Shown here: in pieces, positions 1 through 64,000 of the stretch | How the letters are laid out: each line of letters starts with the position of its first letter | How positions within the stretch are numbered: position 1 is the first letter of the stretch | Assembly (NCBI GenBank): GCA_001798135.1 | Contig: MGRJ01000030.1 | Coordinates: forward strand, 321-64,320 | DNA: 64,000 nucleotides | DNA from: Deltaproteobacteria bacterium RIFCSPHIGHO2_02_FULL_40_28 | GTDB taxonomy: Bacteria; UBA10199; 2-12-FULL-40-28 | Direction of reading: 5' to 3' | The notes under the pieces: model-generated | Seen by the model: only the letters and a program-made list of their open reading frames with translations | What the model was told of the DNA's origin: nothing | Databases searched by the model: none | Made by a program: the position numbers and the translations under genes

Positions 1-1
1 A

Positions 2-343
2 TCTGAAGGAGTAGTTGCCATAAAGGCTCCTTTCCGGTTGAACAAACAACATAAAGCTAAAATTAGAAAAGTATTTACTGAAATCACCAGTTCCAACGAG
101 CCTCTTTCAGATGAAAACATGGAATCATTCTTAAAGAGAACAACTCCTGATACAAATACCCCTATTGGCAAAATCAAGGGACTATTGGTTCTCTATAATT
201 GGACTCAAAAAAAATTAAGTGCCAAGTCTGGCCTATCGGTAAGCATTATTTGTGATATTTTAAAAAGCCGACGTCCTATTGGAGTAACAACCGCAAAGAA
301 ATTAGCTAGAGCGTTGAATGTAGATTATCATGATTTTTTGTAG
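2..343 (+). CDS. XRE-family HTH antitoxin-like protein; 5' end runs off the window
   Basis: Frame is open from base 2 (SEGVVAIKAPFRLNKQ...). C-terminal HTH (WTQKKLSAKSGLSVSIICDILKSRRPIGVTTAKKLARAL) resembles 58985..59350. Confidence 0.75.
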   Translation, partial: SEGVVAIKAPFRLNKQHKAKIRKVFTEITSSNEPLSDENMESFLKRTTPDTNTPIGKIKGLLVLYNWTQKKLSAKSGLSVSIICDILKSRRPIGVTTAKKLARALNVDYHDFL

Positions 344-420
344 AAAACAGAAACAGGTGCCAAGACTTTTAGTTCTTAGTTCCTTTTATCAATCAAATTC
401 TATATGGTATAAAAAAACAC

Positions 421-2157
421 ATGCGTTACGGTATTATTGGCAATTGTAAATCAGCAGCTTTGGTTAGTGAAAGGGGAAGTATCGATTGGTGCTGTTTACC
501 CAAATTTGATAGCGCTTCTGTTTTTGCTAAACTTCTTGATTCTAAGGGAGGAAGCTTTCAAATACAGGCAGCTTACGGTGGTACCGTTAAACAATACTAC
601 ATTCCCAAAACAAATATTCTTCAAACGGAATTTGATGACGGTACAAATGCGTTTGCTCTTATTGACTACATGCCTCGTTATCGGGAGGAAAAAGAATATT
701 TTAAACCGATAGAAATTCATCGCATTATTAAACCCTTGAAAGGCCGACCTGTTATCAAGGTAAATTTTGCTCCACGGCTAGATTATGCCCGTGGCAAAAC
801 TAATATTATCCCAAGAAAAGAACTTATTACTGCTTCACACGGACTTGAATCCATCTTTCTCTACTCAAGCCTACCCATCAACAAAATTATTTCAAGTGAG
901 GAAATTATACTAAATAAAGATCACTATTTCTTGCTCACTTATCATGAAAAAATAGAGTCACCCACCTTTCATTATATAAACAATTCATTTTTTAAAACTC
1001 GTGCTTATTGGGAAACATGGGCAGCCCATTGCCAATTGCCCAAGTTAGCTCAAGATTATGTTTTACGTTCAGCTTTAACTCTCAAACTCATGACCTATGA
1101 AGATTCAGGTGCTATTATTGCTGCTCCCACCACTTCTCTTCCTGAAATTATAGGTGATGTCAGAAATTGGGATTACCGTTTCTGCTGGCTGCGTGATGCT
1201 TCTTTGATGCTTGAAGCATTAAAAAGTATTGGTCATTTTGAAGAAGCTAAAGCTTTTATCCATTTTTTATTGCGCCTCTTTGAAAGCAAAAAATCTAAGG
1301 TGCAAATTGTTTACGGCATTGGTGGCAGAGGTCATTATGATGAAAAAATACTCAAACATCTCAAGGGCTATAAAAATTCAAAGCCTGTGAGGATTGGAAA
1401 CAAAGCTTTTGATATGCGTCAAAACGATATTTTTGGTGAAATTTTGAATACAATTTATCTTTACTACTTCCATTACAAAATTGAACAAATGCCAGATGAA
1501 GGATGGGCGCTTGTTAAGTTTTTGGTTAACACCATCTCACGTGATTGGGTTACTCCTGATGCTGGAATATGGGAATTTAGACACCGTGGTGCACATTTTA
1601 CCTTCTCGAAGGTTCTTTCATGGGCGGCCCTTGATCGTGGAATCAAAATTGCCCAAAAGTTAGACAAAAAATACGCCGTTTTAAACTGGACCCCAGTATG
1701 TGAAAAAATAAAAAAAGATATCAGAAAAAGAGGATGGAATAACAAACTCAAATCTTTCGTTCAGATTTATGGTTCAAATAATCTTGATGCTAGTCTTCTT
1801 TTGATACAACGTTATGGCTTTCTGAAAGCAGATGATGCAAGTTGGATTTCTACAGTACATCAATGTGAAAAAGCACTCATTCATAATGGTTTAGGATTTC
1901 GCTACACGAGCTACGATGACTTTGGAAAACCCAAAAGTGCGTTTATTGTGGCAACTTTATGGATAGCTAAAGCCCTACATTCCATTGGAGAAAAAGAGAA
2001 AGCTCTCGAAATATTCAAAAATGTACTAGCTCATTCTAATCATTTGGGACTTTTGTCAGAAGATATTGATCCAAAAACAGGAGAGCTTCTAGGAAATTTT
2101 CCTCAAGCATATTCTCATATGGCAGTTATTAATACAGCCATTGCGATGGAACAATAA
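421..2157 (+). CDS. Glycoside hydrolase family 15 (trehalase/glucoamylase-like)
   Basis: YGIIGNC..AALV..GSIDW, AAPTTSLPE, RNWDYRFCWLRDA, GIWEFR, GLLSEDID..GNFPQAYSH motifs; adjacent to otsAB. Confidence 0.9.
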   Translation: MRYGIIGNCKSAALVSERGSIDWCCLPKFDSASVFAKLLDSKGGSFQIQAAYGGTVKQYYIPKTNILQTEFDDGTNAFALIDYMPRYREEKEYFKPIEIHRIIKPLKGRPVIKVNFAPRLDYARGKTNIIPRKELITASHGLESIFLYSSLPINKIISSEEIILNKDHYFLLTYHEKIESPTFHYINNSFFKTRAYWETWAAHCQLPKLAQDYVLRSALTLKLMTYEDSGAIIAAPTTSLPEIIGDVRNWDYRFCWLRDASLMLEALKSIGHFEEAKAFIHFLLRLFESKKSKVQIVYGIGGRGHYDEKILKHLKGYKNSKPVRIGNKAFDMRQNDIFGEILNTIYLYYFHYKIEQMPDEGWALVKFLVNTISRDWVTPDAGIWEFRHRGAHFTFSKVLSWAALDRGIKIAQKLDKKYAVLNWTPVCEKIKKDIRKRGWNNKLKSFVQIYGSNNLDASLLLIQRYGFLKADDASWISTVHQCEKALIHNGLGFRYTSYDDFGKPKSAFIVATLWIAKALHSIGEKEKALEIFKNVLAHSNHLGLLSEDIDPKTGELLGNFPQAYSHMAVINTAIAMEQ

Positions 2158-2167
2158 TAATCATATT

Positions 2168-2953
2168 TTATGCTTGAACGGCATCAGCCCACCGAGCAAG
2201 AAACTCCAGAAGTTCCTCTGGAGGTTTAAGCCAGATATCAGCACTTGTGTTTCGAAAGTCAGACCGCACTAAAATAGCCAAACCATTTTTTTTGATGACT
2301 TTGAAAGCATCTTCGTCAGTCAAATCGTCTCCTAAATAAGCTACTTGAGTTTGAGGCCCTACTTCAGAAAGAACTGTTTCCACGGCTGTCCCTTTATTTC
2401 TACCTGGCGCACGCAATTCAAGCCCACCGTCAAAAGCTAGAAGCTGGAGACCTGTTTCCTTTGCCAACACAAGCCATTTTTCCTTGGCCTCCTGTAAAAT
2501 TTGTACTGCTTTATTTTTATCCATTCCCCTTACGTGCAAGGCCATACAAGCTGGTTTTTGTTCAATGTATGAAATCCATCCTTTTTCTTCTATCCAGGCA
2601 TCAGCTTCTACTAGCCCTTTAAGACAAAGCTCATCTATTTTTCCAATTTGACAAGTACCATCCGGCAAACATCTTTCCCATCCGTGAGAACCCCAAATTT
2701 CTGGATGAGTTGGAAGATTCAAAAGTGAAATTAAATCCAGTGGCCTTCTACCAGATATCAACACAAGATGTGTGCGAGAAGAAAAGAGAATTTTTTCGAG
2801 AAGTGCACACACGCCAGGATATGGATACGCTTTGTCTCGTTCGATACAAAATGGAGCTAGTGTACCATCATAGTCTAGAAAAAGAACTGAAGCAGAAGCT
2901 TTTTTTAGATGCTCAAAAAAAGAATCCATAACCATATTTTGTTGAATAGACAT
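2168..2953 (-). CDS. otsB: Trehalose-6-phosphate phosphatase (HAD)
   Basis: FLDYDGTL, ISGR, GSHGWE, YLGDDLTDEDAF motifs. Exact start Met uncertain. Confidence 0.9.
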   Translation of the reverse strand: MSIQQNMVMDSFFEHLKKASASVLFLDYDGTLAPFCIERDKAYPYPGVCALLEKILFSSRTHLVLISGRRPLDLISLLNLPTHPEIWGSHGWERCLPDGTCQIGKIDELCLKGLVEADAWIEEKGWISYIEQKPACMALHVRGMDKNKAVQILQEAKEKWLVLAKETGLQLLAFDGGLELRAPGRNKGTAVETVLSEVGPQTQVAYLGDDLTDEDAFKVIKKNGLAILVRSDFRNTSADIWLKPPEELLEFLARWADAVQA

Positions 2954-2989
2954 AACTTTTATAGAAGATTATAGGTTAAGCAAATATCT

Positions 2990-5209
2990 ATGAATAGACA
3001 AATTTTAAAATATAGCATGATCATTCTTGCTGTGTTCTGTGTGGGCATCCTTATTTTTTCTTATTCTCGTATTGTACAGGAGAAAGAAATTCTTTTAGAT
3101 GATCTTCATAGACGCGCAAAGATTATTGCAAAAAGTATGGCACCAGCTGCTCTGCGTCTCTTACAAAACCCACCTTTGGCCGATGAGGAAGATCTTGCCG
3201 AAAGAATTGCAGGTCAGGGTAGAACGATGGGAATTCTTCTTTGTGATTTTAAAGGGAACATGATTGCAAGATCTATTGCCCTGTTGGAAATAAAAGACTG
3301 TGAAAGTATAAATGAGAATAGGGTAGATAAATCTGAAGAAGAACAAATTCTTTTCCAGGAAGAAAAAGGTCTTGTTCTCCATAGTTTTATTTATCCACTT
3401 AAAAATCGTTCTAAAGCATTTTTAGGAATTCTTGTGGTTGTTCATGAAGCTTCTTACATTAACGAACGTGTAAGATCACTTGTTACATGGACAACATTCA
3501 GTGTTGCTATTCTGGCCCTTTTTCTTTCGGCAGCTACTTATTTTTTATCTCGTCGATTATTTCAAAATGCCATTGATAAATTGGTTGGCTGGATGAAATC
3601 AGAAAAAGAATCTCTCCCACCAGCTACTGAATCCCTTTTAAAACCAGTAACTCGTGAAGTAGAAAAACTTACAGCTCGGCTGCGTTCCGCCAGAGAAACA
3701 GCTCAAGAAATTTCTACTTCGTTAGCAAGTGATGTTTGGACTGCTTCTCGTTTGAAGGCACATGCACTTGCTCATTTTGGCAATCGCTCCATGATTGTAG
3801 TATCAAATCGCGAACCCTACATGCATATAAAAGAACATGGCCGAAGAAAAGTTGTGGTACCTGCTGGGGGTGTTGTAACAGCACTTGATCCAATATTACG
3901 TGCCACAAGTGGATTGTGGATTGCTCATGGAGCAGGAGATGCTGATCGGGAGGTCACAGACAAAGATGGAAAAATTTTGGTTCCTCCAGAGGCTCCCTTG
4001 TATACCTTAAAAAGAGTATGGCTTAGCAAAGAAGAAGAACAGGGTTACTATTATGGGTTTTCCAACGAGGCTCTTTGGCCACTATGTCATCTTACTCATC
4101 ACCGTCCTCATTTTGAGGAAAAAGATTGGTCAACTTACCAGCATGTTAATAGTATTTTTGCCAATGCCATATTTGGAGAGCTTGGCAAAGAAAAACCTTT
4201 TGTGTTGGTACAAGATTATCATTTTACTCTTTTACCAAAATTTGTGCGTGAAAAACGTGCAGATGCAGTTGTAGGGTTATTTTGGCATATTCCCTGGCCA
4301 ACAACTGAGATTTTTCAGATATGCCCATGGAAAAGGGAAATTTTAGAAGGAATGCTGGGTGCTCATTTTATCGGATTTCACCTTCAGTCCTACTGTACCC
4401 ATTTTTTAAATACAGTGAACAATTTACTTCCTGTCAGAATCGATTGGGACCGTTCTGCTATTATTCATGAAAAAGGAACTACATTTGTGAAACCTTTTCC
4501 CATCAGTATCGAACCCTGGACCGACAAAGGAATACCAGGAGATGAAAAAATCCAGAAAAAAATGGATGCTTTCAAAGAAGAACTTGATTTAAAGGATAAA
4601 CGATTGGTGATAAGTGTTGACAGGTTAGATTATACAAAGGGCATTCCTGAGCGCTTGGGGGCTATCGATCGTTTTCTAGAAAAATATCCTGCATTTAAAG
4701 AAAAAATTAGTTTTGTGCAACTGGTTAGTCCTTCGCGTATTCATATTCCGCGTTATCGCGATTTGGTGAAAGAGATTGAAGAAATCACGGATCGAATCAA
4801 TTGGAAACATGGCACAGACAAATGGAAACCAGTTCTTCTTTTAAAAGAACATCACAATAGCGAAACTGTTTACACATTTCTACGTATGGCAGATGTGTGC
4901 ATTGTTAGTTCTTTGGCCGATGGAATGAATTTGGTAGCCAAGGAATTTGTGGCAGCTCGTAATCATGATGATGGTGTGCTTATCCTTTCAGAATTTACGG
5001 GTGTTGCCCGAGAATTTCAAGAAGCTCTTCAGGTGAACCCCTATGCACGTGCAGATTTTGCTGAAACTATTCATGTTGCCCTTAACATGCCTATTGAGGA
5101 ACAAAAGCGTTGCATGATACGGATGAAAGCAAAAGTTACCGAAAATAATGTTTATCGATGGGCAGCAGATTTAATTAGCGAAATGCTTCATTCCGAAGAA
5201 ACTTCCTAA
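2990..5209 (+). CDS. otsA: Trehalose-6-phosphate synthase (GT20) with N-terminal two-TM sensor-like extension
   Basis: VSNREP, GGVVTAL, VQDYHF, FWHIPWP, VDRLDYTKGIPER, DGMNLVAKEF motifs; the first ~250 aa carry two hydrophobic helices. Confidence 0.9.
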   Translation: MNRQILKYSMIILAVFCVGILIFSYSRIVQEKEILLDDLHRRAKIIAKSMAPAALRLLQNPPLADEEDLAERIAGQGRTMGILLCDFKGNMIARSIALLEIKDCESINENRVDKSEEEQILFQEEKGLVLHSFIYPLKNRSKAFLGILVVVHEASYINERVRSLVTWTTFSVAILALFLSAATYFLSRRLFQNAIDKLVGWMKSEKESLPPATESLLKPVTREVEKLTARLRSARETAQEISTSLASDVWTASRLKAHALAHFGNRSMIVVSNREPYMHIKEHGRRKVVVPAGGVVTALDPILRATSGLWIAHGAGDADREVTDKDGKILVPPEAPLYTLKRVWLSKEEEQGYYYGFSNEALWPLCHLTHHRPHFEEKDWSTYQHVNSIFANAIFGELGKEKPFVLVQDYHFTLLPKFVREKRADAVVGLFWHIPWPTTEIFQICPWKREILEGMLGAHFIGFHLQSYCTHFLNTVNNLLPVRIDWDRSAIIHEKGTTFVKPFPISIEPWTDKGIPGDEKIQKKMDAFKEELDLKDKRLVISVDRLDYTKGIPERLGAIDRFLEKYPAFKEKISFVQLVSPSRIHIPRYRDLVKEIEEITDRINWKHGTDKWKPVLLLKEHHNSETVYTFLRMADVCIVSSLADGMNLVAKEFVAARNHDDGVLILSEFTGVAREFQEALQVNPYARADFAETIHVALNMPIEEQKRCMIRMKAKVTENNVYRWAADLISEMLHSEETS

Positions 5210-5265
5210 ACTAATAAAAAATAAAAGGTGCCGCCCTTCCAGCACCATAACAAGTTCGTGTAAGC

Positions 5266-5276
5266 GTGCCTGGCAC
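5266..5276 (+). repeat. GTGCCTGGCAC palindromic site, copy 1
   Basis: taagcGTGCCTGGCACcaat, downstream of hicB. Confidence 0.9.
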
Positions 5277-5296
5277 CAATACGTTGTTGAGGCATA

Positions 5297-5629
5297 TTAT
5301 TGATCCATCACTCTTGAGAGAATGTATTGATTAATCGAAACACCCTGCTCAGCAGCCTGAGTTGCTAATTGACGATGAACTTCTGGGGAGGTTCTTAATG
5401 TTAAATTACCCTTGAATTGCTTTGTTGAAAATGGTTCTGGAATTTCTTCTTTGTCATCCTTCATCCATTTAAGCGTGGCCGACACAACTTTTTTAATAGC
5501 TTTAATGGCCATCTCGATTTTTTTGCCGTGGGCTTTAAGGGTAGGTAACTCAAGACAAGTTGCAATATGGGCATTATCCTCTTCGGACCATTCAACGCGG
5601 TAGGTATATTTATCTACAAGGTCTTTCAT
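5297..5629 (-). CDS. hicB: HicB-family antitoxin
   Basis: YTYRVEWSEEDNAHIATCLELP..AHG and C-terminal FKGNLTLRTSPEVHRQLA..GVSINQY; start moved to MKDLVDK. Confidence 0.85.
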   Translation of the reverse strand: MKDLVDKYTYRVEWSEEDNAHIATCLELPTLKAHGKKIEMAIKAIKKVVSATLKWMKDDKEEIPEPFSTKQFKGNLTLRTSPEVHRQLATQAAEQGVSINQYILSRVMDQ

Positions 5630-5735
5630 TTTTGCAATGACTCCCTCTAATTCTTGGTTTTCCAAAGTAATGAATACAAATATTTAACAGATCCTTAAAT
5701 CTTACATTCTTTGGATTTGCCAGATCCTCTAGCAT
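5610..5735 (-). pseudogene. hicA: Truncated HicA toxin (41 codons)
   Basis: Hand translation MLEDLANPKNVRFKDLLNICIHYFGKPRIRGSH then runs out of frame into hicB; C-terminal half missing. Confidence 0.75.
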
Positions 5736-5740
5736 AAAAG

Positions 5741-5769
5741 ATGATAGCATATGCGCTATCACATTACAA
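5741..5769 (-). promoter_or_regulatory. hicAB promoter with palindromic operator
   Basis: Minus strand TTGTAA-17-TATCAT-5 nt-ATG; overlapping GATAGC-N6-GCTATC. Confidence 0.6.
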
Positions 5770-5810
5770 CCCGATTATTTGCTTAAAAAAATAGGTTCCG
5801 ATTTGCAAGC

Positions 5811-5821
5811 GTGCCTGGCAT
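5811..5821 (+). repeat. GTGCCTGGCAC site, copy 2 (GTGCCTGGCAT)
   Basis: tttgcaagcGTGCCTGGCATcaag. Confidence 0.85.
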
Positions 5822-5835
5822 CAAGCTTCAACATT

Positions 5836-6069
5836 TTACGCTGCTTTCAGACGCTTTATTCCATCTGCTATCAAAAGACGCATAAGAACTTGATAAGGCA
5901 CGCCTCGTTTGTCGGCGAGTGATTTTAATTCATCAAGCAGTTCTTCCTCAAGAGCAACGCTTGTTGGCTTTCGACGATTGCCCTTCAATCGTCTCATGCC
6001 TGCAATAATTGCTTTGGGATCAAAATCAATCCGATCATAAACTTTCAATCTTTTTACATATTTCTTCAT
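5836..6069 (-). CDS. CopG/BrnA-like ribbon-helix-helix antitoxin
   Basis: KPTSVALEEELLDELKSLADKRGVPYQVLMRLLI pattern. Confidence 0.75.
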   Translation of the reverse strand: MKKYVKRLKVYDRIDFDPKAIIAGMRRLKGNRRKPTSVALEEELLDELKSLADKRGVPYQVLMRLLIADGIKRLKAA

Positions 6070-6104
6070 AAAGTTTGCCAGATTATGAATTTAAACTGAG
6101 CCAT
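6066..6104 (-). pseudogene. 12-codon remnant of a toxin (BrnT-like by context)
   Basis: MAQFKFIIWQTL*; its stop overlaps the antitoxin start (ATGA); preceded by TTGCCA-17-TACTAT and palindrome TATAGT-AC-ACTATA. Confidence 0.5.
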
Positions 6105-6151
6105 GTATAACACTATAGTACACTATACTAATGGGGTTGGCAAGTTATTTT

Positions 6152-6178
6152 GGGCAACCACAAGGGGGTTGCCCCTAC
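6152..6178. repeat. GTAG-type REP half element
   Basis: GGGCAACC-acaaggg-GGTTGCCC-CTAC; near-identical at ~38165 and ~54189. Confidence 0.75.
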
Positions 6179-6269
6179 GGGTTTTAATTATAATTATATA
6201 AAAAGAAAAGGCCCGCCGATTTGTAACAACCAACAGGCCTCTTTTAGAGGGAGGTAGACTGATAAACTT

Positions 6270-6779
6270 TTAAGCCGCCGCTACTTCTTCTTTCTTATGA
6301 GAAAGGGTTTTAATTTTTCTTTCCAAAGAATTTACCTTACGGTTCAATTCATCCACTTCATCCTTACTGGGAATTGAAAAAAGTTTAAAAACTTGACGAC
6401 GTGTATTTTGTGCTGCATCAACAGCTTTTTCTAACAAACCATACGACTGAAACTTTTGTACTAATTCGTCCACACTGCCTCTTACTTCGTTAATAAGCCC
6501 GCGGGCTGCATCTAAATCAACTTTCTTAATGTTGGCCAAAATTTCATCAGCTACCTTTTTTACTTCTTTAGATAACTCTGTGGAACTAATCTTACCAACA
6601 ATCTCATCAAAATTCTTTTTAATGAGCTTGCTTGATTTTTCGCTGCGTTTTTTCAAATGACCTAACGCTTTTTCTACTTCACCTTCCAACTTAGCAATAA
6701 CTTCATTAATTTTCCCCAATCTGTCCTTTAAGAACTGATTATGAGCTTGTTTTGATTTATTCTTTACGGGCATTGGCAA
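6270..6779 (-). CDS. Helical protein with PhaF/PhaI phasin-like C-terminus
   Basis: Amphipathic helices; FSIPSKDEVDELNRKVNSLERKI resembles phasin-family C-termini. Confidence 0.45.
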   Translation of the reverse strand: MPMPVKNKSKQAHNQFLKDRLGKINEVIAKLEGEVEKALGHLKKRSEKSSKLIKKNFDEIVGKISSTELSKEVKKVADEILANIKKVDLDAARGLINEVRGSVDELVQKFQSYGLLEKAVDAAQNTRRQVFKLFSIPSKDEVDELNRKVNSLERKIKTLSHKKEEVAAA

Positions 6780-6861
6780 CCTCCAAGTAGATGTTTAATG
6801 TTAAAAAGAACTAACACAACGCGTCATGAAGTGTCAACACAAAAAATAACGCAATGCATTA

Positions 6862-8550
6862 TTAAATAATTTGGAAGTCAGCAACCTCTAAAACCAGGTG
6901 AGTTTGCCCTTTAAAAGTGTTTTTTCGGAAGCGAAACACCAGGTTTAAGGGGGGGATGGGAATGGGAAAACGCTCTGCCATACCAAAGGCAATGGCCTCT
7001 ATGCTCTTTTGCTCAGAACTCACATAAAACTTAACATGTTTCTTACCAACTATTTGATGTGAATCGATTTTTATCCCGTTTAAACAAAAAAGTGGTTCGG
7101 GATTACCTTGCCCAAAAGGACCTAACAAGCCCATTTCTTTTAATAAACGATCTTCAATTTCAGAAAATCCAATGAGGGCATCAATAGAAAGCGTCTTGCC
7201 CCTGGGTTGTAAATTTTTAGCTACGGCTTTTCCAAAAGCTTCTTTGAAGGAAACTAAATTTTCTGGTTTTAAGGTAAGCCCAGCTGCCATTTCATGCCCT
7301 CCAAATTTTTCAAGCAGGCTTTCACATTCTTTTAAACAGGCAACCAAATGAATACCAGAAATAGACCGGGCAGAGCCTTTTAATAATCCGTTTTCTTCCG
7401 TTAATAAAATAACAGGTTTTGAAAATCTGTGAACCAAACGTGAAGCTACAATTCCTAAAACACCCGCATGCCACTGGTTTGATTTTAAAACTAAAACGGG
7501 ATCTGAGTTTTGGGCTTGGGCTTGCAACAAAGCTTCATCAAGAATTTTTTCTTCGATCACTCTTCTTTCATCATTAGCTTGATTGAGAGTATCAGCTAAT
7601 TGGAAAGCTTCTTCTTTTTTTTGAGTGGTTAAAAGCCTCACCCCCAGAGAAGCATCGTAGAGTCTGCCAGCTGCATTAATTCGTGGCCCTAAACGAAAAC
7701 CCAGATGATGGGCTGTGATCTCACTTCCAGAGGTAAGGCCAGAAACTTGACAAAGGGCAAAAAATCCAGGCCATTCTGTATTTTGAAGCGAGGCTAATCC
7801 ATACCGCACAAAAAGCCGATTGATGCCAACCAAAGGAACTACATCAGCAACAGTAGCCAAGGCTACAAACTCTAAATATTTTTTGAGGTTGGGTTCTTTT
7901 TCAAAATAATTTTTTTGTCTTAAAGCCTGCCTTAAGGCCATGATTAAATTAAAAGCCACTCCCGTTCCGCAAATATGTTTATCGGGATATTCACACCCGG
8001 CCTGAAGAGGATTAATAATGGCAAAAGCAGGTGGAAGTTTTTTTGGAATCTGATGATGATCGGTAATAATAATATCCATCCCCATTTGTATCCCAGCTGC
8101 AACTTCATCTACAGCAGCAATGCCATTATCAACGGTAATAATAAGATTGGCTCCTTCGTTTTTAAGCTTCTCTAGAGCAGAAAGATTAAGCGAATACCCT
8201 TCCTTAATGCGGTGAGGAATATAATAAAAAATGGGATAACCAATCTCAGCAAAAAACAGCATCAGCATCGAAGTAGCCGAGGTACCATCCACATCGTAAT
8301 CTCCATAAATAACAATCTTTTCTTTGGATTCTATAGCCTGGATAATACGAGCTATAGTAACTCTCATGTCTTTTAACAAAAAGGGATCAGGAAAATCTTT
8401 TAAACTCTGATTTAAAAAAAAGCGGGCTTGGCTTGCTTCTGTTAACCCACGATTAAAAAGCACACGGGCTGTAGGTAAACTAACACCCAACTCACGCGAT
8501 AAGGCATTAACCGCATCTAGAGGTTGAGTAAGAACATCCCAATTTTTCAT
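6862..8550 (-). CDS. recJ: ssDNA-specific exonuclease RecJ
   Basis: YGDYDVDG, TVDNG, ITDHH, ATVADVVPL, GPRINAAGR, GSARS, FGGHEMAAG. Confidence 0.97.
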   Translation of the reverse strand: MKNWDVLTQPLDAVNALSRELGVSLPTARVLFNRGLTEASQARFFLNQSLKDFPDPFLLKDMRVTIARIIQAIESKEKIVIYGDYDVDGTSATSMLMLFFAEIGYPIFYYIPHRIKEGYSLNLSALEKLKNEGANLIITVDNGIAAVDEVAAGIQMGMDIIITDHHQIPKKLPPAFAIINPLQAGCEYPDKHICGTGVAFNLIMALRQALRQKNYFEKEPNLKKYLEFVALATVADVVPLVGINRLFVRYGLASLQNTEWPGFFALCQVSGLTSGSEITAHHLGFRLGPRINAAGRLYDASLGVRLLTTQKKEEAFQLADTLNQANDERRVIEEKILDEALLQAQAQNSDPVLVLKSNQWHAGVLGIVASRLVHRFSKPVILLTEENGLLKGSARSISGIHLVACLKECESLLEKFGGHEMAAGLTLKPENLVSFKEAFGKAVAKNLQPRGKTLSIDALIGFSEIEDRLLKEMGLLGPFGQGNPEPLFCLNGIKIDSHQIVGKKHVKFYVSSEQKSIEAIAFGMAERFPIPIPPLNLVFRFRKNTFKGQTHLVLEVADFQII

Positions 8551-8553
8551 GAT

Positions 8554-9480
8554 CTACCTTTTGGTTGTCTTCATAGCCCTTATTCCCTGATGCGGAAACA
8601 AATGGCAAAGGCCCAAGTAACAAGGAGAAGCAATAAATACGGTGGAATAAGTTCCTGCAATAATTCCCACAATCATACTAAAAGCAAAATCATGCAAGAC
8701 AGCTCCACCCAAAAAATAAAGAATCAGAACCGCAAATAAAACAGTGAGAGAAGTAACAATGGTACGAGACATGGTTTCGGAAATAGACTGATCCAAAATA
8801 TCCCCCAGAGGAGTTGATGAGGGAAGTTTTTTCAAATTTTCACGAACACGATCGTAAATAACAATGGTATCGTTAATGGAATAACCAGTAATGGTTAAAA
8901 GGGCTGCTAAAATGGGGAGATTAAATTCTTTCCCGAAAAAAATAAAAAAACCAATTGTAATCATCACATCATGTAAAAGAGCAATAACAGCTCCAGGCGC
9001 AAATAAAAAATCAAAACGAAATCCAATATACACCAAAATAAGAAGCCATGTGAGAACAATGGCAAAAAAACCTCTTCTCCTCAGCTCTGCACCTACTTTG
9101 GGTCCCACAAATTCTTCAGAAATGAGTGTAAAAGAACTTAAAGAGGTATTTTTAGATAAATTCTCCGAAATTTCCTTGGGAAGATTACGTCCAGGTTGAT
9201 CTTTTACTTTAAGCAGATAAGTATTATCTTCTTTTTTGCCATAGATCACAATTTGAGCTTCACCTAAACTTAAACCTTCCATCACTTCACGAATTTTGTT
9301 TTCGGAAACGTTTTCTTTGAATTGATAAACAAGTTTAATACCACCTTTAAAATCAACACCAAAATTAAATCCCTTAAAAGCAAGCATGTAAAAACTAGCG
9401 AGCATAAAAAGAATAGAAACAGAAAAAAAATGCCATCTATACCGCATAAATGGAAAAATAGAGGAAGATGAATGTGTCAT
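8554..9480 (-). CDS. secF: Protein translocase subunit SecF
   Basis: GVDFKGG, EFVGPKVG, GYSINDTIVIYDRVREN. Confidence 0.97.
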   Translation of the reverse strand: MTHSSSSIFPFMRYRWHFFSVSILFMLASFYMLAFKGFNFGVDFKGGIKLVYQFKENVSENKIREVMEGLSLGEAQIVIYGKKEDNTYLLKVKDQPGRNLPKEISENLSKNTSLSSFTLISEEFVGPKVGAELRRRGFFAIVLTWLLILVYIGFRFDFLFAPGAVIALLHDVMITIGFFIFFGKEFNLPILAALLTITGYSINDTIVIYDRVRENLKKLPSSTPLGDILDQSISETMSRTIVTSLTVLFAVLILYFLGGAVLHDFAFSMIVGIIAGTYSTVFIASPCYLGLCHLFPHQGIRAMKTTKR

Positions 9481-11220
9481 TTAAATACTCACTGATTTAA
9501 TATGTTTTTTATAAACGAAAAAATCATAACCAACACGGGTTACCACAATAGCCGTGTACATGGTTGTTACAATCCCAATAATCAAGGTTGTGGCAAATCC
9601 CTTGATGGGGCCTGTTCCAAACTGAAACAAAACAATTCCAGAAATAAGGGTTGTAAGATTAGAATCTACAATCGCCGACATGGCATGAGCATAACCACTT
9701 TCTACAATTGATTTGGCCGCCTTGCCCAATCTTTTTTCTTCACGCATTCTTTCAAAAATAATAATGTTGGCATCCACAGCCATTCCCATAGTGAGAACAA
9801 TTCCTGCAATACCAGGCAGCGTTAGGGAAGCTCTAAAAAAACTTAAAATGGCAAAAATAAAAATAATATTAAAAAGCAAAGCCACATTGGCTAAAATGCC
9901 ACTCCATCGATAATAAAAAATCATAAAAACAGCGATGACTAAGCTTGCAATGAGAAGAGAGTGTAACCCTTGGCGAATTGAATCACGACCTAGCGAAGGG
10001 CCAATCACTGTTTTTGTTGCAATGGTGAGGGAGGCAGGAAGCGCCCCTTCGCGCAGAAGAAGAGTTAAATCTTCAGCTTCTTTTAAAAGGCTTTGATAAC
10101 TTCCATAACCCAAGGTAATTTGAGCTTCCCCATTTAAAATGGGGCTTTGAATCACAGGAGCTGTTGAAATATTTCCATCCAAAACAATGGCCATTCTTTT
10201 ACCCACATTGGCTTTAGTAACCTGACCAAAATTATTAGCTCCAATTTTATTAAAAGAAAGACTCACGTAAGGTTCGTTATCAGCAACACCCACTTGGGAA
10301 TTACGCAACATATCTCCTGTTACCTCTGCACGTTTTTTAACCAAGAGGGGAGTGGCATTTACTACCTGTTTACTGATAGGATCGCGCTCTAATTCAAAAA
10401 GCACTTCGGCATCCTTGGGAATGCGATCTGCTAAAGCCTGATTGATCTTTTCAACCATTTCTTTGGCATACCCTTCACCAATTTTTTGAGCTTCCCTTGT
10501 CTCACTTACTATTTTTATCAAATCAGCTCGCTCAATTGAATCATCAACCATTTTAAATTCAAGCAATCCTGTACGACGAATAATATCAATCACTCGATCT
10601 GGATCATCAATACCAGGTAGCTCCACCACCAAACGATTATCACCTTGTCTTTGAATAGCAGCTTCAGCAACACCATAACGATCAATGCGGTTTCTTACAG
10701 CTTCTTCGGCTTGTTTAACCGTCATTTCACGAACATGACGAGCATATTCATGTGTTATTTTTAAAAAAATAACTTTTTGATCACCAATCACTTGAGAAGG
10801 TCTGTTTTCGGGTGTGTCTAAAACATCGTCAAAATAATCTGTGATGATATTTTCAAATTCACTCTCTTTTGTTAAAGGCAAAAACACTTTAGCAACATCC
10901 ACGATATCTGGAGTTTCAACGATTGCTTCAATGCCCTTTTCCTTGAACTGGTTTTCAAGCTCCATCAATAAAAGATCGAAACGATTTTTGAGAGCCTCAT
11001 GTAAATCAACATCCATTTCCAAATACAATCCACCTCTTAAATCCAAACCCAAATTGATAGGTGCAGAAACAAAAAGACGGCTAAACCACTCTGCTTGGGT
11101 AGAAGCAACCGTACCTTTAATTCTTTTTTGAAAATCAAAAATAGAAGGAATGAGAATATAAATAGAAAAAAAAGTAAGAGAAAGAATGATAAAAAATTTG
11201 ATTTTCCACTGGCTGCTCAT
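9481..11220 (-). CDS. secD: Protein translocase subunit SecD
   Basis: LGLDLRGG, RNRIDRYGVAE, IGPSLG, GMAVDANIIIFERMREE. Confidence 0.97.
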   Translation of the reverse strand: MSSQWKIKFFIILSLTFFSIYILIPSIFDFQKRIKGTVASTQAEWFSRLFVSAPINLGLDLRGGLYLEMDVDLHEALKNRFDLLLMELENQFKEKGIEAIVETPDIVDVAKVFLPLTKESEFENIITDYFDDVLDTPENRPSQVIGDQKVIFLKITHEYARHVREMTVKQAEEAVRNRIDRYGVAEAAIQRQGDNRLVVELPGIDDPDRVIDIIRRTGLLEFKMVDDSIERADLIKIVSETREAQKIGEGYAKEMVEKINQALADRIPKDAEVLFELERDPISKQVVNATPLLVKKRAEVTGDMLRNSQVGVADNEPYVSLSFNKIGANNFGQVTKANVGKRMAIVLDGNISTAPVIQSPILNGEAQITLGYGSYQSLLKEAEDLTLLLREGALPASLTIATKTVIGPSLGRDSIRQGLHSLLIASLVIAVFMIFYYRWSGILANVALLFNIIFIFAILSFFRASLTLPGIAGIVLTMGMAVDANIIIFERMREEKRLGKAAKSIVESGYAHAMSAIVDSNLTTLISGIVLFQFGTGPIKGFATTLIIGIVTTMYTAIVVTRVGYDFFVYKKHIKSVSI

Positions 11221-11223
11221 ATT

Positions 11224-11538
11224 TTAGGAAGTTTTGACCACACTCACTTGAGCCCGCTCCATTTTAACGATCACATTGGTTGCAATTTGCAAGGAAACCA
11301 CATCGTCAGCTAGATCAACTACCTTGCCATGAATACCACCAGCTGTAACAACATCATCCCCTCTTTTAAGCCCCGCAAGCATCAGTTTTTTTTGTTTTTG
11401 TTGTTTTTGTTGAGGACGAAAAATGAGAATATAAAAAATAACAAAAACAATAATGAATGGAAAAAAAGTACTAAATAAACTGGAGGCTGGAGGCTTACTG
11501 GCTACAGCTTCTTGGGCATAAACACTTGATACTAACAT
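11224..11538 (-). CDS. yajC: Preprotein translocase subunit YajC
   Basis: FYILIFRPQQKQ, LKRGDDVVTAGGIHG; tgt-yajC-secDF synteny. Confidence 0.95.
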   Translation of the reverse strand: MLVSSVYAQEAVASKPPASSLFSTFFPFIIVFVIFYILIFRPQQKQQKQKKLMLAGLKRGDDVVTAGGIHGKVVDLADDVVSLQIATNVIVKMERAQVSVVKTS

Positions 11539-12734
11539 GGAGTCTCCTCTTCTTTTTGAAGTTCAAAAAAATGTTTCTTAAAATCCAAAAACTGATTTTC
11601 TTGGATGGACAACCGAATCTCACCTAACAAATTCAGATAGTAATGTAAATTATGAATTGTAGAAAGAATTGAAGACAAAATTTCCTTGGCCATGTGCAGA
11701 TGTCTTAAGTAAGCCCGTGAGAAATTACAACACGTGTAACAAGTGCACCCTTCTTCAACGGGGCGTGGATCTTCAGCATATTGAACCTGCTTGATTTGAA
11801 TTGGCCCACGTTTGGTAAAAAGCATCCCATTCCTGGCATTCCGTGTAGGAATTACACAATCAAACATATCCATGCCTAAATCGATACAAGTTACTAAATC
11901 GGCAGGCATTCCTACTCCCATCAAATAACGCGGGCGATCTATAGGGAGAAGATTTGCTGTGAAAGAAGCCATTTCGTACATTTTTTCAATTGGCTCGCCA
12001 ACAGATAAACCACCAAGTGCAATCCCACCAAAGAATTTTTCTTTTTCCATAGCTAAAATTTCTTCAACTGATTTTTTTCTGAGATCCTCAAAAAATCCTC
12101 CCTGTACAATGGCAAAAAGAGACTGATCTTCTCTTTTTTTACACGCAAGCGAACGCCTTTCCCAATCTAAGGTACGGTTTAAAGAGATAAAAGTTTGATC
12201 ATGTGTGGTGGGATAGGCTGTGCAATCATCAAACGCCATAATGATATCAGCTCCCAGAGCTTCTTGAATCTCGATGGATTTTTCGGGGGAGAGAAAATGT
12301 GTGCTTCCATCGATATGAGATTGAAAGGTAACTCCCTCATCTGAAATTTTTGCTAATTTTGTTTTTCGAAATAATCCCCTCTCCTTGGGGTGAGGGGTCT
12401 CTTTTGGTATTTGTCTGTCTTCCCGTCCTAAACTAAAAACCTGGTATCCTCCACTATCGGTAAGCATGGGGCCATCCCAACCAACAAAACGATGAAGCCC
12501 TCCTAATTTTTTGATGAGTTCATGCCCTGGGCGAAGATACAAATGATAAGTATTCCCTAAAATAATTTGTGCTCCCAGTTCCTTTAAATCTCTAGGTGTT
12601 GTAGCCTTTACTGTGCCTACAGTTCCCACAGGCATAAAAACGGGGGTTTGAATAATGCCATGGGGCGTCTGAATTTCCCCCAAACGCGCGCTGGTATCCT
12701 TGGATTTTTTTAAAACACGAAAGGAAAAAGACAT
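11532..12734 (-). CDS. tgt: tRNA-guanine transglycosylase
   Basis: TPVFMPVGT, LGNTYHLYLRPG, LTDSGGYQVFSL, DMFDCVIPTRNARNG, CTCYTC. Confidence 0.98.
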   Translation of the reverse strand: MSFSFRVLKKSKDTSARLGEIQTPHGIIQTPVFMPVGTVGTVKATTPRDLKELGAQIILGNTYHLYLRPGHELIKKLGGLHRFVGWDGPMLTDSGGYQVFSLGREDRQIPKETPHPKERGLFRKTKLAKISDEGVTFQSHIDGSTHFLSPEKSIEIQEALGADIIMAFDDCTAYPTTHDQTFISLNRTLDWERRSLACKKREDQSLFAIVQGGFFEDLRKKSVEEILAMEKEKFFGGIALGGLSVGEPIEKMYEMASFTANLLPIDRPRYLMGVGMPADLVTCIDLGMDMFDCVIPTRNARNGMLFTKRGPIQIKQVQYAEDPRPVEEGCTCYTCCNFSRAYLRHLHMAKEILSSILSTIHNLHYYLNLLGEIRLSIQENQFLDFKKHFFELQKEEETPC

Positions 12735-12842
12735 GGATGCGTCTTAATGGATGAAAACTTTAAAAACCAGTGTTTTCCACACCATACCCTTGACTTTCAT
12801 TCCTTTTTTGTTTATTATAAGAAACAAATTTATTAAAATACT

Positions 12843-13343
12843 ATGTATTTACAAAATGTTAAAAATATATGTGAAATAAGAGGGTTAAACTATGCTGACC
12901 TATCACGTTTGGCAAATGTCTCTAGGGCTACAGTTACAAAATGGTTTAATCAAGGGGGCAAAAAAGATTGGGTCAATATTGAAACAGCTTCTATTATTCA
13001 CTTAGCCAACGCCCTCAACATACCAGCTTATTTTTTTCTTCAAAATCGTTCCCTTTTGTCTCACTATCAAACTGCTTTTTTATGGGATTCCCTTTATCCC
13101 AACATGGAAGCTTTTGTTAAAGCAGCCCGTGAATTTAGATTTCCTGCTATAGCCCGCCTTGTACAGGTGTGTGGCTTTCATGAATCACAAACTCTTTTGG
13201 GTAAAAAAATTATTTTGGAATTTGATCGTTATAAAAAATTAATTAAACCCGCGCGTCGAAAACAATTGGAGATTTTATGGCCACTTTACGCATCCCAGAT
13301 ACACCTCCCTTCCCATACCTCTCGAAAAAAAGTACACCATTAA
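12843..13343 (+). CDS. HTH protein, putative type IV antitoxin partner
   Basis: N-terminal XRE HTH (LNYADLSRLANVSRATVTKW); directly upstream of an AbiEii-like gene. Confidence 0.6.
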   Translation: MYLQNVKNICEIRGLNYADLSRLANVSRATVTKWFNQGGKKDWVNIETASIIHLANALNIPAYFFLQNRSLLSHYQTAFLWDSLYPNMEAFVKAAREFRFPAIARLVQVCGFHESQTLLGKKIILEFDRYKKLIKPARRKQLEILWPLYASQIHLPSHTSRKKVHH

Positions 13344-14059
13344 CCCTCGACAAAACACTTATCCATATTTTTTCACAAGTGGATAAAAAAGTGTGGCTTG
13401 TAGGAGGAACAGCTTTAGCTGGTTTTTATGCGGAACACCGCAAATCAGATGATTTAGATTTATTTGTTGGAGATTTAATCTCTTACCAAACAACCCTTCG
13501 TGCTGTTCAATCCCTGAAATCAAAAGGAGCCATTTTTTCTAGTGAATCTAGCTCTTCCAATTATTATCATTCCCTTGTTCAATTTTTAAACCATCAATTT
13601 ACCATCGATATTGTTTTGGATGAACAATTGCATCGTATAGGCCTAGGTGTGAAAACAAAAGACTCAATTTGGGTTGCTGATATTAATACCTTGCTTGCAA
13701 CAAAAATTGGAACTTTAGTAAGCCGCTGCTCTGAAAAAGATTTGTTTGATCTCGATTGGCTTTTAACTCGTGTTCCTGAATACAAAATAAAAGATTTGAT
13801 TGAAACAGGTGCCCAAATTGATGCCGGCCTTAACGCTGAAACCTTACTCATCAGCCTTCAGGGTGCCACTCTCCGAAAAGAAGCATGTCATTTTCTGCTT
13901 GCTGAATCAAAAATAACAATCGATCAAGCTTATAAAAAAATTGAAACTCTTCGTAAGACTTTAATTCAAAAACTACTTGATCATGAAAAAAAATCCCTCT
14001 TGTCCGAAAAATCTTTAGCCATTAAACAAACCTTAAGTGATTTTAAAAAGATAAAGTAA
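13277..14059 (+). CDS. AbiEii/AbiGii-family nucleotidyltransferase toxin
   Basis: LVGGTALAGFYAEHRKSDDLDLF, TKIGTLVSR..KDLFDL; start uncertain. Confidence 0.8.
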   Translation: MATLRIPDTPPFPYLSKKSTPLTLDKTLIHIFSQVDKKVWLVGGTALAGFYAEHRKSDDLDLFVGDLISYQTTLRAVQSLKSKGAIFSSESSSSNYYHSLVQFLNHQFTIDIVLDEQLHRIGLGVKTKDSIWVADINTLLATKIGTLVSRCSEKDLFDLDWLLTRVPEYKIKDLIETGAQIDAGLNAETLLISLQGATLRKEACHFLLAESKITIDQAYKKIETLRKTLIQKLLDHEKKSLLSEKSLAIKQTLSDFKKIK

Positions 14060-14063
14060 AAAA

Positions 14064-14087
14064 TTAAATGAGAAATTCAGCTTTTCT
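14064..14087 (-). repeat. Displaced copy of the alaS 3' end (att-like)
   Basis: Encodes RKAEFLI* versus alaS KKAESLI* (15497..15520); 19/24 nt identical. Confidence 0.65.
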
Positions 14088-14135
14088 TGTTGTTGTGAAT
14101 TGCTAATTCCGTTTAAAGCACTTCCTGTGGGATTT

Positions 14136-14438
14136 TTATATGACCATGGAAAATTGATGTACCCTTTTCCAGTTTTTTGAAGTGGTTGATGCTCCCCACA
14201 AATCATAATGTTGCTGTAAATTCAACCAGAGTTCAGGCGTGGTATTAAAAGCCTTAGCCAGACGGAGAGCCAGTTCAGGAGAAACCCCACATCTTTCGTT
14301 CACTAACATGGAAAGTGTTTTTCTGGATACCCCAAGAACCTGGGCTACTTTAGATACAGTTAGCTCAAGGGGTTCCAAATAATGTCTTTTTAAAATACCA
14401 CCAGGATGGGTGGGAGCACGTTTACGTTCTTTTTTCAT
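14136..14438 (-). CDS. higA: HigA antitoxin
   Basis: PTHPGGILKRHYLEPLELTVSKVAQVLGVSRKTLS..SPELALRLAKAFNTTPELWLNLQ; start MKKER follows AAGGAG. Confidence 0.9.
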   Translation of the reverse strand: MKKERKRAPTHPGGILKRHYLEPLELTVSKVAQVLGVSRKTLSMLVNERCGVSPELALRLAKAFNTTPELWLNLQQHYDLWGASTTSKNWKRVHQFSMVI

Positions 14439-14454
14439 AACCAAACTCCTTAAT

Positions 14455-14585
14455 GGGCTTGTTGAAAAATGTAGTTTTCCACTAATTCTGTCATTCCCGC
14501 GGAGGCGGGAATCCAGTCTTTTCAATAAGTTCTGGATCCCTGCCTTCGCAGGGATGACAGAGGAATGACATTCTTCAACAGACCC
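14455..14585. mobile_element. 131-bp MITE, copy 1 (TIRs, internal REP doublet, TTAAT TSD)
   Basis: Ends GGGCTTGTTGAAAAATGT / ACATTCTTCAACAGACCC; TTAAT on both sides; exact reverse complement of 57971..58101. Confidence 0.9.
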
Positions 14586-14864
14586 TTAATGATAATCGAC
14601 ATAGTCCACTTGATAGGCATTTCCATTTTCAAATTCAAAAATCACCCTCCAATTCCCAGTGACTCTTACTGACCAAAAACCTTTTAATTGCCCTTTCAAT
14701 TCATGCAAGTGAGACCCAGGATAATTCAGGTCTTTAATGGTTACTGCAGCATGAAGGCTATCCAGGATATCCCCTAATTTTTGGGCATCTTTAGGTTGAA
14801 TGCCCTTTTTGGTTCCCTCATAGAAAAAACCTTCCAACCCCTTGTGAGCAAAGCTTTCAATCAC
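14586..14864 (-). CDS. higB: HigB toxin (plasmid-maintenance killer type)
   Basis: MIESFAHKGLEGFF..LHELKGQLKGFWSVRVTGNWRVIFEF..VDYVDYH; GTG start. Confidence 0.92.
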   Translation of the reverse strand: MIESFAHKGLEGFFYEGTKKGIQPKDAQKLGDILDSLHAAVTIKDLNYPGSHLHELKGQLKGFWSVRVTGNWRVIFEFENGNAYQVDYVDYH

Positions 14865-14868
14865 GTTT

Positions 14869-14893
14869 AAGTGTAACTGATATAGTTACACTT
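14869..14893. promoter_or_regulatory. higBA operator/promoter
   Basis: AAGTGTAACT-N5-AGTTACACTT inverted repeat; minus-strand TTGTAA-17-TACACT-5 nt-GTG. Confidence 0.7.
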
Positions 14894-14935
14894 TACAAGT
14901 GTTTTCCTTAGAAAACAGAAAAGAAAACAAACCCG

Positions 14936-15172
14936 TCACTTGTCAATAACAGTAATGATGAGTTTTGAGTGAGAAATTTGATAGATAATGCGATAAGTGC
15001 CAACCCGGTATTTATACAAACCCTTAAGCTCTCCATGAAGCGGAACACCGCACTGGGGTTCTTCGGATAATAAATCAATCACCTTTGAAATTCGAAGCCC
15101 CATTTGAGGCTGGGATTTCATGACAAGATTAAAAAAATTTTCCGCTTGTTTGGTAAGTACAACTTTGTACAT
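14936..15172 (-). CDS. relE: RelE/ParE toxin, probably C-terminally truncated
   Basis: LHGELKGLYKYRVGTYRIIY; ends at VIDK* without the usual GHR..Y tail. Confidence 0.75.
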   Translation of the reverse strand: MYKVVLTKQAENFFNLVMKSQPQMGLRISKVIDLLSEEPQCGVPLHGELKGLYKYRVGTYRIIYQISHSKLIITVIDK

Positions 15173-15179
15173 GAAAAAA

Positions 15180-15449
15180 CTAGAGTTTGTGTTTGGTTTT
15201 AATCCTAGTCCAACTGATTGTGTTACCTTTTTTTGCTTCTTTTAATCCCAAACGAATTTTCTTTAGATTTTCTTTGTCAGATATTTCATTTAAAGTTTCA
15301 ATCATACTTTCATAATCATCGATGGAAAGTAAAATAGCAATAGGATCCCCTCTTTTGGAAATCACAAAACGATCTAAACGTTCATCAACGCTATTTATAA
15401 CCTTGGGTAGCTTAGGTCTTAATTGTTTGAGTGTAATATGTTGGTACAT
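15180..15449 (-). CDS. Phd/YefM-family antitoxin
   Basis: ITLKQLRPKLPKVI..FVISKRGDPIAILLSIDDYESMIETL. Confidence 0.88.
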   Translation of the reverse strand: MYQHITLKQLRPKLPKVINSVDERLDRFVISKRGDPIAILLSIDDYESMIETLNEISDKENLKKIRLGLKEAKKGNTISWTRIKTKHKL

Positions 15450-15496
15450 AGTATACACTAAAGGATACACTTAAAAAATGATTTGTCAATACGGCT

Positions 15497-18124
15497 TTAA
15501 ATAAGCGATTCGGCTTTTTTAAGGGCTTCGGAAAGCTTAGAAACATCAGGGCCACCAGCTTGGGCCATATCGGGACGGCCGCCACCTTTTCCTCCCACGA
15601 TGGGGGCAATTTCAGAAATTATTTTTCCTGCATTGTATTTTGCAGTCAAATCAGCACTTACAGTAACAATCAATAAAACTTTATCCGCTCCTTTGGCGGC
15701 AATAACTGCAATTCCACTCCCTAAGCGGGATTTGACTTGATCAGAAAATTCGCGCAGGGCTTTTGGATCATCCATCTCAATTTCAATGGAAAGAAAACGC
15801 ACTCCTTTAATTTCTTTTACATTTTGTAAATAATCGCTTCCCCCTCCCCCACCACTTGCTACCTTTGATTTTAAACGCGTTATTTCTTGTTCCAATTCTC
15901 GAATGCGCTCACTTGTTTTTTTAATTTTAAGGGAAAGCTCCTCGGGAGATGATTTTAACAAAGAAGCTAGTTCACCCAACAGGGCTTCCATCTCTTGAAA
16001 AAGAGCAATGGCTTTCATTCCGGTAACTGCCTCAATACGTCGCACCCCAGAAGCTACAGAAGATTCACTTGTAATTTTAAAAATCCCAATTTCACCTGAG
16101 GCATCAAGATGCGTACCTCCACACAATTCCATGCTGTAAGGTCCAATGGTTACCACCCTCACCCGATCCCCATATTTATCACCAAAAAAAGCAGTGGCTC
16201 CTTTTTTCTTAGCTTCATCAAAACTGTGTTCTTCTTTGGTTACAACATAGTTTGCTTGAATTACCTCATTTACACGCCTTTCAATCTTTTGAATTTCTTC
16301 CCGCGTTAAAGCTGCAAAATGAGAAAAATCAAAACGAAGACGTTCGGGCGTAACAAGTGATCCTGCCTGCTTTACATGATCTCCTAAAAGTTCCCGCAAG
16401 GCTGCATGCAAAATGTGAGTGGCTGTGTGGTTTAACATGGTGGAACGACGACAAACTAAATTAACCTGTAAATGAATTTTATCTCCTACCTTTATCAAAC
16501 CTGAAATCACTTTTCCTTGATGAACAATTAATCCATCCACTGGTTTTTGAGTGTCATCAATTTCTAACTTGGCTTTACCTGATGTAATAACTCCCTTATC
16601 CCCCACTTGTCCGCCAGATTCTCCATAAAAAGGAGAATCGTTGGAAATCACTTCCACTTCAACACCGTTTTCTGCTTGCTCTACAGGGTTTCCTTCTTTG
16701 ATCAAAGCCACAATTGTAGAGTTGGCCTCTAAACCTTCATACCCCACGAAGTGGGTTTTACCTTTTTCTTGAACTAATTGTTGATAAATGGCTCCCACTT
16801 TTTCTTGTCCACTGCCCTTCCAGGCAGCACGCGCACGTTTCTTTTGATCTTCCATGGCTGAATCAAAACGAGTTTTATCTACACTCATTCCTTTTTCAGC
16901 TAAAATAATTTCAGTGAGATCGAGTGGAAAACCAAAGGTATCGTACAATTTAAAGGCGGTGGCCCCATCAAAAATTTTTCCTTTTTGATGTGAGGTTTCT
17001 TCCTCAATCATTTTCAAACCTTTTTCCAAAGTTTCAAGAAAATTTTCTTCTTCTATTTTAGCTGCCTTTAAAATGAACTCTTGATTTTTTTCTAAATCTG
17101 GATAGGCGGCTCTCATTTCTGCCACAAGGGTTTTAACTCCTTCATAAAAGAAGGGTTCATTCATTTTAAGCAAACGTCCATGGCGAATAGCTCGGCGCAT
17201 GATGCGCCTTAAAACATAACCACGTCCTTCGTTAGAAGGAAGAACTCCATCTCCAATTAAAAAAGTCATGGCTCTTAAATGGTCGGCTAGTACCCGAAGT
17301 GAAACATCCTGCTCTGGATTTTTTCCGTAAGCAACACCGGTTCTTTTTGAAAAAAAATGAATGAGTGGAAAAAATAAATCGGTTTCGTAATTGGAATTTT
17401 TTTTCTGTAAAACAGCGGCGAGACGTTCTAAGCCCATACCAGTATCTATCGATGGTTTTGGAAGTGGTGTTTGCGCACCTTTTACAGTGCGCTCAAATTG
17501 CATGAACACCAAGTTCCAAATTTCCATAAAATCGTCGGGATGGGTGGCAGGATTTCCTGGGGAAGGTTTGCTTTTTAAGGTAGCACCCAAATCAATATGA
17601 ATTTCGGAGCATGGGCCGCAAGGGCCTACCTCTCCCATGGACCAAAAATTATCGGCTTCATCTAAACGGATCATTCTTTTTTGAGGGAAGTTCACTTCCT
17701 TTTGCCAGAGCTTTTCAGCCTCAAAATCTTCTCGAAACACCGTTACCCAAAGCACATCTGCGGGAATTTTCACTGTTTCTGTTAAAAATTCCCAAGCATA
17801 AACAATGGCTTCTTTTTTAAAATAATCTCCAAACGAAAAATTTCCCAACATTTCAAAAAAGGTATGATGACGAGGTGTACGGCCTACATTTTCTAAATCG
17901 TTGTGCTTACCAGAAACACGCATACACTTCTGAGAACTAACAGCTCTCGTATAATCGTGTTTTTCTTCCCCGGTAAAAAGATTTTTAAACGGAACCATCC
18001 CTGCATTTACAAAAAACAAGGTAGGATCGTTAAAAGGAACAAGTGAGCTACTTGAAACAAGATGATGTTTTTTGGACTCAAAATATTTAAGGAACTTTTG
18101 GCGGATTTCGTTTCCTGTCAGCAT
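15497..18124 (-). CDS. alaS: Alanine--tRNA ligase
   Basis: LFFVNAGM, RHHTFFEMLGNFSFGDYFK, DTGMGLER, HTATH, ELCGGTH, GGGRPDMAQAGG. Confidence 0.99.
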   Translation of the reverse strand: MLTGNEIRQKFLKYFESKKHHLVSSSSLVPFNDPTLFFVNAGMVPFKNLFTGEEKHDYTRAVSSQKCMRVSGKHNDLENVGRTPRHHTFFEMLGNFSFGDYFKKEAIVYAWEFLTETVKIPADVLWVTVFREDFEAEKLWQKEVNFPQKRMIRLDEADNFWSMGEVGPCGPCSEIHIDLGATLKSKPSPGNPATHPDDFMEIWNLVFMQFERTVKGAQTPLPKPSIDTGMGLERLAAVLQKKNSNYETDLFFPLIHFFSKRTGVAYGKNPEQDVSLRVLADHLRAMTFLIGDGVLPSNEGRGYVLRRIMRRAIRHGRLLKMNEPFFYEGVKTLVAEMRAAYPDLEKNQEFILKAAKIEEENFLETLEKGLKMIEEETSHQKGKIFDGATAFKLYDTFGFPLDLTEIILAEKGMSVDKTRFDSAMEDQKKRARAAWKGSGQEKVGAIYQQLVQEKGKTHFVGYEGLEANSTIVALIKEGNPVEQAENGVEVEVISNDSPFYGESGGQVGDKGVITSGKAKLEIDDTQKPVDGLIVHQGKVISGLIKVGDKIHLQVNLVCRRSTMLNHTATHILHAALRELLGDHVKQAGSLVTPERLRFDFSHFAALTREEIQKIERRVNEVIQANYVVTKEEHSFDEAKKKGATAFFGDKYGDRVRVVTIGPYSMELCGGTHLDASGEIGIFKITSESSVASGVRRIEAVTGMKAIALFQEMEALLGELASLLKSSPEELSLKIKKTSERIRELEQEITRLKSKVASGGGGGSDYLQNVKEIKGVRFLSIEIEMDDPKALREFSDQVKSRLGSGIAVIAAKGADKVLLIVTVSADLTAKYNAGKIISEIAPIVGGKGGGRPDMAQAGGPDVSKLSEALKKAESLI

Positions 18125-18173
18125 GAGGCCAGCGATTAACTTATTTTGAACAAGGCTTCAATGAATAAAAAAC

Positions 18174-19244
18174 TTATGCTTTTGCTTTTTTGGCCTTTGC
18201 CTGCAGATCAGTTACTGAGGCCACCTCTGCTGGAATAAGTCCAAACTTTTTCTTAAGTTCAATTTCAATGCGCTGGGAAATATCTTGATGGTCTACAAGA
18301 AACTGCTTGGCCTGGTCTGTTCCCTGGCCAATTTTTTCTTCTCCATAGGCATACCAAGAACCACTTTTTTCTATGATATTATGCCCCGTGGCTAATTCTA
18401 ACAGATCTCCCATCTTGGAAATACCCTCGCCATAAATCATATCGAACTCAACCTCCCTAAAAGGAGGAGCCATTTTATTTTTAACAACCTTCACCCGTGT
18501 TCTATTTCCGATTACATCATCCCCTTTTTTAAGGGCCCCAATGCGGCGAATATCTAAACGAACAGTGGCATAAAACTTTAAGGCATTACCTCCAGTAGTG
18601 GTTTCAGGATTTCCAAACATCACACCAATTTTCATACGAATTTGGTTGATAAAAATAAGAAGGGTTTTAGAACGTGAAACAGTACCTGTGAGTTTTCGAA
18701 GCGCTTGGCTCATCAGCCTTGCTTGGGCTCCCATTTGTGCATCTCCCATATCACCTTCTATTTCTGACCTGGGAACAAGAGCTGCAACAGAATCTATTAC
18801 AATCACATCAACTGCATTAGAGCGCACCAATGTTTCGGCAATTTCTAAAGCTTGTTCTCCATTGTCGGGTTGAGAAATAAGAAGATCTTCAGTTTTTACT
18901 CCCAATTTACGAGCATAGTTTACATCGAGGGCATGCTCGGCATCGATAAAGGCACAAATGCCACCTTTTTTTTGCGCTTCGGCCACCACATGAAGAGTTA
19001 AAGTTGTTTTACCAGAAGATTCTGGCCCATAAATTTCTGCAATTCTTCCTCTGGGCAGTCCACCAATACCTAGAGCTAGATCAAGAGCAAGAGATCCTGT
19101 AGAAATGGTATCAACTAATCCAGCTAATAAATTTTCTTTTTCTCCAAGACGCATAATAGAGCCTTTACCAAATTGTTTTTCGATTGTGCCTACTGCTAAT
19201 GCAATGGCCTTGTTTTTATCTGATGTGGGTTGAATAGAATCCAT
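18174..19244 (-). CDS. recA: Recombinase RecA
   Basis: [39 protein letters not shown]. Confidence 0.99.
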
Positions 19245-19487
19245 GATACCTCCGGTTTAATTGTTCCTGTTACTTTTGTTCACTCCCCGTTCACTTGGCA
19301 AGAAAAAAACACTTGAGATCAAAAACTAAGACAAAAATGCTCTGCCAAAAAGGACACAGTCTGGGTTAAAAATACCCCATTTATCACCTCAAGATAATAT
19401 TAAGTATTTAAAATTATTAGATTTTTTAATGTCAAAAACTTGGTATTCTTATTGCTTTAACTGATAGGGAAATCAAAAGGAGGGGGT

Positions 19488-21620
19488 ATGCGAGTTACAC
19501 AATTCAACATCATTTTGCTCAGTTTTTTAACTTTCATATCTATAGGATTTATTCAGTGTGGAGACTCTGCAGAAGATGGAGACTCAGAGACAGCTGTTCT
19601 TACCATTACAGGAAATTTAATGGCTCCACAAGCTGCAACAGAAAGTAGCTCTGTTTCTGCTCTTATTTCCACAGCAACAGTAGATGCAGCAGTAGCTGAA
19701 GATGAAACTGATGCTTTGGATAATCTACTCACAGCCACAGGTGAAGCTGAATGTAGTGTAGAATTATACACCATGGAAGGGCTTTTAGTTTGTAGTACAA
19801 CAACTGGTATAGCTGGAGAATATGTTTGTCCCATTTCCGATTTAAACGATATTCGTCCTACAGACGTTACAGATCCAACGGCTTCTTTTAGACCTCAACT
19901 AGTAGCAAGCATTGATTGTGGTGTAAAACATTATGAAACCTTCATTGGGGGTTCCGTCGACCCTGCTGGAGACTTAACAGCAGCCCTACAAGATAATGAA
20001 GTGACTGTAAAAACAACTCTGGCCATGCAAACCATGATGAGCCCAACTCCTATTGGTTTTACAAATTGGGGAATTGATTTTTCGGAAGTAATTCCCAACC
20101 CAGGGCAACGCTATCTGACTATTTTAGGTTTCTTTAAAGGTGGATCTTTAAACGCTGAAAACGAGTCTTTAGGCAAACAATTTGGGATTATGAATGCTCT
20201 CTTTACCAGTTTCTATGTTGGCCCTGACAAAGGAGACTATAGTGCGTTGGGCTTTGGCGACCCCTATGCAATGATAAGAGCTATGCTGCAAGGAGAACTG
20301 CCCAGTGACGTTGTGACACGCATGACTGGATTTCTCGGAGACAACATCAGTGGTTTTGATACTTCTATAATACACTCTACCTATTCGAGCGCTGCAAGTA
20401 ATCTGGCTTCAACCAGAGACCTTGCATACACCAACTTCATTGATGCCGGCTTTGCTACTGATGATATGCCCTCAGCAGAATTTTATGCATTAGGACGAAC
20501 TTTTACAAAAATGTCTGCAGATACAGCTATATCGGGGATGAGAGAGGGCGGTAGTACTACTTTTGAATTTATACATAACCTATACCGTACAGCTGCAGAC
20601 AAAGCTGCAACAATAGGTGCAGACGAACCAGTTAGATTTGATCAAGATATGGTATCAGGGCTTGTAGCGGGCTATGGAAGCAATCTTACGAGCCCCATGG
20701 CTAATAACCGGAAAGCTTTTCTAGAAACCATGTATAATAGTGCTAGTAACATTTCATGTAGTGGATTTACAAAATGTAGAAATCTGGGAGCAGCTTTCAA
20801 AGATGTGTATAACAGCCAAGGACTTGATTATTGCTCAACAGAGGCTTGCTATGAAGGTGTAGGCGCTTATGTCAAATCAACATCAACAGCAGGAACCGAC
20901 AATATTACGGGTTATTTTCCAGCAGACTCTAACTACTTAGAAAGTGGTGCCTTTACAAGTTGTGTTATGGCTCAAATAAGTGCAGGTCAACCAGCCATCA
21001 GTTGTATGGGATGGCTAAGTGGCTCGCAACAAAACCAATTGAGTACCTTTGTAGGTGGTGGTTCTGGCAATCCACTGTTAAAAGCAGATGGCCTATCTTG
21101 TACACTCGCTACCGAATGTCTCTCCAATACCTGCAGTGCAGGACTTTGTGGCGGTGCACAACAACAACAACAACAACAACCTCCACCACCACAACTAAAA
21201 GCAGATGGACAGGTTTGTGCACAACCTTCAGAATGCCTCTCCAATACCTGCAATGCAGGACTTTGTGGCGGACAACCACCACCACCTCCTCCACAAAGTA
21301 GCGTTACACTTCAGAACTGTGCGGGAGGATGCCAGGTTACCCTGTCTGGTAATGCTCCAGGTCCTGGTCAAACTCAGGGTTTTAATATCACCAATGCTGT
21401 AAGCTGTGCGGGATTACCTCAAAATGTTAACGTAACCTATGTGACTTCCCCACTTAAATACTCGGGAGCTAACAACCTGTTTGTAGCTAATTTTAGTGGT
21501 CCGCTCCAAAATCATCCCACTGATAACACACGCAAAATTCAACCGTGTAATGCTGTGCTCCAAGGACAGGGTTGTGGACAGTGCTCTATCAATGTTCCAG
21601 CACCTCCACCACCTCCATAA
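19488..21620 (+). CDS. Large hypothetical lipoprotein with Cys-rich tandem repeats and polyQ/polyP linkers
   Basis: Signal peptide with lipobox-like FIQC; repeated LKADGxxCxxxxECLSNTCxAGLCGG; Cys-rich C-terminus. Confidence 0.8.
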   Translation: MRVTQFNIILLSFLTFISIGFIQCGDSAEDGDSETAVLTITGNLMAPQAATESSSVSALISTATVDAAVAEDETDALDNLLTATGEAECSVELYTMEGLLVCSTTTGIAGEYVCPISDLNDIRPTDVTDPTASFRPQLVASIDCGVKHYETFIGGSVDPAGDLTAALQDNEVTVKTTLAMQTMMSPTPIGFTNWGIDFSEVIPNPGQRYLTILGFFKGGSLNAENESLGKQFGIMNALFTSFYVGPDKGDYSALGFGDPYAMIRAMLQGELPSDVVTRMTGFLGDNISGFDTSIIHSTYSSAASNLASTRDLAYTNFIDAGFATDDMPSAEFYALGRTFTKMSADTAISGMREGGSTTFEFIHNLYRTAADKAATIGADEPVRFDQDMVSGLVAGYGSNLTSPMANNRKAFLETMYNSASNISCSGFTKCRNLGAAFKDVYNSQGLDYCSTEACYEGVGAYVKSTSTAGTDNITGYFPADSNYLESGAFTSCVMAQISAGQPAISCMGWLSGSQQNQLSTFVGGGSGNPLLKADGLSCTLATECLSNTCSAGLCGGAQQQQQQQPPPPQLKADGQVCAQPSECLSNTCNAGLCGGQPPPPPPQSSVTLQNCAGGCQVTLSGNAPGPGQTQGFNITNAVSCAGLPQNVNVTYVTSPLKYSGANNLFVANFSGPLQNHPTDNTRKIQPCNAVLQGQGCGQCSINVPAPPPPP
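21078..21311 (+). repeat. 117-bp tandem intragenic repeat with (CAA)7 tract
   Basis: Units start at 21078 and 21195; CAA x7 at 21159..21179; right end approximate. Confidence 0.8.
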
Positions 21621-21641
21621 TAATTTCTAATCAACACCGAC

Positions 21642-21673
21642 AACCCGCCCTCTCGATGGGGGCGGGTTTTTTT
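21642..21673 (+). terminator. Intrinsic terminator
   Basis: AACCCGCCC...GGGCGGGTT followed by a T-tract. Confidence 0.8.
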
Positions 21674-21677
21674 ATGT

Positions 21678-22106
21678 CTACTCAACCCAAAGTTTGATTT
21701 TCTTCCCCATCGTAGGATCGTAAGGAGTATACCAGTACCAATAACTGTAAGTATGCTTAATGGTATCACGCACTCTCCAGCCACAAGCTTGGCTTTGAGC
21801 TTTAGAATAAAAATGAACATCGCGATTCAAAGCAAGCTTAAGCCCCTGACGATTATCATTTACTTTCTTACCAATGGCATTGAGGTCACAACCTGTTACA
21901 GAACCATCTGTATTACAGGTGCAGTTTTGGCCGGCTAAATATTTGTTAAGATCTTTAACAACGGCATCTTTGGCCACTGTCCCAGCAACGTCTTTTGTAA
22001 CAGATTCTGCTTGGGTTCCAGTAACATTGGGAATTGAAAAACTATGAGCCTTTTGGGCTATGACTGCTATTCCCAAAATGATCATAACAGCAATAAACTT
22101 CTTCAT
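21678..22106 (-). CDS. Small secreted hypothetical protein
   Basis: Sec signal MKKFIAVMIILGIAVIAQKAHS; four Cys. Confidence 0.7.
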   Translation of the reverse strand: MKKFIAVMIILGIAVIAQKAHSFSIPNVTGTQAESVTKDVAGTVAKDAVVKDLNKYLAGQNCTCNTDGSVTGCDLNAIGKKVNDNRQGLKLALNRDVHFYSKAQSQACGWRVRDTIKHTYSYWYWYTPYDPTMGKKIKLWVE

Positions 22107-22172
22107 AATATATCTTCTCCTTTTTTAGGTTTATGATATGTGGATAAAATTAAAACGTGAGAATATTACCAT

Positions 22173-22721
22173 ATGGCCTTAGTCGAATCCATCGATATTC
22201 CCTTAAAAACAAAAATTCCCTCATTTCATTTGCCCGATCCCAATGGGAAAAAAATAAGCTCCGATGATCTCTTTGGTGCAAAGGGTTTGCTCGTTGCTTT
22301 TACCTGTAATCATTGCCCCTATGCCATTGCCATTTGGCCCAGGCTTATCAAATTAGCAAGTGATATAAAAAATTTAGAAATCAATACCGTGGGGATTAAT
22401 CCAAACATTCATCCCGATTATCCCGAAGATGCCCCGGACAAAATGATTAAAAAAATAAAGGAATGGAACATCTCTTTTCCCTACTTAGTAGATGCTACGC
22501 AAGAAATTGCAAAAAAATTTCAAGCCCAATGCACACCCGATTTGTATCTTTTTGATGCACAACAAAAACTGGTTTATCATGGCAGGCTAGATGACAACTG
22601 GCAAAATGAAAGCAAAGTCACCAAACAAGAATTAAAAGAAGCTATTTCAAACTTAGCGAGTGGCAAACCCATCAATCCCGATCAACATCCATCCATGGGA
22701 TGCTCAATTAAATGGCAATAA
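22173..22721 (+). CDS. Thioredoxin-like (AhpC/TSA redoxin) protein
   Basis: FTCNHCPY, AQCTPDLY, YHGRLDD, SMGCSIKW. Confidence 0.9.
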   Translation: MALVESIDIPLKTKIPSFHLPDPNGKKISSDDLFGAKGLLVAFTCNHCPYAIAIWPRLIKLASDIKNLEINTVGINPNIHPDYPEDAPDKMIKKIKEWNISFPYLVDATQEIAKKFQAQCTPDLYLFDAQQKLVYHGRLDDNWQNESKVTKQELKEAISNLASGKPINPDQHPSMGCSIKWQ

Positions 22722-22755
22722 AAACGGGTCCTGTCATTGTGAAAGACCCGTTTTT
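22720..22755. terminator. Bidirectional terminator
   Basis: AAAAACGGGTC-N14-GACCCGTTTTT between convergent genes. Confidence 0.75.
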
Positions 22756-23941
22756 ATTGAGATAATAAATTGAGTCTCAAATGATTTATGGCAAGACTTG
22801 CCACAAGCACTTTAAACCATTCACGATTAAGTTTAAAACAATAATCATAACAAACAACATCATCTGGAGTGGCCAAAGCAATAAAAACTGTTCCAACGGG
22901 CTTATCCACCGTTCCCCCCGTAGGGCCTGCAATTCCGGTGACAGCTAATGCAAAATCCGTTTCAGCTTTTTTTTGCATCCCTAAAGCCATTTCACAAGCA
23001 CACTCAGAACTTACTGCCCCATAAGTTTGAAGAGTTTCATTTTTAACACCTAAAAAATCTTTTTTGATTTGATTATCATAGGCCACTACCCCACCCTTAA
23101 AATAACTACTTGAGCCAGAAATATTGGTAATGCGGCTAGCAATAAGCCCTCCCGTGCACGATTCTGCCACACTCAGTGTTTTTTTCTGAGAACTTAAAAG
23201 AAAACCAAGAACCGATTCCAGGCTTTCTTCCCCTTCTCCATAAATGGCTTTCCCAACCTTTTCTTTTAAAAAAGAAATCCCCTCTTCCAAAAATTTGTGC
23301 GCCTCTTTTTCTGTTTTTCCCCACGAAGAAAGTTTAATCAAAGTTTCAGGAAAATGAGCTCTAAATCCCACACGCACATTTCCAATTTCTGTTTTATCAT
23401 GATAAAAAGAACTTAAAGCATGATCAAGTTCGGCTTCGGCCATTCCAAAACAACGAAAAAGTTTACTTTTAAAAATTTTTTTCCCTTTTTTCTTGGCTAA
23501 AATCTCTGGCAAAATATTTTTTCCAAATAAAGCCTTCATCTCCTTGGGAACACCAGGTAAAAAATAAAAGGAAACTCCCTTAAATTTTAAGCCAATGCCC
23601 GGCGCTGTTCCCACAGGATTTAAATAAACCTTGGCCCCACTGGGAATAAGGGCTTGTTTTGATTTATTTTGTACTAATTTTTTATGGAAAGTTTTTGCAG
23701 CAATTTCAATTGTAAAATCATCTCCCGTAGGACCCAAACCACCAGTTACAATAACAACATCGGCCCTTCTGGCTGCTAAAAGCAAGGCCTGGCGGATGGT
23801 ATTGGGATCATCCCTTACTGCACTTTGATAATCTACAATCAAACCTTGGAGCCATAATGCTTCCGAAAGAAAGACAACATTGGTATTTACAATATCGCCA
23901 GAAAGGATTTCATCCCCAATGGTAATGATTTCCACTTTCAT
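22754..23941 (-). CDS. cinA: CinA (MoCF-like domain plus PncC NMN deamidase)
   Basis: IGDEILSG, TGGLGPTGDD, LPGVPKEM, AESCTGG, TGIAGPTGG. Confidence 0.95.
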   Translation of the reverse strand: MKVEIITIGDEILSGDIVNTNVVFLSEALWLQGLIVDYQSAVRDDPNTIRQALLLAARRADVVIVTGGLGPTGDDFTIEIAAKTFHKKLVQNKSKQALIPSGAKVYLNPVGTAPGIGLKFKGVSFYFLPGVPKEMKALFGKNILPEILAKKKGKKIFKSKLFRCFGMAEAELDHALSSFYHDKTEIGNVRVGFRAHFPETLIKLSSWGKTEKEAHKFLEEGISFLKEKVGKAIYGEGEESLESVLGFLLSSQKKTLSVAESCTGGLIASRITNISGSSSYFKGGVVAYDNQIKKDFLGVKNETLQTYGAVSSECACEMALGMQKKAETDFALAVTGIAGPTGGTVDKPVGTVFIALATPDDVVCYDYCFKLNREWFKVLVASLAINHLRLNLLSQ

Positions 23942-23963
23942 AACATTACCCCCTCCCCCGTGA

Positions 23964-25121
23964 TTATTTCTTCATCGCACCAATCAAAATACGGGCCACT
24001 TCAGGACGCGAAAACTCAACAGGAGGTTCAATGCCTGCCACTAACATTTCACGAACTTTGGTTCCTGAAAGAGCAATGTGTTCTTCTTTAGAGTGAGGAC
24101 AAGTTTTAGCAGAAACCATGCCCTGACATTTTTTACAAAACATGGTGTGTTCAAAAAAGAAAGGCTCAATTCCAAGCTTGATTGGGTCAAAATTTGAAAA
24201 AATAAGCTGGGCATCGTAAGTGCCATAATAATTTCCCACACCTGCATGATCACGTCCTACAATAAAATGCGTGCACCCATAATTTTTTCGAACAAGCGCG
24301 TGAAAAATTGCTTCACGTGGACCTGCATAACGCATGGCTGCTGGAAAAGCTGATATCATCGTGCGCTTAGAAGGATAATAATTGGCAAGCAACACCTCAT
24401 AACATTTCATACGCACATCTACCGGCACATCATCTGACTTGGTAGCCCCCACTAAAGGATGAACAAGCAAACCATCCACTAATTCAAGAGCACATTTTTG
24501 GATGTACTCGTGAGCTCTATGGATGGGATTACGAGTTTGAAAACCCACAATGGTTTTCCATCCCTTTTCCTTAAAAATTTGCCTCAGTTCTTTGGGATCC
24601 TTTCGATAAGAAACAAAATCAGAATATTTTACACGATTCACCACACGCACGGGTCCTGCTAAATTAACATCCCCCTGGCTCATCATGGAGGCAACTCCTG
24701 GATGAGCCACCTCTGTTGTTTTATAAACTTCTTTGGCTTCTGTTTCTTTGTTGTAATCGTATTTTTCTTCTACCTTACAAAGCCCTAAAATAGTTCCATC
24801 TCCATCACAAAGACTTACCTCATCCCCTACTTTAACTTTATCCGCTATATCATTAGAAACAGAAAGAGTAATAGGCAAAGACCAGGGTAGCCCATTCGCT
24901 AAATGCATGGTTTTAACCACACTATTGTAATCTTTAGAGTTCATGAAACCTTTTAAAGGGCTAAGTGCCCCGCAGGCCATCATGTCTAAATCGGATAATT
25001 GTTTTTCATTTAAAACAACCTTGGTTAATCCTTTAGCCTTAGCTAAAAGTTCATCTCTTTCTTTTCCACTCACAACAAGATTAATAAGTTCTCCACCATG
25101 AGGTGCAATTTGATCCTGCAT
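23964..25121 (-). CDS. sat: Sulfate adenylyltransferase
   Basis: [45 protein letters not shown]. Confidence 0.97.
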
Positions 25122-25164
25122 ATTTCTCCTTTTATGGGGCTGCTGAAAAATGCCCCAAAAAATT

Positions 25165-25551
25165 TTAAATCCGATATACCTTCATTTCACAAACGAAGCG
25201 CATCCTTAACCCATCTAGCTCGGATCCTTCAAATAGTTTTTTAAAAAATCCCTTCTGCTTTTCTAGAAAAACAATAACAGCGCTCTCGCCTTCTTTACTT
25301 AAGTCTTCACAAGCTTTAAGATAATCTCCCATCATCAAGCGAGAATCATAACCTACCTGAAAAGTTCGGGCTTGTTTTTCAAAATCTTCCAGGTATTTTT
25401 TTCCATCAGATTCATCCTGATGAACCACATAGACAGCCCGAACTTTTTTGTGGGTTTCTTTGGCATGATGAAAGGCCCAATGCATGGCCTCTTGGGATTT
25501 ACGTTCTTTTGAAACAGCTAACACAACAACTTTTTCTTTAACTTCCTCCAT
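25165..25551 (-). CDS. Universal-stress-protein-like domain
   Basis: [26 protein letters not shown] pattern. Confidence 0.55.
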
Positions 25552-25827
25552 TCATCCCCCAGCAATGGCAGGAACAATACTTAATTCATCACCATCTTTC
25601 ACAGAAGTTTGCTCTCCTTTTAAGAAACGAATATCTTCATCGTTTACATAAAAATTAATAAAGCGACGAAGCTGTCCTTTTTCATCATAAAGGCGTTCTT
25701 TTAAACCCTTAAATTTGCCTTCTAAAGACGCTAAAACCTCAGCCACTGTTTTACCTGTTACCTCCACTTCTGACTGGTTTTGAGTTAAAGCCTGAAGAGG
25801 AGTGGGTATTCTTACTTTGATTGACAT
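25552..25827 (-). CDS. ThiS/MoaD/CysO-like ubiquitin-fold sulfur carrier
   Basis: VRIPTPL, FINFYVNDEDIRFL, C-terminal AIAGG. Confidence 0.92.
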   Translation of the reverse strand: MSIKVRIPTPLQALTQNQSEVEVTGKTVAEVLASLEGKFKGLKERLYDEKGQLRRFINFYVNDEDIRFLKGEQTSVKDGDELSIVPAIAGG

Positions 25828-25838
25828 ATGTTTCCTTT

Positions 25839-26306
25839 CTATAAAATTTTTTTCTCAATAAAATTTTTTTGATCACTATTCCACAAAAATTCTGATGCCT
25901 CTTTAACACGGCCATTATAAACTGAAACCACAATATAGGATAATTGTGGAAACAAAGGCTCTCCCCAGGGAGCTGCCATCCCCTTATCTTCATCAGAAAA
26001 ATAAACTCCATGCTCGGGATGAGAATGATAAATGGATAGAATTTCATGCCCTTTTTTCTTTGCTAATTCTTCTGCCTCTTGCATCTCTTTAGGATCAATG
26101 GAGTATGCTGTTTTAGCATCTCGCGTGTAACGTTTGGGATCCTGGGCATGCAGTTTATTTTGGATATTGCTACAGTTCCGTATAACCTGTGCACAACGTC
26201 TGCCTTCCTTAACAGAACCCAAGACAAAACCACAAGCTTCGTGGGGATAACCCTGGTGGCAGTATGCGAAAATTTCATCTAATAATTGTTGGGAAATAAT
26301 TAACAT
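25839..26306 (-). CDS. JAB/Mov34 metallopeptidase (Mec-like)
   Basis: YPHEACGF and YHSHP..S.ED JAMM motif. Confidence 0.9.
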   Translation of the reverse strand: MLIISQQLLDEIFAYCHQGYPHEACGFVLGSVKEGRRCAQVIRNCSNIQNKLHAQDPKRYTRDAKTAYSIDPKEMQEAEELAKKKGHEILSIYHSHPEHGVYFSDEDKGMAAPWGEPLFPQLSYIVVSVYNGRVKEASEFLWNSDQKNFIEKKIL

Positions 26307-26321
26307 ACTTACCAAGCAATG

Positions 26322-26430
26322 GTCATCCCTCCATCATTTGTCATCCCTGCGAAGGCAGGGATCCATCTTAAAATCCAAAAATGGATTCCCGCCGGAGTTT
26401 ACCCTCGCGAAGGCGGGGGCGGGAATGACA
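26322..26430. repeat. GTCAT/dRS3-like REP doublet
   Basis: GTCATCCCTGCGAAGGCAGGGATCCA...TGGATTCCCGCC...GGCGGGAATGAC. Confidence 0.85.
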
Positions 26431-26440
26431 GAGGGATACA

Positions 26441-27340
26441 TTACCACTTCATCCCTTCAAAATAACGATCTCCATGATCTGAAAAAACAGTTACCACAAC
26501 ACCTGCTTTAAGCCTTTTGGCTACTTCCATCGAAGCAACCATAGCGGCCCCAGAAGAATACCCCACAATCAGTCCCTCTTCTTTTCCTAATCTTTCAGCC
26601 ATATCATAAGCAGGCTCAGTTTCAATCCACATCACTTCATCTAAATTTTTTTCGTGATAAATGCCTGGAACAATGGAAGTAGGCATGTGCTTTAAACCCT
26701 CCAATCCATGCATGGCATGGGCGGGCTGGGCCCCAATACAAACAATGTGAGAATTATGTTCCTTTAATCTACGGGTAATTCCCATCACTGTTCCAGAAGT
26801 GCCCATGGTAGCCACAAAGTGGGTAATAGCCCCCTTGGTTTGCTGAAGGATTTCAACTCCCGTTGTTTCATAATGAGCTTCGGAATTATCGGGATTATTG
26901 TATTGATCGGGCATAAAGTATTTGCCCGGATTTTCTTGATAAATCTTGTGTGCAAGACGGATGGCGCCATCGGATCCTTCCATTTCGCTACTAAAAGTAA
27001 TGCTGGCTCCAAAGGTTTTAGCAATATCTTTGCGTTGTTGTGAAGCATTGGCCGGCATTACCAACTCTACTCTATACCCTAAAACAGCACCCACCATGGC
27101 ATAGGCTACTCCTGTGTTTCCAGAAGTGGGATCCATAATAATTTTATCTTGAGTTAATTTTTCTTGGGCAATTGCTTTTTTTATCATCCAGTAGGCAGGA
27201 CGATCTTTAACCGAACCTCCAGGATTAAAATATTCGAGTTTGGCGTACACAGACACTTGTTGAGAAAGCTCTTTGGTAACCTCACGAATTTTAACGAGGG
27301 GGGTATTTCCAATTTTTTCCAGAATCGAATTTAAAATCAT
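26441..27340 (-). CDS. cysM: PLP cysteine synthase, CysM-like
   Basis: NPGGSVKDR, TSGNTG, DQYNNP, GTSGT, DHGDRY. Confidence 0.88.
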   Translation of the reverse strand: MILNSILEKIGNTPLVKIREVTKELSQQVSVYAKLEYFNPGGSVKDRPAYWMIKKAIAQEKLTQDKIIMDPTSGNTGVAYAMVGAVLGYRVELVMPANASQQRKDIAKTFGASITFSSEMEGSDGAIRLAHKIYQENPGKYFMPDQYNNPDNSEAHYETTGVEILQQTKGAITHFVATMGTSGTVMGITRRLKEHNSHIVCIGAQPAHAMHGLEGLKHMPTSIVPGIYHEKNLDEVMWIETEPAYDMAERLGKEEGLIVGYSSGAAMVASMEVAKRLKAGVVVTVFSDHGDRYFEGMKW

Positions 27341-27369
27341 AACTTTAGATGAAACTGCGGGTGGATTAT

Positions 27370-27455
27370 GTCATCCCGGCATCATTTGTCATCCCTGCGA
27401 AGGCAGGGATCCATCTTTGAATTTAAGATAGATTCCCGCCTTCGCGGGAATGACA
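27370..27455. repeat. GTCAT/dRS3-like REP doublet
   Basis: Shares an identical 38-bp stretch (27380..27417) with 26332..26369. Confidence 0.85.
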
Positions 27456-27458
27456 GTT

Positions 27459-27710
27459 TTACCCCTCAATTACACTCATTTCGATAGGTTCCACTTTGAG
27501 TCCACGGCTTTGAAAAAATTTCATGGCTTGAGTTACCTTCTCATCCGGCCCTTCCAGCTCAACAGCCATTAAGCCAACCGTTTCATTAACCGAGGCCGAA
27601 CGAATGTTAAATTTTACTTTAAATTGATCATACATATCGCAAATAATGGCCTCTGTTACTTGTTTCTCCGGAAAAGTAAGATAAACTTTTCTTTTCACTA
27701 TTTTACTCAT
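27459..27710 (-). CDS. Stand-alone NIL-domain protein
   Basis: VYLTFPE..IICDMYDQFKVKFNIRSASV..GLMAVELEG pattern. Confidence 0.75.
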   Translation of the reverse strand: MSKIVKRKVYLTFPEKQVTEAIICDMYDQFKVKFNIRSASVNETVGLMAVELEGPDEKVTQAMKFFQSRGLKVEPIEMSVIEG

Positions 27711-27724
27711 GGTGTTTCCTTTCT

Positions 27725-28963
27725 TTAAGATTTTTTATTCGCTTCATACAATTCTTCAAATGCTTTTAAACTAGGTTGAATAATGGGCGGCTTATCTAGC
27801 TTATGAACTACAGCCTCTTGGGTTTTAAGACCATTCCCTGTAATGCAAATTACTAACGATTCATCTAACGGGATACGCCCATCCTTGATTAATTTTTGAG
27901 CACATCCCAAAGTAACCCCTCCGGCTGTTTCAGCAAACACACCTTCGGTTTCAGCTAACAATCGAATGGCATCAATAATTTCATCATCACTTACATCTTC
28001 ACTCCATCCCCCCGTTTGTTTAATAGCCTTGGCTGCATAATAACCATCAGCTGGATTTCCAATAGCTAAAGATTTGGCAATGGTATTGGGTTTAACGGGT
28101 TTAAAAAAATCCTGATTTTCTTTTACACAAGTAGAAATGGGGGCACACCCAGTAGCTTGAGCCCCATACATTTTTGTACTGGAAGAAGAAATAAATCCCA
28201 ATTGTTCTAATTCATAAAAAGATTTGTGAATTTTGGTTAACAGCGAACCACTGGCCATGGGCACAACGATATGTTGCGGAATTTTCCATCCTAGTTGTTC
28301 GGCAATTTCATAGCCCATGGATTTAGAACCCTCTGCATAAAAAGCTCTCATGTTGATATTGACAAAAGCCCAATTATATTTACCGGCAATTTCACTGCAC
28401 AAGCGATTTACTTCATCATAGGTGCCCTTAATTCCCACCAAATTAGTTCCATAAATCATGGTACCTAAAACTTTAGTGGCTTCTAAATCGTAGGGAATAA
28501 AAACAAAACTATGCAAATCAGCGGCGGCAGCCAAGGCTGCAACCGAATTAGCTAAATTGCCTGTAGATGCACAGGCCACTACCTTAAAACCAAACTCACG
28601 AGCTTTAGAGAGAGCCACCGAAACCACACGATCTTTAAAAGACAGAGTAGGATAATTAACAGCATCGTTTTTGATATAAAGCTCTTTGATTCCTAAAACT
28701 TTTGCTAAACGATCTGCTCTCCGAAGAGGAGTAAAGCCCACTTGACGTCCTACAGTTGGCTCACCATCAATGGGCAAAAGTTCTCGGTAACGCCACATAT
28801 TAGGTGCACGACTTTGAATTTTATTTTTGGTTAAATCCTTGCCAATTTTTTCATAATCATAAACAACCTCCAAGGGACCAAAACAAAGTTCGCACACATG
28901 GATGGGCGCCTTTTCTCTTTCTTTGCCACACTCACGACATTTTAAACCAGACACATACGACAT
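27725..28963 (-). CDS. thrC: Threonine-synthase-like PLP enzyme
   Basis: N-terminal CREC..CELC, PTLSFKDR, CASTGNLANS, SLAIGNP, ITGNGLK. Confidence 0.8.
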   Translation of the reverse strand: MSYVSGLKCRECGKEREKAPIHVCELCFGPLEVVYDYEKIGKDLTKNKIQSRAPNMWRYRELLPIDGEPTVGRQVGFTPLRRADRLAKVLGIKELYIKNDAVNYPTLSFKDRVVSVALSKAREFGFKVVACASTGNLANSVAALAAAADLHSFVFIPYDLEATKVLGTMIYGTNLVGIKGTYDEVNRLCSEIAGKYNWAFVNINMRAFYAEGSKSMGYEIAEQLGWKIPQHIVVPMASGSLLTKIHKSFYELEQLGFISSSSTKMYGAQATGCAPISTCVKENQDFFKPVKPNTIAKSLAIGNPADGYYAAKAIKQTGGWSEDVSDDEIIDAIRLLAETEGVFAETAGGVTLGCAQKLIKDGRIPLDESLVICITGNGLKTQEAVVHKLDKPPIIQPSLKAFEELYEANKKS

Positions 28964-28966
28964 AAC

Positions 28967-29884
28967 TTACTCCTTAAAATAACGCTCAATACTAAAATAA
29001 CGCTGACCTGCATCAGCTAAAAAAGTTAAAACTTTCTTTTTAGGGCCCAACTCCTTTGCAATTTTTAAAGCGGCATATACATTAGCCCCAGAAGAAATTC
29101 CTAGAAGCATTCCCTCTTCCTTGGCTAAACGCTTCGTCATTTGAAAAGCCTCAATATCATCTACCGTTATCACTCGATCAATCAAACTTTTATCCAGATT
29201 TTTAGGAATAAAACCCACTCCCAATTGTTGAATTTGATGAGAGCCAGAAATACCACCTGAAATAACCGCCGACTTTTTTGGTTCAACAGCTACAATGAGC
29301 GTGTTTTTATTTTTTTTCTTTAAAACACGCCCTACGCCCGTTAAACTTCCTCCCGTTCCCACGCCTAAAACCAGAGCATCAACCCCATGTGGAAAATCAT
29401 TTAAAATTTCAACCGCCGTGTTTTCAGCATGTGCCTTTGGATTAACGGGATTTTCAAACTGCTTTGGCGAATAAGAATCCGGGTTTTCTTGTAAAACCTT
29501 TGTTGCTCTTTTAATAGCTCCTTCTACCCCCTCACTTTGAGGGGTCAAAACCAACTTAGCTCCAAAACCATCAAACATTTTTCGACGCTCTAAACTGGCA
29601 TCCTCAGGCATAAAAAGCAGCAGCTTTAATTTTTTAACCGCACAAACCATGGCAAGAGCCACCCCTGTGTTTCCTGCAGTGGCATCTACAATCAGGGTAG
29701 AAGGTTTAATTTGTCCCCGAGCATAAGCATCTTCAATCATGGCAAGGGCAATACGATCTTTAACCGAATAACTTGGATTTCCAGCCTCATATTTTCCATA
29801 AATACTAGCCATAGCTGCCCCCCCCACCCGATTTAGTTTGATAATGGGAGTATTTCCAATGGCTTCTAAAATGGTGGCCTGCAT
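28967..29884 (-). CDS. cysK: Cysteine synthase A
   Basis: IGNTP, NPSYSVKDRIA, TAGNTG, GVGTGG, HQIQQLGVGFIP, GISSGA. Confidence 0.85.
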   Translation of the reverse strand: MQATILEAIGNTPIIKLNRVGGAAMASIYGKYEAGNPSYSVKDRIALAMIEDAYARGQIKPSTLIVDATAGNTGVALAMVCAVKKLKLLLFMPEDASLERRKMFDGFGAKLVLTPQSEGVEGAIKRATKVLQENPDSYSPKQFENPVNPKAHAENTAVEILNDFPHGVDALVLGVGTGGSLTGVGRVLKKKNKNTLIVAVEPKKSAVISGGISGSHQIQQLGVGFIPKNLDKSLIDRVITVDDIEAFQMTKRLAKEEGMLLGISSGANVYAALKIAKELGPKKKVLTFLADAGQRYFSIERYFKE

Positions 29885-29958
29885 TAAATGCCCTTTAAAA
29901 GTATTCTTACATCATTGACTGCTTGACTCTGTCAAGGCCAATATCTTAAAGAATTCTC

Positions 29959-31392
29959 ATGGAATTTGAAGCTGTTATTGGGCTGGAAGTACATGCCCAA
30001 CTTTTAACTCAATCGAAGCTTTTTTGTGGTTGTTCTACTCGCTTTGGAGCTAAACCCAATTCCCAAACCTGCCCTGTTTGTTTGGGACTGCCTGGAGTTT
30101 TGCCTGTATTAAACGAACAAGCGGTAAACCTGGCTATCAGGGCTGGCCTTGCCCTCCATTGTGAAATTCAACTCCGATCCATTTGGGCCAGAAAAAACTA
30201 CTTTTATCCCGATCTTCCCAAGGGATATCAAATTTCTCAATTTGAAAAACCTCTCGCCCTTCGTGGCCACTTGGACATTGTTGTCAATGAAAAACCATAC
30301 AAAATACACATTACACGCATTCACATGGAAGAAGATGCAGGAAAATTATTGCACGAGCATGGAGACGAAAAAAGTTCTCATGTTGATTTAAACCGGGCTG
30401 GTACCCCCTTAGTTGAGATAGTGAGTGAACCTGATATTCGGTCTGCTCTCGAGGCCGGCGAATATTTACGAAGCTTACGAGCTATTCTTCAATATTGTGA
30501 AGTGTGTGATGGAAACATGGAAGAAGGCTCGCTTCGTTGTGATGCCAATGTTTCCATCAGACCTATAGGACAAAAAGAATTTGGTACCCGAACAGAGCTT
30601 AAAAATATTAACTCCTTTCGCTATGTAGAAAAAGCCATCGAATATGAAATTAAAAGGCAAAAAGCTTGTATCGAAGCAGGTGAAAAAATTGTGCAAGAAA
30701 CAAGGCTGTGGGATTCTGCACGAAATGTTACCGAACCCATGCGTTCAAAAGAACACGCCCACGATTACCGTTATTTTCCAGATCCTGATCTAGTGCCTCT
30801 CATTCTTGCGGATGGGCAAATTAATGAAATTAAAAAAAATCTTCCAGAGCTTCCTAAAGCCATGGCTGCTCGTTTTGTGAAGGATTATCAACTCAGTGAT
30901 TATGATGCAGGGGTTTTAACAAGCGAAAAATCCCTCGCTCGATTTTTTGAAAGTGCCCTCTCGCATCATAATCAACCCAAGGCTATTGCCAATTGGATTC
31001 AAACTGAGCTTTTGCGTTTGTTAAAAGAGTCGGGTAAATCAATTGAAGTTTCTCCTGTAAGTCCCTTGCAAGTAGCTAGCCTTCTTCGCTTAGTAGATGG
31101 TGGAACCATTAGTGGTAAAATTGCGAAAGTCGTTTTTGAAGAAATGTTTCAAACAGGAAAAGATGCAGAAATTATTGTAAAAGAAAAAAACTTGGTTCAA
31201 GTTTCAGATTCTGGTTCTTTAGAAAAAACCATTGATGCTGTTATTGCCACCAATCCAAAACAATACGAGCAATACCGCTCTGGGAAAGACAAACTATTTG
31301 GATTTTTTGTAGGCCAGGTGATGAAAGAAACCAAGGGCCAAGCCAATCCCAACATGGTTAACGATCTCCTTAAAAAGAAATTATCATCATGA
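29959..31392 (+). CDS. gatB: Asp/Glu-tRNA amidotransferase subunit B
   Basis: [46 protein letters not shown]. Confidence 0.98.
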
Positions 31393-32432
31393 AATTTAGA
31401 ACCATTGAATGGAAAAACAACAAGGTTGTGATGCTGGATCAAAGATTATTACCTGGTGAGGAAATTTATCAAACCTACTCTACTTACCAGGAAGTAGCAG
31501 AGGCTATTAAAACTATGGTAATCAGGGGCGCACCCGCCATTGGGATAGCTGGTGCCATGGGCTTAGCCCTTGGAGCCTTAAGCATTAAGGACGATAAAAA
31601 AAAATCCTTTCTTTCAAAATTAGAAAAAATTGCCGGGGAAATTAATTCAACCCGGCCAACAGCTGTTAATCTTTCTTGGGGTTTAAAACGCATGATGGCC
31701 TTGGCTCAAAACCATCCTTCTGAAAATGTAGAAACAATCAAAGAAATTTTAACTCAAGAAGCGGTAAAAATAGCCGTCGAAGACGGTAAAATTAATCAAG
31801 TGATGGGAAACCATGGTGCTGCCCTTATTATCAATGGCGATCATGTTTTAACCCATTGCAATGCGGGAGCTTTGGCTACAGCTGGTTTTGGAACAGCTCT
31901 TGGCGTTCTCTATGCTGCATGGGCGAAGGGAGTACGTTTTGATGTGTATGCCGATGAAACAAGACCTTTCTTACAAGGGGCTAGGCTTACCGCTTGGGAG
32001 CTTAGCAAAAATGATATTCCTGTGACGGTGATTACCGATAACATGGCTGGCTGGCTCATGAAAAAAGGGCTGATTACAAAAGTAATTGTAGGAGCCGATC
32101 GCATTGCAGCTAATGGAGATGTAGCCAACAAAATTGGAACTTACTCTGTAGCTCTTTTAGCAAAACATCATGGTATTCCCTTTTATGTGGTAGCCCCTCT
32201 TTCAACCATTGATCTTTTAACTTTAACAGGTGATGAAATTCCCATTGAAGAAAGACCACAGAGAGAAGTAACCCATGTTGGACAAACCCAACTTACTCCA
32301 GAGGCTGTAAAAATTTGTAACCCTGCCTTTGATGTTACGCCTAACGAATTAGTTGCCGCTATTATTACTGAAAAAGGAATTGCAAAAGCCCCTTACCCAA
32401 CTACGTTAAAAGCATTTTACAATCAGTCTTAA
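31389..32432 (+). CDS. mtnA: Methylthioribose-1-phosphate isomerase
   Basis: [51 protein letters not shown]. Confidence 0.95.
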
Positions 32433-32465
32433 GTTAGTTATTCTATTTTTTTAGAAAAAGATTTT

Positions 32466-33383
32466 ATGCAAAAAGTACCTTACATTTGGATGGATGGAAA
32501 ACTCATCAAGTGGGATGAGGCCAATGTTCATATTTTAACTCACACTCTTCACTATGGTCTTGGTGTGTTTGAAGGCATTCGTTGTTACGAATGTGTGGAT
32601 GGCAAAAGTGCTATTTTTAGATTAAACGACCACATACAACGTCTTTTTGATTCGGCTCATATTAATCTCATCAAAATTCCTTACTCTAAAATCCAGCTGA
32701 TGGATGCCACCAAAGAAGTTATTCGAGCTAACAAACTAAAAAGTGCTTACATCAGACCCATTGCTTTTATGGGAGATGGAGAAATGGGGCTCCATGCCAC
32801 CACAAATCCCATTCGGGTTGCTATTGCTGCTTGGCCTTGGGGAACTTACTTGGGAGAAGACGGTGTTAAAAACGGCATTCGTGCTAAAATTTCTAGTTTT
32901 ACCAGGCCCACGGTTAATTCTATCATGAATAAATCTAAAACCTGTGGCAACTACATCAATTCCATTTGGGCCAAGAGAGAAGCTCTGGCCAGCGGTTACG
33001 AAGAAGCCATCATGCTTGATAACGAAGGTTATATTTCTGAAGCCACTGGCGAAAATTTTTTCATGGTCAAAAACGGAGTGGTGCATACTCCGGCCCTTGG
33101 AAATTCAATTTTGGATGGCATCACAAGAGCTACCCTTTTAACTTACTTGAAGGATCAAAAAATTCAAACCATTGAAGAGCGCATCACAAGAGATCAGGCT
33201 TATTTAGCTGATGAAGTTTTTGTGTGTGGAACGGCCGCCGAAATTACACCTATCAGAGAAATTGACGATAGAACCATAGGGACAGGTAAGCCCGGCCCCT
33301 TAACGAAAAAAATTCAAGAATTTTATTTTGGAGTGATTCGTGGAAAGCATTCGAAATATGCCGAGTGGTTAGCGTTTATCTAG
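32466..33383 (+). CDS. ilvE: Branched-chain amino acid aminotransferase
   Basis: LHYGLGVFEGIR, YIRP, EATGENFF, GITR, GTAAEITP. Confidence 0.96.
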   Translation: MQKVPYIWMDGKLIKWDEANVHILTHTLHYGLGVFEGIRCYECVDGKSAIFRLNDHIQRLFDSAHINLIKIPYSKIQLMDATKEVIRANKLKSAYIRPIAFMGDGEMGLHATTNPIRVAIAAWPWGTYLGEDGVKNGIRAKISSFTRPTVNSIMNKSKTCGNYINSIWAKREALASGYEEAIMLDNEGYISEATGENFFMVKNGVVHTPALGNSILDGITRATLLTYLKDQKIQTIEERITRDQAYLADEVFVCGTAAEITPIREIDDRTIGTGKPGPLTKKIQEFYFGVIRGKHSKYAEWLAFI

Positions 33384-33841
33384 AAAATAAAGATTCCAAT
33401 TTTATTCATAAAGACAAGCACAAGGGCTGCTTGCAAACCAGCAATAACATCATCCCCCACAATCCCATAGCCTCCAGGCAAGCGATCTTGGGCCCAATTG
33501 GCAGGAAAATATTTTGCAATATCGAAATAACGAAATAAAACAAAACCGAAAATAACAGTATTCAAAGCAAAGGGAACAAAAAGAAAAGCAATAAATTGTC
33601 CGATAATTTCATCTACAACAATTTTAGGACAATCTTTTTGTTCAAAAACTTTTTCAGCCATGGAAGCAATGAGAATGGCTAAAACAACTCCAATCACTGC
33701 TACAAGAAGTTTAAAATCGAGTGAGCGGTATCGAAAAAGATAAGCCAAACCCAAACCCCACAGGCTTCCAACGGTTCCTGGAATTTTAGGAACATAGCCA
33801 GCTCCAAAACCAGATGAAAGCAATCGAAGAAAAGTAACCAT
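33380..33841 (-). CDS. pgpA: Phosphatidylglycerophosphatase A
   Basis: GFGAG..PGTVGS, IVVDEIIG, LFRYFDIAK, GIVGDDVIAG. Confidence 0.93.
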   Translation of the reverse strand: MVTFLRLLSSGFGAGYVPKIPGTVGSLWGLGLAYLFRYRSLDFKLLVAVIGVVLAILIASMAEKVFEQKDCPKIVVDEIIGQFIAFLFVPFALNTVIFGFVLFRYFDIAKYFPANWAQDRLPGGYGIVGDDVIAGLQAALVLVFMNKIGIFIF

Positions 33842-33883
33842 GTAATTTATTTACAACGAAATGATTTGGGTGGAAAGGAAGAA

Positions 33884-33965
33884 ATCAATTGTCATTCCCG
33901 TGAAAACGGGAATCCATCTTTGAATTTTAAGATGGATCCCTGCCTTCGCAGGGATGACAATTGAT
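33884..33965. repeat. GTCAT/dRS3-like REP doublet
   Basis: ATCAATTGTCATTCCCG...GGGATGACAATTGAT long hairpin. Confidence 0.85.
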
Positions 33966-34016
33966 GCAAAAATACCACAAAAATACCAATTGATGCGGAA
34001 AGGATGACAAATAAGT

Positions 34017-35879
34017 TTAAACTGTACTTTGACGTTTGGAGGTGGTTGCGCTTCTTCCCCAGCTTGTATTGCGTGAGGCTAACCAATCGGCATAGGCATA
34101 AATATCTTCGGTGGTTTTATCACGACCGTCACGGCTAGAATTACCACCTTCATCAGAAACATTCATATTGCCTCTCACATAAACTTCTCCAGCAGCATGG
34201 CTTACACGCCCACCATCTCCATCGTTTCCACTATCGGCTAAAACACCAGCCTGCCTTAGACCTACATAGGCAGCAACCATTCTAGGATTGTCTGGGGTTT
34301 GAGCATCTCTGGCGGCTGCAAGATCCATGACTTGAGTAAGTAAAATACCATGGGGTTGTACACTTACCTGCGGAGGAAGAGCTTCAACAATTTCAGCAAC
34401 ACCTTCTCTCTCTTGTTGCCCATCATCAGAGGCAACAAGAACAGTTGCATGTTCAACACCTGGTTCTAAATCTCCTTCTTCAACGGAAGGAATACGAAGA
34501 ACATCATCACCTGTTTCATTTTGATCATGGGATGCAAGCGCGCTATTTCCATGAGTTCCGTTAAAATCTTCTAAAAGTTCGTTAGGCATTGATTGCCTGG
34601 GTGCGATAGTTAAAGTGTTTCCTTCACTTGTTCCTCTTGTTCCAGTTGGAAGTGTTGAAGTACCATTGGCCAAAGCAAGAGCTGCAGGTGAAAAAGATCC
34701 CACTACAACACCACCAGCTTCACTAGAATTATTTTCTTCAGTTGTAAGGGTAGCTACTACAGCTGATTGATGTGTGGTTTCTAAAACTTCTTCGTCTTCA
34801 CCTTCAGAAACTTCTTCCCCATCAACTGGGGCGAGAGTTGCTGCCACTGTTGCTCCGTCAGTTTCGCCTGTTGTAAAATCAATGGGTTCATCTACTGTAA
34901 GATCAGATGGCTCTGCTGCAACGGCAAGAGCATCTTCGGTTACAAAATCCTCTTCATAGTATGAAGCATAATCTGGTGTTGCAAAGCCGGTAGGCACATT
35001 TTCGGCACCTTGTTGCATGCTGCTGGCAACACGCTGGGCAGAACGGTTAGCCTCTGTCCCTGATTTTGCTTGTTGTGTTTGTGCAGCAGGAGCCACCGTT
35101 GGATTTGTAGCGGCAGCAGCTACAGGCTGACTTCCTTCCACTTGTGGAACACTGACAACAACAATCACTTCTTCAGATGGAGGATAACCAAACCAACCGG
35201 CAACAGCTTTTTCAACCGGATCTGGAGTTACGGCTTTAATAACACTTTTGACAGCACCAATAGCTTTATCAAGCCAACTGGACTCTTCAGCTTGAGCTTG
35301 CGAGGTTTGCACTTGCGCAACTTGGGGAGGAGAGACTTCTTGATTAACCTCTACAGGTGGAAAATAAGTTGCAACATAATCTTCTACTGCATCTGGAATA
35401 AAAAACTGATACCCATCGATAATAGCACCACCAATTGAAGTGCTATCAACATAATCGTAAGCCTCTCTCACACTCCCTGTAATAGTACTATAAGCACGAT
35501 CCATCATGCCTGGCTCATCATGCACACGAGCAGCTACTGGCTGGATGGCACGAACAGGTTCTACAGGGGTATCCGAACGAACAACTTCAACATATTGGTT
35601 TAGAGTTTGATTAGGCGGAAGAACAGGAATGGTTTGAGTGTCATCGCTGGCAAGCCAATCCGAAACTGCATTAGCCCCTGCAGCCAGACTATCATAGACT
35701 TCCCCAGCCGTATCGTAAACATCACTTGCTGCTGAAGCTGCAGAATCATAAAAATCCTCTGCAGTTCTGCCTGCTGCAGCTACTTGATTTTCTGCATCAG
35801 ATACTAGTTGTGCAATACTGTCATACCAAGAACTAGATCCAGTTTGATTTGCATTATTTGGTGTTACGTTATCAGCCAT
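34017..35879 (-). CDS. Acidic low-complexity hypothetical protein
   Basis: 620-aa ORF, D/E/A/S/T/V-rich, no recognisable domain. Confidence 0.7.
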   Translation of the reverse strand: MADNVTPNNANQTGSSSWYDSIAQLVSDAENQVAAAGRTAEDFYDSAASAASDVYDTAGEVYDSLAAGANAVSDWLASDDTQTIPVLPPNQTLNQYVEVVRSDTPVEPVRAIQPVAARVHDEPGMMDRAYSTITGSVREAYDYVDSTSIGGAIIDGYQFFIPDAVEDYVATYFPPVEVNQEVSPPQVAQVQTSQAQAEESSWLDKAIGAVKSVIKAVTPDPVEKAVAGWFGYPPSEEVIVVVSVPQVEGSQPVAAAATNPTVAPAAQTQQAKSGTEANRSAQRVASSMQQGAENVPTGFATPDYASYYEEDFVTEDALAVAAEPSDLTVDEPIDFTTGETDGATVAATLAPVDGEEVSEGEDEEVLETTHQSAVVATLTTEENNSSEAGGVVVGSFSPAALALANGTSTLPTGTRGTSEGNTLTIAPRQSMPNELLEDFNGTHGNSALASHDQNETGDDVLRIPSVEEGDLEPGVEHATVLVASDDGQQEREGVAEIVEALPPQVSVQPHGILLTQVMDLAAARDAQTPDNPRMVAAYVGLRQAGVLADSGNDGDGGRVSHAAGEVYVRGNMNVSDEGGNSSRDGRDKTTEDIYAYADWLASRNTSWGRSATTSKRQSTV

Positions 35880-36049
35880 AGATACACGAAATCCTTACAT
35901 CTAATTATCGGCCAATCAACACAAAAAGTTGTGTTATCATTCTTTTTTTATTACTCTTTTTTATGTTTATTTATTTTAGTAATATCATATAGTTATAATG
36001 TAATTGGTTTTCATTTGACGGGTGTTTTTTTACCTGTTAAGCCCTTTCC

Positions 36050-37018
36050 ATGCAATATCGTCTCTTTGGAAGAACAAAAATTCAGGTTTCTGAAATTGGG
36101 CATGGTACCTGGACGATGGGTTCCAGGTGGGGTGCACGTGATGATAGAACAGCCATTGATTCACTAGTTGCTTCCATTGATCTGGGTGTTAATTTCATCG
36201 ATACAGCCTTTGTGTATGGGCATGGTCATAGCGAAGGTCTCATTGCTTCGGCCTTAAAATTACGACCCAAAAAAGAAATCTTTATTGCAACAAAAGTTCC
36301 TCCAAAAAATCACCAGTGGCCAGCACAACATGCGGTACCCGTGGAAGAAAGCTTCACTAAAAAACACATCATCGAGTACACCGAAAAAAGCCTCAAAAAT
36401 TTACGACGTGATTTTATAGATCTGCAACAGTTGCATGTGTGGAACGATACCTGGCTGGGTCACGGGGATTTTTTGGAGGGAATTGAAAAATTAAAACAAG
36501 AAGGCAAAATTCGTTTCTTTGGAGTTTCCCTTAACGATCACCAGCCAAACTCCGCACTGCAGATAGTGGCATCTGGATTAATTGATAGCGTGCAAGTGAT
36601 TTACAATATTTTTGATCAAACACCAGAAACAAAACTTTTTCCGGTTTGCCAAAAACACAATGTTGCTGTAATTGCCCGCGTCCCTTTTGACGAAGGGTCG
36701 CTTACCGGCACGCTCACACCCCAAACAATTTTTCATCCCAAAGATTGGCGAAAAACTTACTTCACACCAGAACGCCTGCCCGAAGTTTGCCAAAAAGTGA
36801 ACAAACTCACATTTCTTGTCCGGGATGAAATTAAAACCCTGTCACAGGCTGCCCTCAAATTTTGTCTCTCGCATCCGCAGGTTTCCCTTGTGATTCCTGG
36901 CATGAAAAAAATAAATCATGTAAAAGAAAATTGCGCGGCTTCTGATGGAAAAATACTCACCGGAGAAGAATTAGAAAAAATTAAAACACATGCGTGGAAT
37001 CGAAATTTTTATAATTAA
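36050..37018 (+). CDS. Aldo/keto reductase
   Basis: GVNFIDTAFVYG, IATK, IDLQQLH, KIRFFGVS, QVIYN. Confidence 0.92.
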   Translation: MQYRLFGRTKIQVSEIGHGTWTMGSRWGARDDRTAIDSLVASIDLGVNFIDTAFVYGHGHSEGLIASALKLRPKKEIFIATKVPPKNHQWPAQHAVPVEESFTKKHIIEYTEKSLKNLRRDFIDLQQLHVWNDTWLGHGDFLEGIEKLKQEGKIRFFGVSLNDHQPNSALQIVASGLIDSVQVIYNIFDQTPETKLFPVCQKHNVAVIARVPFDEGSLTGTLTPQTIFHPKDWRKTYFTPERLPEVCQKVNKLTFLVRDEIKTLSQAALKFCLSHPQVSLVIPGMKKINHVKENCAASDGKILTGEELEKIKTHAWNRNFYN

Positions 37019-37021
37019 ATT

Positions 37022-38035
37022 TTAGGCAATCAACTTTTCTGCAATCTGGATGGCATTCAAGGCAGCACCTTTTAAAATTTGATCACCACACACAAAAAGA
37101 TTAATTCCATTTTTAAGTCCTAAATCTTTGCGAATACGCCCCACAAAAATATCATCCTGGCTGGTTACAGCACGCGGCATAGGAAAAATATTGGCCTTTC
37201 GATCATCCACAACTTTTACTCCAGGCATTGCTTTTAATGCCTCGGTTACTTCTTCCACACTGAGTTCTTTTTCTAGCTCTAAATGAATGGCCTCAGAATG
37301 AGCCCTAACCACCGGCACTCGAACGGCTGTAGGTGAAATAAGCATGTGATCATCATGTAGAATTTTTTTGGTTTCGTTGACTACCTTCATTTCTTCTTGA
37401 GAATACCCTTCTGCTCCAATAGCCGAATCATGAGAAAAAAGATTAAAGGCAATGGCATGTTTGAAAACAGAAGGATTGATTTTTTTCCCTTCTAAATCGT
37501 CCTGTGTTTGGTTTTTTAATTCAGCAATGGCCTTGGCCCCTGCCCCGCTTACTGCCTGATAGGTTGCAATCACCATGCGTTTAATACGAGAAAGTTTATA
37601 AATGGGATAAATGGCCATTAAAGCAATAATGGTGGTGCAATTGGGATTGGCAATAATTCCCTGATGTTTGGCAATATCTTCCGGATTTACCTCAGGCACA
37701 ACCAAAGGAACCTTGGGATCCATGCGGTAGGCACTTGAGTTATCAATCACAACAGCACCAGCGGCTACCGCATGAGAAGCAAATTTTTTACTTTGATCCC
37801 CACCCGCAGAAAAAAGTGCAATATCGATACTCTCAAAAGAATTTTCTTTCAGTTCAGAAACAGGATAATTTTTTCCACGGAAATTCATTTTTTTTCCAAC
37901 AGACCGACTGGAGGCCAAAAGACGCAATTCCCCAATGGGAAAATTTCTTTTTTCCAAAACTTTTAAAAACTCCACACCAACAGCACCAGTTGCTCCTGCA
38001 ATGGCAACATTATATTTTGATTTTTTGAGTAACAT
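37022..38035 (-). CDS. asd: Aspartate-semialdehyde dehydrogenase
   Basis: GATGAVG, IDNSSAYR, ANPNCTT, TYQAVSGAG, RVPVVRAHSE, KGAALNA; start set at MLLKKSK. Confidence 0.96.
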   Translation of the reverse strand: MLLKKSKYNVAIAGATGAVGVEFLKVLEKRNFPIGELRLLASSRSVGKKMNFRGKNYPVSELKENSFESIDIALFSAGGDQSKKFASHAVAAGAVVIDNSSAYRMDPKVPLVVPEVNPEDIAKHQGIIANPNCTTIIALMAIYPIYKLSRIKRMVIATYQAVSGAGAKAIAELKNQTQDDLEGKKINPSVFKHAIAFNLFSHDSAIGAEGYSQEEMKVVNETKKILHDDHMLISPTAVRVPVVRAHSEAIHLELEKELSVEEVTEALKAMPGVKVVDDRKANIFPMPRAVTSQDDIFVGRIRKDLGLKNGINLFVCGDQILKGAALNAIQIAEKLIA

Positions 38036-38049
38036 ACTTTTAAACCGAC

Positions 38050-38215
38050 GTAGGGGCGGGGGCATCCCGCCCAACCAAACAGGGCGCGAAAACCGCGCCC
38101 CTGCACATAAATCCACATCACAATTAAATCCGTAGGGGCAGGCCCCTGTGCCTGCCCGTGATTTGGGCAACCACGGGGGGTTGCCCCTACGTAGGGGCGA
38201 GTTCCCGTGCCACCC
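38050..38215. repeat. Cluster of GTAG-type REP elements
   Basis: GTAGGGGC...GCCC / GGGC...GCCCCTAC units in the asd-leuB gap. Confidence 0.85.
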
Positions 38216-38226
38216 ATTTTTATCTT

Positions 38227-39318
38227 TTACAATTCTTTACAAATCGCTTCTCCCATTTCTTTTGTTCCTACTTTTTGAAAACCTTGAGTATAAATATCAG
38301 CTGTGCGTAATCCCTTGTTTAATACATTTTCAACTGCCTTTTTAATCAAACCCGCTTCGTTTTTAAGTCCAAAAGAATAATCAAGCATCATGCCTACAGA
38401 TAAAATGGTAGCAATGGGATTTGCTAAATTTTTTCCTGCAATATCAGGTGCCGAACCATGGATGGGTTCATAAAGCCCCAAGGATTTTTCATTAAGTGAA
38501 GCCGAAGGAAGCATTCCAATAGAACCCGTTAACATGGCGGCCTCATCACTTAAAATATCCCCAAATAAATTGGTAGTTACCACAACATCAAATTGTTTTG
38601 GATTACGAATAAGCTGCATGGCACAATTATCAACATACATGTGAGAAAGGAGAACATCAGCATAATTTTTATGAACCTGGCTTACTACAAAGCGCCAAAG
38701 CTCGGTACATTCCAAAACATTGGCTTTATCTACAGAACAAAGTTTCTTTTTTCTTTTGCGTGCTAATTCAAAAGCCACCTTGGCAATCCGTTCAATTTCC
38801 TTGGTGGTATACACCATAGTGTTAGTGCCTCTTTTCTCTCCATTGGGAAGTATTTCAACACCACGAGGTTTTCCAAAATAAACATCTCCCGTTAATTCAC
38901 GTACCACCATCAAATCGATTCCCTCAATCACTTCACGCTTCAAAGTAGAAGCCTCTACCAATGGAGAAAAAACAACGGCTGGACGTAAATTAGCAAAGAG
39001 TCCCAATTCAGCACGCAACCCCAAAAGAGCCCTTTCTGGACGCACAGAATAATCAAGCCCTTCCCATTTGGGTCCACCCACAGCACCTAAAAGAACAGCA
39101 TCTGATTTTTTGGCCAGTTTTAAAGTGGCTTCGGGCAAGGGATTACCCGTTGCATCACAGGCACATCCTCCCACAGGAGCTTCTTCCATCTCAAAACCCA
39201 CCCCTGTTTTTTTGGAAATGGTTTTTAAAACCCGCACAGCCATGCCCACCACTTCTGGCCCAATTCCATCTCCAGCTAAAACTGCAATTTTGTATGACGT
39301 CATATTTTCCTTCTCCAC
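38227..39318 (-). CDS. leuB: 3-isopropylmalate dehydrogenase
   Basis: [44 protein letters not shown]. Confidence 0.97.
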
Positions 39319-39603
39319 TTATTTCTTCTTAAACAATTCCTCCAACTTCTTTTTTGCATCATCTACTGCTGTGCTTCCCATTGCACTTTTTTCTGATGGA
39401 GAAAAATAATCGCAAAAATTAGATTTTTCCTTCTCCAATACCCGATCTGCTTGGAGTTCGCGGCATTCATTATAAACTTTGGGATCATAAAAAATGCAGT
39501 TGAAACAACAATGCAAATCACGCCCACAATGAGGACAATCATCTCGTCTTCCAACACGATTGCCTCCCAGGGCAATCTCTTTGTGACAACTAAAACACTG
39601 CAT
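39319..39603 (-). CDS. Cys-rich conserved hypothetical protein (putative metal-binding)
   Basis: CxxC..CxxC..HCCxNC..C..NFCDYF. Confidence 0.75.
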   Translation of the reverse strand: MQCFSCHKEIALGGNRVGRRDDCPHCGRDLHCCFNCIFYDPKVYNECRELQADRVLEKEKSNFCDYFSPSEKSAMGSTAVDDAKKKLEELFKKK

Positions 39604-41136
39604 TTAAATTCCCTGGGGTGACTTTCTGGAGGTGGCTTCTCCCATGCGATTAATGGCCTGAAGAAAAGCCATGGCTGAAGCTACGATAATATCGGTATGG
39701 GCTCCACTCCCCCGTGTTGTTTTTTTATTATCCGAAATGGTGACAAAAACTTCACCTTGCGCGTCTGTGCCTCCTGTAATGGCATTAACTCCATACCGCT
39801 CTAAGGTGCCCTCAAAATGAGTAAGATTTTTAATAGCCTTGTAAACGGCATCCACAGGGCCAGCTCCCATTTCTGTAGCGAACATTTCTTGACCATTTTT
39901 TTCCACCACAACACTTGCACTAGCTAGTTTTGTACTTTCACTCACCACTTTCGAAGATTTAAAAATATATTTGTCCCTTGTTTTTTCTTCTTGGGTTTCC
40001 ACTAATGAGAGAATATCTTCGTCGTAAACATTTTTTTTACGATCTGCCAAATCTTTAAAAGCCTTGAAAGCTCGATCTAGCTCCACGTCATCTAAGGGCA
40101 CACCCAACACATTTAAACGCTCACGAAAAGCATGACGACCTGAATGCTTTCCCAAAATTAATTTATTACGCGGAATGCCAACAGATTCTGGAGTCATAAT
40201 TTCATAAGTTTGCTGATATTTTAAAATCCCATCTTGATGAATACCCGCTTCATGAGCAAAGGCATTATCTCCCACAATGGCCTTATTAGGTTGCACATGC
40301 ATACCGGTAATATGAGTTAACAATTTAGATGCCGGATAAATTTGCTCTGTGCGAATGCTGGTGGTGTAAGGTATTTTATCTTTGCGTACATTAAGCGTCA
40401 TCACAATTTCTTCCAAAGAAGCATTGCCTGCGCGCTCACCAATGCCATTTACTGTACACTCTACTTGCCTGGCACCATTCTCAACAGCAACAAGAGAATT
40501 AGCCACAGCTAAACCCAAATCGTTATGGCAATGCACACTGATAACAGCTTGATTGATATTGGGCACATTTTCCTTCAAGTACCGAATCAGGGCACCAAAC
40601 TCTGATGGAATGGTGTAGCCCACCGTATCTGGCACATTGATGGTGGTAGCTCCGCTAGCAATGACGGTTTCAAAAACCTTGGCCAAATAAGCCCTATCAC
40701 TTCGGGTTGCATCTTCAGCCGAAAATTCGACATCGGGAGTGTAGTGTTTGGCATGGGCCACTGCAAAGGCTGCCTCTTCTAATACCTGCTCCCTGGTTTT
40801 ATTCAGCTTGTACTTTAAATGAATATCTGAGGTTGCAATAAAGGTATGAATACGTGGGCGTGCGGCATTTTTAACTGCTTCCCAGCAACGATCAATATCC
40901 ATTTTATTGGCTCTCGAAAGACCAGCAACCACAGGGCCCTTCACTTCTTTTGCAATGGTTTTTACTGCTTCAAAATCACCTTGAGAGGCAACAGGAAACC
41001 CCGCCTCAATAATATCTACATTCAGCTTAGAAAGTTCTATGGCCATGCGGAGCTTTTCATCCAGGTTCATACTACATCCTGGAGATTGTTCCCCATCACG
41101 CAGAGTTGTATCAAAAATTTTAATCACATGATTCAT
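39604..41136 (-). CDS. leuA: 2-isopropylmalate synthase
   Basis: [46 protein letters not shown]. Confidence 0.98.
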
Positions 41137-41969
41137 TGCAACATTTCCTTTTGTTTTTCTTCTTCCTCCTCCTCATAGGGAGGTATTTCATCTGGCATCA
41201 CCAATTCTTTAGGACCTGCCTGAAAAAAGTGCTTCATCACATCTGCAAAACTTTTAATTTTAGAGTGTGAACGAAAAATAGTTTCTAGCACTCCCGTCAG
41301 TACATACACCAACGAAATAACAAAAAGTACAATTTGTGGAGCCGAGGCCAAAACAAAAACTCCAACCACAACAAAAACAAGCACCAAAAAATGGGTTCTG
41401 GGTGAACGATCCAAACTCTTAAAACTCCGATAGGCAACATTGCTTACCATCAAGGGGGCTACAAAAAATACCATGGCTAAAACCAGGTAACTCTCGGTAG
41501 GGCCGCCTCCCAAAACATGACTGTAAAGTATCACATAAGTTACCAAAAGAGAAGCAGCCCCAGGAACAGGAAGCCCTTGAAAATGCTTCTTCTCCACGTT
41601 TCCAGCCTGCACATTAAACCTGGCTAAACGGAGAGCTGAACAAGCAAAATAAAGAAAACAAGCGGCCCAACCAATGCGGCTAAAATAAAACAAGCCAAAC
41701 TTGTACATCAAAATGGAAGTAGCTAAGCCAAAAGAAGATAAATCAACAAGCGAATCATACTCTAAACCAAATTCACTCTGGGTTTTAGTTAACCTGGCTA
41801 CTCGCCCATCTAAAAAATCACAAACTCCAGCAAATAAAATGGCCCAAGCTGCAGCAACAAAATCTTCGTTAATGGAACGAATAATGGAAAAAAAACCAAA
41901 AAAGAGATTTCCTGTTGTAAACAGGTTGGGGAGAATATAAATTCCACGTCTTAAACCTATTTTTTTCAT
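41133..41969 (-). CDS. pssA: CDP-diacylglycerol--serine O-phosphatidyltransferase
   Basis: ILPNLFT, DFLDGRVAR..FGLEYDSLVD, LRLARFN, FQGLPVP; start at MKKIGLR. Confidence 0.93.
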   Translation of the reverse strand: MKKIGLRRGIYILPNLFTTGNLFFGFFSIIRSINEDFVAAAWAILFAGVCDFLDGRVARLTKTQSEFGLEYDSLVDLSSFGLATSILMYKFGLFYFSRIGWAACFLYFACSALRLARFNVQAGNVEKKHFQGLPVPGAASLLVTYVILYSHVLGGGPTESYLVLAMVFFVAPLMVSNVAYRSFKSLDRSPRTHFLVLVFVVVGVFVLASAPQIVLFVISLVYVLTGVLETIFRSHSKIKSFADVMKHFFQAGPKELVMPDEIPPYEEEEEEKQKEMLQ

Positions 41970-42610
41970 ACAGTTCCCGTCTTCTGAGCTAAAATTGTTT
42001 CCCCAGCTTTTACTTTCCCCCCCACTGTAACACACACTTGAAAACTTTTTGGCAAATACACATCCATCCTCGAACCAAAACGAATCAACCCGTAAATTTG
42101 CCCTTTACCTAAAGTTTCACCTTCCTTGGCATAACAGATAATTCTTCTCGCTAACCATCCCGCAATTTGAACAAATCCAATTTGATCACCATGAGCTGTT
42201 CTTACAACCACAAGATTTTGTTCGTTTTGTATGGATGCATTTTCATCATAGGCTTTTAAAAAAAGGCCCTTTTTATAAACTACTTTTTCTACCATCCCCG
42301 CTACAGGAGAGCGATTCACATGTACATTAAGGGGAGACATAAAAATACTCACCCTCGTCGTATCATTTCCTTCTAACATTTCTCCTTCACGAACACTCAA
42401 AATGGTTCCATCTGCAGGAACCACAATAATTCCTTCTCCAGCAGGAATTTTTCTGGATGGATTTCTAAAAAAAGAAACAACAAAAACAAATAAAGCCGTT
42501 AGGGCTAACCCAAAAAAAATACTAAAACGAAAACCCGCCAAAGCCATTAAGAAAGCAATTCCAATAAAGGGATAGCCTTCTTTTGCAATTTTATCATCAT
42601 TGGTGGTCAT
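41966..42610 (-). CDS. psd: Phosphatidylserine decarboxylase
   Basis: FFRNP, IFMSPLNVHVNRSP, GLIRFGSRMD. Confidence 0.95.
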   Translation of the reverse strand: MTTNDDKIAKEGYPFIGIAFLMALAGFRFSIFFGLALTALFVFVVSFFRNPSRKIPAGEGIIVVPADGTILSVREGEMLEGNDTTRVSIFMSPLNVHVNRSPVAGMVEKVVYKKGLFLKAYDENASIQNEQNLVVVRTAHGDQIGFVQIAGWLARRIICYAKEGETLGKGQIYGLIRFGSRMDVYLPKSFQVCVTVGGKVKAGETILAQKTGTV

Positions 42611-43089
42611 GTTTTTTTGCCTCTTTGCAATGCAATTTCTCCTGTTTGCACAAAATCTAAAATGCCATAAGGCTTAAAAAGATGAAGAGCTGATTTAATT
42701 CGATTTTCATCTCCGGTTACTTCGATCATGCAAGACTTGCTATCAACATCTAAAATTTCTGCCCCTAATGCACCCACGGCTTTGATAATTTCGGGGCGGG
42801 TTTTTTGATTAAGAACCACCCGGATAATAGCTAAAATGCGATCCACAGGATTTTCCATCGTTACATCTTGTACTTTAATAACATTCACCAGTTTATTGAG
42901 TTGCTTGGTAATTTGTTCAATCACTGGATCTGATCCACTGGTTACAAGAGTCATGCGTGATACTTTGGGATCAAGGGTTTCGGCCACCGTGAGACTTTGA
43001 ATATTATACCCCCGTCCCGAAAAAAGCCCCGCTATTCTGGTTAAAACCCCAAACTCATTTTCTACAAGTGCTGTTAGTGTGTGTTTCAT
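42607..43089 (-). CDS. ilvN: Acetolactate synthase small subunit
   Basis: LVENEFGVLTRIAGLFSGRGYNIQSL, QITKQLNKL. Confidence 0.93.
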   Translation of the reverse strand: MKHTLTALVENEFGVLTRIAGLFSGRGYNIQSLTVAETLDPKVSRMTLVTSGSDPVIEQITKQLNKLVNVIKVQDVTMENPVDRILAIIRVVLNQKTRPEIIKAVGALGAEILDVDSKSCMIEVTGDENRIKSALHLFKPYGILDFVQTGEIALQRGKKT

Positions 43090-43163
43090 AGTTTACCTCA
43101 ATATTTTCATAGTCTTATCTTTAGGGATATAAGATAGGAGGGCTGCCAGTGTCAAGACCCTCA

Positions 43164-43766
43164 TTACTTACCAAAATCAGGGGGTTGGAGGTAATCGAGG
43201 GTGGCTTGAGTGGGAGACAAAGGCAAAATAGCTTCATTATAATGAAGAAGGAGTTGAGAAGAAGCCTTGGGAAATAAATCAGGCTCTAATAAAAAAAATT
43301 CTTCTCCCAAGGCCTTGCATTTTTCTTCTAAAACCGCAGGTACAAAGGTGGATTCGGGAAAAACACACTCCAATTGTTGGCCTTTTTTATTCCACGCACC
43401 CGCATAAAATTTTTCTCTCCCGGCTCTTAAAACAGAAACCACCAAACCATCTTTTTCACAACCCATGCATTTGGCTTTTAAACTCGAAACTGGATACAAA
43501 AAAAGACCGCTTGGGAGAGCCAATCCTAAACAAGTTGATAAACCAACCCGCAAACTGGTGTAAGCACCAGGCCCACGAGAAAAAAATATTCCATTTAATT
43601 GAGGCAAATGAATGTGATGTTTTTGTAAAAGTTCTTGAATGGCAGGCAAAAGTTTTTCGGAATGAGTCATCTCCGATGGAGGTAAAATAATTTCATCCCA
43701 CACTTTTTTTTCATCACCCAGTGCTATACTTAAAAACTTGGTAGAACTTTCAACAGCCAAAAACAT
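43164..43766 (-). CDS. tsaB: t6A biosynthesis protein TsaB
   Basis: LAVESST, HSEKLLPAI, GPGAYTSLRVG. Confidence 0.88.
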   Translation of the reverse strand: MFLAVESSTKFLSIALGDEKKVWDEIILPPSEMTHSEKLLPAIQELLQKHHIHLPQLNGIFFSRGPGAYTSLRVGLSTCLGLALPSGLFLYPVSSLKAKCMGCEKDGLVVSVLRAGREKFYAGAWNKKGQQLECVFPESTFVPAVLEEKCKALGEEFFLLEPDLFPKASSQLLLHYNEAILPLSPTQATLDYLQPPDFGK

Positions 43767-45155
43767 TTAAAAAAGTCCCTTGGCTTTGGTAATCAAGTCT
43801 CCAATACCCCAAATACGATCAACATCATTGAAGGTAATTAAAATCATAAGCCCCAATAAAAGAGCCATCCCCGTTTGCATAGCAACCATCTTAACCTTCA
43901 ATGACAATGGTCTGCGGATAATACCTTCGATAGCCATAAACAAAACATGCCCCCCATCTAAAACAGGAATGGGAAGTAAATTTAAAATTCCCAACTGCAA
44001 ACTCATAAAACAAAGAAAATATAAAAATTCTCCCAAACCAGACTTGGCAGCCTGGCCAGAAGCCTGCGCAATTTGCAATGGCCCCCCAAGGGTTTTATAA
44101 GAAAGGTCGAAAGAAAAAAGTCTTTTAACAACATCGAGGGTTAAAAGACTTAAACGGTAAGTTTCTTGCAATCCATGGGTAATGGCCTTCCCTGGAGAAA
44201 ATTTTTGCACCACATACAAATCAGGATTGGTAAAGCGTGTAATCCCAATTAAATAAGCCTTAGCATCCTCATTGTAGGCAGGAGTAATGGTTACCCCCCC
44301 TTCCACTCCCTGTCTTAAATAACCAAGTGAAATGGGTTTTCCATTGGAGGCTCGGATTTTATCTGTCATTTGAGTCCAGGTAGAAATTTTTTCATCATTA
44401 ACAGCTGTAATAAAATCTCCAGATTTTAATCCTGAAGAGAAAGCAGGGCCATTGGCAACAATGTCACCTACAATGGGATCATTTCCCCAAAAATATTGAG
44501 GTTCAATTCCCAAATAACCCATTTTTTGTCTTGAATCAGGAGCATCTGTAATGGTGGTGTGAATTTCTTTTTCTACCCCATCCCTTGTAACAACCATTTT
44601 AATTTCTTGATTTGGATGCAACATAATCCAATTGAGAACATCACCCCACTTTTGAAAAGATTCTTCATTAATTGATTGGATGATATCTCCCTTTTCAAGA
44701 TTAACAGCTTTGGCAGGAGAATTTTCCATCACACCAAGAATCACAGGTGGTTTTTCTAAAATGGCTGGCACTTGACGCCCAATTAAAAAAACAAAAGGCA
44801 TCACTACAAAAGCCAAAACAAGATTCATCACTGGGCCACCTAAAACCGTTGCTAAACGAAACCGAGCGGGCTTGCCTGTAAAAGAATCTGGGCTTGCTGC
44901 AATTGCTTTAGCCTTTTGTTCGTCACCTTCTGCTTCAGCTTCTGGGTCTTCGCCGTAAAGCTTTACATAACCTCCCAAGGGGAGCAAAGCCACGCGAAAC
45001 TCGGTTTCCCTACCTTGAATTTTAAAAAGAGTAGGACCAAAACCAATGGAAAATTTTTCAACTCTAATGCCCGACTTGCGTGCAATAATAAAATGTCCCC
45101 ATTCGTGGACAATCACTAAAATTCCAAGGGCAATAATAAAAAACACAAGCGTCAT
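43767..45155 (-). CDS. rseP: RIP metalloprotease RseP
   Basis: VHEWGH, FSIGFGP, PLGGYVK, two PDZ regions, NLLPIPVLDGG. Confidence 0.96.
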   Translation of the reverse strand: MTLVFFIIALGILVIVHEWGHFIIARKSGIRVEKFSIGFGPTLFKIQGRETEFRVALLPLGGYVKLYGEDPEAEAEGDEQKAKAIAASPDSFTGKPARFRLATVLGGPVMNLVLAFVVMPFVFLIGRQVPAILEKPPVILGVMENSPAKAVNLEKGDIIQSINEESFQKWGDVLNWIMLHPNQEIKMVVTRDGVEKEIHTTITDAPDSRQKMGYLGIEPQYFWGNDPIVGDIVANGPAFSSGLKSGDFITAVNDEKISTWTQMTDKIRASNGKPISLGYLRQGVEGGVTITPAYNEDAKAYLIGITRFTNPDLYVVQKFSPGKAITHGLQETYRLSLLTLDVVKRLFSFDLSYKTLGGPLQIAQASGQAAKSGLGEFLYFLCFMSLQLGILNLLPIPVLDGGHVLFMAIEGIIRRPLSLKVKMVAMQTGMALLLGLMILITFNDVDRIWGIGDLITKAKGLF

Positions 45156-45164
45156 AAATCCTCC

Positions 45165-46319
45165 TCAAATATTTTCCTGGGTTATTTTTCTAGCCCAGGC
45201 ATCTGCTTTTAACACATCATCCAGCGAAGAAAGAACAAAGGACTTGTGCTGGTCTAATGTTTTTTCAACAAGCAGTGGTATATCAACAAATTTGATTTTG
45301 TGGGATAAAAAAGCAGCAACAGCTACTTCATTGGCTGCATTTAAAACAGCAGGGTAGGTTTCTCCTCTTTCTGCAACACGATAAGCGATAGCCAGACTTT
45401 TAAATTTTTCAAAGTCAGGTTCAAAAAAATTGAGCTCGCGATAGTCTGTTAGCTTTAAAGGCTTGGCACCAGTGGTAATACGCTCGGGGTAAGCCAGGGC
45501 ATAAGCAATGGGCACCCGCATATCGGGCACTCCAAGCTGAGCCAGCACAGAACCATCTTTATATTCCACCATAGAATGAATAATACTTTGGGGATGAACA
45601 CAAATTTTAATTTTGGCAACAGGCACATCAAAAAGCCATCTCGCTTCCATGACCTCTAAGCCCTTATTCATCATGGTGGCAGAATCGATGGTAATTTTTG
45701 GTCCCATATCCCAATTGGGATGTTTTAAAGCTCTTTCTACTGTAATCGATGCAAATTCTTCTTGAGGCAATTTAAAAAAAGGGCCACCAGAAGCTGTTAA
45801 AATAAGATTTTTTACATCCTCTATTCTTTGGCCAGCAAGGCATTGATAAAGAGCCGAATGTTCGCTATCCACGGGAATAATAAAACTTCCTGATTTTTTA
45901 GCTTCTTTTGTAACCAACTCTCCCGCAACTACCATGCTTTCTTTATTAGCTAGCCCAATCACCTTGCCTGCCTTGGCAGCAGCTAAGGTAGGAAGCAAGC
46001 CTGCCGCTCCCACAATAGCCGACATCACAAAATCAACGCTGGCATGTGTTACTATTTGAGAAGCACCTTCTGGCCCATGTAAAACCTCAATATCCCCTTG
46101 AAACTGGGAAACTAATTTTTCAGCATCAACCTTTGTTGCCAAAGCCACCATGTGAGGTTTAAATTCTTTGATTTGCGTTATCAGTGCGTCAATTTTTGAA
46201 CCAGCCACCAAACCAAAAATTTCAAAACGATCGGGATGACAACGAACTAAATCTAAGGTTGATTGTCCAACAGAACCTGTGGAGCCCAAGATGACAATTT
46301 TTTTCTTTTTAACTACCAT
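45165..46319 (-). CDS. dxr: DXP reductoisomerase
   Basis: LGSTGSVG, ANKES, PVDSEHSA, LTASGGPF, KITIDSATMMNKGLE. Confidence 0.98.
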   Translation of the reverse strand: MVVKKKKIVILGSTGSVGQSTLDLVRCHPDRFEIFGLVAGSKIDALITQIKEFKPHMVALATKVDAEKLVSQFQGDIEVLHGPEGASQIVTHASVDFVMSAIVGAAGLLPTLAAAKAGKVIGLANKESMVVAGELVTKEAKKSGSFIIPVDSEHSALYQCLAGQRIEDVKNLILTASGGPFFKLPQEEFASITVERALKHPNWDMGPKITIDSATMMNKGLEVMEARWLFDVPVAKIKICVHPQSIIHSMVEYKDGSVLAQLGVPDMRVPIAYALAYPERITTGAKPLKLTDYRELNFFEPDFEKFKSLAIAYRVAERGETYPAVLNAANEVAVAAFLSHKIKFVDIPLLVEKTLDQHKSFVLSSLDDVLKADAWARKITQENI

Positions 46320-47119
46320 GGGTTAATAAGCCCTTTGAGAAAAATAATTTTTGCAAACAAATAAACAAGGGGCCCAGTAAACAGCAAGGCATCCACTCGA
46401 TCGAGAATTCCCCCATGACCAGGAATTAAACTTCCAGAATCTTTGATATCAAATCCCCGCTTTAAAAGTGATTCTGATAAATCTCCCAGAGTTCCAACAC
46501 AAGTAATCATCACACACAAAAAAATGAGATAACTGAGAGGGAAAGTGTTCCAAAAATAAGACCTGACAACCAAGGCAAAAACAAATGAAAAAATAAATCC
46601 ACCCAATACACCTTCAATTGTTTTTCCAGGAGATAAAATGGGAGCTAACTTATGCTTACCTATCCATTTACCAACCACATATCCTCCTGTATCTGCCCCA
46701 ACAGTGGCAGCTACCATAATAAAAATCCAGAACTCCCAGTGATAGAGTTGTCTTACCTGCATCCATACGGCAAATAAAATACTAATGTAGCTCAAACCAA
46801 AATAAAAAAGGCTCATATTGAAAATACGATCTTTAAGAGGTGTTTTTCCTTTAAGATGAAACAAAAGAATAACGATGAGAGTAAAAACAAGAATAAATAA
46901 ACTTTCAGATTTAAAAAAAATAAAACCAATCGACATCACTAATCCTAAAAAATGTCCCAAGAAAAAAAGAAAAAGAGGTTGTTTTGTCATTCGAAAATAT
47001 TCATTTAACGCCAATTGTGCAAGACAAACAATCACCCAACCCAGCGGCATAAAAGCAACTTTGGGAAGAGCCCAAATTAAAAAAGAAGCAATGATTAAAC
47101 CTGTTATCCAACGAATCAT
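46313..47119 (-). CDS. cdsA: Phosphatidate cytidylyltransferase
   Basis: SPGKTIEG, GDLSESLLKR..KDSG..PGHGGILDRVD. Confidence 0.95.
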   Translation of the reverse strand: MIRWITGLIIASFLIWALPKVAFMPLGWVIVCLAQLALNEYFRMTKQPLFLFFLGHFLGLVMSIGFIFFKSESLFILVFTLIVILLFHLKGKTPLKDRIFNMSLFYFGLSYISILFAVWMQVRQLYHWEFWIFIMVAATVGADTGGYVVGKWIGKHKLAPILSPGKTIEGVLGGFIFSFVFALVVRSYFWNTFPLSYLIFLCVMITCVGTLGDLSESLLKRGFDIKDSGSLIPGHGGILDRVDALLFTGPLVYLFAKIIFLKGLINPW

Positions 47120-47132
47120 AAAAACTCCTCAA

Positions 47133-47876
47133 TCATTTTTGATGAGTTCCTTCAATCTGCTTACTTGTTAAGCCATAACGCCTTTCACGAAGCTGGTATT
47201 CTTCTATCGCATTTTTAAAATGATTTTCAGTAAAATCTGGCCAAAAACAATCTGTAAAAAAAAGTTCGGCATAAGCTAACTGCCACAACAAAAAATTGCT
47301 GATACGGTGCTCACCACTGGTACGTATAACAAGATCAGGATCTGGAATTCCCTTTGTATCTAAACAATTTGCAAAAAATGTTTCATCAATAGCTTCATGT
47401 GCTATTTTTCCATTTTTTACCTCTAAAACTGTTTGTTTTATAGCTCTTAAAATCTCATCTCTTGAGCCATAACTTAAAGCTAAAATCAGAGTCATTTTTT
47501 CTCCCCCTTGTGTACTTTTTTTAACACGCACAATGGTCTCATAGACTTCTTTTGGGAGAAATGAAATTTGTCCAATGGTTTCAAAACAAATTCCATTTTT
47601 TCTCATTTTTTCTTCTTTGGCATCCAAAAAACCTTTGAGTAACATCATCAAAGTATCCACTTCTTCATTGGGTCTTTTCCAGTTTTCCATTGAAAAAGCA
47701 TAGAGGGTTAAATATTTAATACCCATTTCTTGGGCACAATCGATAATTTCTTCAGAGCGATTAACCCCCACTCTGTGTCCTTCAAGCCTGGCAAGCCCTT
47801 GTTTTAAGGCCCATCGCCCGTTTCCATCCATAATGATGGCCACATGCTTGGGCATCTTTTTAATTTTATTTTCCAT
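47133..47876 (-). CDS. uppS: Undecaprenyl diphosphate synthase
   Basis: HVAIIMDGNGRWA, AFSMENWKR, DLVIRTSGE.RISNF. Confidence 0.97.
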   Translation of the reverse strand: MENKIKKMPKHVAIIMDGNGRWALKQGLARLEGHRVGVNRSEEIIDCAQEMGIKYLTLYAFSMENWKRPNEEVDTLMMLLKGFLDAKEEKMRKNGICFETIGQISFLPKEVYETIVRVKKSTQGGEKMTLILALSYGSRDEILRAIKQTVLEVKNGKIAHEAIDETFFANCLDTKGIPDPDLVIRTSGEHRISNFLLWQLAYAELFFTDCFWPDFTENHFKNAIEEYQLRERRYGLTSKQIEGTHQK

Positions 47877-47883
47877 TAATCAA

Positions 47884-48441
47884 TTAAACAGTGAGGATTT
47901 CTTCTTCTTTTTTGGCTAAGGTTGCATCCAATTTAGCAATGTACTCGTCCGTTAATTTTTGAATCCGAACGGATTCTTTTTTAGAATCATCTTCGGTAAT
48001 TTTGTGATCCTTCTCAAGCTTTTTTAATTCGTCCATGGCTTCGCGTCTGGCATGACGTATAGAAACCCTGCCCTCTTCGCCGTGATGTTTCATGGATTTG
48101 ACCAAATCTTTACGTCTTTCTTCAGTAAGTGGAGGAATAGGAAGACGCACCATTTTTCCATCGTTGATAGGGCTAAAACCTAAATTAGCTTTTACGATGG
48201 CTTTTTCAATCTCAGCAACCATTTTTGGTTCCCAGGGGACAATGGTAATAAGCCGGGGCTCTGGAACACCCAAAGTAGCTACTTGGTTTAAAGGAGCCAT
48301 TTGTCCATAATAAGAAACTCGTACATGATCAAGAACAGCAAGAGAAGCCCGGCCTGTTCTCATCTTAGAAAGTTCTTTCTGGAAAGCTTCTAATGCCTTT
48401 TCCATACCAGCTTTTGATTTTTGAAATAATGGTTCTAACAT
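47884..48441 (-). CDS. frr: Ribosome recycling factor
   Basis: MRTGRAS, NDGKMVRLPIPPLTEERRK. Confidence 0.97.
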   Translation of the reverse strand: MLEPLFQKSKAGMEKALEAFQKELSKMRTGRASLAVLDHVRVSYYGQMAPLNQVATLGVPEPRLITIVPWEPKMVAEIEKAIVKANLGFSPINDGKMVRLPIPPLTEERRKDLVKSMKHHGEEGRVSIRHARREAMDELKKLEKDHKITEDDSKKESVRIQKLTDEYIAKLDATLAKKEEEILTV

Positions 48442-48444
48442 AAA

Positions 48445-50050
<1,606 letters not shown>

Positions 50051-50051
<1 letters not shown>

Positions 50052-50941
50052 TATTCCTTGGGTCCTTGAATTTCTTCTACGATAGTTTCTTGAACTTCTT
50101 CAACTTCTACCTGAGCAGAAAAGCTATCAAGCTTTTCATTTTCGTTTGCTTCAAAACTTTCAGCTCTTTTAACATAGGCCCGTCCTGCTTCAGCAGGTTG
50201 ACTCACTCTTTGAGCTTTTTTCTTTTTTTCATCACTAGCCCCACGAGCCAAGGCTTCTCTTTTTTCTAAACCCCTCAAACAAGCCTCTAGGGCTCTTTCG
50301 GTAAAAATTTGAATGGAACGAAGAGCATCATCGTTAGCAGGGATGACATAATCGATGGGATCGGGGTTACAATTTGAATCGGTAATGGCAATCACAGGCA
50401 CATTTAAAACATTGGCTTCATGCACAGCAATATCTTCTAGGCTAGGATCCACTACAAATAAAGCACCTGGGATGGTATTCATGTTACGAATACCGCCTAA
50501 GGCAGCATTTAATTTTTCAATTGCTCGATCAACACCTAGGAGTTCTTTTTTGGTAAAACCTGCAAAATCGTTATTAGTTCTTCGTGTTTCTAAATCAATC
50601 ATGCGTTCTACGCTGCGACGAATGGTAGAAAAATTAGTAAGCATGCCACCCATCCAACGACGTGTTACATAGGGCATACTGGATTTTGTAGCAGCATCTT
50701 CAATAACAGTTTGAGCTTGTTCTTTGGTTCCAACAAAAAGCACATGTTTCCCACTTGCCACTACTTCTTCTAAAAGATTAAAAGCTTTTTTAGCTAAATC
50801 AAAGGTTTGTCCTAAATCGATAATATGAACCCCAGAGCGGGTTCCATAAAGATAGGGTTTCATTTTAGGATTCCACTTGCGGGTTTGATGTCCAAAGTGG
50901 GCTCCTGCCTCAATCATTTCCTGAATTGAAATCTCGACCAT
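50051..50941 (-). CDS. rpsB: 30S ribosomal protein S2
   Basis: EAGAHFGHQTRKWNPKM, RWMGGMLTN, DSNCNPD, PANDDA. Confidence 0.98.
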
Positions 50942-51079
50942 AAGTTTTTAAAAAGGTATAATGTTTTCCGTAGGGTCAGGCTCTAACCACCATGGACACT
51001 TTTACCACTCCAAAAGAGTTGGGATAGTTAACACAGCAATAAGAAGGATTGCAAGATAAATTAGATTATTAAATTCAAT

Positions 51080-51877
51080 ATGTTAGATGAACTCACGACA
51101 GCTCTTTTATCTCTTTTAACTCTCTTGTTTCTAGCTATCTTACCCAGTGATACGGTTTGGGCAGATACTTCTTATGCTAGGCAGGATTATGAAGCTTATC
51201 AAAAATCTCCTTTTCATAGCACTGCCTGGGATGAAAGTGTGCGTGAAGGTTTTGAAAACTTTGATAGAGAAGATTTAACTTCCACCATCGAATTTTTAAA
51301 AAGAGCTACAGCTGCCGGTTGCGAATCTCCTCTTGTGTATTTCAAACTTGCTTTATCCTTTGAAGGTTTGGGGTCTTATTACTCGGCCTCACAGCATTAT
51401 CAAATGGCCAAGCAACAATTTAAAAAGGCCAATAAAACCCATCGCTATGCCATTTCTTATGAAGAAAATTATGGAAGACTGCTTTGGTCGATGGGAGAAA
51501 CAAATAAAGCTCTTGAAGTGCTTGATCGTTCTACTCGCAAAAATGCAGCTCCTTGGGTTTTAAAACTTTTAGGAAATTATTACATCAATCAGGGAGAGCA
51601 TCTCAAAGCCACCTCCTACCTTGAACGTTTGATGCGGATGAACAATAACGAACTTTCCGTAGAAGAATACATTGATATTAATTTAAAACTAGCCAGGCTT
51701 TATCTAAGCCAAGGCCAAGATGAAGCTGCTCAAAGATATTATCAAAGAATTTTAGAAGTAGATCCTAACCATGCTGAAGCCCGACATTTTGCACCCAAAA
51801 AAGATAAAACAAAACCGATGCCCAACTTACCCTCAACAAATTTAGATAAAGTGATGGAGATTTTTGAAAATCATTAA
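51080..51877 (+). CDS. TPR-repeat protein with N-terminal signal/TM segment
   Basis: Hydrophobic N-terminus; TPR-like helices (A..YYQRILEVDPNHAEA). Confidence 0.75.
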   Translation: MLDELTTALLSLLTLLFLAILPSDTVWADTSYARQDYEAYQKSPFHSTAWDESVREGFENFDREDLTSTIEFLKRATAAGCESPLVYFKLALSFEGLGSYYSASQHYQMAKQQFKKANKTHRYAISYEENYGRLLWSMGETNKALEVLDRSTRKNAAPWVLKLLGNYYINQGEHLKATSYLERLMRMNNNELSVEEYIDINLKLARLYLSQGQDEAAQRYYQRILEVDPNHAEARHFAPKKDKTKPMPNLPSTNLDKVMEIFENH

Positions 51878-51891
51878 TGGTAATATTCATT

Positions 51892-53085
51892 TTAAAATTG
51901 CCACCAGGGATAGATTTGAATTTGATTACGAGCATAGCTTTCTGTTCCAGCATGGATAAGCCCACCTTTTTTAGTTTCATTTCCTGGCAAGGCTAACCAC
52001 CATTGAAGAGTTTCAAAAGAAGCAGTTCCAAGTGTTTGTGAGGATTTGATTTCAATGGGGTAGAGTTTGGTACCTAGTTCAACAATCACATCAATTTCAT
52101 GCCCAGTGAGATCCCTCCAAAAATAAAGCGGGGGCACTTCTCCTGCATGCGTGAATAATTTATAAAGGTTCGATAAAATGAAAGTTTCAAAAATCCCCCC
52201 TTTCAATGGATGAACTTCAATATCAGAAGGTTGGCGGATATCGAGAAGATAACATAAAAGCCCTGTATCCAAAAAATAAAACTTGGGAGATTTAGTAAGC
52301 CGTTTATTGAAATTCTTATGGTAGGGGGGAATAAGGGCAACAAGTGAGCTTGTTTCTAAAATATTGAGCCATGATTTTACAGTTGGTGGGGATATGCCTG
52401 CATCACTAGCCAGGGAAGCATAATTAAGGAGCTGGCCACTTCTGCCAGCACATAATTTCATAAATTTTCGAAAAGTCCCCAGATCACTTACTTTTAAAAG
52501 ATCTCTTACATCCCTTTCAAGATAAGTTTGCAGGTATGAAGAATACCAATCACGTGGATTAATTTTTTCTGTATGCAGTCTTGGGAAAAAACCAGAGAAA
52601 ATAATATCTGTTAATTTAATTTTTGCCTTAAAATCTTTTTTAACGGTGTAGAGCGCGTCTTTTGGGTCTAAAAAAGGTTCATCATAGATTTCTCCCAAAG
52701 AAAAAGGGAGAAGCCTTGTTACTCCTATTCTTCCAGCCAAGGTTTGCGATATATGCTGCATGAGAAGAAGTTGATGCGAGCCTGTTAAAATCCATTGCCC
52801 TGTTTTTTTTGACTCGTCGATGATGCCTTGTAAATAAGAAAGAAGCAGAGGAGCTTTTTGAACTTCATCGAGAATACAAGGGGCAGAATATCGAGAAAAA
52901 AAACCTTTAGGATCATGCAAGGCAAAATCCAAATTATCCGGATTTTCTAAGGAGACATAATTGAAATTTTTTCCAACAAGTTTGCTGAGCGTTGTTTTTC
53001 CTGATTGCCTGGGGCCGGTAATTAAAACTGCTGGAAATCCTTTGAGCAATTCTCCTATTTTTTGATAGAGGTATCGTTTTAACAT
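51892..53085 (-). CDS. AAA_14 ATPase with DUF4143 domain
   Basis: GPRQSGKTT, LDEVQK, LTGS, KSPKFYFLDTG, EIDVIV..PIEIK. Confidence 0.9.
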   Translation of the reverse strand: MLKRYLYQKIGELLKGFPAVLITGPRQSGKTTLSKLVGKNFNYVSLENPDNLDFALHDPKGFFSRYSAPCILDEVQKAPLLLSYLQGIIDESKKTGQWILTGSHQLLLMQHISQTLAGRIGVTRLLPFSLGEIYDEPFLDPKDALYTVKKDFKAKIKLTDIIFSGFFPRLHTEKINPRDWYSSYLQTYLERDVRDLLKVSDLGTFRKFMKLCAGRSGQLLNYASLASDAGISPPTVKSWLNILETSSLVALIPPYHKNFNKRLTKSPKFYFLDTGLLCYLLDIRQPSDIEVHPLKGGIFETFILSNLYKLFTHAGEVPPLYFWRDLTGHEIDVIVELGTKLYPIEIKSSQTLGTASFETLQWWLALPGNETKKGGLIHAGTESYARNQIQIYPWWQF

Positions 53086-53117
53086 AATAAAATTATTAGC
53101 CTTTTTTATAATATTGT

Positions 53118-53144
53118 CAAATATAAAATTGAATTTTATATTTG
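53118..53144. promoter_or_regulatory. 13-bp perfect inverted repeat at the AAA-gene promoter
   Basis: CAAATATAAAATT-G-AATTTTATATTTG, overlapping minus-strand TTGACA. Confidence 0.55.
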
Positions 53145-53156
53145 GTTAATGGAATA

Positions 53157-54080
53157 TTAAGCAAGCGTGTCTGGCACCAAGATTGATTCCATTTCTTTCA
53201 AAACAAATTCAATGAGAGGAGAATACACATTTTGAAGCTGGGCTTTTTCAAGAGTATCGTAATAGATACTTTTGTTTTCAGTATGAATAACCAGGAGTGG
53301 GTAGCCTTGGCTTAATAATTGAAAATTTAAAAGAAGTCGCCCTATACGTCCATTGCCATCACTAAAAGGGTGAATCGCCTCAAACCAGGCATGTTGCATA
53401 ATCATTCCTAGAGGGTCTTTAGTGACCTGCATTTGGGAGATAAGTTCTTCCATTTTTTCTGAAACTTTTAAAAAATTGGGAGGAATGAGGTTAGTACCCA
53501 CAATTCGTACTGGATGATTTCTAAAATGTCCGGCATCAGTCAGAATTCCACTCATCAAAATTTGATGAAGTTCAAAAATTAAATTGAGGGTAAGTGTTTC
53601 TTTTTCTTTGGCAGCTTCTAAAATTTTAGTAAAGGCTTGGCGGTGATTACTTACCTCTAAATGTTCAACCAGAGAATGGCGTGGCACAACTTGGTTATCA
53701 AAAAGAATCGTCTGTGTGTCACGCAAGGTAAGAGTAGACCCCTCAATGCTGTTGGTATGGTAGGTAAATTGTAAAAGACAATGATCATGCCAATTTTTTT
53801 GTAACAACAAATGTTCTAAAAAGTTTTCTTTTTTAAAAGCCTCCAATTTTTTTTGCCATAAAGAAAGTGGGGCCTCTTTCTCCAATTTTTCATAAAAGGC
53901 ATATTGGAGAAATATTTGTTTTATTTTTTCGATTTGGCGTGGATGAGGTTTTGTTTTTTGGTGTACCCAACGGTTTAAAGTAGCATGCGTAACGTTTAAA
54001 ATTGTTGCCAGGGAGGTCTGGGTAAATTTCCCCTGCTTTAAGAGGGCATTAAGCCAAATGATATAATCTGCTATTACCAT
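53157..54080 (-). CDS. HTH-Fic family protein
   Basis: N-terminal XRE HTH; TYHTNSIEG; canonical HPFSDGNGRIGR. Confidence 0.92.
   Translation of the reverse strand: MVIADYIIWLNALLKQGKFTQTSLATILNVTHATLNRWVHQKTKPHPRQIEKIKQIFLQYAFYEKLEKEAPLSLWQKKLEAFKKENFLEHLLLQKNWHDHCLLQFTYHTNSIEGSTLTLRDTQTILFDNQVVPRHSLVEHLEVSNHRQAFTKILEAAKEKETLTLNLIFELHQILMSGILTDAGHFRNHPVRIVGTNLIPPNFLKVSEKMEELISQMQVTKDPLGMIMQHAWFEAIHPFSDGNGRIGRLLLNFQLLSQGYPLLVIHTENKSIYYDTLEKAQLQNVYSPLIEFVLKEMESILVPDTLA
53167..53177 (+). repeat. GTGCCTGGCAC site, copy 3 (GTGTCTGGCAC), inside the Fic 3' end
   Basis: gcaagcGTGTCTGGCACcaagatt. Confidence 0.85.
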
Positions 54081-54085
54081 GGCCT

Positions 54086-54133
54086 TATTTTATATATTTT
54101 ATAACTTTTTTTCAAGTAAAAATATATAAAATA
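54086..54133 (-). promoter_or_regulatory. Fic promoter with 15-bp inverted repeat
   Basis: TTGAAA-17-TAAAAT-6 nt-ATG; TATTTTATATATTTT-N18-AAAATATATAAAATA. Confidence 0.65.
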
Positions 54134-54148
54134 TAACTGTTATCTGGC

Positions 54149-54213
54149 GTAGGGGCCCGCCTTAGGCGGGCCCTCGTATCATCATTCCGGGCAACCGCAA
54201 GGGTTGCCCCTAC
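54149..54213. repeat. GTAG-type REP doublet
   Basis: GTAGGGGCCCGCCTTAGGCGGGCCC...GGGCAACCGCAAGGGTTGCCCCTAC. Confidence 0.85.
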
Positions 54214-54263
54214 TACAAAATTCTATTAGACAATACTCCAAAATTTGGTTAAGATATTGGAGT

Positions 54264-55421
54264 ATGTTCCATAGAATACTTAACCCATTAAAATCTAACA
54301 GTTTTTTTATTTTTGGAGCCAGAGGAACAGGCAAATCAACCTGGATTAAAAATCAGTTTGATGCTCAAGATGTATTTTTTATCGATCTCTTGAAACCGGA
54401 GATTGAAGACCTTTATCGAAGAACTCCGCAGCTTTTGGAAAAACAAATCCTCTCCATGGAATCAAAGCCCAATTGGGTAGTTTTGGATGAGGTGCAACGA
54501 TTACCTAAGCTACTTAACCTGGTCCATTCGCTTATCGAATCTCATGGAATAAAATTTATTCTCACTGGGTCAAGTGCCCGTAAACTTAAACGAGGACATG
54601 GTAATCTTTTAGCTGGCAGGGCTTATGTGTATCATTTGTATCCGCTTACAAGCATTGAAATGGGAGAATCATTCCATTTGGAATCTTGTCTCTTATGGGG
54701 AAGCTTGCCAAAAATATTAAGTCTAAATTCTCATGAGGAAAAAAGCGCATACTTAAATGCTTATGCATTAACTTATTTGCGCGAAGAAATTCAAATTGAG
54801 CAAGTGGTGCGTAAACTGGATCCCTTCCGTGACTTTTTGGAAATAGCCGCGCTCATGAGTGGCTGTATTATCAATTACAATAAAATTGCTAAGGATGTTG
54901 GATGCGACATCAAAACAGTTCAATCCTATTATCAAATCCTCGAAGACACCTGGCTTGGTTTTTATTTACCGGCTTTTCACAGATCGGTAAGAAAAAGTCA
55001 GCGACTCCACCCTAAATTTTATTTTTTTGACCTAGGGGTTAAACGAGCTTTAGAAAGAAGTTTGGATACCCAGTTGCATCCCAGTACTTCCGCTTATGGA
55101 GATTTCTTCGAGAGCTGGGTCATTTTGGAATTTTTCCGCTGGAATGAATATTATCAAAAAAACTACAAGCTTTCTTACTTTCAAACCCACCAGGGAGGTG
55201 AAATTGATCTCATTTTGTCTAAACCTAAGCAACCACCCATTCTTGTTGAAATCAAATCTTCCCAAAAAATTGATGAAATCGAGGTTAATAAACTGGCCAC
55301 ACGAGGTAAAGATTTTAAAACCCCACATCTTTATTATCTTTCACAATCCGAACAAACAATAAAACATGCCGGAGTCATCTGCTGCCCGTGGATGACCGGC
55401 CTCAAAAAAATTCTTGGGTAA
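54264..55421 (+). CDS. AAA_14 ATPase with DUF4143 domain (second paralog)
   Basis: GARGTGKST, LDEVQR, LTGSSARKL, HPKFYFFDLG, EIDLIL..LVEIK; start at MFHRIL. Confidence 0.9.
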   Translation: MFHRILNPLKSNSFFIFGARGTGKSTWIKNQFDAQDVFFIDLLKPEIEDLYRRTPQLLEKQILSMESKPNWVVLDEVQRLPKLLNLVHSLIESHGIKFILTGSSARKLKRGHGNLLAGRAYVYHLYPLTSIEMGESFHLESCLLWGSLPKILSLNSHEEKSAYLNAYALTYLREEIQIEQVVRKLDPFRDFLEIAALMSGCIINYNKIAKDVGCDIKTVQSYYQILEDTWLGFYLPAFHRSVRKSQRLHPKFYFFDLGVKRALERSLDTQLHPSTSAYGDFFESWVILEFFRWNEYYQKNYKLSYFQTHQGGEIDLILSKPKQPPILVEIKSSQKIDEIEVNKLATRGKDFKTPHLYYLSQSEQTIKHAGVICCPWMTGLKKILG

Positions 55422-55436
55422 AAGATATGTGGTAGC

Positions 55437-55447
55437 GTGCCTGGCAC
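55437..55447 (+). repeat. GTGCCTGGCAC site, copy 4
   Basis: gtagcGTGCCTGGCACgatt. Confidence 0.85.
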
Positions 55448-55478
55448 GATTGGATGTGGGTGTTGCACGATTGGTGTT

Positions 55479-55757
55479 TTAAGCAGCTTGTTTCAGTTTA
55501 AAATCGACCGCCTTACCCAAACGAGCCAAATAAACGATGAGTAAATCAAGACTAAACTTATCTATTTTGCCGTTCATCAACTCGGAAACTCTAGGTGGTT
55601 TTACTTCTAACTCCTTGGCAACTTCGGCCTGAGTAAGTTTAAGTCTTACAATTTCTTTCTCGAGAAGAATGATAAGGCGAGCTCTAGCTTCAAGATTAGC
55701 AGACTCCGCATCACTAAAACCAACATCTTTAAATACGTTTTTAACGGATTTTTTCAT
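55479..55757 (-). CDS. XRE/HigA-type antitoxin
   Basis: NVFKDVGFSDAE..LTQAEVAKELEVKPPRVSELMNGKIDKFSLDLL. Confidence 0.88.
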   Translation of the reverse strand: MKKSVKNVFKDVGFSDAESANLEARARLIILLEKEIVRLKLTQAEVAKELEVKPPRVSELMNGKIDKFSLDLLIVYLARLGKAVDFKLKQAA

Positions 55758-55760
55758 AAT

Positions 55761-56105
55761 TTACTCCTTGATCTTTAAATTGCCAATTCGACGAATCAAT
55801 TCTTGGTAATTTTTCTTTGCTATTTCAATATCCCGCTGAGAAGTTTTTTGAGTTTTCTTTTCAAAAGCATGCAAGATGTAAACTCTGTCTTTAAGTTTAG
55901 CAACATAGATCACTCGATGTTCACCGGGCCGATGAAGGCGAATTTCCAAAACTCCTTTTCCTACGCTCGCCATCGGTTTGTAATCTGTGGGTATAAGCCC
56001 CTGCTGAACACGATAAAGCTGATAGCCAATTTCAGCTCTAACTTTCTTAACAAAGCCTTGTACAATCTCACGGGACCTGCCCAACCACTTGAGACTTTTC
56101 AACAT
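55761..56105 (-). CDS. RelE/HigB (Gp49-like) toxin
   Basis: LKWLGRS..GYQLYRVQQG..YKPMASVGKGVLEIR..HRVIYVAK..ILHAFEKKTQKT. Confidence 0.9.
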   Translation of the reverse strand: MLKSLKWLGRSREIVQGFVKKVRAEIGYQLYRVQQGLIPTDYKPMASVGKGVLEIRLHRPGEHRVIYVAKLKDRVYILHAFEKKTQKTSQRDIEIAKKNYQELIRRIGNLKIKE

Positions 56106-56112
56106 AGTATAT

Positions 56113-56130
56113 GTTACGTAATCACGTAAC
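56113..56130. promoter_or_regulatory. Operator palindrome of the 55479-56105 TA pair
   Basis: GTTACGT-AATC-ACGTAAC within TTTACA-17-TAACAT. Confidence 0.6.
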
Positions 56131-56191
56131 TTTTGTAAAGGATTATTTTACTCAATATAGGCGTAACATCTGCTTCAAATGCTTTGCAAGC

Positions 56192-56202
56192 GTGCCTGGC
56201 AC
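56192..56202 (+). repeat. GTGCCTGGCAC site, copy 5
   Basis: aatgctttgcaagcGTGCCTGGCACcaagattacaaagatt. Confidence 0.9.
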
Positions 56203-56207
56203 CAAGA

Positions 56208-56900
56208 TTACAAAGATTCCAATCGCTTCGCTAAAACAGCATAATCCCTTTTCACTGCCATGGCGGTTCGGTAGGAACCGTAACACTGTTTTGCCAACGC
56301 GTAGGTACTCACATTCTGGTTGAGTTCCATTTGAGCAAACATATCGGCACGGTGAGTGGGGCCAATCAAAACACGAAAGCGATACGATGGATGAACTTGA
56401 ACAAGCTCCGCTGGTGTCAGGATGTCTTCGGGACGATGTCGCAATAATTTACTGGGAACACGCAAACACGTTTTAGCAAAACGTGAATCCTCACCGTTTC
56501 TTTGGATCAAGAAGCTTCTGTTCTCACCTGCAATACCAATTCTCCTCGAAGACACCAGAGAAAGCAGTTTCTTAAACCGGATATCGTGATGACGAATTTG
56601 TGCAAATGCCGCCCAAAATATTCGAACATGTTTGAATTCTTTTTGATCCAAATTCAAAACCAGATTCACTAGACGATCCGCCAGAACTTTATCGGCATGA
56701 ACCTTCAACCAATCCACGAGCAAAGACTGAACGCGCCAATCGCCTTTAAGACCTTCAATCGACGCGGCAACCAAGGTGTCTTCAATGTTGGGATTTTGGA
56801 CTGGTTTTCCGAACAACCGAAAACCAATACCAATCAAACACGATGTCAACTCGTCGCCTGATGGGTAAAACTCAGGAATAATTGTACGCTTAAAAGTCAT
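56208..56900 (-). CDS. Hypothetical partner of a DUF6036-like nucleotidyltransferase
   Basis: 230-aa ORF whose start overlaps the upstream NTase stop; PNIEDTLVAASIEG..RV.SLLVDWL. Confidence 0.65.
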   Translation of the reverse strand: MTFKRTIIPEFYPSGDELTSCLIGIGFRLFGKPVQNPNIEDTLVAASIEGLKGDWRVQSLLVDWLKVHADKVLADRLVNLVLNLDQKEFKHVRIFWAAFAQIRHHDIRFKKLLSLVSSRRIGIAGENRSFLIQRNGEDSRFAKTCLRVPSKLLRHRPEDILTPAELVQVHPSYRFRVLIGPTHRADMFAQMELNQNVSTYALAKQCYGSYRTAMAVKRDYAVLAKRLESL

Positions 56901-57219
56901 AGCTTAATTCCAGCGCCAGTTTCGCAAAACACTTCTGCACATGTGAGGACCACTGGGGGTTTTGATCCTGGTTTTTAACCCAATCCAGAGCTTCTAAAAG
57001 TTCTGCCTGAGAAGGGTTCATTTTGATGCAATCGGCAATGTCTTGACCACGATCACAGTAAGCAAATAACTTTGATTTAAGAACATCGATATCCTTTGTG
57101 CCACGCGTGGTGATTCCCATGAGCGCGAGTGCGCCACCACCTATAACAATTCCTGAGAACGAGGTATTTTTTGAAAACAGAAAATCATCGAAATCCTGAA
57201 TGACAGAGACAACATCCAT
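56890..57219 (-). pseudogene. DUF6036-like nucleotidyltransferase with probable internal deletion
   Basis: IVIGGGALAL..TRGTKDIDVL joined directly to KSKLFAYCDRGQD; only 109 aa. Confidence 0.6.
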
Positions 57220-57226
57220 GGGTGTG

Positions 57227-57255
57227 ATTATATAGCATACCCAATGCTCAGGCAA
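57227..57255 (-). promoter_or_regulatory. sigma70 promoter, leaderless
   Basis: TTGCCT-17-TATAAT-7 nt-ATG(57219). Confidence 0.65.
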
Positions 57256-57469
57256 GTTATAAATCTATTTTCCAGAACATCGGTTTTCATCCGATATTCA
57301 AAAGCAACTCAAGTGATTATTATGTTTGTTTTATTTAGTTATTTCAATGAATTTTCAAAAGGTTGGAAACCGAGAGAAGCATCTGAAGTTACATTTCATG
57401 GATAAATTTATCGTAAAATCAGGGAGGAAAAGTTGTAGAGAAAAATAAAGAAAAATGATTATTTTTTAT

Positions 57470-57497
57470 GTAGGGACGCGATAAATTACACCCCTAC
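57470..57497. repeat. Collapsed GTAG...CTAC REP remnant
   Basis: GTAGGGACGCGATAAATTACACCCCTAC. Confidence 0.6.
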
Positions 57498-57520
57498 AAA
57501 AGGAATGTGGCAGTAGTAAT

Positions 57521-57826
57521 TTAAAGTATCCCTTGATATTCAAAACTTACCAAAAGTTTTGCTTTTAATGCCCGCGCAATTCGCTCTAAAAGATCAAGTG
57601 ATGGCGTACGCTTATCTATTCCGGATTCTAAGCGAGCAATAACAGTTTGGCTGGTTTTTGCGCGTGCCGCAAGTTCTGCCTGAGTAATACCAACTTTGAG
57701 ACGAGCATCACGAATCAACCGAGCAATTTTACTAATAGATTTTTCGTGTTGAAAATAAAAACTAAACTCAGAATCTTTGAGTTCTTTTTTGATTACATCC
57801 TTTAAGGCTATTCTTTTTGCTTTCAT
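57521..57826 (-). CDS. XRE-family HTH antitoxin
   Basis: ARLKVGITQAELAARAKTSQTVIARLESG..PSLDLLERIARAL; start at MKAKR. Confidence 0.88.
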   Translation of the reverse strand: MKAKRIALKDVIKKELKDSEFSFYFQHEKSISKIARLIRDARLKVGITQAELAARAKTSQTVIARLESGIDKRTPSLDLLERIARALKAKLLVSFEYQGIL

Positions 57827-58119
57827 GATAATGACGAAACTGAACTCTGACAGAGTTGAAACTATTCTGTTCAATCTGATCAAGCGCTTCCAATAATCGA
57901 GCTCGTTCCTTTTTTGGTAAATCCTTCATGTAATCCAACACAGGAGATCTACCAGAAGCAATTGTATAAAGGGTCTGTTGAAGAATGTCATTCCTCTGTC
58001 ATCCCTGCGAAGGCAGGGATCCAGAACTTATTGAAAAGACTGGATTCCCGCCTCCGCGGGAATGACAGAATTAGTGGAAAACTACATTTTTCAACAAGCC
58101 CATAAAAAGTGATTTTCAT
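57768..58119 (-). pseudogene. Gp49/RelE-like toxin interrupted by a MITE and C-terminally deleted
   Basis: Removing the MITE and one TSD restores MKITFYTIASGRSPVLDYMKDLPKKERARLLEALDQIEQ... Confidence 0.8.
57971..58101. mobile_element. 131-bp MITE, copy 2 (ATAAA TSD)
   Basis: Exact reverse complement of 14455..14585; ATAAA on both sides. Confidence 0.9.
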
Positions 58120-58131
58120 CTACTTTATGAA

Positions 58132-58149
58132 TATATCCAATTGGATATA
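58132..58149. promoter_or_regulatory. Operator palindrome upstream of the Gp49 pseudogene
   Basis: Perfect 18-bp palindrome TATATCCAATTGGATATA within TTGAAA-17-TATATT. Confidence 0.65.
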
Positions 58150-58214
58150 AAATTTCAAGGATTATTTTCAGGCAACGCTTATCGGTGTCATTGATTTTTC
58201 AATGGCTTGCAAGC

Positions 58215-58225
58215 GTGCCTGGCAC
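58215..58225 (+). repeat. GTGCCTGGCAC site, copy 6
   Basis: cttgcaagcGTGCCTGGCACcaagattcaccaagattacgattac. Confidence 0.9.
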
Positions 58226-58293
58226 CAAGATTCACCAAGATTACGATTACGAAATGACTTTCATTTTCTATCTCTTGGTTTATAATCTTTATT

Positions 58294-58437
58294 GTGAAAC
58301 GCAAAACCAAAAATAGAGCTAAAAAAAATAGTAGAAAAAAGCAGAAAGTCATTACGCTAACTCCGCAAATGACCCGTAATATCTTGGCTGTTATCCGTTC
58401 TGCCGATTTTGTGCAACAAGTACGCTCTTACCTTTAA
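58294..58437 (+). CDS. 47-aa basic small protein, probable partner of the downstream NTase (not in ORF track)
   Basis: GTG start 7 nt after TATAAT; MKRKTKNRAKKNSRKKQKVITLTPQMTRNILAVIRSADFVQQVRSYL*; ends 5 nt before the NTase ATG. Confidence 0.5.
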   Translation: MKRKTKNRAKKNSRKKQKVITLTPQMTRNILAVIRSADFVQQVRSYL

Positions 58438-58442
58438 ATAAC

Positions 58443-58931
58443 ATGAAAACCGTTCATCCTTATTTTCTTATTCTGGGCAAATTGACCAAAGAGGGGGTGC
58501 GTTACGGAGTTGTTGGCCAAATAGGAGCTTCTTTCTATGGCTCTGATCAAACCACCTATGATCTGGATATTTTTGTGGAACCCCAAGAAAAAAATCTTTC
58601 CAAGGTAAGGCGCCTGCTTAAAAAAGAAGGGTTGATAGAAATAGCTATTGTCGGAGGCCAAGCGGTAAAACCTTCTCCGACAAATAAAGAGGTGATTGAT
58701 CGGCAGATCACCCTTTTGTATGCCGACCCTTATGGTTTGACCATTGATGTGCTTACGGCTATTAGCGGAGTTAATTTTAAAAAGGTTTGGAAAGGAAAAA
58801 AACTTTTTAAAATGAGGGAAGAAAAAATTTATGTGGCTTCCTTAACAGATATTATTCATTCCAAAAAGAGTGCGAACCGACCCAAAGATCGTCTTCATTT
58901 GTCCCGACTTAAGGCTTTACTTAAAAAATAA
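58443..58931 (+). CDS. Minimal nucleotidyltransferase (DUF6036-like)
   Basis: YGVVGQIG..YG..TTYDLDIF, IDVLTAISGV, VASLTDIIHSKK..RPKD. Confidence 0.75.
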   Translation: MKTVHPYFLILGKLTKEGVRYGVVGQIGASFYGSDQTTYDLDIFVEPQEKNLSKVRRLLKKEGLIEIAIVGGQAVKPSPTNKEVIDRQITLLYADPYGLTIDVLTAISGVNFKKVWKGKKLFKMREEKIYVASLTDIIHSKKSANRPKDRLHLSRLKALLKK

Positions 58932-58943
58932 TGCTTTGCACGC

Positions 58944-58984
58944 GTGCCTGGCACAAAGATTCTGGCACCAAGATTCACAAGATT
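58944..58984 (+). repeat. GTGCCTGGCAC site, copy 7, plus partial tandem duplication
   Basis: GTGCCTGGCACaaagattCTGGCACcaagattcacaagatt. Confidence 0.9.
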
Positions 58985-59350
58985 TTACACCAATCTTCGA
59001 TAGTTGCAGTTTAGAGCCTTGGCTAATTTTTTAGCCACTTGAAGACCGATGGTTCTTTTGTTTCTTTCCATTTCGGAAATATGGCTTTGCCTGATCCCCG
59101 TTTTTTTTGCCAGATCTTTCTGAGTCATCTCCTCCCTATAACGGTAGGCTTGAATTGTTCCACCAGGAGTACCAATGAGGGGATCGCGTTTCTTGAGAAT
59201 CTCATGCATTTTATCAGAAGAAATATAATCATCCTTGGCTTGAAGAAGCTTCAAAAGGTCCTTTTTAATTTCTAAAATCCTCGAATAGGAAATACGTGAG
59301 GGAACAAACCTAATCCACCCTGCTTTTCCTTCAATAGTAATTGCTTCCAT
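58985..59350 (-). CDS. XRE-family HTH antitoxin
   Basis: TPGGTIQAYRYREEMTQKDLAKKTGIRQSHISEMERNKRTIG..AKKLAKAL. Confidence 0.88.
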   Translation of the reverse strand: MEAITIEGKAGWIRFVPSRISYSRILEIKKDLLKLLQAKDDYISSDKMHEILKKRDPLIGTPGGTIQAYRYREEMTQKDLAKKTGIRQSHISEMERNKRTIGLQVAKKLAKALNCNYRRLV

Positions 59351-59355
59351 AATTT

Positions 59356-59625
59356 TTAGTAAATGTCCTTTCTATCGGCAATCTTTTCAATGAAAACCGT
59401 GATGATATTGGATTCATATCGATAGATAACTCTATAGTTCCTTTTTAATTTTGCCTTTAGATAACCATCCCATTTGCCTGCTAAAAATCCTATCTGCCAT
59501 CCTTTAGGAAATGGACCATCGCGTTCTAAATCATTTAAAAACATATCATAAAGCTTTGCAACCTTGGGAGGAATATCCCTCAACATTTTTTCAATCTTTG
59601 GCGGTGCTTTTACAATCCATTTCAT
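59356..59625 (-). CDS. RelE/ParE-family toxin
   Basis: YLKAKLKRNYRVIYRY..VFIEKIADRKDIY; start at MKWIVK. Confidence 0.75.
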   Translation of the reverse strand: MKWIVKAPPKIEKMLRDIPPKVAKLYDMFLNDLERDGPFPKGWQIGFLAGKWDGYLKAKLKRNYRVIYRYESNIITVFIEKIADRKDIY

Positions 59626-59633
59626 TTTAATAT

Positions 59634-59651
59634 TATCCCATAAATGGGATA
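59634..59651. promoter_or_regulatory. Operator palindrome
   Basis: TATCCCAT-AA-ATGGGATA. Confidence 0.65.
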
Positions 59652-59834
59652 TTTTCAAGAAATTAATTCAAAACTCAAAAACTCCTAAGCAAGCTTAAGC
59701 AATTTTCATGCTAAAAATAGACCCATGAATTTTAAAGGATTATGAGAGGGAAATGATTATTTTAAATCAAAAGAAGTTTGAAAATCGAACCATGAGGTAA
59801 AGTTGTGGTTTTCGTGCCCTATTTATTTATCTTT

Positions 59835-60252
59835 GTCATCACGAGGAGGCCTATGGCCGACGTGGTGATCCAGGTTAAAGAGAGCCTGGATTGCTTTAGC
59901 CCCTACGTTGCCCCCCAACGGGGCCCCTTTGGGTTGGCGCAGTTCTCGCTCCCTCATGTCTACGATGTGGCACTGATATCAATTATTTTCCAATGGTTTG
60001 CAAGCGTGCCTGGCACCAAGATTGTAAGACTCTACCCCCTCCAACTCCCCCTTACAAAGGGGGAGAGTACAGATGGATCCCGGCCTTCGCCGGGATGACA
60101 AGAGCAGCATGGATGACAGAGTGGGGGAGACATTTTTCAACAATCCCTCAATGTAGGCGTAACATCAGCTTCATAGGGACTTTAATCCAGGTTTATTGGA
60201 TTTGAATGCTTTGCACACGTGCCTGGCACAAAGATTCGGAACCCGCCCCTAC
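59835..60252. repeat. Mosaic of REP-type families including GTGCCTGGCAC copies 8 (60006) and 9 (60219) and a MITE-end remnant
   Basis: GTCATCACGAGGAG..GTGATCCA..TGGATTGCT; CTCCCCCTT-ACA-AAGGGGGAG; GGATCCCGGCCTTCGCCGGGATGAC; ACATTTTTCAACAATCCC; GCCCCTAC. Confidence 0.8.
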
Positions 60253-60288
60253 ACTACAAAAGGGATGTGGAACTGGTAGGTAATTTTT

Positions 60289-61539
60289 TTAAGAAGGTAA
60301 ACTATAAATAATTTTTTCATAAAGCCCTATATATTGAACAAACAAAGGAAAAAGAGATTTGGCACCAGAGTCATCCCTTTCGTCCCATGGCACATCAACT
60401 AGATCATGCCAAACACTATTTGTTAAATTTGTAGAAATGGGGATGGAAATATCTGCTAATTGACTTTTCTGTTCATCACGATTTAAAGTTTTTAACCGTC
60501 TATAAATATATTCCTCAACTCCTGCAGGATTAGTATCTTTTCTCAATAATGCTGAACAATCAGCTGTTAAGTACCATTGCTGGTTACCCTCATAATCAAA
60601 ATATTCCATTTTAATTTTCCAATTACTATCAACATGAGTAACAAGGTAAGATTGTTGCTTAGGAAATGTAATAATAGATTTATAATCAGATACTCCAGCT
60701 ACACCATATACTGGCAAAAGTTGTGAATTATCTCTAATACCAAGAAAATAGTCATCCCCACCTCGAATAGCCTTAAAACCAAATTCTGCCCTTAAATTAC
60801 TAATAGCATCGAGCAAAGCAGTAGAATTGCTCAATCTACTATCTAAAACCCATTCTTCTGTATCACTATGCAACTGCGCTAAATAAGTAGTTACATCTAC
60901 TTCTTCTAATCGAGCAGTTTCCTCAAGTGTTGGAAAATGAAATCCACATTTTGCAACAAGAAGCTGTTTATAAAATTTTTCATAATCAAATACTTGTTCT
61001 TTAACAGGATCACTCCAAGGCCAAGCACCAGGAACTTCAACAGTCTTCATATAATTAGCCTTGTTCATAAAAGATTCTTTCTGAAAATCAAAAAAGAATG
61101 CGCCTCCAGCTAATAAGGACAAATCACACACATCTACTTCATTCTCACGCCCTCCTTTTTTTGCTAAATCTATAAATTCATATCTATACTCACCTGGAAT
61201 ATTTGGATCATCCAAACGGAAAAAAAGAGAAAATGAATCACAGGATACACCAGACTCAGCAGATAACCTGGCCGTAATTTCATTACGGGCATCTCTAGGT
61301 TTTGCACCAATAAAACTTATCAGGTTTTTTTGATCATCTGCGGAAAATTCATCAAGATTATCATCTGAGCTAAGCACCCCATGAGTATTAACACCTTCAC
61401 AAATTTGGGTAGCCCCTTCGTGACCAAAGGTATCTAAATTATATTTTTCTTCGATCAAAAGAGCATCTGCATCATTAAGCTTACCGTCGCTTTGGTAGAG
61501 CTGAACAACTGTTCCGGCAAGCGCATTAAAATCGACCAT
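60289..61539 (-). CDS. Hypothetical protein
   Basis: 416-aa acidic ORF with GGAGG RBS; no recognised domain. Confidence 0.7.
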   Translation of the reverse strand: MVDFNALAGTVVQLYQSDGKLNDADALLIEEKYNLDTFGHEGATQICEGVNTHGVLSSDDNLDEFSADDQKNLISFIGAKPRDARNEITARLSAESGVSCDSFSLFFRLDDPNIPGEYRYEFIDLAKKGGRENEVDVCDLSLLAGGAFFFDFQKESFMNKANYMKTVEVPGAWPWSDPVKEQVFDYEKFYKQLLVAKCGFHFPTLEETARLEEVDVTTYLAQLHSDTEEWVLDSRLSNSTALLDAISNLRAEFGFKAIRGGDDYFLGIRDNSQLLPVYGVAGVSDYKSIITFPKQQSYLVTHVDSNWKIKMEYFDYEGNQQWYLTADCSALLRKDTNPAGVEEYIYRRLKTLNRDEQKSQLADISIPISTNLTNSVWHDLVDVPWDERDDSGAKSLFPLFVQYIGLYEKIIYSLPS

Positions 61540-61714
61540 AAAAACCTCCCATGATTATTTAATGAAACACGATAGAATTGACATTGCCCCTTTTGAACTT
61601 AGAGCCGAGTGGCAATAAGAGGTATACTTCTTATACAAGTAGTAAATCAAGGAAAATTAAAAAAAGAAAATGACGCGGTGGGTAAAGATTAAACAGGGTT
61701 TTTAAAAGCCCAGA

Positions 61715-63142
61715 CTATAATACTTGTGATAATTCTGTAATAGCTCTTTCAACACTCTTTCGTGTTAACTCAGTAGAACTTTCTTTAAGATTCTTGCCCT
61801 CATCAACAAAGGGAAAATTCGGAATATGTGCTACTGTATGAGCATGCCATGTAAGCTTATAAACAGGAGGATCATAACTTGCACCATTTGCAGCCTTCTG
61901 CTCTTCTAACTTCCAAGATCCTTCATTCTTTGTAAAACTATTTTGTCCTCCAGATATATTCCCCCATGAAACTAGAACTGTGCCAGGAGAAGGGTCTGAT
62001 CTACGTCCTTGAATTCTGTAATAAACTGTTCCAACATCAACACCCTTAAATTCCCCTCTGACACTATATGTGAGAATATCCCCACTTAGCTTCGAATCAC
62101 TATTACCATTACCACTAGCAATAATTCTATCAAAAGCTGGTTTATTCTGACCTAATAATATTTTTACCGCTTCATTAATATTTCTAATTGTTACATACCC
62201 AACAATTGTTCGGTCAAAATCAAAAGTATTACCACCTAAATCATTAATAGTTGGTTCTGGATCCGAAGTGACTTTATTTAACCTTCCTGAAAATTGAGAA
62301 GCTGGTACTGGAGGTAAAGGCGCCACAGGCACTGCCCCTGGTACTTCAGGAGGAAGTACCACTCCTGGTACATCAGGTACTCTAGGAGGTACTGGTGTTC
62401 TCCCACCAGGGGGAACTGGTACTGCTCCGGGGACAGGAGTTACGCCTGGTGCTGGTGTTGCCCCTTCTACAGGCAGCGCTTCACCACCCGCTGGTGCTGC
62501 TCCTTCTACTGGCGCACCCTCTACTGGTTGCCCACCTTCTTCAACTGCGGTTTCTGCACCCTCAGTTGATTCTTCTGATTCTGTATCATCTGTAATTGTT
62601 CCTGGCGCAATGCTAAAACGAAGACCCGCCCCAAAAGCCGATCCACCAACAGAATGACCAATATTGTTATTAAAATAAATCGATGAAACTCCAATGCTTC
62701 GATAACCCGCACGCGCACGAAGGCCGGCTGTAAAATCAATCTTTTTTCCCTTCATCAAAAAATCTAAACCTAACTGCGCACCCGCTCCCACATAGGTGTT
62801 GGTGGTTACAAAGGGATCAGAAAGCCCACTCCCAAAAGGAGCCTGCCCACGCATAATGCCCATCTCGGCATAGGGCCCTAACGAAATGCCAATATTTTTT
62901 AAACGAAGTTCGGCACCTGCACTAACATCCAAACCATAGCGGTCCATCTGAGCATTTGTTTTTTGATCATCAATGTTTTTCCGGGTTTGTGAAACAACAG
63001 CAGCACCTTCTATGTAGAGCAAGCCATTATTAGCATGAAAGCCAAACGTTTCTTCGGTTCCTAAATACGCACCTTCGTTATCCTTTTTTGTTGTGAAAAT
63101 ATCAACGCCGCCACCAACATAGGGCGTAATTTTAATGGCCAT
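61715..63142 (-). CDS. Hypothetical protein: beta-strand-rich N-terminal domain, Pro/Ala/Val linker, C-terminal domain
   Basis: GGAGG RBS; alternating OMP-like strands; EGA(P/A) and PVP repeats. Confidence 0.7.
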   Translation of the reverse strand: MAIKITPYVGGGVDIFTTKKDNEGAYLGTEETFGFHANNGLLYIEGAAVVSQTRKNIDDQKTNAQMDRYGLDVSAGAELRLKNIGISLGPYAEMGIMRGQAPFGSGLSDPFVTTNTYVGAGAQLGLDFLMKGKKIDFTAGLRARAGYRSIGVSSIYFNNNIGHSVGGSAFGAGLRFSIAPGTITDDTESEESTEGAETAVEEGGQPVEGAPVEGAAPAGGEALPVEGATPAPGVTPVPGAVPVPPGGRTPVPPRVPDVPGVVLPPEVPGAVPVAPLPPVPASQFSGRLNKVTSDPEPTINDLGGNTFDFDRTIVGYVTIRNINEAVKILLGQNKPAFDRIIASGNGNSDSKLSGDILTYSVRGEFKGVDVGTVYYRIQGRRSDPSPGTVLVSWGNISGGQNSFTKNEGSWKLEEQKAANGASYDPPVYKLTWHAHTVAHIPNFPFVDEGKNLKESSTELTRKSVERAITELSQVL

Positions 63143-63320
63143 GTCATGCCTCCCGCTGCAACCTGAATGGGCTCAATTGAATGAAAACTCAAGTAAAACC
63201 AATCTTCAAATGCGGTATCGGCCTTCCCTTGAAAAAAGTTGTGAGGAATTTTTAAATTGAAGTAAAATTATATAACCTATTGATTTATATATGTTTTATT
63301 TGTAATTTGAAGGGGGTTGG

Positions 63321-63352
63321 CTATCCTCTTGGATGAGATTTTTCATGGGCCT
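63321..63352 (-). repeat. Displaced copy of the xerD 3' end (att-like)
   Basis: 29/32 nt identical to 63770..63801; encodes AHEKSHPRG* versus AHEKFHPRG*. Confidence 0.9.
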
Positions 63353-63724
63353 TTATTTTTTATTTTCTTCTTCGATCCTAACTTTCAAAAATTCTACATC
63401 CATCTTATCACTGGGACGAATTGTATCCTTCATGCGAATTAATAATTCTTTTTTAACAACAGGAATTGAAACTCCATCTAATGAAAAAAATTCGATGCTA
63501 TTTTTAGCTTCAGTATAATCAATGCCACAAGCCTTGAACTTCTGGCGCGCGTGAATAGCGGCCATCTGTTGAATCATCCATTGATGAGCCTCTTTCATAG
63601 TTTTAAATCGATAAACCCCTTTAGGAATAAGAGCCCTTCCCTGAATTTGAGACATTGTTTTTTGTAAAATTCTGGCATCGTTGAGAAAATTCTCTCTTCC
63701 ATGGCGACTCGTAATAAGCTTCAT
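63353..63724 (-). pseudogene. Probable in-frame deletion fusion of a small antitoxin-like ORF and an NTase C-terminus
   Basis: ..PKGVYRFKTMKEAHQWM..IHAR fused to ..KACGIDYTEAK..DGVSIPVV..LLIRMKDTIRPSDKMD; no GG/DxD catalytic N-lobe. Confidence 0.55.
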
Positions 63725-63732
63725 AATAATAA

Positions 63733-63761
63733 ATTATAAGACTCAAAAAGTGATAAGTCAA
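63733..63761 (-). promoter_or_regulatory. sigma70 promoter, near-leaderless
   Basis: TTGACT-17-TATAAT-8 nt-ATG. Confidence 0.7.
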
Positions 63762-63769
63762 TGAGGGTC

Positions 63770-64000
63770 CTATCCCCTCGGATGAAATTTTTCATGGGCC
63801 TCAATGAGGTGTTTTCTAGAAACATGGGTATAAATTTGGGTGGTGGAAATATCGGCATGCCCCAACATCACCTGAACCGATCGCAAATCGGCCCCACCTT
63901 CCAGCAAATGAGTTGCAAAAGAATGACGCAAACTATGCGGTGAAATATTTTGTTTAATACCGGCTTTCAAGGCATAAAATTTAATGCGCTTCCAAAAAGC
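63770..64000 (-). CDS. xerD: Tyrosine recombinase XerD, 3' part (runs off window)
   Basis: [51 protein letters not shown] is the XerD-type signature. Confidence 0.9.

Follow-up and report, generated by a model that had tools for sequence, protein, structure and literature searches.

Co-oriented repeats at the borders of toxin-antitoxin and defence modules in an uncultured deltaproteobacterium

A repeat with the consensus (AATGSTTTGCA)AGC-GTGCCTGGCAC-(MAAGATT) occurs nine times, always on the + strand, in a 64-kb window (the whole stretch of 64,000 nucleotides analysed here, from Deltaproteobacteria bacterium RIFCSPHIGHO2_02_FULL_40_28), and every copy lies at the border between functionally unrelated modules, whichever way the genes point. 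We propose, with a probability of roughly 45%, that these sites are junctions left by the serial, site-directed insertion of integrase-less cassettes, with a recombinase acting in trans. The clustering of toxin-antitoxin (TA) and defence genes is already known, whereas the stacking of very small recombinase-less modules outside integrons and tRNA-linked islands is poorly understood.

A single-orientation repeat at every module border

The nine cores start at 5266, 5811, 53167, 55437, 56192, 58215, 58944, 60006 and 60219; an earlier note on this DNA had listed the same nine, and mismatch and profile searches placed all of them on the + strand. Allowing one mismatch at most, GTGCCTGGCAC gave 17 matches against 0.49 expected, made up of the nine + strand sites, seven of which are matched a second time through their palindrome, and one match at 40465 that falls within a leuA-like ORF and is likely chance. 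An nhmmer profile built from the nine sites and run on the window plus 10 kb beyond each end (~84 kb) recovered 9/9 of them (E 1e-12 to 2e-6) together with a partial copy at 58962-58980, and revealed no further copy elsewhere in the window or in the 10 kb beyond either end. In the same search the motif was absent from ~70 kb of housekeeping and ordinary intergenic DNA of this contig, in agreement with the earlier claim that housekeeping operons lack it, and from two other TA modules of the window (14136-15470 and 63353-63724).

All nine sites share asymmetric flanks in one orientation. They form two stacks, one of two sites around a single unit (5266/5811) and one of seven sites around six units (53167-60229), such that each unit has a direct repeat at either end (in both stacks, one repeat more than there are units) and exactly one co-oriented site stands at each cassette boundary. 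Because + strand genes also lie between sites (58226-58943 and 54204-55421) and the site orientation is kept there, it is independent of gene direction; the earlier statements that the sites face one way regardless of the flanking genes and that they delimit TA/defence modules both hold, the former also around the inverted cassette at 58226-58943. The flanking genes are of TA/defence type and encode HicB, CopG/BrnA-like, HTH-Fic, two DUF4143 ATPases (PADLOC PDC-S01), Gp49/HTH_37, a DUF6036 NTase, HTH_3 and HigB/RelE-like proteins. The features of the two stacks are as follows.

5244..5286, + strand: site A1, degenerate, core 5266-5276, profile E 8e-9, flanked by the stop codons of otsA (5209) and hicB (5297)
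5277..5810, - strand: cassette A, hicB (5297-5629/5665) and a truncated hicA-like ORF (5610-5762), bracketed by A1 and A2
5793..5832, + strand: site A2, GGCAT variant, core 5811-5821, from motif and profile search, 15 nt beyond the stop of a CopG/BrnA-like antitoxin gene (5836-6069)
53146..53188, + strand: site B1, GTGTC variant, core 53167-53177, from motif and profile search
53178..55436, unstranded: cassette B1, HTH-Fic (53157-54080, - strand) and DUF4143/AAA_14 ATPase (54204-55421, + strand)
55410..55450, + strand: site B2, the most degenerate, core 55437-55447, E 2e-6
55448..56191, - strand: cassette B2, Gp49 toxin (55761-56105) and HTH_37 antitoxin (55479-55757), with a GTTACG operator palindrome at 56113-56130
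56151..56218, + strand: site B3, core 56192-56202, prolonged on the left by a block (56151-56177) also present at 60147-60173
56203..58214, - strand: cassette B3, two modules; module 1 (56208-57255), a 230-aa protein and a DUF6036 NTase; module 2, an HTH_3 gene (57521-57883) and a Gp49-like toxin broken by a hairpin-repeat MITE (~57968-58101)
58188..58241, + strand: site B4, core 58215-58225, with an exact tandem of CACCAAGATT
58226..58943, + strand: cassette B4, inverted, a 47-aa ORF (58294-58437) and a 162-aa NTase-like ORF (58443-58931)
58916..58984, + strand: site B5, type 2 (GCACGC...AAAGATT), core 58944-58954, with two incomplete copies of the right half behind it (58962-58984)
58955..60005, - strand: cassette B5, HigB/RelE-like toxin (59356-59658) and HTH_3 antitoxin (58985-59350)
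59979..60027, + strand: site B6, the top profile match (E 1e-12), core 60006-60016
60017..60218, unstranded: cassette B6, gene-less; contents: hairpin-repeat element (60024-60147), 27 nt left over from a B2-like promoter region (60147-60173)
60192..60241, + strand: site B7, type 2 (GCACAC...AAAGATT), core 60219-60229, 60 nt beyond the stop of a 416-aa orphan gene (60289-61539)

Anatomy of the repeat and a proposed working

The motif described earlier stands, but its size does not, as the real repeat is longer: the best pair (58188-58232 in B4 and 59979-60023 in B6) is 91% identical over 45 nt, and the repeat reaches ~59 nt when the block common to 56151-56177 and 60147-60173 is counted. The unit thus spans about 35-60 bases. 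The stuttered 3' tails reported before are real at four sites: at 55443/55464, where the right half of B2 recurs 21 nt further on (GCACGATTGG twice); at 56201 (ACCAAGATT/ACAAAGATT), where the stutter encodes the final codons of the 230-aa gene; at 58222, an exact 10-nt tandem; and at 58948 (CTGGCACAAAGATT/CTGGCACCAAGATT/CACAAGATT). The heptamer MAAGATT recurs at a spacing of 9-10 nt. The final 7 codons of the HTH-Fic gene lie in site B1, so that the protein tail ...ILVPDTLA* is site-encoded, and no other gene in the window ends in the motif.

Two site alleles can be told apart, GCAAGC..CAAGATT and GCACRC..AAAGATT (type 2, at 58944 and 60219, 31/32 alike), and they interleave 1-2-1-2 at 58215, 58944, 60006 and 60219. 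Both arms covary in the two type-2 sites, which fits copying of the whole site at least as well as a crossover inside the core. Along the main stack, identity is best at the right end (27-31/32 identical over 56192-60229) and falls leftwards; this gradient, expected for accretion at one end, suggests that the main stack grew from one end. The left flanks of 56192, 58215 and 60219 (upstream regions of Gp49 cassettes) are homologous over 27-60 nt, so the site apparently moves together with its left-hand neighbour cassette. In a related higBA fragment from another organism, homology is lost at 56149, just before the junction block.

In the working that we propose, the motif would be the conserved joint of low-copy, small cassettes that lack a recombinase of their own, encode type II TA pairs for the most part, besides a DUF4143 ATPase and a Fic protein, and sit in head-to-tail stacks at a small number of chromosomal loci. 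One end of each cassette would bear the 35-60 nt 'left arm + GTGCCTGGCAC', the promoter-proximal end in the case of minus-strand cassettes, and an incoming cassette would enter at a resident site, with the exchange placed at the palindrome or immediately rightward of it, to leave one site per joint in a single orientation whatever the direction of the cargo. The stutters, partial right-half copies, would pile up at the place of exchange, and the main stack apparently gains cassettes on the right and decays on the left. The enzyme would be encoded elsewhere and act in trans, presumably recognising the site as double-stranded DNA and not as a folded hairpin.

Copies at other loci

The host is an uncultured groundwater bacterium. 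Five motif queries were run against all contigs of the whole-metagenome runs that hold this genome at ~20x, a search that needs ~24 aligned bases and that short degenerate copies could escape. At least two additional copies turned up, on contigs of this genome that are 24.5 kb and 8.6 kb long and equal in depth; these share only the left arm and core (30/35 and 32/33), homology stops sharply after GGCAC-C, and the right flanks agree at only ~8-12/30 positions. Copies on other contigs with so sharp an end argue that the unit has spread between loci and has a defined edge. In total these contig searches give ~11 copies, the window's nine and those on two other contigs, plus one low-depth fragment, and the motif is present on at least three contigs at at least four separate loci. 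Judged from the assembled sequences, the repeat family is low-copy and multi-locus, not genome-wide. A 20-mer of the motif is in no other organism of the genome, metagenome and viral collections searched, where the matches were chance ones in coding DNA.

Among the contigs of four metagenome runs, which hide rare variants, we saw no structural variant, empty site, alternative cassette order, site skip or excised form. The contigs of the nearest relative (RpsB 94%, XerD 95%) break off or diverge exactly at both borders of the region, at the stop codons of the TPR gene and of xerD, which counts in favour of the proposed insertion, although the breaks hide any gain or loss at the site itself.

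The distribution of copies also bears on a recombinase-free route, in which addiction modules would hit one short target and each duplicate 10-45 nt of it, the motif being the duplicated target and the stutters short duplications from aborted or reverted events. Restriction-modification (RM) units are known to insert in this way, with duplications of 30-400 bp that often overlap gene 3' ends and with no mobility gene (Furuta, Abe and Kobayashi 2010; PMC2853133), and the stacks resemble them in their addiction-type modules, direct repeats of at least 30 bp near gene 3' ends and lack of a mobility gene. The window also contains integrase-less cassettes that stand between direct repeats (24-32 nt) of the 3' ends of alaS and xerD, an arrangement that counts for the proposed cassette insertion as well. 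A similar bracket of 20 nt occurs on a contig (L023) of another organism, and both the whole-site covariation of the type-2 sites and the exact tandem at 58222 fit the recombinase-free route. A duplicated target should, however, be local and otherwise unique, as the RM-unit repeats are (locus-unique, and single in the empty-site strain), whereas here seven stand in series and the repeat recurs on other contigs; insertion with a repeat unique to its locus was rejected on this ground. At the palindrome the homology of the extra copies moreover breaks off abruptly, no gene can be identified whose 3' end would be the target, and the interleaved alleles require extra assumptions. We consider target duplication unlikely.

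Class tests of the site

An integron attC site was defined as 57-141 bp delimited by R'' (RYYYAAC) and R' (GTTRRRY) boxes. Searched on both strands out to 150 nt from each of the nine sites, the sequence shows no RYYYAAC-N40-130-GTTRRRY pair, the background in the window being 6 and 5 matches on the two strands, and single-stranded folds of five sites on both strands gave z from -1.67 to +1.25, with only a 4-bp stem at the core. The integron-like array of the earlier note is apt as a description of the layout, with a co-oriented site at each joint, and conjectural as a mechanism; an attC-like site is contradicted by the missing boxes and by folds no better than those of shuffled sequences.

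The alternative raised earlier, a REP family, would make the copies small selfish repeats of REP/MITE type that gather in gene-poor accessory DNA with a strand bias set by replication. Like REP/BIME elements they are short, intergenic, palindromic at the core and possibly strand-biased, being co-oriented on a replichore-like stretch with monotonic GC skew, and the genome also carries true hairpin repeats and MITEs. REP/BIME elements, in contrast, form stable hairpins and number tens to hundreds, whereas here z is ~0 for most copies and ~11 copies were found in the ~20x contig sets, against a depth of >4000 for a true hairpin repeat of the same community. The conserved asymmetric flanks, the lack of terminal inverted repeats and of a consistent target duplication and the absence from ~70 kb of ordinary intergenic space likewise speak against a selfish repeat, which we hold to be very improbable.

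At a dif/Xer site, two arms would flank a short spacer; the best arm complementarity was 5/11 at spacers of 6-8 nt, and tyrosine-recombinase-style arms around a 6-8 bp spacer are absent. A XerD is present in the host, as such a site requires, which counts for little in a housekeeping gene. A promoter and a terminator were likewise tested and rejected, and searches for tRNA, tmRNA and Rfam families returned no matches.

The minus strand reads GGCACG-C-TTGCA and so carries both sigma-54 boxes, at a GG-to-GC spacing of 7 nt and not the 10 of TGGCACG-N4-TTGCW; on the + strand TGGCAC-N5 is followed by TTAC, TTCA, TTGT, TTGA, TTCT or TTCG, and the -12 GC is not conserved. The motif might still be a relic of a sigma-54 promoter that has collapsed, or of a multi-copy gene whose 3' end has been displaced; indeed the site is open in each of the three minus-strand frames and contains the end of the Fic gene. 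The copies nevertheless differ in ways that are not synonymous in any frame, and the divergent right flanks of the extra copies also tell against a relic, making this origin extremely improbable.

A near-perfect palindrome without single-strand structure could instead bind a dimeric protein, and the 5-1-5 core would then be an operator, insulator, or silencing or nucleoid-protein site kept for regulation. At three cassettes the site lies 50-60 nt upstream of a predicted minus-strand -35 box, and the spaced heptamers are iteron-like. The sites at 5266, 55437 and 58944, however, have no minus-strand gene downstream, the conservation of the asymmetric 20-45 nt flanks is that of copied DNA and not of sites that evolved independently, one operator is not expected across unrelated TA families, and the two TA modules without the motif would be left out. 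We regard a regulatory element as distinctly unlikely.

Comparison with known systems

Chromosomal integron cassette arrays, for instance the Vibrio superintegron with TA pairs among its cassettes, and CALINs (attC clusters without an integrase) are one point of comparison (PMC4889954, PMC13108822). The stacks share with them a co-oriented site at each joint, small mixed cassettes rich in TA/defence genes, TA cassettes with their own promoters, a minority of inverted cassettes, independence from an adjacent integrase (as in CALINs) and a conservation pattern that suggests one-end growth. They differ in having plain double-stranded sites of 35-60 nt without R''/L''/L'/R' boxes or a folded bottom-strand hairpin, in the position of the site (promoter-proximal in minus-strand cassettes and not 3' of the ORF), in their tiny size (1 and 6 cassettes) and in the lack of an IntI within ~84 kb.

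Integrase-less elements are also known from the CIMEs and IMEs of Firmicutes, where they accrete in tandem at att sites (PMC5704250). There too the units are bounded by direct repeats, lie head to tail and have no recombinase of their own, so that supply in trans would be needed; unlike here, the repeats derive from the 3' ends of tRNA or protein genes and are those of a partner element known to carry an integrase, whereas no target gene or partner element was identified for our stacks, whose units are far smaller (0.2-2.3 kb). Tycheposon satellites are a further example of integrase-less tandem accretion at att sites.

The pdif modules of Acinetobacter plasmids and IMEX elements use XerC/XerD. 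These small modules, often TA pairs with short bounding sites, are moved by the host recombinase in trans, and the setting is alike in that xerD lies 3.5 kb from the main stack. A dif site, in contrast, consists of two 11-bp inverted arms around a 6-bp centre and is AT-rich, a layout missing here, and pdif sites alternate in orientation whereas the motif sites are all co-oriented.

Seen against these systems, the stacks could represent a gene-capture system with an integron-like layout and a distinct mechanism, with a hairpin-less double-stranded site of ~35-60 bp, a sharp crossover edge at GTGCCTGGCAC, addition at one end and a recombinase in trans (possibly a host Xer-type enzyme acting off its normal site), that stockpiles TA/defence cassettes in an uncultured deltaproteobacteria-like lineage; as a whole, this wider reading is doubtful. 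If the proposed working is true, cassette capture would not be restricted to IntI/attC chemistry, and a simple sequence signature would be at hand for spotting such stacks in metagenome-assembled genomes. If the cassettes are immobile, they still document the serial long-repeat insertion of addiction modules. In either case a defined low-copy junction with a sharp edge offers a concrete substrate for asking which enzyme cuts and whether cassettes circularise.

The neighbouring recombinase gene

Among the genes called in ~84 kb there is no IntI and no RAYT, and both stacks and their surroundings lack recombinase, transposase and HUH genes. The sole recombinase gene within this span is xerD, listed here for context and not as a shown part of the system.

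63770..64000, - strand: 3' end of xerD (full gene 63770-64672)

The tyrosine recombinase suggested earlier as a partner therefore finds only a housekeeping-type candidate nearby: integron-integrase models failed on this gene (133 bits against 265), and it scored 366 bits with the XerD equivalog model (cutoff 329.6).

A co-oriented junction repeat in two cassette stacks

A search of the window for GTGCCTGGCAC with at most one mismatch returned 17 matches against 0.49 expected, comprising nine plus-strand sites, the palindromic echo of seven of these, and one match at 40465 that is probably due to chance, as it lies inside a leuA-like ORF and lacks the flanks. The nine stand where an earlier note, made from the sequence alone, had placed them and all face the same way; a nhmmer profile built from them recovered 9/9 (E 1e-12 to 2e-6) together with a partial copy at 58962, and no other copy in the window or in 10 kb past each end, taken from the 105-kb ENA contig. 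The repeat described in that note is present, and its extent had been drawn too short: flank reading and a repeat finder give a unit made up of a left arm, T(C)AWTKATTTTYCAATGSTTTGCAMRC, that can reach ~34 nt, then an 11-nt palindrome, and MAAGATT on the right. The stuttered tails it reported are genuine: parts of the site's right half, 9–14 nt long, are copied in tandem. Its remark that housekeeping operons lack the repeat holds for the ~45 kb that separate and surround the stacks, where the biosynthetic and ribosomal genes contain no copy.

The sites, named here by the position of the palindrome, fall into two stacks, the second with seven sites and six inter-site units.

Layout of the two stacks (left to right, window coordinates)
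Stack A, left: otsA stop
5266, plus strand: site
Between sites: hicB and truncated hicA
5811, plus strand: site
Stack A, right: CopG/BrnA-like antitoxin
Stack B, left border: TPR gene and DUF4143 ATPase
53167, plus strand: site
Unit 1: HTH-Fic and DUF4143 ATPase
55437, plus strand: site
Unit 2: Gp49/HTH_37
56192, plus strand: site
Unit 3: 230-aa protein with DUF6036 NTase, then HTH_3 gene with MITE-broken Gp49 toxin
58215, plus strand: site
Unit 4: inverted pair, 47-aa and 162-aa NTase-like
58944, plus strand: site
Unit 5: HigB-like/HTH_3
60006, plus strand: site
Unit 6: 202-nt remnant without genes
60219, plus strand: site
Stack B, right border: 416-aa orphan gene

Their layout matches a cassette array in which one kind of site serves as the dedicated junction. 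The orientation of the sites is independent of the direction of the cargo genes, and the G+C content of the cassettes (0.37–0.40) matches that of the window (0.39). In stack A, the hicA-like toxin ORF (5610–5762) extends as far as the GSH motif before it passes, out of frame, into the start of hicB; it is probably an inactivated toxin next to an intact antitoxin.

The host is an uncultured groundwater bacterium that several aquifer metagenomes contain at a depth of ~20x. Against proteins of 'Deltaproteobacteria' MAGs, its ribosomal protein S2 reaches no more than 68% identity, with the sole exception of one close relative (94%).

Proposed place of exchange and growth of the array

Homology extends leftwards from sites 56192, 58215 and 60219 for a further 27–60 nt, into sequence that corresponds to the region upstream of Gp49-type cassettes. 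In another organism, a related higBA fragment ceases to be homologous at 56149, which is two bases short of the shared junction block. These two observations suggest that the site is part of the cassette to its left. The homology edge and all of the stutters are located at the right side of the palindrome, which points to this side as the place of exchange. Two alleles of the site exist in which bases on both sides of the core covary, suggesting that most of the site is inherited in one piece. Identity among the sites is graded, at 27–31/32 for the five right-hand sites of stack B and 17–27/32 for 53167, 55437 and the stack A sites, and this gradient fits addition at the right end of stack B with decay at the left.

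Our leading, still tentative reading is that the stacks grew by serial site-directed insertion by a recombinase acting in trans, to which we assign a probability of about 0.45. The only recombinase gene nearby, 3.5 kb beyond the right-hand end of stack B, scores above the XerD equivalog cutoff and fails integron-integrase models.

Comparison with known site classes

Judged by the features that define them, the integron, REP and dif families do not include this site. The earlier note proposed an integron-like array; no R''/R' boxes of an attC were detected near any of the nine sites, and there is no hairpin. With integron and CALIN arrays, and with CIME-like accretion, the stacks share their layout alone. 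Inverted arms around a 6–8 nt spacer, as in a dif/lox-type core, are absent. The REP family that the note offered as its alternative predicts structure, and single-stranded DNA folds of five sites, on both strands, were no better than those of shuffled sequences; a selfish, REP- or MITE-like repeat is a highly improbable explanation.

That the repeat is instead a protein-binding regulatory element appears improbable. Nor is the site a promoter or terminator: none of the sigma-70 promoters or intrinsic terminators predicted falls on a copy. A sigma-54 promoter is rejected as well, as on the minus strand GGCACG-C-TTGCA contains both of its boxes at a spacing of 7 instead of 10, and on the plus strand there is no conserved GC after TGGCAC-N5. 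Searches of Rfam and with ARAGORN gave no match to known RNA, tRNA or tmRNA. We give hardly any credence to a relic of a promoter or gene end; a conserved small ORF, suggested by the consensus of two loose ends, was rejected when the flanks agreed at only ~12/30 positions.

Copies elsewhere

For copy number, all Logan contigs of runs containing this genome were aligned to short stretches carrying different site variants. The 56192, 60219 and 5266/5811 variants matched only contigs of this locus, while those of 58215 and 60006 found two contigs in addition, one of 24.5 kb (30/35) and one of 8.6 kb (32/33), which probably belong to the same genome since both have a depth of ~20, and further a 199-nt contig at 3.4x. 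In these extra copies homology spans the left arm and palindrome and ends directly after GGCAC-C. Beyond this point the right flanks show no relation to MAAGATT and scarcely any to each other, and in one copy TGGCACC is again duplicated four bases further on. Such alignment requires ~24 aligned bases and each query finds only part of the known copies, so a few more may exist in the genome; hundreds are excluded. Many copies in ordinary intergenic regions, which the earlier note had said would speak against a cassette-delimiting site, were thus not seen in the Logan searches of runs holding the genome.

GTDB genomes and JGI metagenomes were scanned with a 20-mer; the scan, which informs on other organisms only as the window's own contigs were not among the returns, gave six chance matches, all in coding DNA and one of them a phage primase. 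Beyond such matches the 20-mer is absent from other organisms of the collections scanned, with 0 matches in viral contigs and only insignificant ones in plasmids, and a literature search with the motif string returned only human or mouse primers.

By contrast with this low-copy site, a hairpin repeat (TGTCATCCCTGCGAAGGCAGGGATCCAG...) at 57997–58101, 60024–60101 and 14486–14590, part of a ~130-nt MITE, interrupts Logan assemblies and draws contigs that sum to a depth of >4000 in each run, and is therefore common to many organisms living in this aquifer; one of its copies divides a Gp49-like toxin gene in two. A second, REP-like and G+C-rich repeat, CCCCTAC...GTAGGGG (57494–57518, 60254–60278 and 6150–6180), is located after the stop codons of several minus-strand genes and is found in contigs of other organisms (L018, L023) as well.

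Direct-repeat brackets around other cassettes

Insertion with long target duplication has been described for restriction-modification units (PMC2853133), and direct repeats of 24–32 nt, copied from the 3' ends of alaS and xerD, each bracket a single cassette in the window. For xerD, a second copy of its final 32 nt (GGCCCATGAAAAATTTCATCCGAGGGGATAG) lies ~420 nt downstream (63320–63801), and a 123-aa ORF without a family match stands between the two; the xerD 3' end of the close relative matches both copies. The alaS 3' end (AAAAAGCCGAATCGCTTATTTAA) has a degenerate second copy 1.4 kb downstream (14064–15520), and the pair encloses two TA pairs without an integrase. In the TA-rich contig L023, from another aquifer organism, the gene at 742–1701 is bracketed by a 20-nt direct repeat (545–564 and 1692–1711) that copies its stop region. 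From these brackets, insertion between direct repeats, with no integrase in residence, is habitual for the small addiction modules of this community. Recombinase-free insertion with long target duplication is an unlikely origin for the stacks themselves, though the strongest rival of the leading reading.

Relatives and neighbouring genes

At none of the sites do the contigs of four runs depart from the arrangement given above; the only joints seen are those at the hairpin repeats. A further search of runs returned the same aquifer strain only. The one close relative is in SRR22387758, where its contigs stop at both borders of the region, the left one in unrelated sequence 100 nt after the stop of the TPR gene and the right one 22 nt past the xerD stop; the region in this relative either differs from the window or assembles poorly. 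Exact-protein look-ups of a cassette protein and flank genes gave the same context every time. In the same metagenomes, the homologues that other organisms have of the cassettes either stop short of the site or do not contain it, and are neutral as to mobility.

In L022, a 99.8%-identical strain variant from another assembly, the otsA-fusion gene (9596–11826, against window 2990–5209) is split into two ORFs, by either a frameshift or an assembly error. The 416-aa protein (60289–61539) is nearly an orphan: only its first 93 residues are shared (69–70%) with two same-aquifer proteins, one being the L023 742–1701 product, and their remainders differ, one having DUF4407, which points to a modular N-terminal domain with C-terminal parts that have been swapped. 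The 475-aa protein at 61715–63142 has no family match. Its N-terminal half is rich in Gly/Ala and beta-strand-like, and is followed by a long Pro/Val/Gly linker and then by a C-terminal domain of its own; the protein may be located at the surface or in the outer membrane.

Follow-up and report, generated by a model that had tools for sequence, protein, structure and literature searches.

We consider it likely that a gene cluster of Deltaproteobacteria bacterium RIFCSPHIGHO2_02_FULL_40_28 is a sulfur-assimilation operon built on a single CysO-type carrier, which would donate sulfur to both a CysM-like and a MetM-type enzyme. Eight co-directional minus-strand genes span positions 29884-23964 of the window, i.e. 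of the whole 64,000-nucleotide stretch that was analysed, in the order CysK, ThrC paralog, NIL protein, CysM-like enzyme, JAMM peptidase, Gly-Gly carrier, USP-like protein and Sat. Open reading frames and family matches confirm the gene content, order and shared direction given in the original prediction for this DNA. The features are:

28967..29884, minus strand: cysK-type cysteine synthase of 305 aa, which opens the cluster (TIGR01139, 388 bits, over the 351 cut-off)
27725..28963, minus strand: ThrC paralog, MetM type, 412 aa, with a PALP domain and an N-terminal four-Cys ribbon
27459..27710, minus strand: stand-alone NIL-domain protein, 83 aa (PF09383, E = 2.7e-16)
27388..27454, no strand assigned: REP-like double-hairpin element between NIL and cysM, read from the sequence
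26441..27340, minus strand: CysM-like cysteine synthase, 299 aa (TIGR01138, 362 bits, under the 394 cut-off)
26340..26420, no strand assigned: another REP-like hairpin element, between cysM and JAB
25839..26315, minus strand: JAMM/Prok-JAB metallopeptidase, Mec/HcyD-like, 158 aa (PF14464, E = 1.7e-19)
25552..25827, minus strand: CysO-family beta-grasp sulfur carrier (ThiS/MoaD-like), 91 aa, ending ...PAIAGG (PF02597, NF041918)
25165..25551, minus strand: USP-like protein, 128 aa (PF00582, weak, E = 9.5e-6, matching residues 7-78 in the N-terminal half only)
23964..25121, minus strand: Sat, sulfate adenylyltransferase, 385 aa (NF003166, 575 bits; PUA_2 and ATP-sulfurylase domains)

Adjacent genes lie 0-43 nt apart throughout the cluster save at two places, where gaps of 118 and 125 nt hold REP-like hairpin elements; each of these occurs in ~70 copies genome-wide. 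A promoter-like site (27392-27365) overlaps the element in the NIL-cysM gap. Just upstream of the cluster, on the opposite strand, lie gatB and the two genes already placed nearby by the original prediction, mtnA (TIGR00512, 446 bits) and ilvE (TIGR01122, 425 bits). The USP-like gene occupies the same place before sat in a related locus (L020), and related clusters, e.g. that of locus L001, have USP genes among those for sulfate uptake.

The ThrC paralog is proposed here to be a homocysteine synthase that depends on the carrier thiocarboxylate. Its best model is NF006050 (287 bits, under the 303 cut-off), and it passes the cut-off of TIGR00260 at 281 bits; with public annotations that also read threonine synthase, this would suit a mere second threonine synthase. 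Such an identity is hardly credible, since a canonical hom-thrC pair is present on another contig (C15), and the paralog shares only 30% identity with the ThrC of this genome. The phylogeny called for when the cluster was first noticed puts the protein in a clade separate from that of canonical, housekeeping ThrC, with 100/100 support and a long branch between the two. Residues T88, S155, R160 and N191, conserved in ThrC, are systematically replaced by clade-specific ones, while the PLP lysine motif SFKDR is retained. Every member of the clade has four cysteines (C9, C12, C24 and C27) that ThrC lacks. The linkage to carrier, NIL and SAM riboswitch, described next, likewise points away from threonine synthesis.

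We surveyed 73 loci related to the ThrC paralog from more than 10 phyla, many of them belonging to Nitrospirota, and counted a carrier as linked when it fell within 6 kb. This was so in 70 of the 73 (96%), the carrier lying most often directly downstream of the ThrC paralog and often without any CysM. Other frequent companions are NIL (81%), E1 (63%), cysK (41%), JAB (36%), TusA (33%), cysM (30%) and Sir (29%), and locus L001 unites ThrC-like, Sir, TusA, carrier, NIL, CysM, JAB, ThiF, sulfate symporter, Usp, PAPS reductase and Sat genes in a single cluster. A SAM-I riboswitch directly precedes the orthologous ThrC-paralog gene in 8 of the 17 loci tested; as no Rfam match to a SAM riboswitch was found within our window, it is a variable and not an essential feature.

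These linkages bear on two further readings. In one, the ThrC paralog would use free sulfide on O-phosphohomoserine, the carrier would serve the CysM branch only, and the operon would reflect common sulfur regulation. A complete Sat-CysC-CysH-Sir pathway makes sulfide available, and in the window the carrier adjoins the JAB and CysM genes rather than the ThrC paralog, but the close linkage of carrier and ThrC paralog in relatives that often lack CysM argues the other way, as does GapMind 2026, which gives MetM as MetO-thiocarboxylate-dependent; we judge this reading unlikely. In the other, the cluster would make a different thio-metabolite (a thiocarboxylate-derived cofactor, a siderophore precursor or cysteate) instead of proteinogenic homocysteine. 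Siderophore pathways do use ThiS/JAB/E1 clusters (PMC1779556), and cysteate synthase is among the ThrC homologs; against this, the cysteate synthase model TIGR03844 scores only 60 bits relative to a 325-bit cut-off, orthologs are preceded by SAM riboswitches, the ThrC-paralog family has a housekeeping-like spread with 60-80% identity across phyla, and the genome encodes MetH and no other homocysteine route, which makes such a product very improbable.

The genome, a groundwater MAG of 2.16 Mb, is rated 100% complete. The original prediction had remarked that E1, APS reductase or kinase, and sulfite reductase are absent from the cluster; this is borne out for the operon's entire contig, which has no E1, APS kinase, APS/PAPS reductase or sulfite reductase. 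All were found elsewhere: the sole E1 is a rhodanese-MoeB fusion on contig C9 (NF006444, 556 bits), with an N-terminal rhodanese domain bearing a CAGGNR loop and 56% identity to the cluster-encoded ThiF of L001; cysC-cysH lie on contig C23; and a 760-aa sulfite reductase (Sir) is on contig C27. The route from Sat to the carrier, at first left open, is thus answered by genes on other contigs, together with relatives that hold the set in one cluster.

Searches of the genome for alternative routes came back empty. No PF01053 enzyme (MetB/Y/Z/C) is present, the best match being a partial one of 28 bits in other aminotransferases; MetX, MetA and CysE were not found, and DUF39 (PF01837) had no match. 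Since a genome rated complete lacks MetA, MetX, MetB/Y/Z/C and DUF39, the ThrC paralog is the only candidate homocysteine synthase. With a genome of this size, the organism could also be a partial auxotroph that keeps MetH for recycling only. Homoserine kinase is represented solely by an APH-family candidate (124 bits, relative to a 256-bit cut-off). We count both points, as well as the lack of a SAM riboswitch in the window, against our preferred explanation.

The carrier is the single member of its family that the family HMM found in the genome, and over its full length it shares 46% identity with M. tuberculosis CysO (PDB 3dwg_C); a relative's carrier domain superposes on CysO with a TM of 0.91. 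The JAMM peptidase, besides which no second JAB was found in the genome, has a readable ExnHxHx7SxxD motif, with E..ACG and HSHPEHGVYFSDED seen in the translation. The original prediction that the carrier/CysM/JAB trio mirrors CysO-CysM-Mec fits these data, the genes being adjacent. That system, the CysO-CysM-Mec(+MoeZ) cysteine pathway of Mycobacterium tuberculosis, was reportedly described by Burns et al. in 2005; shared with it are the AGG end of the carrier, the adjacent PLP cysteine synthase and JAMM peptidase, and, with no CysE here, an apparent unavailability of O-acetylserine. In contrast to it, CysK, the MetM-type enzyme, NIL, the USP-like protein and Sat are added in the same operon, and the CysM-like enzyme gives a better match to E. 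coli CysM (2bhs, 231 bits) than to M. tuberculosis CysM (3dwg_A, 175 bits). Its Lys217 stands where E. coli CysM has R210. Because the genome has no serine acetyltransferase (CysE), O-phosphoserine is the presumed substrate. The greater nearness to E. coli CysM and the Lys at the R210 position were counted against our explanation, and so was the presence of CysK, whose best PDB relatives are OASS-A enzymes, in a genome without CysE.

From this gene content we infer every chemical step of the following flow. Sat, encoded in the cluster, would activate sulfate, which CysC and CysH and then Sir would reduce to sulfide; the rhodanese-MoeB E1 would adenylate the C-terminal Gly-Gly of the carrier, leading to its thiocarboxylate. 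The CysM-like enzyme would use this thiocarboxylate to form carrier-cysteine, presumably from O-phosphoserine, and the MetM-type ThrC paralog would combine it with O-phosphohomoserine to give carrier-homocysteine. The JAMM peptidase would hydrolyse both adducts, releasing cysteine and homocysteine from the carrier, and MetH would turn homocysteine into methionine. Free sulfide is probably handled by CysK. The NIL protein would be an accessory and not a catalyst: a MetN-C2-like ligand-binding module, probably a dimer, through which the carrier/MetM step most likely senses methionine or homocysteine.

The homocysteine branch has a published precedent. MetM (A0A059WBP2), MetO (A0A059W7F4), Mec and MoeZ of Streptomyces albulus reportedly convert O-phospho-L-homoserine to homocysteine (Hasebe et al. 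2024, Appl Environ Microbiol 90:e0124724, as summarised in PMC13759103 and PMC12172450), and metM is there reported to be under SAM-riboswitch control (PMC12172450). GapMind assigns the MetM/MetO route to one Nitrospirota member. At the level of published components, the likeness comprises a ThrC-homologous PLP enzyme that is not the housekeeping ThrC, a ubiquitin-like carrier, a JAMM hydrolase, a rhodanese-containing E1 and a riboswitch (here at many orthologous loci). This precedent, together with clade, linkage, riboswitches and absent alternatives, supports the original prediction that the ThrC-like enzyme would make homocysteine from O-phosphohomoserine and the carrier thiocarboxylate. 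Our operon differs in that one carrier apparently serves both MetM-type and CysM-type enzymes, that it has no riboswitch, that its E1 is encoded elsewhere with the rhodanese at the N-terminus, and that it includes a NIL gene, which is not among the four components given for Streptomyces.

Two other systems were also compared. The first comprises the HcyS/HcyD/HcyF/MetY route of Wolinella succinogenes and the class 4e sulfur-assimilation neighbourhoods of Iyer et al. 2006 (PMC1779556). Common to both sides are a carrier thiocarboxylate as homocysteine sulfur donor, a JAMM peptidase and, in relatives of our operon, linkage to Sat, PAPS reductase, sulfite reductase and SirA/TusA; the Wolinella system, however, uses a PF01053 O-acetylhomoserine sulfhydrylase, whereas here a ThrC paralog would take that role in a genome without PF01053, MetX or MetA. 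The DUF39/NIL-ferredoxin pathway differs in both of its namesakes, as PF01837 has no match in the genome and our NIL protein lacks a ferredoxin domain.

Sequence and fold suggest that the NIL protein is a probable accessory partner with an amino-acid-binding module. The NIL family profile matches the MetN C2 domain (3dhx) at 8e-10, and a near-invariant Asn (~90% conserved) aligns with N295 of MetN, whose N295A mutant loses Met binding. Foldseek superposes a relative's NIL domain on MetN 3tuz with an rmsd of 0.9 A over 73 residues. The protein thus resembles C2 of the E. coli MetNI methionine importer in fold and in its NI(R/I)xA (NI-x-x-A) motif, in which the Met-binding Asn is kept; unlike MetN C2, which sits on the ABC ATPase, NIL occurs here as a free protein of 83 aa or, elsewhere, fused behind the carrier Gly-Gly. 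A role as a Met sensor, put forward in the original prediction, is plausible on these grounds, and the frequent carrier-NIL fusions tie NIL more closely to the carrier than had been supposed. Such carrier-GG-NIL fusions are found in 12% of the 73 related loci and are widespread, with at least 120 fusion clusters in the protein database; one locus (L071) encodes a tandem NIL-NIL protein. We found no published description of NIL travelling with, and often fused to, the carrier.

Alternatively, and for NIL only, the protein may be a structural adaptor or chaperone rather than a sensor, docking the carrier on the ThrC paralog or shielding the thiocarboxylate. The fusions, which imply 1:1 stoichiometry, would fit this, as would the carrier and NIL genes that overlap or abut in many loci and the NIL-ferredoxin that accompanies the unrelated DUF39 homocysteine pathway (PMC5764234). 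We hold it possible but doubtful in view of the conserved Asn and two further points: (i) NIL is missing from some complete-looking loci, and some relatives (L042, L057, L060 and L088) have a ThrC-like gene and carrier without NIL, which is therefore dispensable there; (ii) AlphaFold gives carrier and NIL no fixed interface (pTM 0.54). Both the relatives without NIL and the AlphaFold result also count against our main explanation.

A more specific version of the sensor role is offered tentatively, namely that NIL may be a dedicated third subunit of the carrier-dependent homocysteine synthase. In thousands of bacteria it would be made as a carrier-GG-NIL polyprotein and cut by the JAMM peptidase, a step that may be likened to ubiquitin-precursor processing; the freed dimer would bind methionine or homocysteine and gate the use of thiocarboxylated carrier by the MetM-type enzyme. 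If true, feedback would act at the protein level through NIL, in place of or alongside the SAM riboswitch, itself missing from this operon.

The operon matches the published MetM/MetO route, and both its cysteine and homocysteine routes are already in the literature; the less-described part is the NIL partner of the carrier. The ThrC-paralog enzyme is very common, and database labels of "threonine synthase" for it and "MoaD" for the carrier would lead to wrong predictions of methionine, and often also cysteine, auxotrophy. Affected metabolic reconstructions would be those of many uncultured phyla, including Nitrospirota, Zetaproteobacteria, Omnitrophota, Thermodesulfobacteriota and Nitrospinota. 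The present genome is a clean case: it lacks any O-acyl route, and a single carrier together with O-phospho esters appears to underlie the making of both sulfur amino acids. That NIL recurs as a partner of the carrier and is also found fused to it points to a regulatory or adaptor layer, so far undescribed and open to direct testing with a few recombinant proteins, in a pathway first characterised in 2024.

The original prediction described eight co-directional genes, and their positions and order are matched by open reading frames, Pfam and NCBIfam.

Genes of the operon, each assigned by Pfam and NCBIfam, and REP-like elements (window coordinates)
29884-28967, minus strand: cysK
28963-27725, minus strand: ThrC-like protein, 412 aa
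27710-27459, minus strand: NIL protein (MetN C2-like domain), 83 aa
27340-26441, minus strand: CysM-like protein
26315-25839, minus strand: Prok-JAB (JAMM) peptidase
25827-25552, minus strand: ThiS/MoaD-like carrier, 91 aa, AGG C-terminus
25551-25165, minus strand: USP-like protein (weak match)
25121-23964, minus strand: Sat
27388-27454 and 26340-26420: REP-like hairpin copies in the operon
14490-14558, 33891-33958, 57998-58066 and 60075-60099: further REP-like hairpin copies

Intergenic spacing in the operon is 0-43 nt, with two exceptions of 118 and 125 nt, each holding one copy of a REP-like double hairpin. This pair of GC-rich hairpins (GTCATTCCCGCGAAGGCGGGAATC ... GGATCCCTGCCTTCGCAGGGATGAC) has ~70 copies genome-wide; within the operon gaps it might divide the transcript or make it more stable. 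On the opposite strand just upstream of the operon are gatB, mtnA and ilvE, and cinA comes after sat. An Rfam search of the window returned no elements, SAM riboswitches included. The source is a groundwater metagenome-assembled genome (2.16 Mb, 31 contigs, rated 100% complete); RNA runs that might document co-transcription were sought, and the sequence is present solely in groundwater and soil DNA metagenomes. Elsewhere in the window (19488-21620) is a 710-aa secreted-looking protein that contains poly-Q and poly-P stretches and in which the Cys-rich motif LKADG..C....ECLSNTC.AGLCGG occurs twice.

The ThrC-like protein is a ThrC paralog, proposed to be a MetM-type homocysteine synthase using carrier thiocarboxylate and O-phosphohomoserine. 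It is 30% identical to the canonical ThrC of its own genome (350 aa), which adjoins homoserine dehydrogenase on contig C15. A maximum-likelihood tree of 84 ThrC-like and 15 canonical ThrC sequences separates the two as clades ~4.8 substitutions per site apart, with 100/100 support. An N-terminal four-Cys ribbon (C9, C12, C24, C27) is invariant in the ThrC-like clade and absent from ThrC. The PLP lysine motif is retained, R206 is a new invariant residue, and four ThrC-invariant residues are changed (T88 to L, S155 to N, R160 to Y and N191 to L), which we take to be phosphate-site residues of Thermus ThrC. No MetM-type enzyme has a structure in the PDB, where canonical ThrCs are the sole matches, over residues 58-398. 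Family members are 60-80% identical across phyla, among them Nitrospirota, Zetaproteobacteria (including the cultured Mariprofundus micogutta), Omnitrophota, Thermodesulfobacteriota, Nitrospinota, Armatimonadota and Elusimicrobiota. Of 17 loci tested, 8 have a SAM-I riboswitch (RF00162, 62-88 bits) immediately upstream of the ortholog; without recourse to annotation, this ties the family to the methionine regulon.

Other routes to homocysteine appear closed in this genome. It encodes no PF01053 enzyme (MetB/Y/Z/C), MetX or MetA, ruling out a Wolinella-type route, and the DUF39/NIL-ferredoxin route is excluded by the lack of PF01837; MetH (1189 aa) and AhcY are encoded. This makes the ThrC-like protein the only candidate homocysteine synthase of the genome. 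The original assignment of a homocysteine-forming role to it thus fits its separate clade, its linkage to the carrier, the riboswitches of its relatives and the absence of alternative routes.

As for substrates, no serine acetyltransferase (CysE) was found in the genome; the sole match, a weak one, is a PglD-like hexapeptide transferase within a sugar-biosynthesis cluster. O-acetylserine is therefore apparently not made, and both PLP cysteine synthases would need another substrate, most simply O-phosphoserine. CysK (28967-29884) has TAGNTG in its substrate loop, where cysteine synthases usually have TSGNTG. The homoserine kinase is not securely identified. The sole match to canonical ThrB is IspE, in an ispE-prs-ctc-pth cluster; HomK (TIGR02535) is absent, and tblastn found no Desulfovibrio-type shikimate-kinase-like paralog. 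The one candidate found is a 318-aa APH-family kinase (C15:245761-246627; L103:1501-2457 in our locus set), scoring 124 bits on thrB_alt (TIGR00938), whose cut-off is 256 bits. According to GapMind 2026, the thrB step stays unfilled in 8% of prototrophs, so we do not hold the lack of a secure candidate against the pathway.

A likeness to the mycobacterial CysO-CysM-Mec system had also been proposed. The carrier is 46% identical to M. tuberculosis CysO over its full length (the carrier domain of a relative superposes on CysO with a TM of 0.91). The CysM-like protein is nearer to the CysM of E. coli than to that of M. tuberculosis; gene context, and not orthology, is the ground for its proposed dependence on the carrier. 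By family HMMs the carrier is the single member of its family in the genome, and JAB the single JAMM peptidase. With one carrier, both PLP enzymes would be served by the same protein. Gly-Gly is its exact C-terminus, so it needs no processing; the role left for JAB would then be to set the amino acid free from the carrier adduct.

The E1 (MoeB/ThiF), APS kinase, APS/PAPS reductase and sulfite reductase, noted originally as missing from the cluster, were located on other contigs. The single E1 of the genome (C9:78383-79558, 391 aa) begins with a rhodanese domain, whose active-site loop reads CAGGNR, and continues with a MoeB/ThiF domain (NF006444, 556 bits); it is 56% identical to a ThiF that a relative encodes within its equivalent cluster. 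On contig C23 the genes for APS kinase and PAPS/APS reductase are adjacent, beside ahcY. Contig C27 encodes a 760-aa sirohaem reductase of the NirA/Sir family, which we read as an assimilatory sulfite reductase because its homologs in Zetaproteobacteria lie within the equivalent cluster itself. Sat, CysC, CysH, Sir and E1 would form a continuous chain, so that at the level of genes the path from Sat output to the carrier is accounted for.

One related locus, L001, holds the whole of this in a single array: ThrC-like, a small Sir, TusA, carrier, NIL, CysM, JAB, ThiF, a radical SAM protein, a sulfate symporter, Usp, PAPS reductase and Sat. Its radical SAM (~400 aa), Na/sulfate symporter and USP genes (L001:15800-18966) are a block that recurs between E1 and PAPS reductase in L021, L027, L044 and L073; the radical SAM protein has no homolog in the genome of the window. 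Neighbours within 6 kb of the ThrC-like gene, annotated with seed proteins, were counted in the 73 loci whose sequence extends 1.5 kb or more downstream: carrier 96%, NIL 81%, E1 63%, JAB 36%, TusA 33% and sulfite reductase 29%. The next gene downstream is most often the carrier. In Nitrospirota, a canonical thrC immediately follows ThrC-like, carrier and NIL, so that one locus holds both enzymes competing for O-phosphohomoserine (loci adjoining canonical thrC are L065, L077, L081-L087, L089, L091-L093 and L099). In an Elusimicrobiota genome (L096:11253), ThrC-like is directly followed by a 360-aa ThiF match, possibly a carrier-E1 fusion, and there is no separate carrier gene.

When 39 NIL proteins of related loci were combined into a profile, its sole PDB match was the MetN C2 domain (8e-10). 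A near-invariant Asn (N35 in the window protein) aligns with MetN N295, whose change to Ala reduces L-methionine binding to undetectable (PMC6233128). Carrier and NIL form a single 171-176-aa protein in nine related loci, where 2-7 residues separate ...PAIAGG from NIL; the L027 protein is an example of a natural carrier-GG-NIL fusion. Of 4864 matches in the protein database, each of the 120 listed has this two-domain architecture and is annotated "MoaD family protein". An AlphaFold model of a natural fusion gives both domains confidently (pLDDT 92) and no fixed interface between them (pTM 0.54), so their orientation is not set. PDB 1v8c, a 168-aa Thermus thermophilus "MoaD related protein", has a carrier domain, an internal ...PPVAGG and a second domain, a layout resembling the fusions. 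A 164-aa NIL-NIL tandem protein (L071:6212-6706) and two adjacent NIL genes beside a ThrC-like gene (L095:8183-8925) point to NIL acting as a dimer, like MetN C2. Could NIL be a second sulfur carrier? NIL proteins end variably (E, EG, AG, SS), lack a conserved Gly-Gly and have a fold other than beta-grasp, ruling this out. Some related loci lack NIL, which speaks for an accessory function and against a catalytic one; ligand sensing is one tentative form of the former, on balance doubtful.

The operon would thus unite two systems already described, MetM/MetO and CysO/CysM/Mec, of which the latter is the older. According to the accounts in PMC13759103 and PMC12172450, the O-phosphohomoserine thiocarboxylate route (MetM, MetO, Mec, MoeZ) was published in 2024 for Streptomyces albulus. 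GapMind now includes the MetM route and points out that databases often mislabel MetM as threonine synthase. Iyer et al. 2006 (PMC1779556) listed ThiS/JAB/E1 neighbourhoods in which genes for cysteine synthase and sulfate assimilation occur, and do not mention ThrC or NIL. We found no description of the NIL partner or the NIL-carrier fusion in the literature consulted, although the primary 2024 MetM/MetO paper may mention NIL. At the pathway level, a carrier-dependent operon for both cysteine and homocysteine is a probable explanation. It would serve to correct annotation and auxotrophy predictions in many uncultured phyla, and the role of NIL is one directly testable point of the system.

Follow-up and report, generated by a model that had tools for sequence, protein, structure and literature searches.

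For restriction-modification gene units, insertion with long target duplication was reportedly described by Nobusato et al. in 2000, and CIMEs, together with tandem accretion at gene 3' ends, are said to go back to Pavlovic in 2004 and Bellanger in 2011. Among integrons, CALINs, which are clusters of attC sites without an integrase, often carry toxin-antitoxin (TA) cassettes. The long-target-duplication cases were defined by genome comparison by Furuta, Abe and Kobayashi in 2010 (PMC2853133). They consist of restriction-modification addiction units devoid of mobility genes, placed between repeats of at least 30 bp (PMC2853133). In Haemophilus influenzae, 46-bp repeats overlap gene 3' ends, and the mechanism is not explained there (PMC2853133).

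The locus analysed here lies behind the xerD gene of Deltaproteobacteria bacterium RIFCSPHIGHO2_02_FULL_40_28, at the right end of the window, by which we mean the whole 64,000-nt stretch of contig MGRJ01000030.1 under study. Like the long-target-duplication cases, it has an addiction-type unit between direct target repeats longer than transposon duplications (here 32 nt, with 29 of 32 positions identical, above the 30 bp that mark the class), and no mobility gene in or next to the insert. It differs from them by its cargo, which is TA-like and not restriction-modification, by a repeat at the low end of the class, by the exact end of this repeat at a stop codon, and by being known without an empty-site genome. 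CIMEs share with it the integrase-less state between attL and attR, and can form arrays when insertions follow one another at one tail (PMC5704250; compare locus L023 below). Two att-like tail copies are likewise kept here, and genes for integration and transfer are lacking. However, CIMEs are decayed ICEs or IMEs that extend over kilobases and keep recognisable remnants, whereas the present cassette measures 0.42 kb (about 0.75 kb in its intact form) and holds a TA-like operon only.

Phage and island att sites in the 3' ends of tRNA or protein genes are similar in three respects: identity extends to the very end of the gene, the gene is reconstituted, and tRNA-Gln is targeted, in our case by related cassettes. 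Such elements bring their own integrase and arm-type sites, and there is no space for either here. Integron cassettes and CALINs resemble the locus in being sub-kilobase single operons with tight borders, which form arrays, have a site right after the stop codon and rely on a recombinase encoded elsewhere. Unlike in integrons, the bounding sites are direct copies of the host gene end, no RYYYAAC/GTTRRRY cores are present, and the cassette sits at the 3' end of a housekeeping XerD gene rather than beside a divergent intI with attI. The integron-cassette reading was rejected on two counts, as no GTTRRRY/RYYYAAC pair was seen by inspection and the neighbour gene encodes XerD, not an integron integrase. 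A search of positions 62900-64000 against Rfam gave no match; we know of no attC family in Rfam, and this result thus says little on attC.

The window ends within xerD and contains the last 76 codons of the gene and its stop (63770-64000, minus strand; stop codon at 63770-63772). This fragment was matched by the Pfam Phage_integrase and NCBIfam XerD models. The full gene, available on longer contigs from this organism (L006:8471-9373), encodes 300 aa. Its product passed as an XerD equivalog, with 366 bits against TIGR02225 (cut-off 329.6, residues 9-299), while it scored 304.6 with the XerC model, under the cut-off of 335.15, and failed two integron-integrase models with scores of 133 (cut-off 265) and 86 (cut-off 435). 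Homologues of XerD keep its C-terminal HEKFHPRG-stop down to identities of about 53%. On the longer contigs, xerD is flanked upstream by trmB and the ribosomal-protein/rpoA operon, and the DNA downstream of it is accessory and rich in TA genes. The gene table of the neighbourhood lists no recombinase besides xerD. The recA gene is also present in the window. Homologues of the 475-aa gene downstream of the cassette, which could have anchored synteny, were sought; the gene matched itself only and is thus an orphan.

The last 32 nt of xerD (63770-63801, minus strand) are repeated at 63321-63352 (minus strand), with 29 of 32 nucleotides identical by sequence comparison. Both copies finish exactly at a TAG stop, in the same orientation and 449 nt apart, and the block of identity is limited by this TAG at one end and by AGGCC at the other. 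The gene-proximal, attL-like copy is the functional tail AHEKFHPRG-stop (GAG GCC CAT GAA AAA TTT CAT CCG AGG GGA TAG, minus strand). The distal, attR-like copy at 63321-63352 is non-coding and would read KAHEKSHPRG-stop (AAG GCC CAT GAA AAA TCT CAT CCA AGA GGA TAG, minus strand). Among the three differences, CCG/CCA and AGG/AGA are synonymous, and TTT/TCT replaces phenylalanine by serine at a conserved position. Because HEKFHPRG-stop is conserved in XerD homologues, this serine looks like the decay of an unselected sequence. The 29/32 duplication with two synonymous differences out of three, on which the first-pass annotation had built its case, was fully confirmed: with up to three mismatches allowed, the repeat occurs at two sites only in the window, and none was expected from 100 shuffles.

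It could be that no insertion took place, the second copy matching by chance or being the end of some other, unrelated gene for a recombinase, since the repeat spans only 32 nt and the C-termini of tyrosine recombinases are conserved. The numbers make this hardly credible. On both strands of the whole window, the best further match to either copy reached 21-22/32, and the ceiling in five shuffled sequences was 21/32, to be compared with 29/32 for the pair. A scan of the 88 ORFs of at least 90 aa found no other gene whose last 32 nt were repeated downstream above 21/32. The displaced copy is moreover in register with a stop, has the orientation of xerD at 449 nt from it, and no recombinase-like sequence adjoins it beyond the 32 nt. 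No third copy of the tail was found in the window, so there is no larger island bounded by the xerD tail. A serine-integrase reading, suggested by the central AA dinucleotide, was rejected, since the attL and attR sites left by serine integrases have little in common beyond the crossover dinucleotide.

Between the two tail copies lies a unit of 417 bp (63353-63769), entirely accounted for by a promoter and one ORF of 123 aa, with no fragment of any other gene. Its GC content is 34%, versus 39% for the window. The promoter, TTGACT-17-TATAAT (63733-63761, minus strand), agrees with the consensus at 11 of 12 positions. It begins 8 nt past the xerD stop, and its -10 box finishes 8 nt before the ATG. 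As the -10 box is so close to the ATG and no Shine-Dalgarno sequence was found ahead of the ORF, the mRNA of the cassette is predicted to be leaderless. At the other border, the TAA stop of the ORF (63353-63355, minus strand) abuts the displaced xerD tail, by direct reading, with a spacer of 0 nt.

The ORF (63353-63724, minus strand) is composite. Residues 1-64 (63533-63724, minus strand) correspond to a near-complete small partner protein, antitoxin-like, with the motif PKGVYRF..EA.QWM, and are 55% identical over 64 aa to the partner encoded at locus L021 (E 2e-26). Residues 64-123 (63356-63535, minus strand) align with residues 106-161 of a 168-aa member of a family of DUF6036/AbiEii-like nucleotidyltransferases (NTases) of about 165 aa, and represent the C-terminal third of such a protein. 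We obtained 47 homologues of the ORF, mostly of about 165 aa and some with a precomputed DUF6036 or AbiEii assignment; in their alignment, the match was limited to ORF residues 64-123, against the last third of the homologues. The N-terminal 105 residues or so of the NTase, with the conserved blocks IGGFAV and DIDLL, which are taken to be its catalytic motifs, are missing. Since its two parts match the partner gene and the NTase C-terminal third, respectively, the ORF is, by these alignments, an in-frame fusion that a deletion of about 0.3 kb would have created, leaving the partner almost whole. Profile searches with the 123-aa protein detected nothing in Pfam, the AbiEii and DUF6036 models of the NTase toxin included, nor in PHROGs, and gave insignificant scores, far under the cut-offs, in NCBIfam (ZorE, E 0.061) and PADLOC (PtuB, E 0.0024). 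The unit of about 420 bp with a promoter and a fused antitoxin/NTase remnant, as originally proposed, is thus what the sequence contains, and it was rightly called integrase-less: 417 bp leave no room for an integrase.

The same layout was found in 18 out of 18 contigs of the organism, which come from several studies. Over a 900-nt stretch running from xerD to the 475-aa gene, 13 contigs were compared, and these were identical or differed at one base. In 12 public groundwater and soil runs, examined as Logan contigs, which drop rare variants, only this clonal layout was seen, with no empty site or excision joint. Similarly, no circle or population variant of the cassette was found among the 18 contigs and the Logan contigs of the 12 runs. 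The XerD cluster includes one distinct relative with 95% aa identity and, by eye from the alignment, roughly 90% nt identity. Its xerD gene ends with TGA, followed by 22 nt to the contig end that are unlike anything in the window. An exact-pattern scan of metagenome contigs for its xerD-downstream junction returned nothing, and a scan of genome contigs with XerD returned one irrelevant archaeal match.

More distantly, the four xerD relatives next in similarity (57-60% aa) each have a single tail, followed by unrelated genes, and a tail duplicate is present in none of the four. We see no sign that XerD plays a part in the event beyond coincidence, and xerD as a target appears incidental. The tails of these four relatives are nearly identical in DNA to the tail studied here (for example CATGAAAAATTTCATCCAAGAGGCTAA in L102), and for that reason a cassette bearing an xerD tail could match a wide range of hosts.

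In order to place the cassette in its family, we surveyed 80 metagenome loci encoding an intact NTase. The partner gene, recognised by the motif P[RK]GVYRF..EEAD.WM, lies upstream of the NTase gene and overlaps it in 54 of the 80. We call the pair TA-like, that is, a putative toxin with its neutralising partner, on the basis of this conserved two-gene synteny. An intact member, P0002, was borderline in Pfam, with 23.4 against a gathering score of 23.6 for DUF6036 and 22.1 against 22.5 for AbiEii. A promoter adjoining the ATG recurs in four loci (L020, L023, L026 and L028). Whenever pairs of loci were examined, their nucleotide similarity (78-86%) ended at the cassette borders, the flanks being unrelated. 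Border repeats were sought by comparing 76 nt around the NTase stop with a 350-nt stretch upstream of the cassette. They were detected at z >5 in 8 of the 59 loci so compared, while about 85% of these family loci had none.

Two of the loci reproduce the footprint seen at xerD. In L037, the cassette follows a gene matching FeS_assembly_P (Pfam E 2.8e-15), and the last 39 nt of this gene, through its TGA, are repeated from a point inside the NTase stop codon onwards. The displaced copy has suffered an 11-nt deletion and one substitution. L037 parallels the xerD case exactly, in an unrelated organism of high GC content. L042, which is syntenic with it (78% nt), has the cassette with no visible tail remnant. 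In L025, the cassette is placed directly behind an intact tRNA-Gln(UUG) gene, and past the NTase stop the 3' end of the tRNA is found again. The view that such units lie at the 3' ends of several genes is thus supported for this cassette family, whose footprint is found at other genes and in unrelated organisms.

Sites of 30-42 nt resembling a tRNA-Gln 3' end (TTCGAAT ... CCTCCCAGCCA) also bound the cassette in L022, L023, L026, L028, L034 and L067, and in L065 they are found in opposite orientation. These sites have in common an insertion of about 5 nt after the T-loop, which is absent from real tRNA-Gln genes and implies that they travel with the cassettes. In L023, four of them form an array between modC and a glycosyltransferase gene, and delimit the NTase cassette, a FitA-like/PIN cassette and an empty unit of 80 nt. 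No tRNA gene was predicted by ARAGORN in the 6.8 kb of L023. Two further candidates were rejected. The flanking repeat of L020 is not a target duplication, it is a multi-copy 20-nt site of an array. L099, considered as a parallel to xerD, has another geometry, with a diverged kinase 5' end and a pseudogenised second copy; the duplicate of the kinase 5' end spans 129-146 nt, and its differences resemble allele or paralogue divergence.

The tRNA-Gln-like sites bear on the origin of the second xerD tail. In a true long target duplication, the incoming DNA would have had no xerD tail, and both copies would derive from the resident one, duplicated during an insertion coupled to repair or replication, a route that has been proposed for restriction-modification units; later mutations would account for the three differences. 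Such a course would agree with the published pattern of addiction genes (variable repeats from 30 to >400 bp and no mobility genes; PMC2853133), with the variation in repeat length across our survey (24, 32, 39, about 42 and 129-146 nt), and with the F to S change being in the displaced copy, which is not under selection. However, the insertion shared by tRNA-Gln-like sites, and the presence of these sites in L023, where the 6.8 kb contain no tRNA gene, indicate sites that move with cassettes. The copies in L099 differ as functional alleles do, with motif codons kept, synonymous changes, and replacements at variable positions, a pattern unlike that of a decayed perfect duplicate. The model also offers no reason why the repeat should end exactly at the stop. 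Overall, we find a target duplication in the strict sense unlikely.

Insertion into gene 3' ends with a replacement end brought by the element is classical integrase behaviour, and the cassette could accordingly be what remains of an integrase-bearing island, a CIME from which deletions removed all except an addictive TA pair and two att scars. The definition of CIMEs, loss of integration and transfer genes with retention of attL and attR, would cover it (PMC5704250). That xerD is followed by accessory, TA-rich DNA, and that the cassette already bears one internal deletion, also go in this direction. Yet the borders are tight, 8 nt and 0 nt, with no debris of other genes, and borders as tight as these are seen independently in L037, L025 and L023; random deletions should not repeatedly halt at a promoter and a stop codon. 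A tblastn search with XerD, run on all 80 loci, detected no tyrosine recombinase within 3.5 kb of the cassette. In viral contigs, neither the degenerate xerD-tail pattern, taken as an att pattern, nor the TA family was found, and in plasmids the family is nearly absent, with one distant match only. No integrase-bearing relative of the cassette thus came out of the 80 loci, the viral contigs or the plasmids, and the unit itself holds no ICE or IME debris. A decayed island is in our opinion improbable. Rather, the anatomy of the cassette and its recurrence indicate that the compact cassette itself is probably the unit that moves.

Within the window, the first-pass annotation had drawn parallels between xerD and two other genes, alaS and cinA, of which the first was retained. 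The alaS tail (KKAESLI-stop; 15497-15520, minus strand) is followed, from 6 nt past the stop, by a promoter with Phd/RelE-like and HigB/HigA pairs. At the far end of these two TA pairs lies a possible displaced tail (RKAEFLI-stop; 14064-14087, minus strand), 19/24 identical to the last 24 nt of alaS and in register with a stop. This weaker second locus gave the best score of the 88 ORFs, and 19/24 was reached in 1 of 400 shuffles, a moderate support. Given multiple testing, we regard a duplication of the alaS tail as probable. In contrast, the best matches to the tail of cinA (22754-23941) did not exceed the chance level (18/32 and 15/24), and this parallel was dropped.

The variety of tails is relevant to a role of XerC and XerD themselves. 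In an IMEX-like scheme, these recombinases would act on the 32-mer as a dif-like site located inside the gene of one of them, by chance or design. With about 30 bp, a simple site of this kind falls in the Xer size class, the target gene is xerD, and the 32-mer includes the short palindrome ATGAAA-AA-TTTCAT. However, inspection revealed no 11-6-11 dif architecture, the centre of the dyad being 2 nt long and the outer arms unmatched, and the sequences involved in the footprint at alaS, the Fe-S assembly gene and tRNA-Gln are quite unlike the 32-mer. The IMEX elements known so far have dif, not xerD, as their integration site. The site being within the coding sequence of xerD and lacking an 11-6-11 dyad, its reading as a dif/IMEX site was rejected, and Xer catalysis of any form seems to us very improbable.

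We are thus left with a non-autonomous, TA-like cassette inserted by a Campbell-type crossover between a tail copy that it carried and the chromosomal tail, which we hold to be the probable origin of the locus, if by a modest degree. The original cassette would have comprised the promoter, a partner gene of about 72 aa and an overlapping NTase gene of about 165 aa, over some 0.7-0.75 kb. A single reciprocal crossover, presumably on a circular form of the cassette, between the tail copy beside it and the xerD tail would yield, in this order, an xerD gene with an intact consensus C-terminus, the cassette, and the displaced tail, which would then begin to decay. Such a crossover is favoured by a tail borne by the cassette. 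That the cassette carried one is suggested by the tRNA-type sites that travel with cassettes, and an identity block reaching the very end of the gene is expected if incoming DNA must supply a replacement end. Points against this origin are the uniform layout of the 18 contigs, with no empty site, circle or variant, the orphan state of the 475-aa gene, a 95% relative with too little downstream sequence to inform on the ancestral state, the family loci (about 85%) that lack a border repeat, and the four xerD relatives devoid of a tail duplicate. Later, an in-frame deletion of about 0.3 kb would have removed the catalytic half of the NTase. The remaining promoter-driven fusion would have lost the capacity for toxicity, and may be maintained as an orphan antidote.

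As the cassette encodes no recombinase, the crossover would have been catalysed in trans. Short repeats of the size of a simple site, the idiosyncratic and conserved tRNA-like sites, and the arrays favour a site-specific recombinase; cassette-borne sites of the tRNA type likewise favour specific recognition. Conversely, that tails of several kinds are used, that repeat length varies and that no recombinase was detected are points in favour of homologous recombination by the host or a repair route of the restriction-modification type. In particular, tails as diverse as those of xerD, alaS, tRNA-Gln and the Fe-S gene would need several trans-acting specificities, which argues for recombination driven by homology. 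For RecA, 24-40 nt at about 90% identity are a poor substrate. Our slight preference goes to a trans-acting site-specific recombinase over the host machinery, and this is a tentative choice, well below even confidence; homologous recombination by the host on the homology of about 32 nt appears somewhat more doubtful still.

The locus is best read as an insertion scar, and as a TA counterpart of insertion with long target duplication. It touches an old open question, namely the wide spread of chromosomal TA loci, which are usually outside recognisable mobile elements, and would show in 480 bp the full anatomy of one answer: a gene tail, a leaderless promoter, an operon and a displaced tail. A tentative generalisation, to which we give clearly less than even weight, is that TA operons from many families may be mobile in the form of minimal cassettes with no recombinase, and with a captured end of a conserved gene, 25-45 nt long, as their sole mobility part. 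A circle made of one tail copy and the operon would integrate at the matching tail of any genome in which this tail is conserved, and a crossover between the copies on either side would set it free again. Examples of the process would be the xerD cassette, the alaS block and the arrays of the tRNA-Gln type. If this reading is true, the captured end may be a protein-gene tail up to its stop or a tRNA 3' end, and the cassettes would circulate much as integron cassettes do, with no platform dedicated to them. The cassette idea is testable, as the family bears the same footprint behind a Fe-S assembly gene, behind tRNA-Gln and in small arrays. Displaced gene tails are cheap annotation markers, both of past insertions and of the ancestral end of the gene.

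Downstream of xerD, dispersed repeats with the core TTGCAAGCGTGCCTGGCACCAAGATT, which contains the palindrome GTGCC-T-GGCAC, are interspersed with small genes of TA and defence type. All copies have the same orientation, and they are found at positions 5239-5283, 5784-5828, 56165-56209, 58188-58232, 58917-58961, 59979-60023 and 60192-60236 of the window. The repeat appears to mark the boundaries of cassettes in an array, as the 20-nt sites and the tRNA-like sites do in two metagenome loci carrying the intact nucleotidyltransferase (NTase) family, L020 and L023, respectively.

In L023, four sites resembling the 3' end of tRNA-Gln mark off three units (L023:3281-4924): an NTase TA cassette, a second cassette of FitA-like/PIN type and an empty unit of 80 nt. 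The array is flanked by modC on one side and a glycosyltransferase gene on the other. These sites share an insertion of about 5 nt that is absent from real tRNA-Gln. No tRNA gene was found in the 6.8 kb of this locus, and no XerD-like recombinase was detected there. In L020, the site GTCAGACGGAGTAAATTAAC is present in at least six copies (L020:354-4040), and in at least two units it immediately follows the stop codon. The units comprise a zinc-ribbon fragment, two different DUF6036 NTase pairs and an MFS transporter. GTCAGACGGAGTAAATTAAC is a further type of cassette-array site.

Next to the cassette at the xerD tail, the gene at 61715-63142 (minus strand) encodes a 475-aa protein whose beta-rich N-terminal part is connected to a C-terminal domain by a long linker rich in Pro, Gly and Val. 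A search of 5.8 billion proteins returned only the protein itself, and neither Pfam nor NCBIfam gave any match. Upstream of xerD, one metagenome contig, L017, has a different region joined to the gene, with an ACPS-like gene replacing trmB (L017:1-1450 versus L006:8212-8470, L006 being a contig of the same organism). The point of change is a GC-rich REP-like element roughly 100 nt upstream of xerD; L017 is either chimeric through assembly or comes from a rearranged strain.

A 166-aa HTH-like ORF and a 260-aa ORF with the AbiEii-like NTase motif LVGGTALAGFY...DDLDLF overlap each other and converge on the putative displaced alaS tail (12843-14059, plus strand). The two may form an additional type IV TA pair; NCBIfam gave no match for them. 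A REP-like palindrome, GTCATCCCTGCGAAGGCAGGGATCC, lies within the element between higB and higA (14480-14570) and is found again between genes of the sulfur/PLP operon (26322-26374 and 27370-27422). A 24-nt repeat (22/24 identical) overlaps the stop of a thrC-like gene at 25829-25852 and recurs 1.9 kb downstream, at 27713-27736. The nearby 299-aa and 305-aa genes are paralogues, matching at 71-72% over short stretches (a further coordinate pair is 26547-26611 and 29085-29149). Together, the repeat and the paralogues suggest a local duplication in the operon of the thrC-like gene.

The TA cassette of another NTase locus, L099, is flanked by an intact gene for a 982-aa Ser/Thr kinase and a pseudogenised second copy (repeat pair at L099:3165-3292 and 4054-4182). 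All that is left of the latter is about 146 nt of the 5' end and a short C-terminal part; it carries one frameshift. The motif codons of the two copies differ only synonymously.

In intact members of the NTase family (L021, L023 and most of L020-L099), the last 60-75 nt or so of the partner ORF lie within the NTase ORF, in a different frame, and the partner start codon lies 6-8 nt from the -10 box. The overlap is unusually long and the layout leaderless, and both are conserved across phyla.
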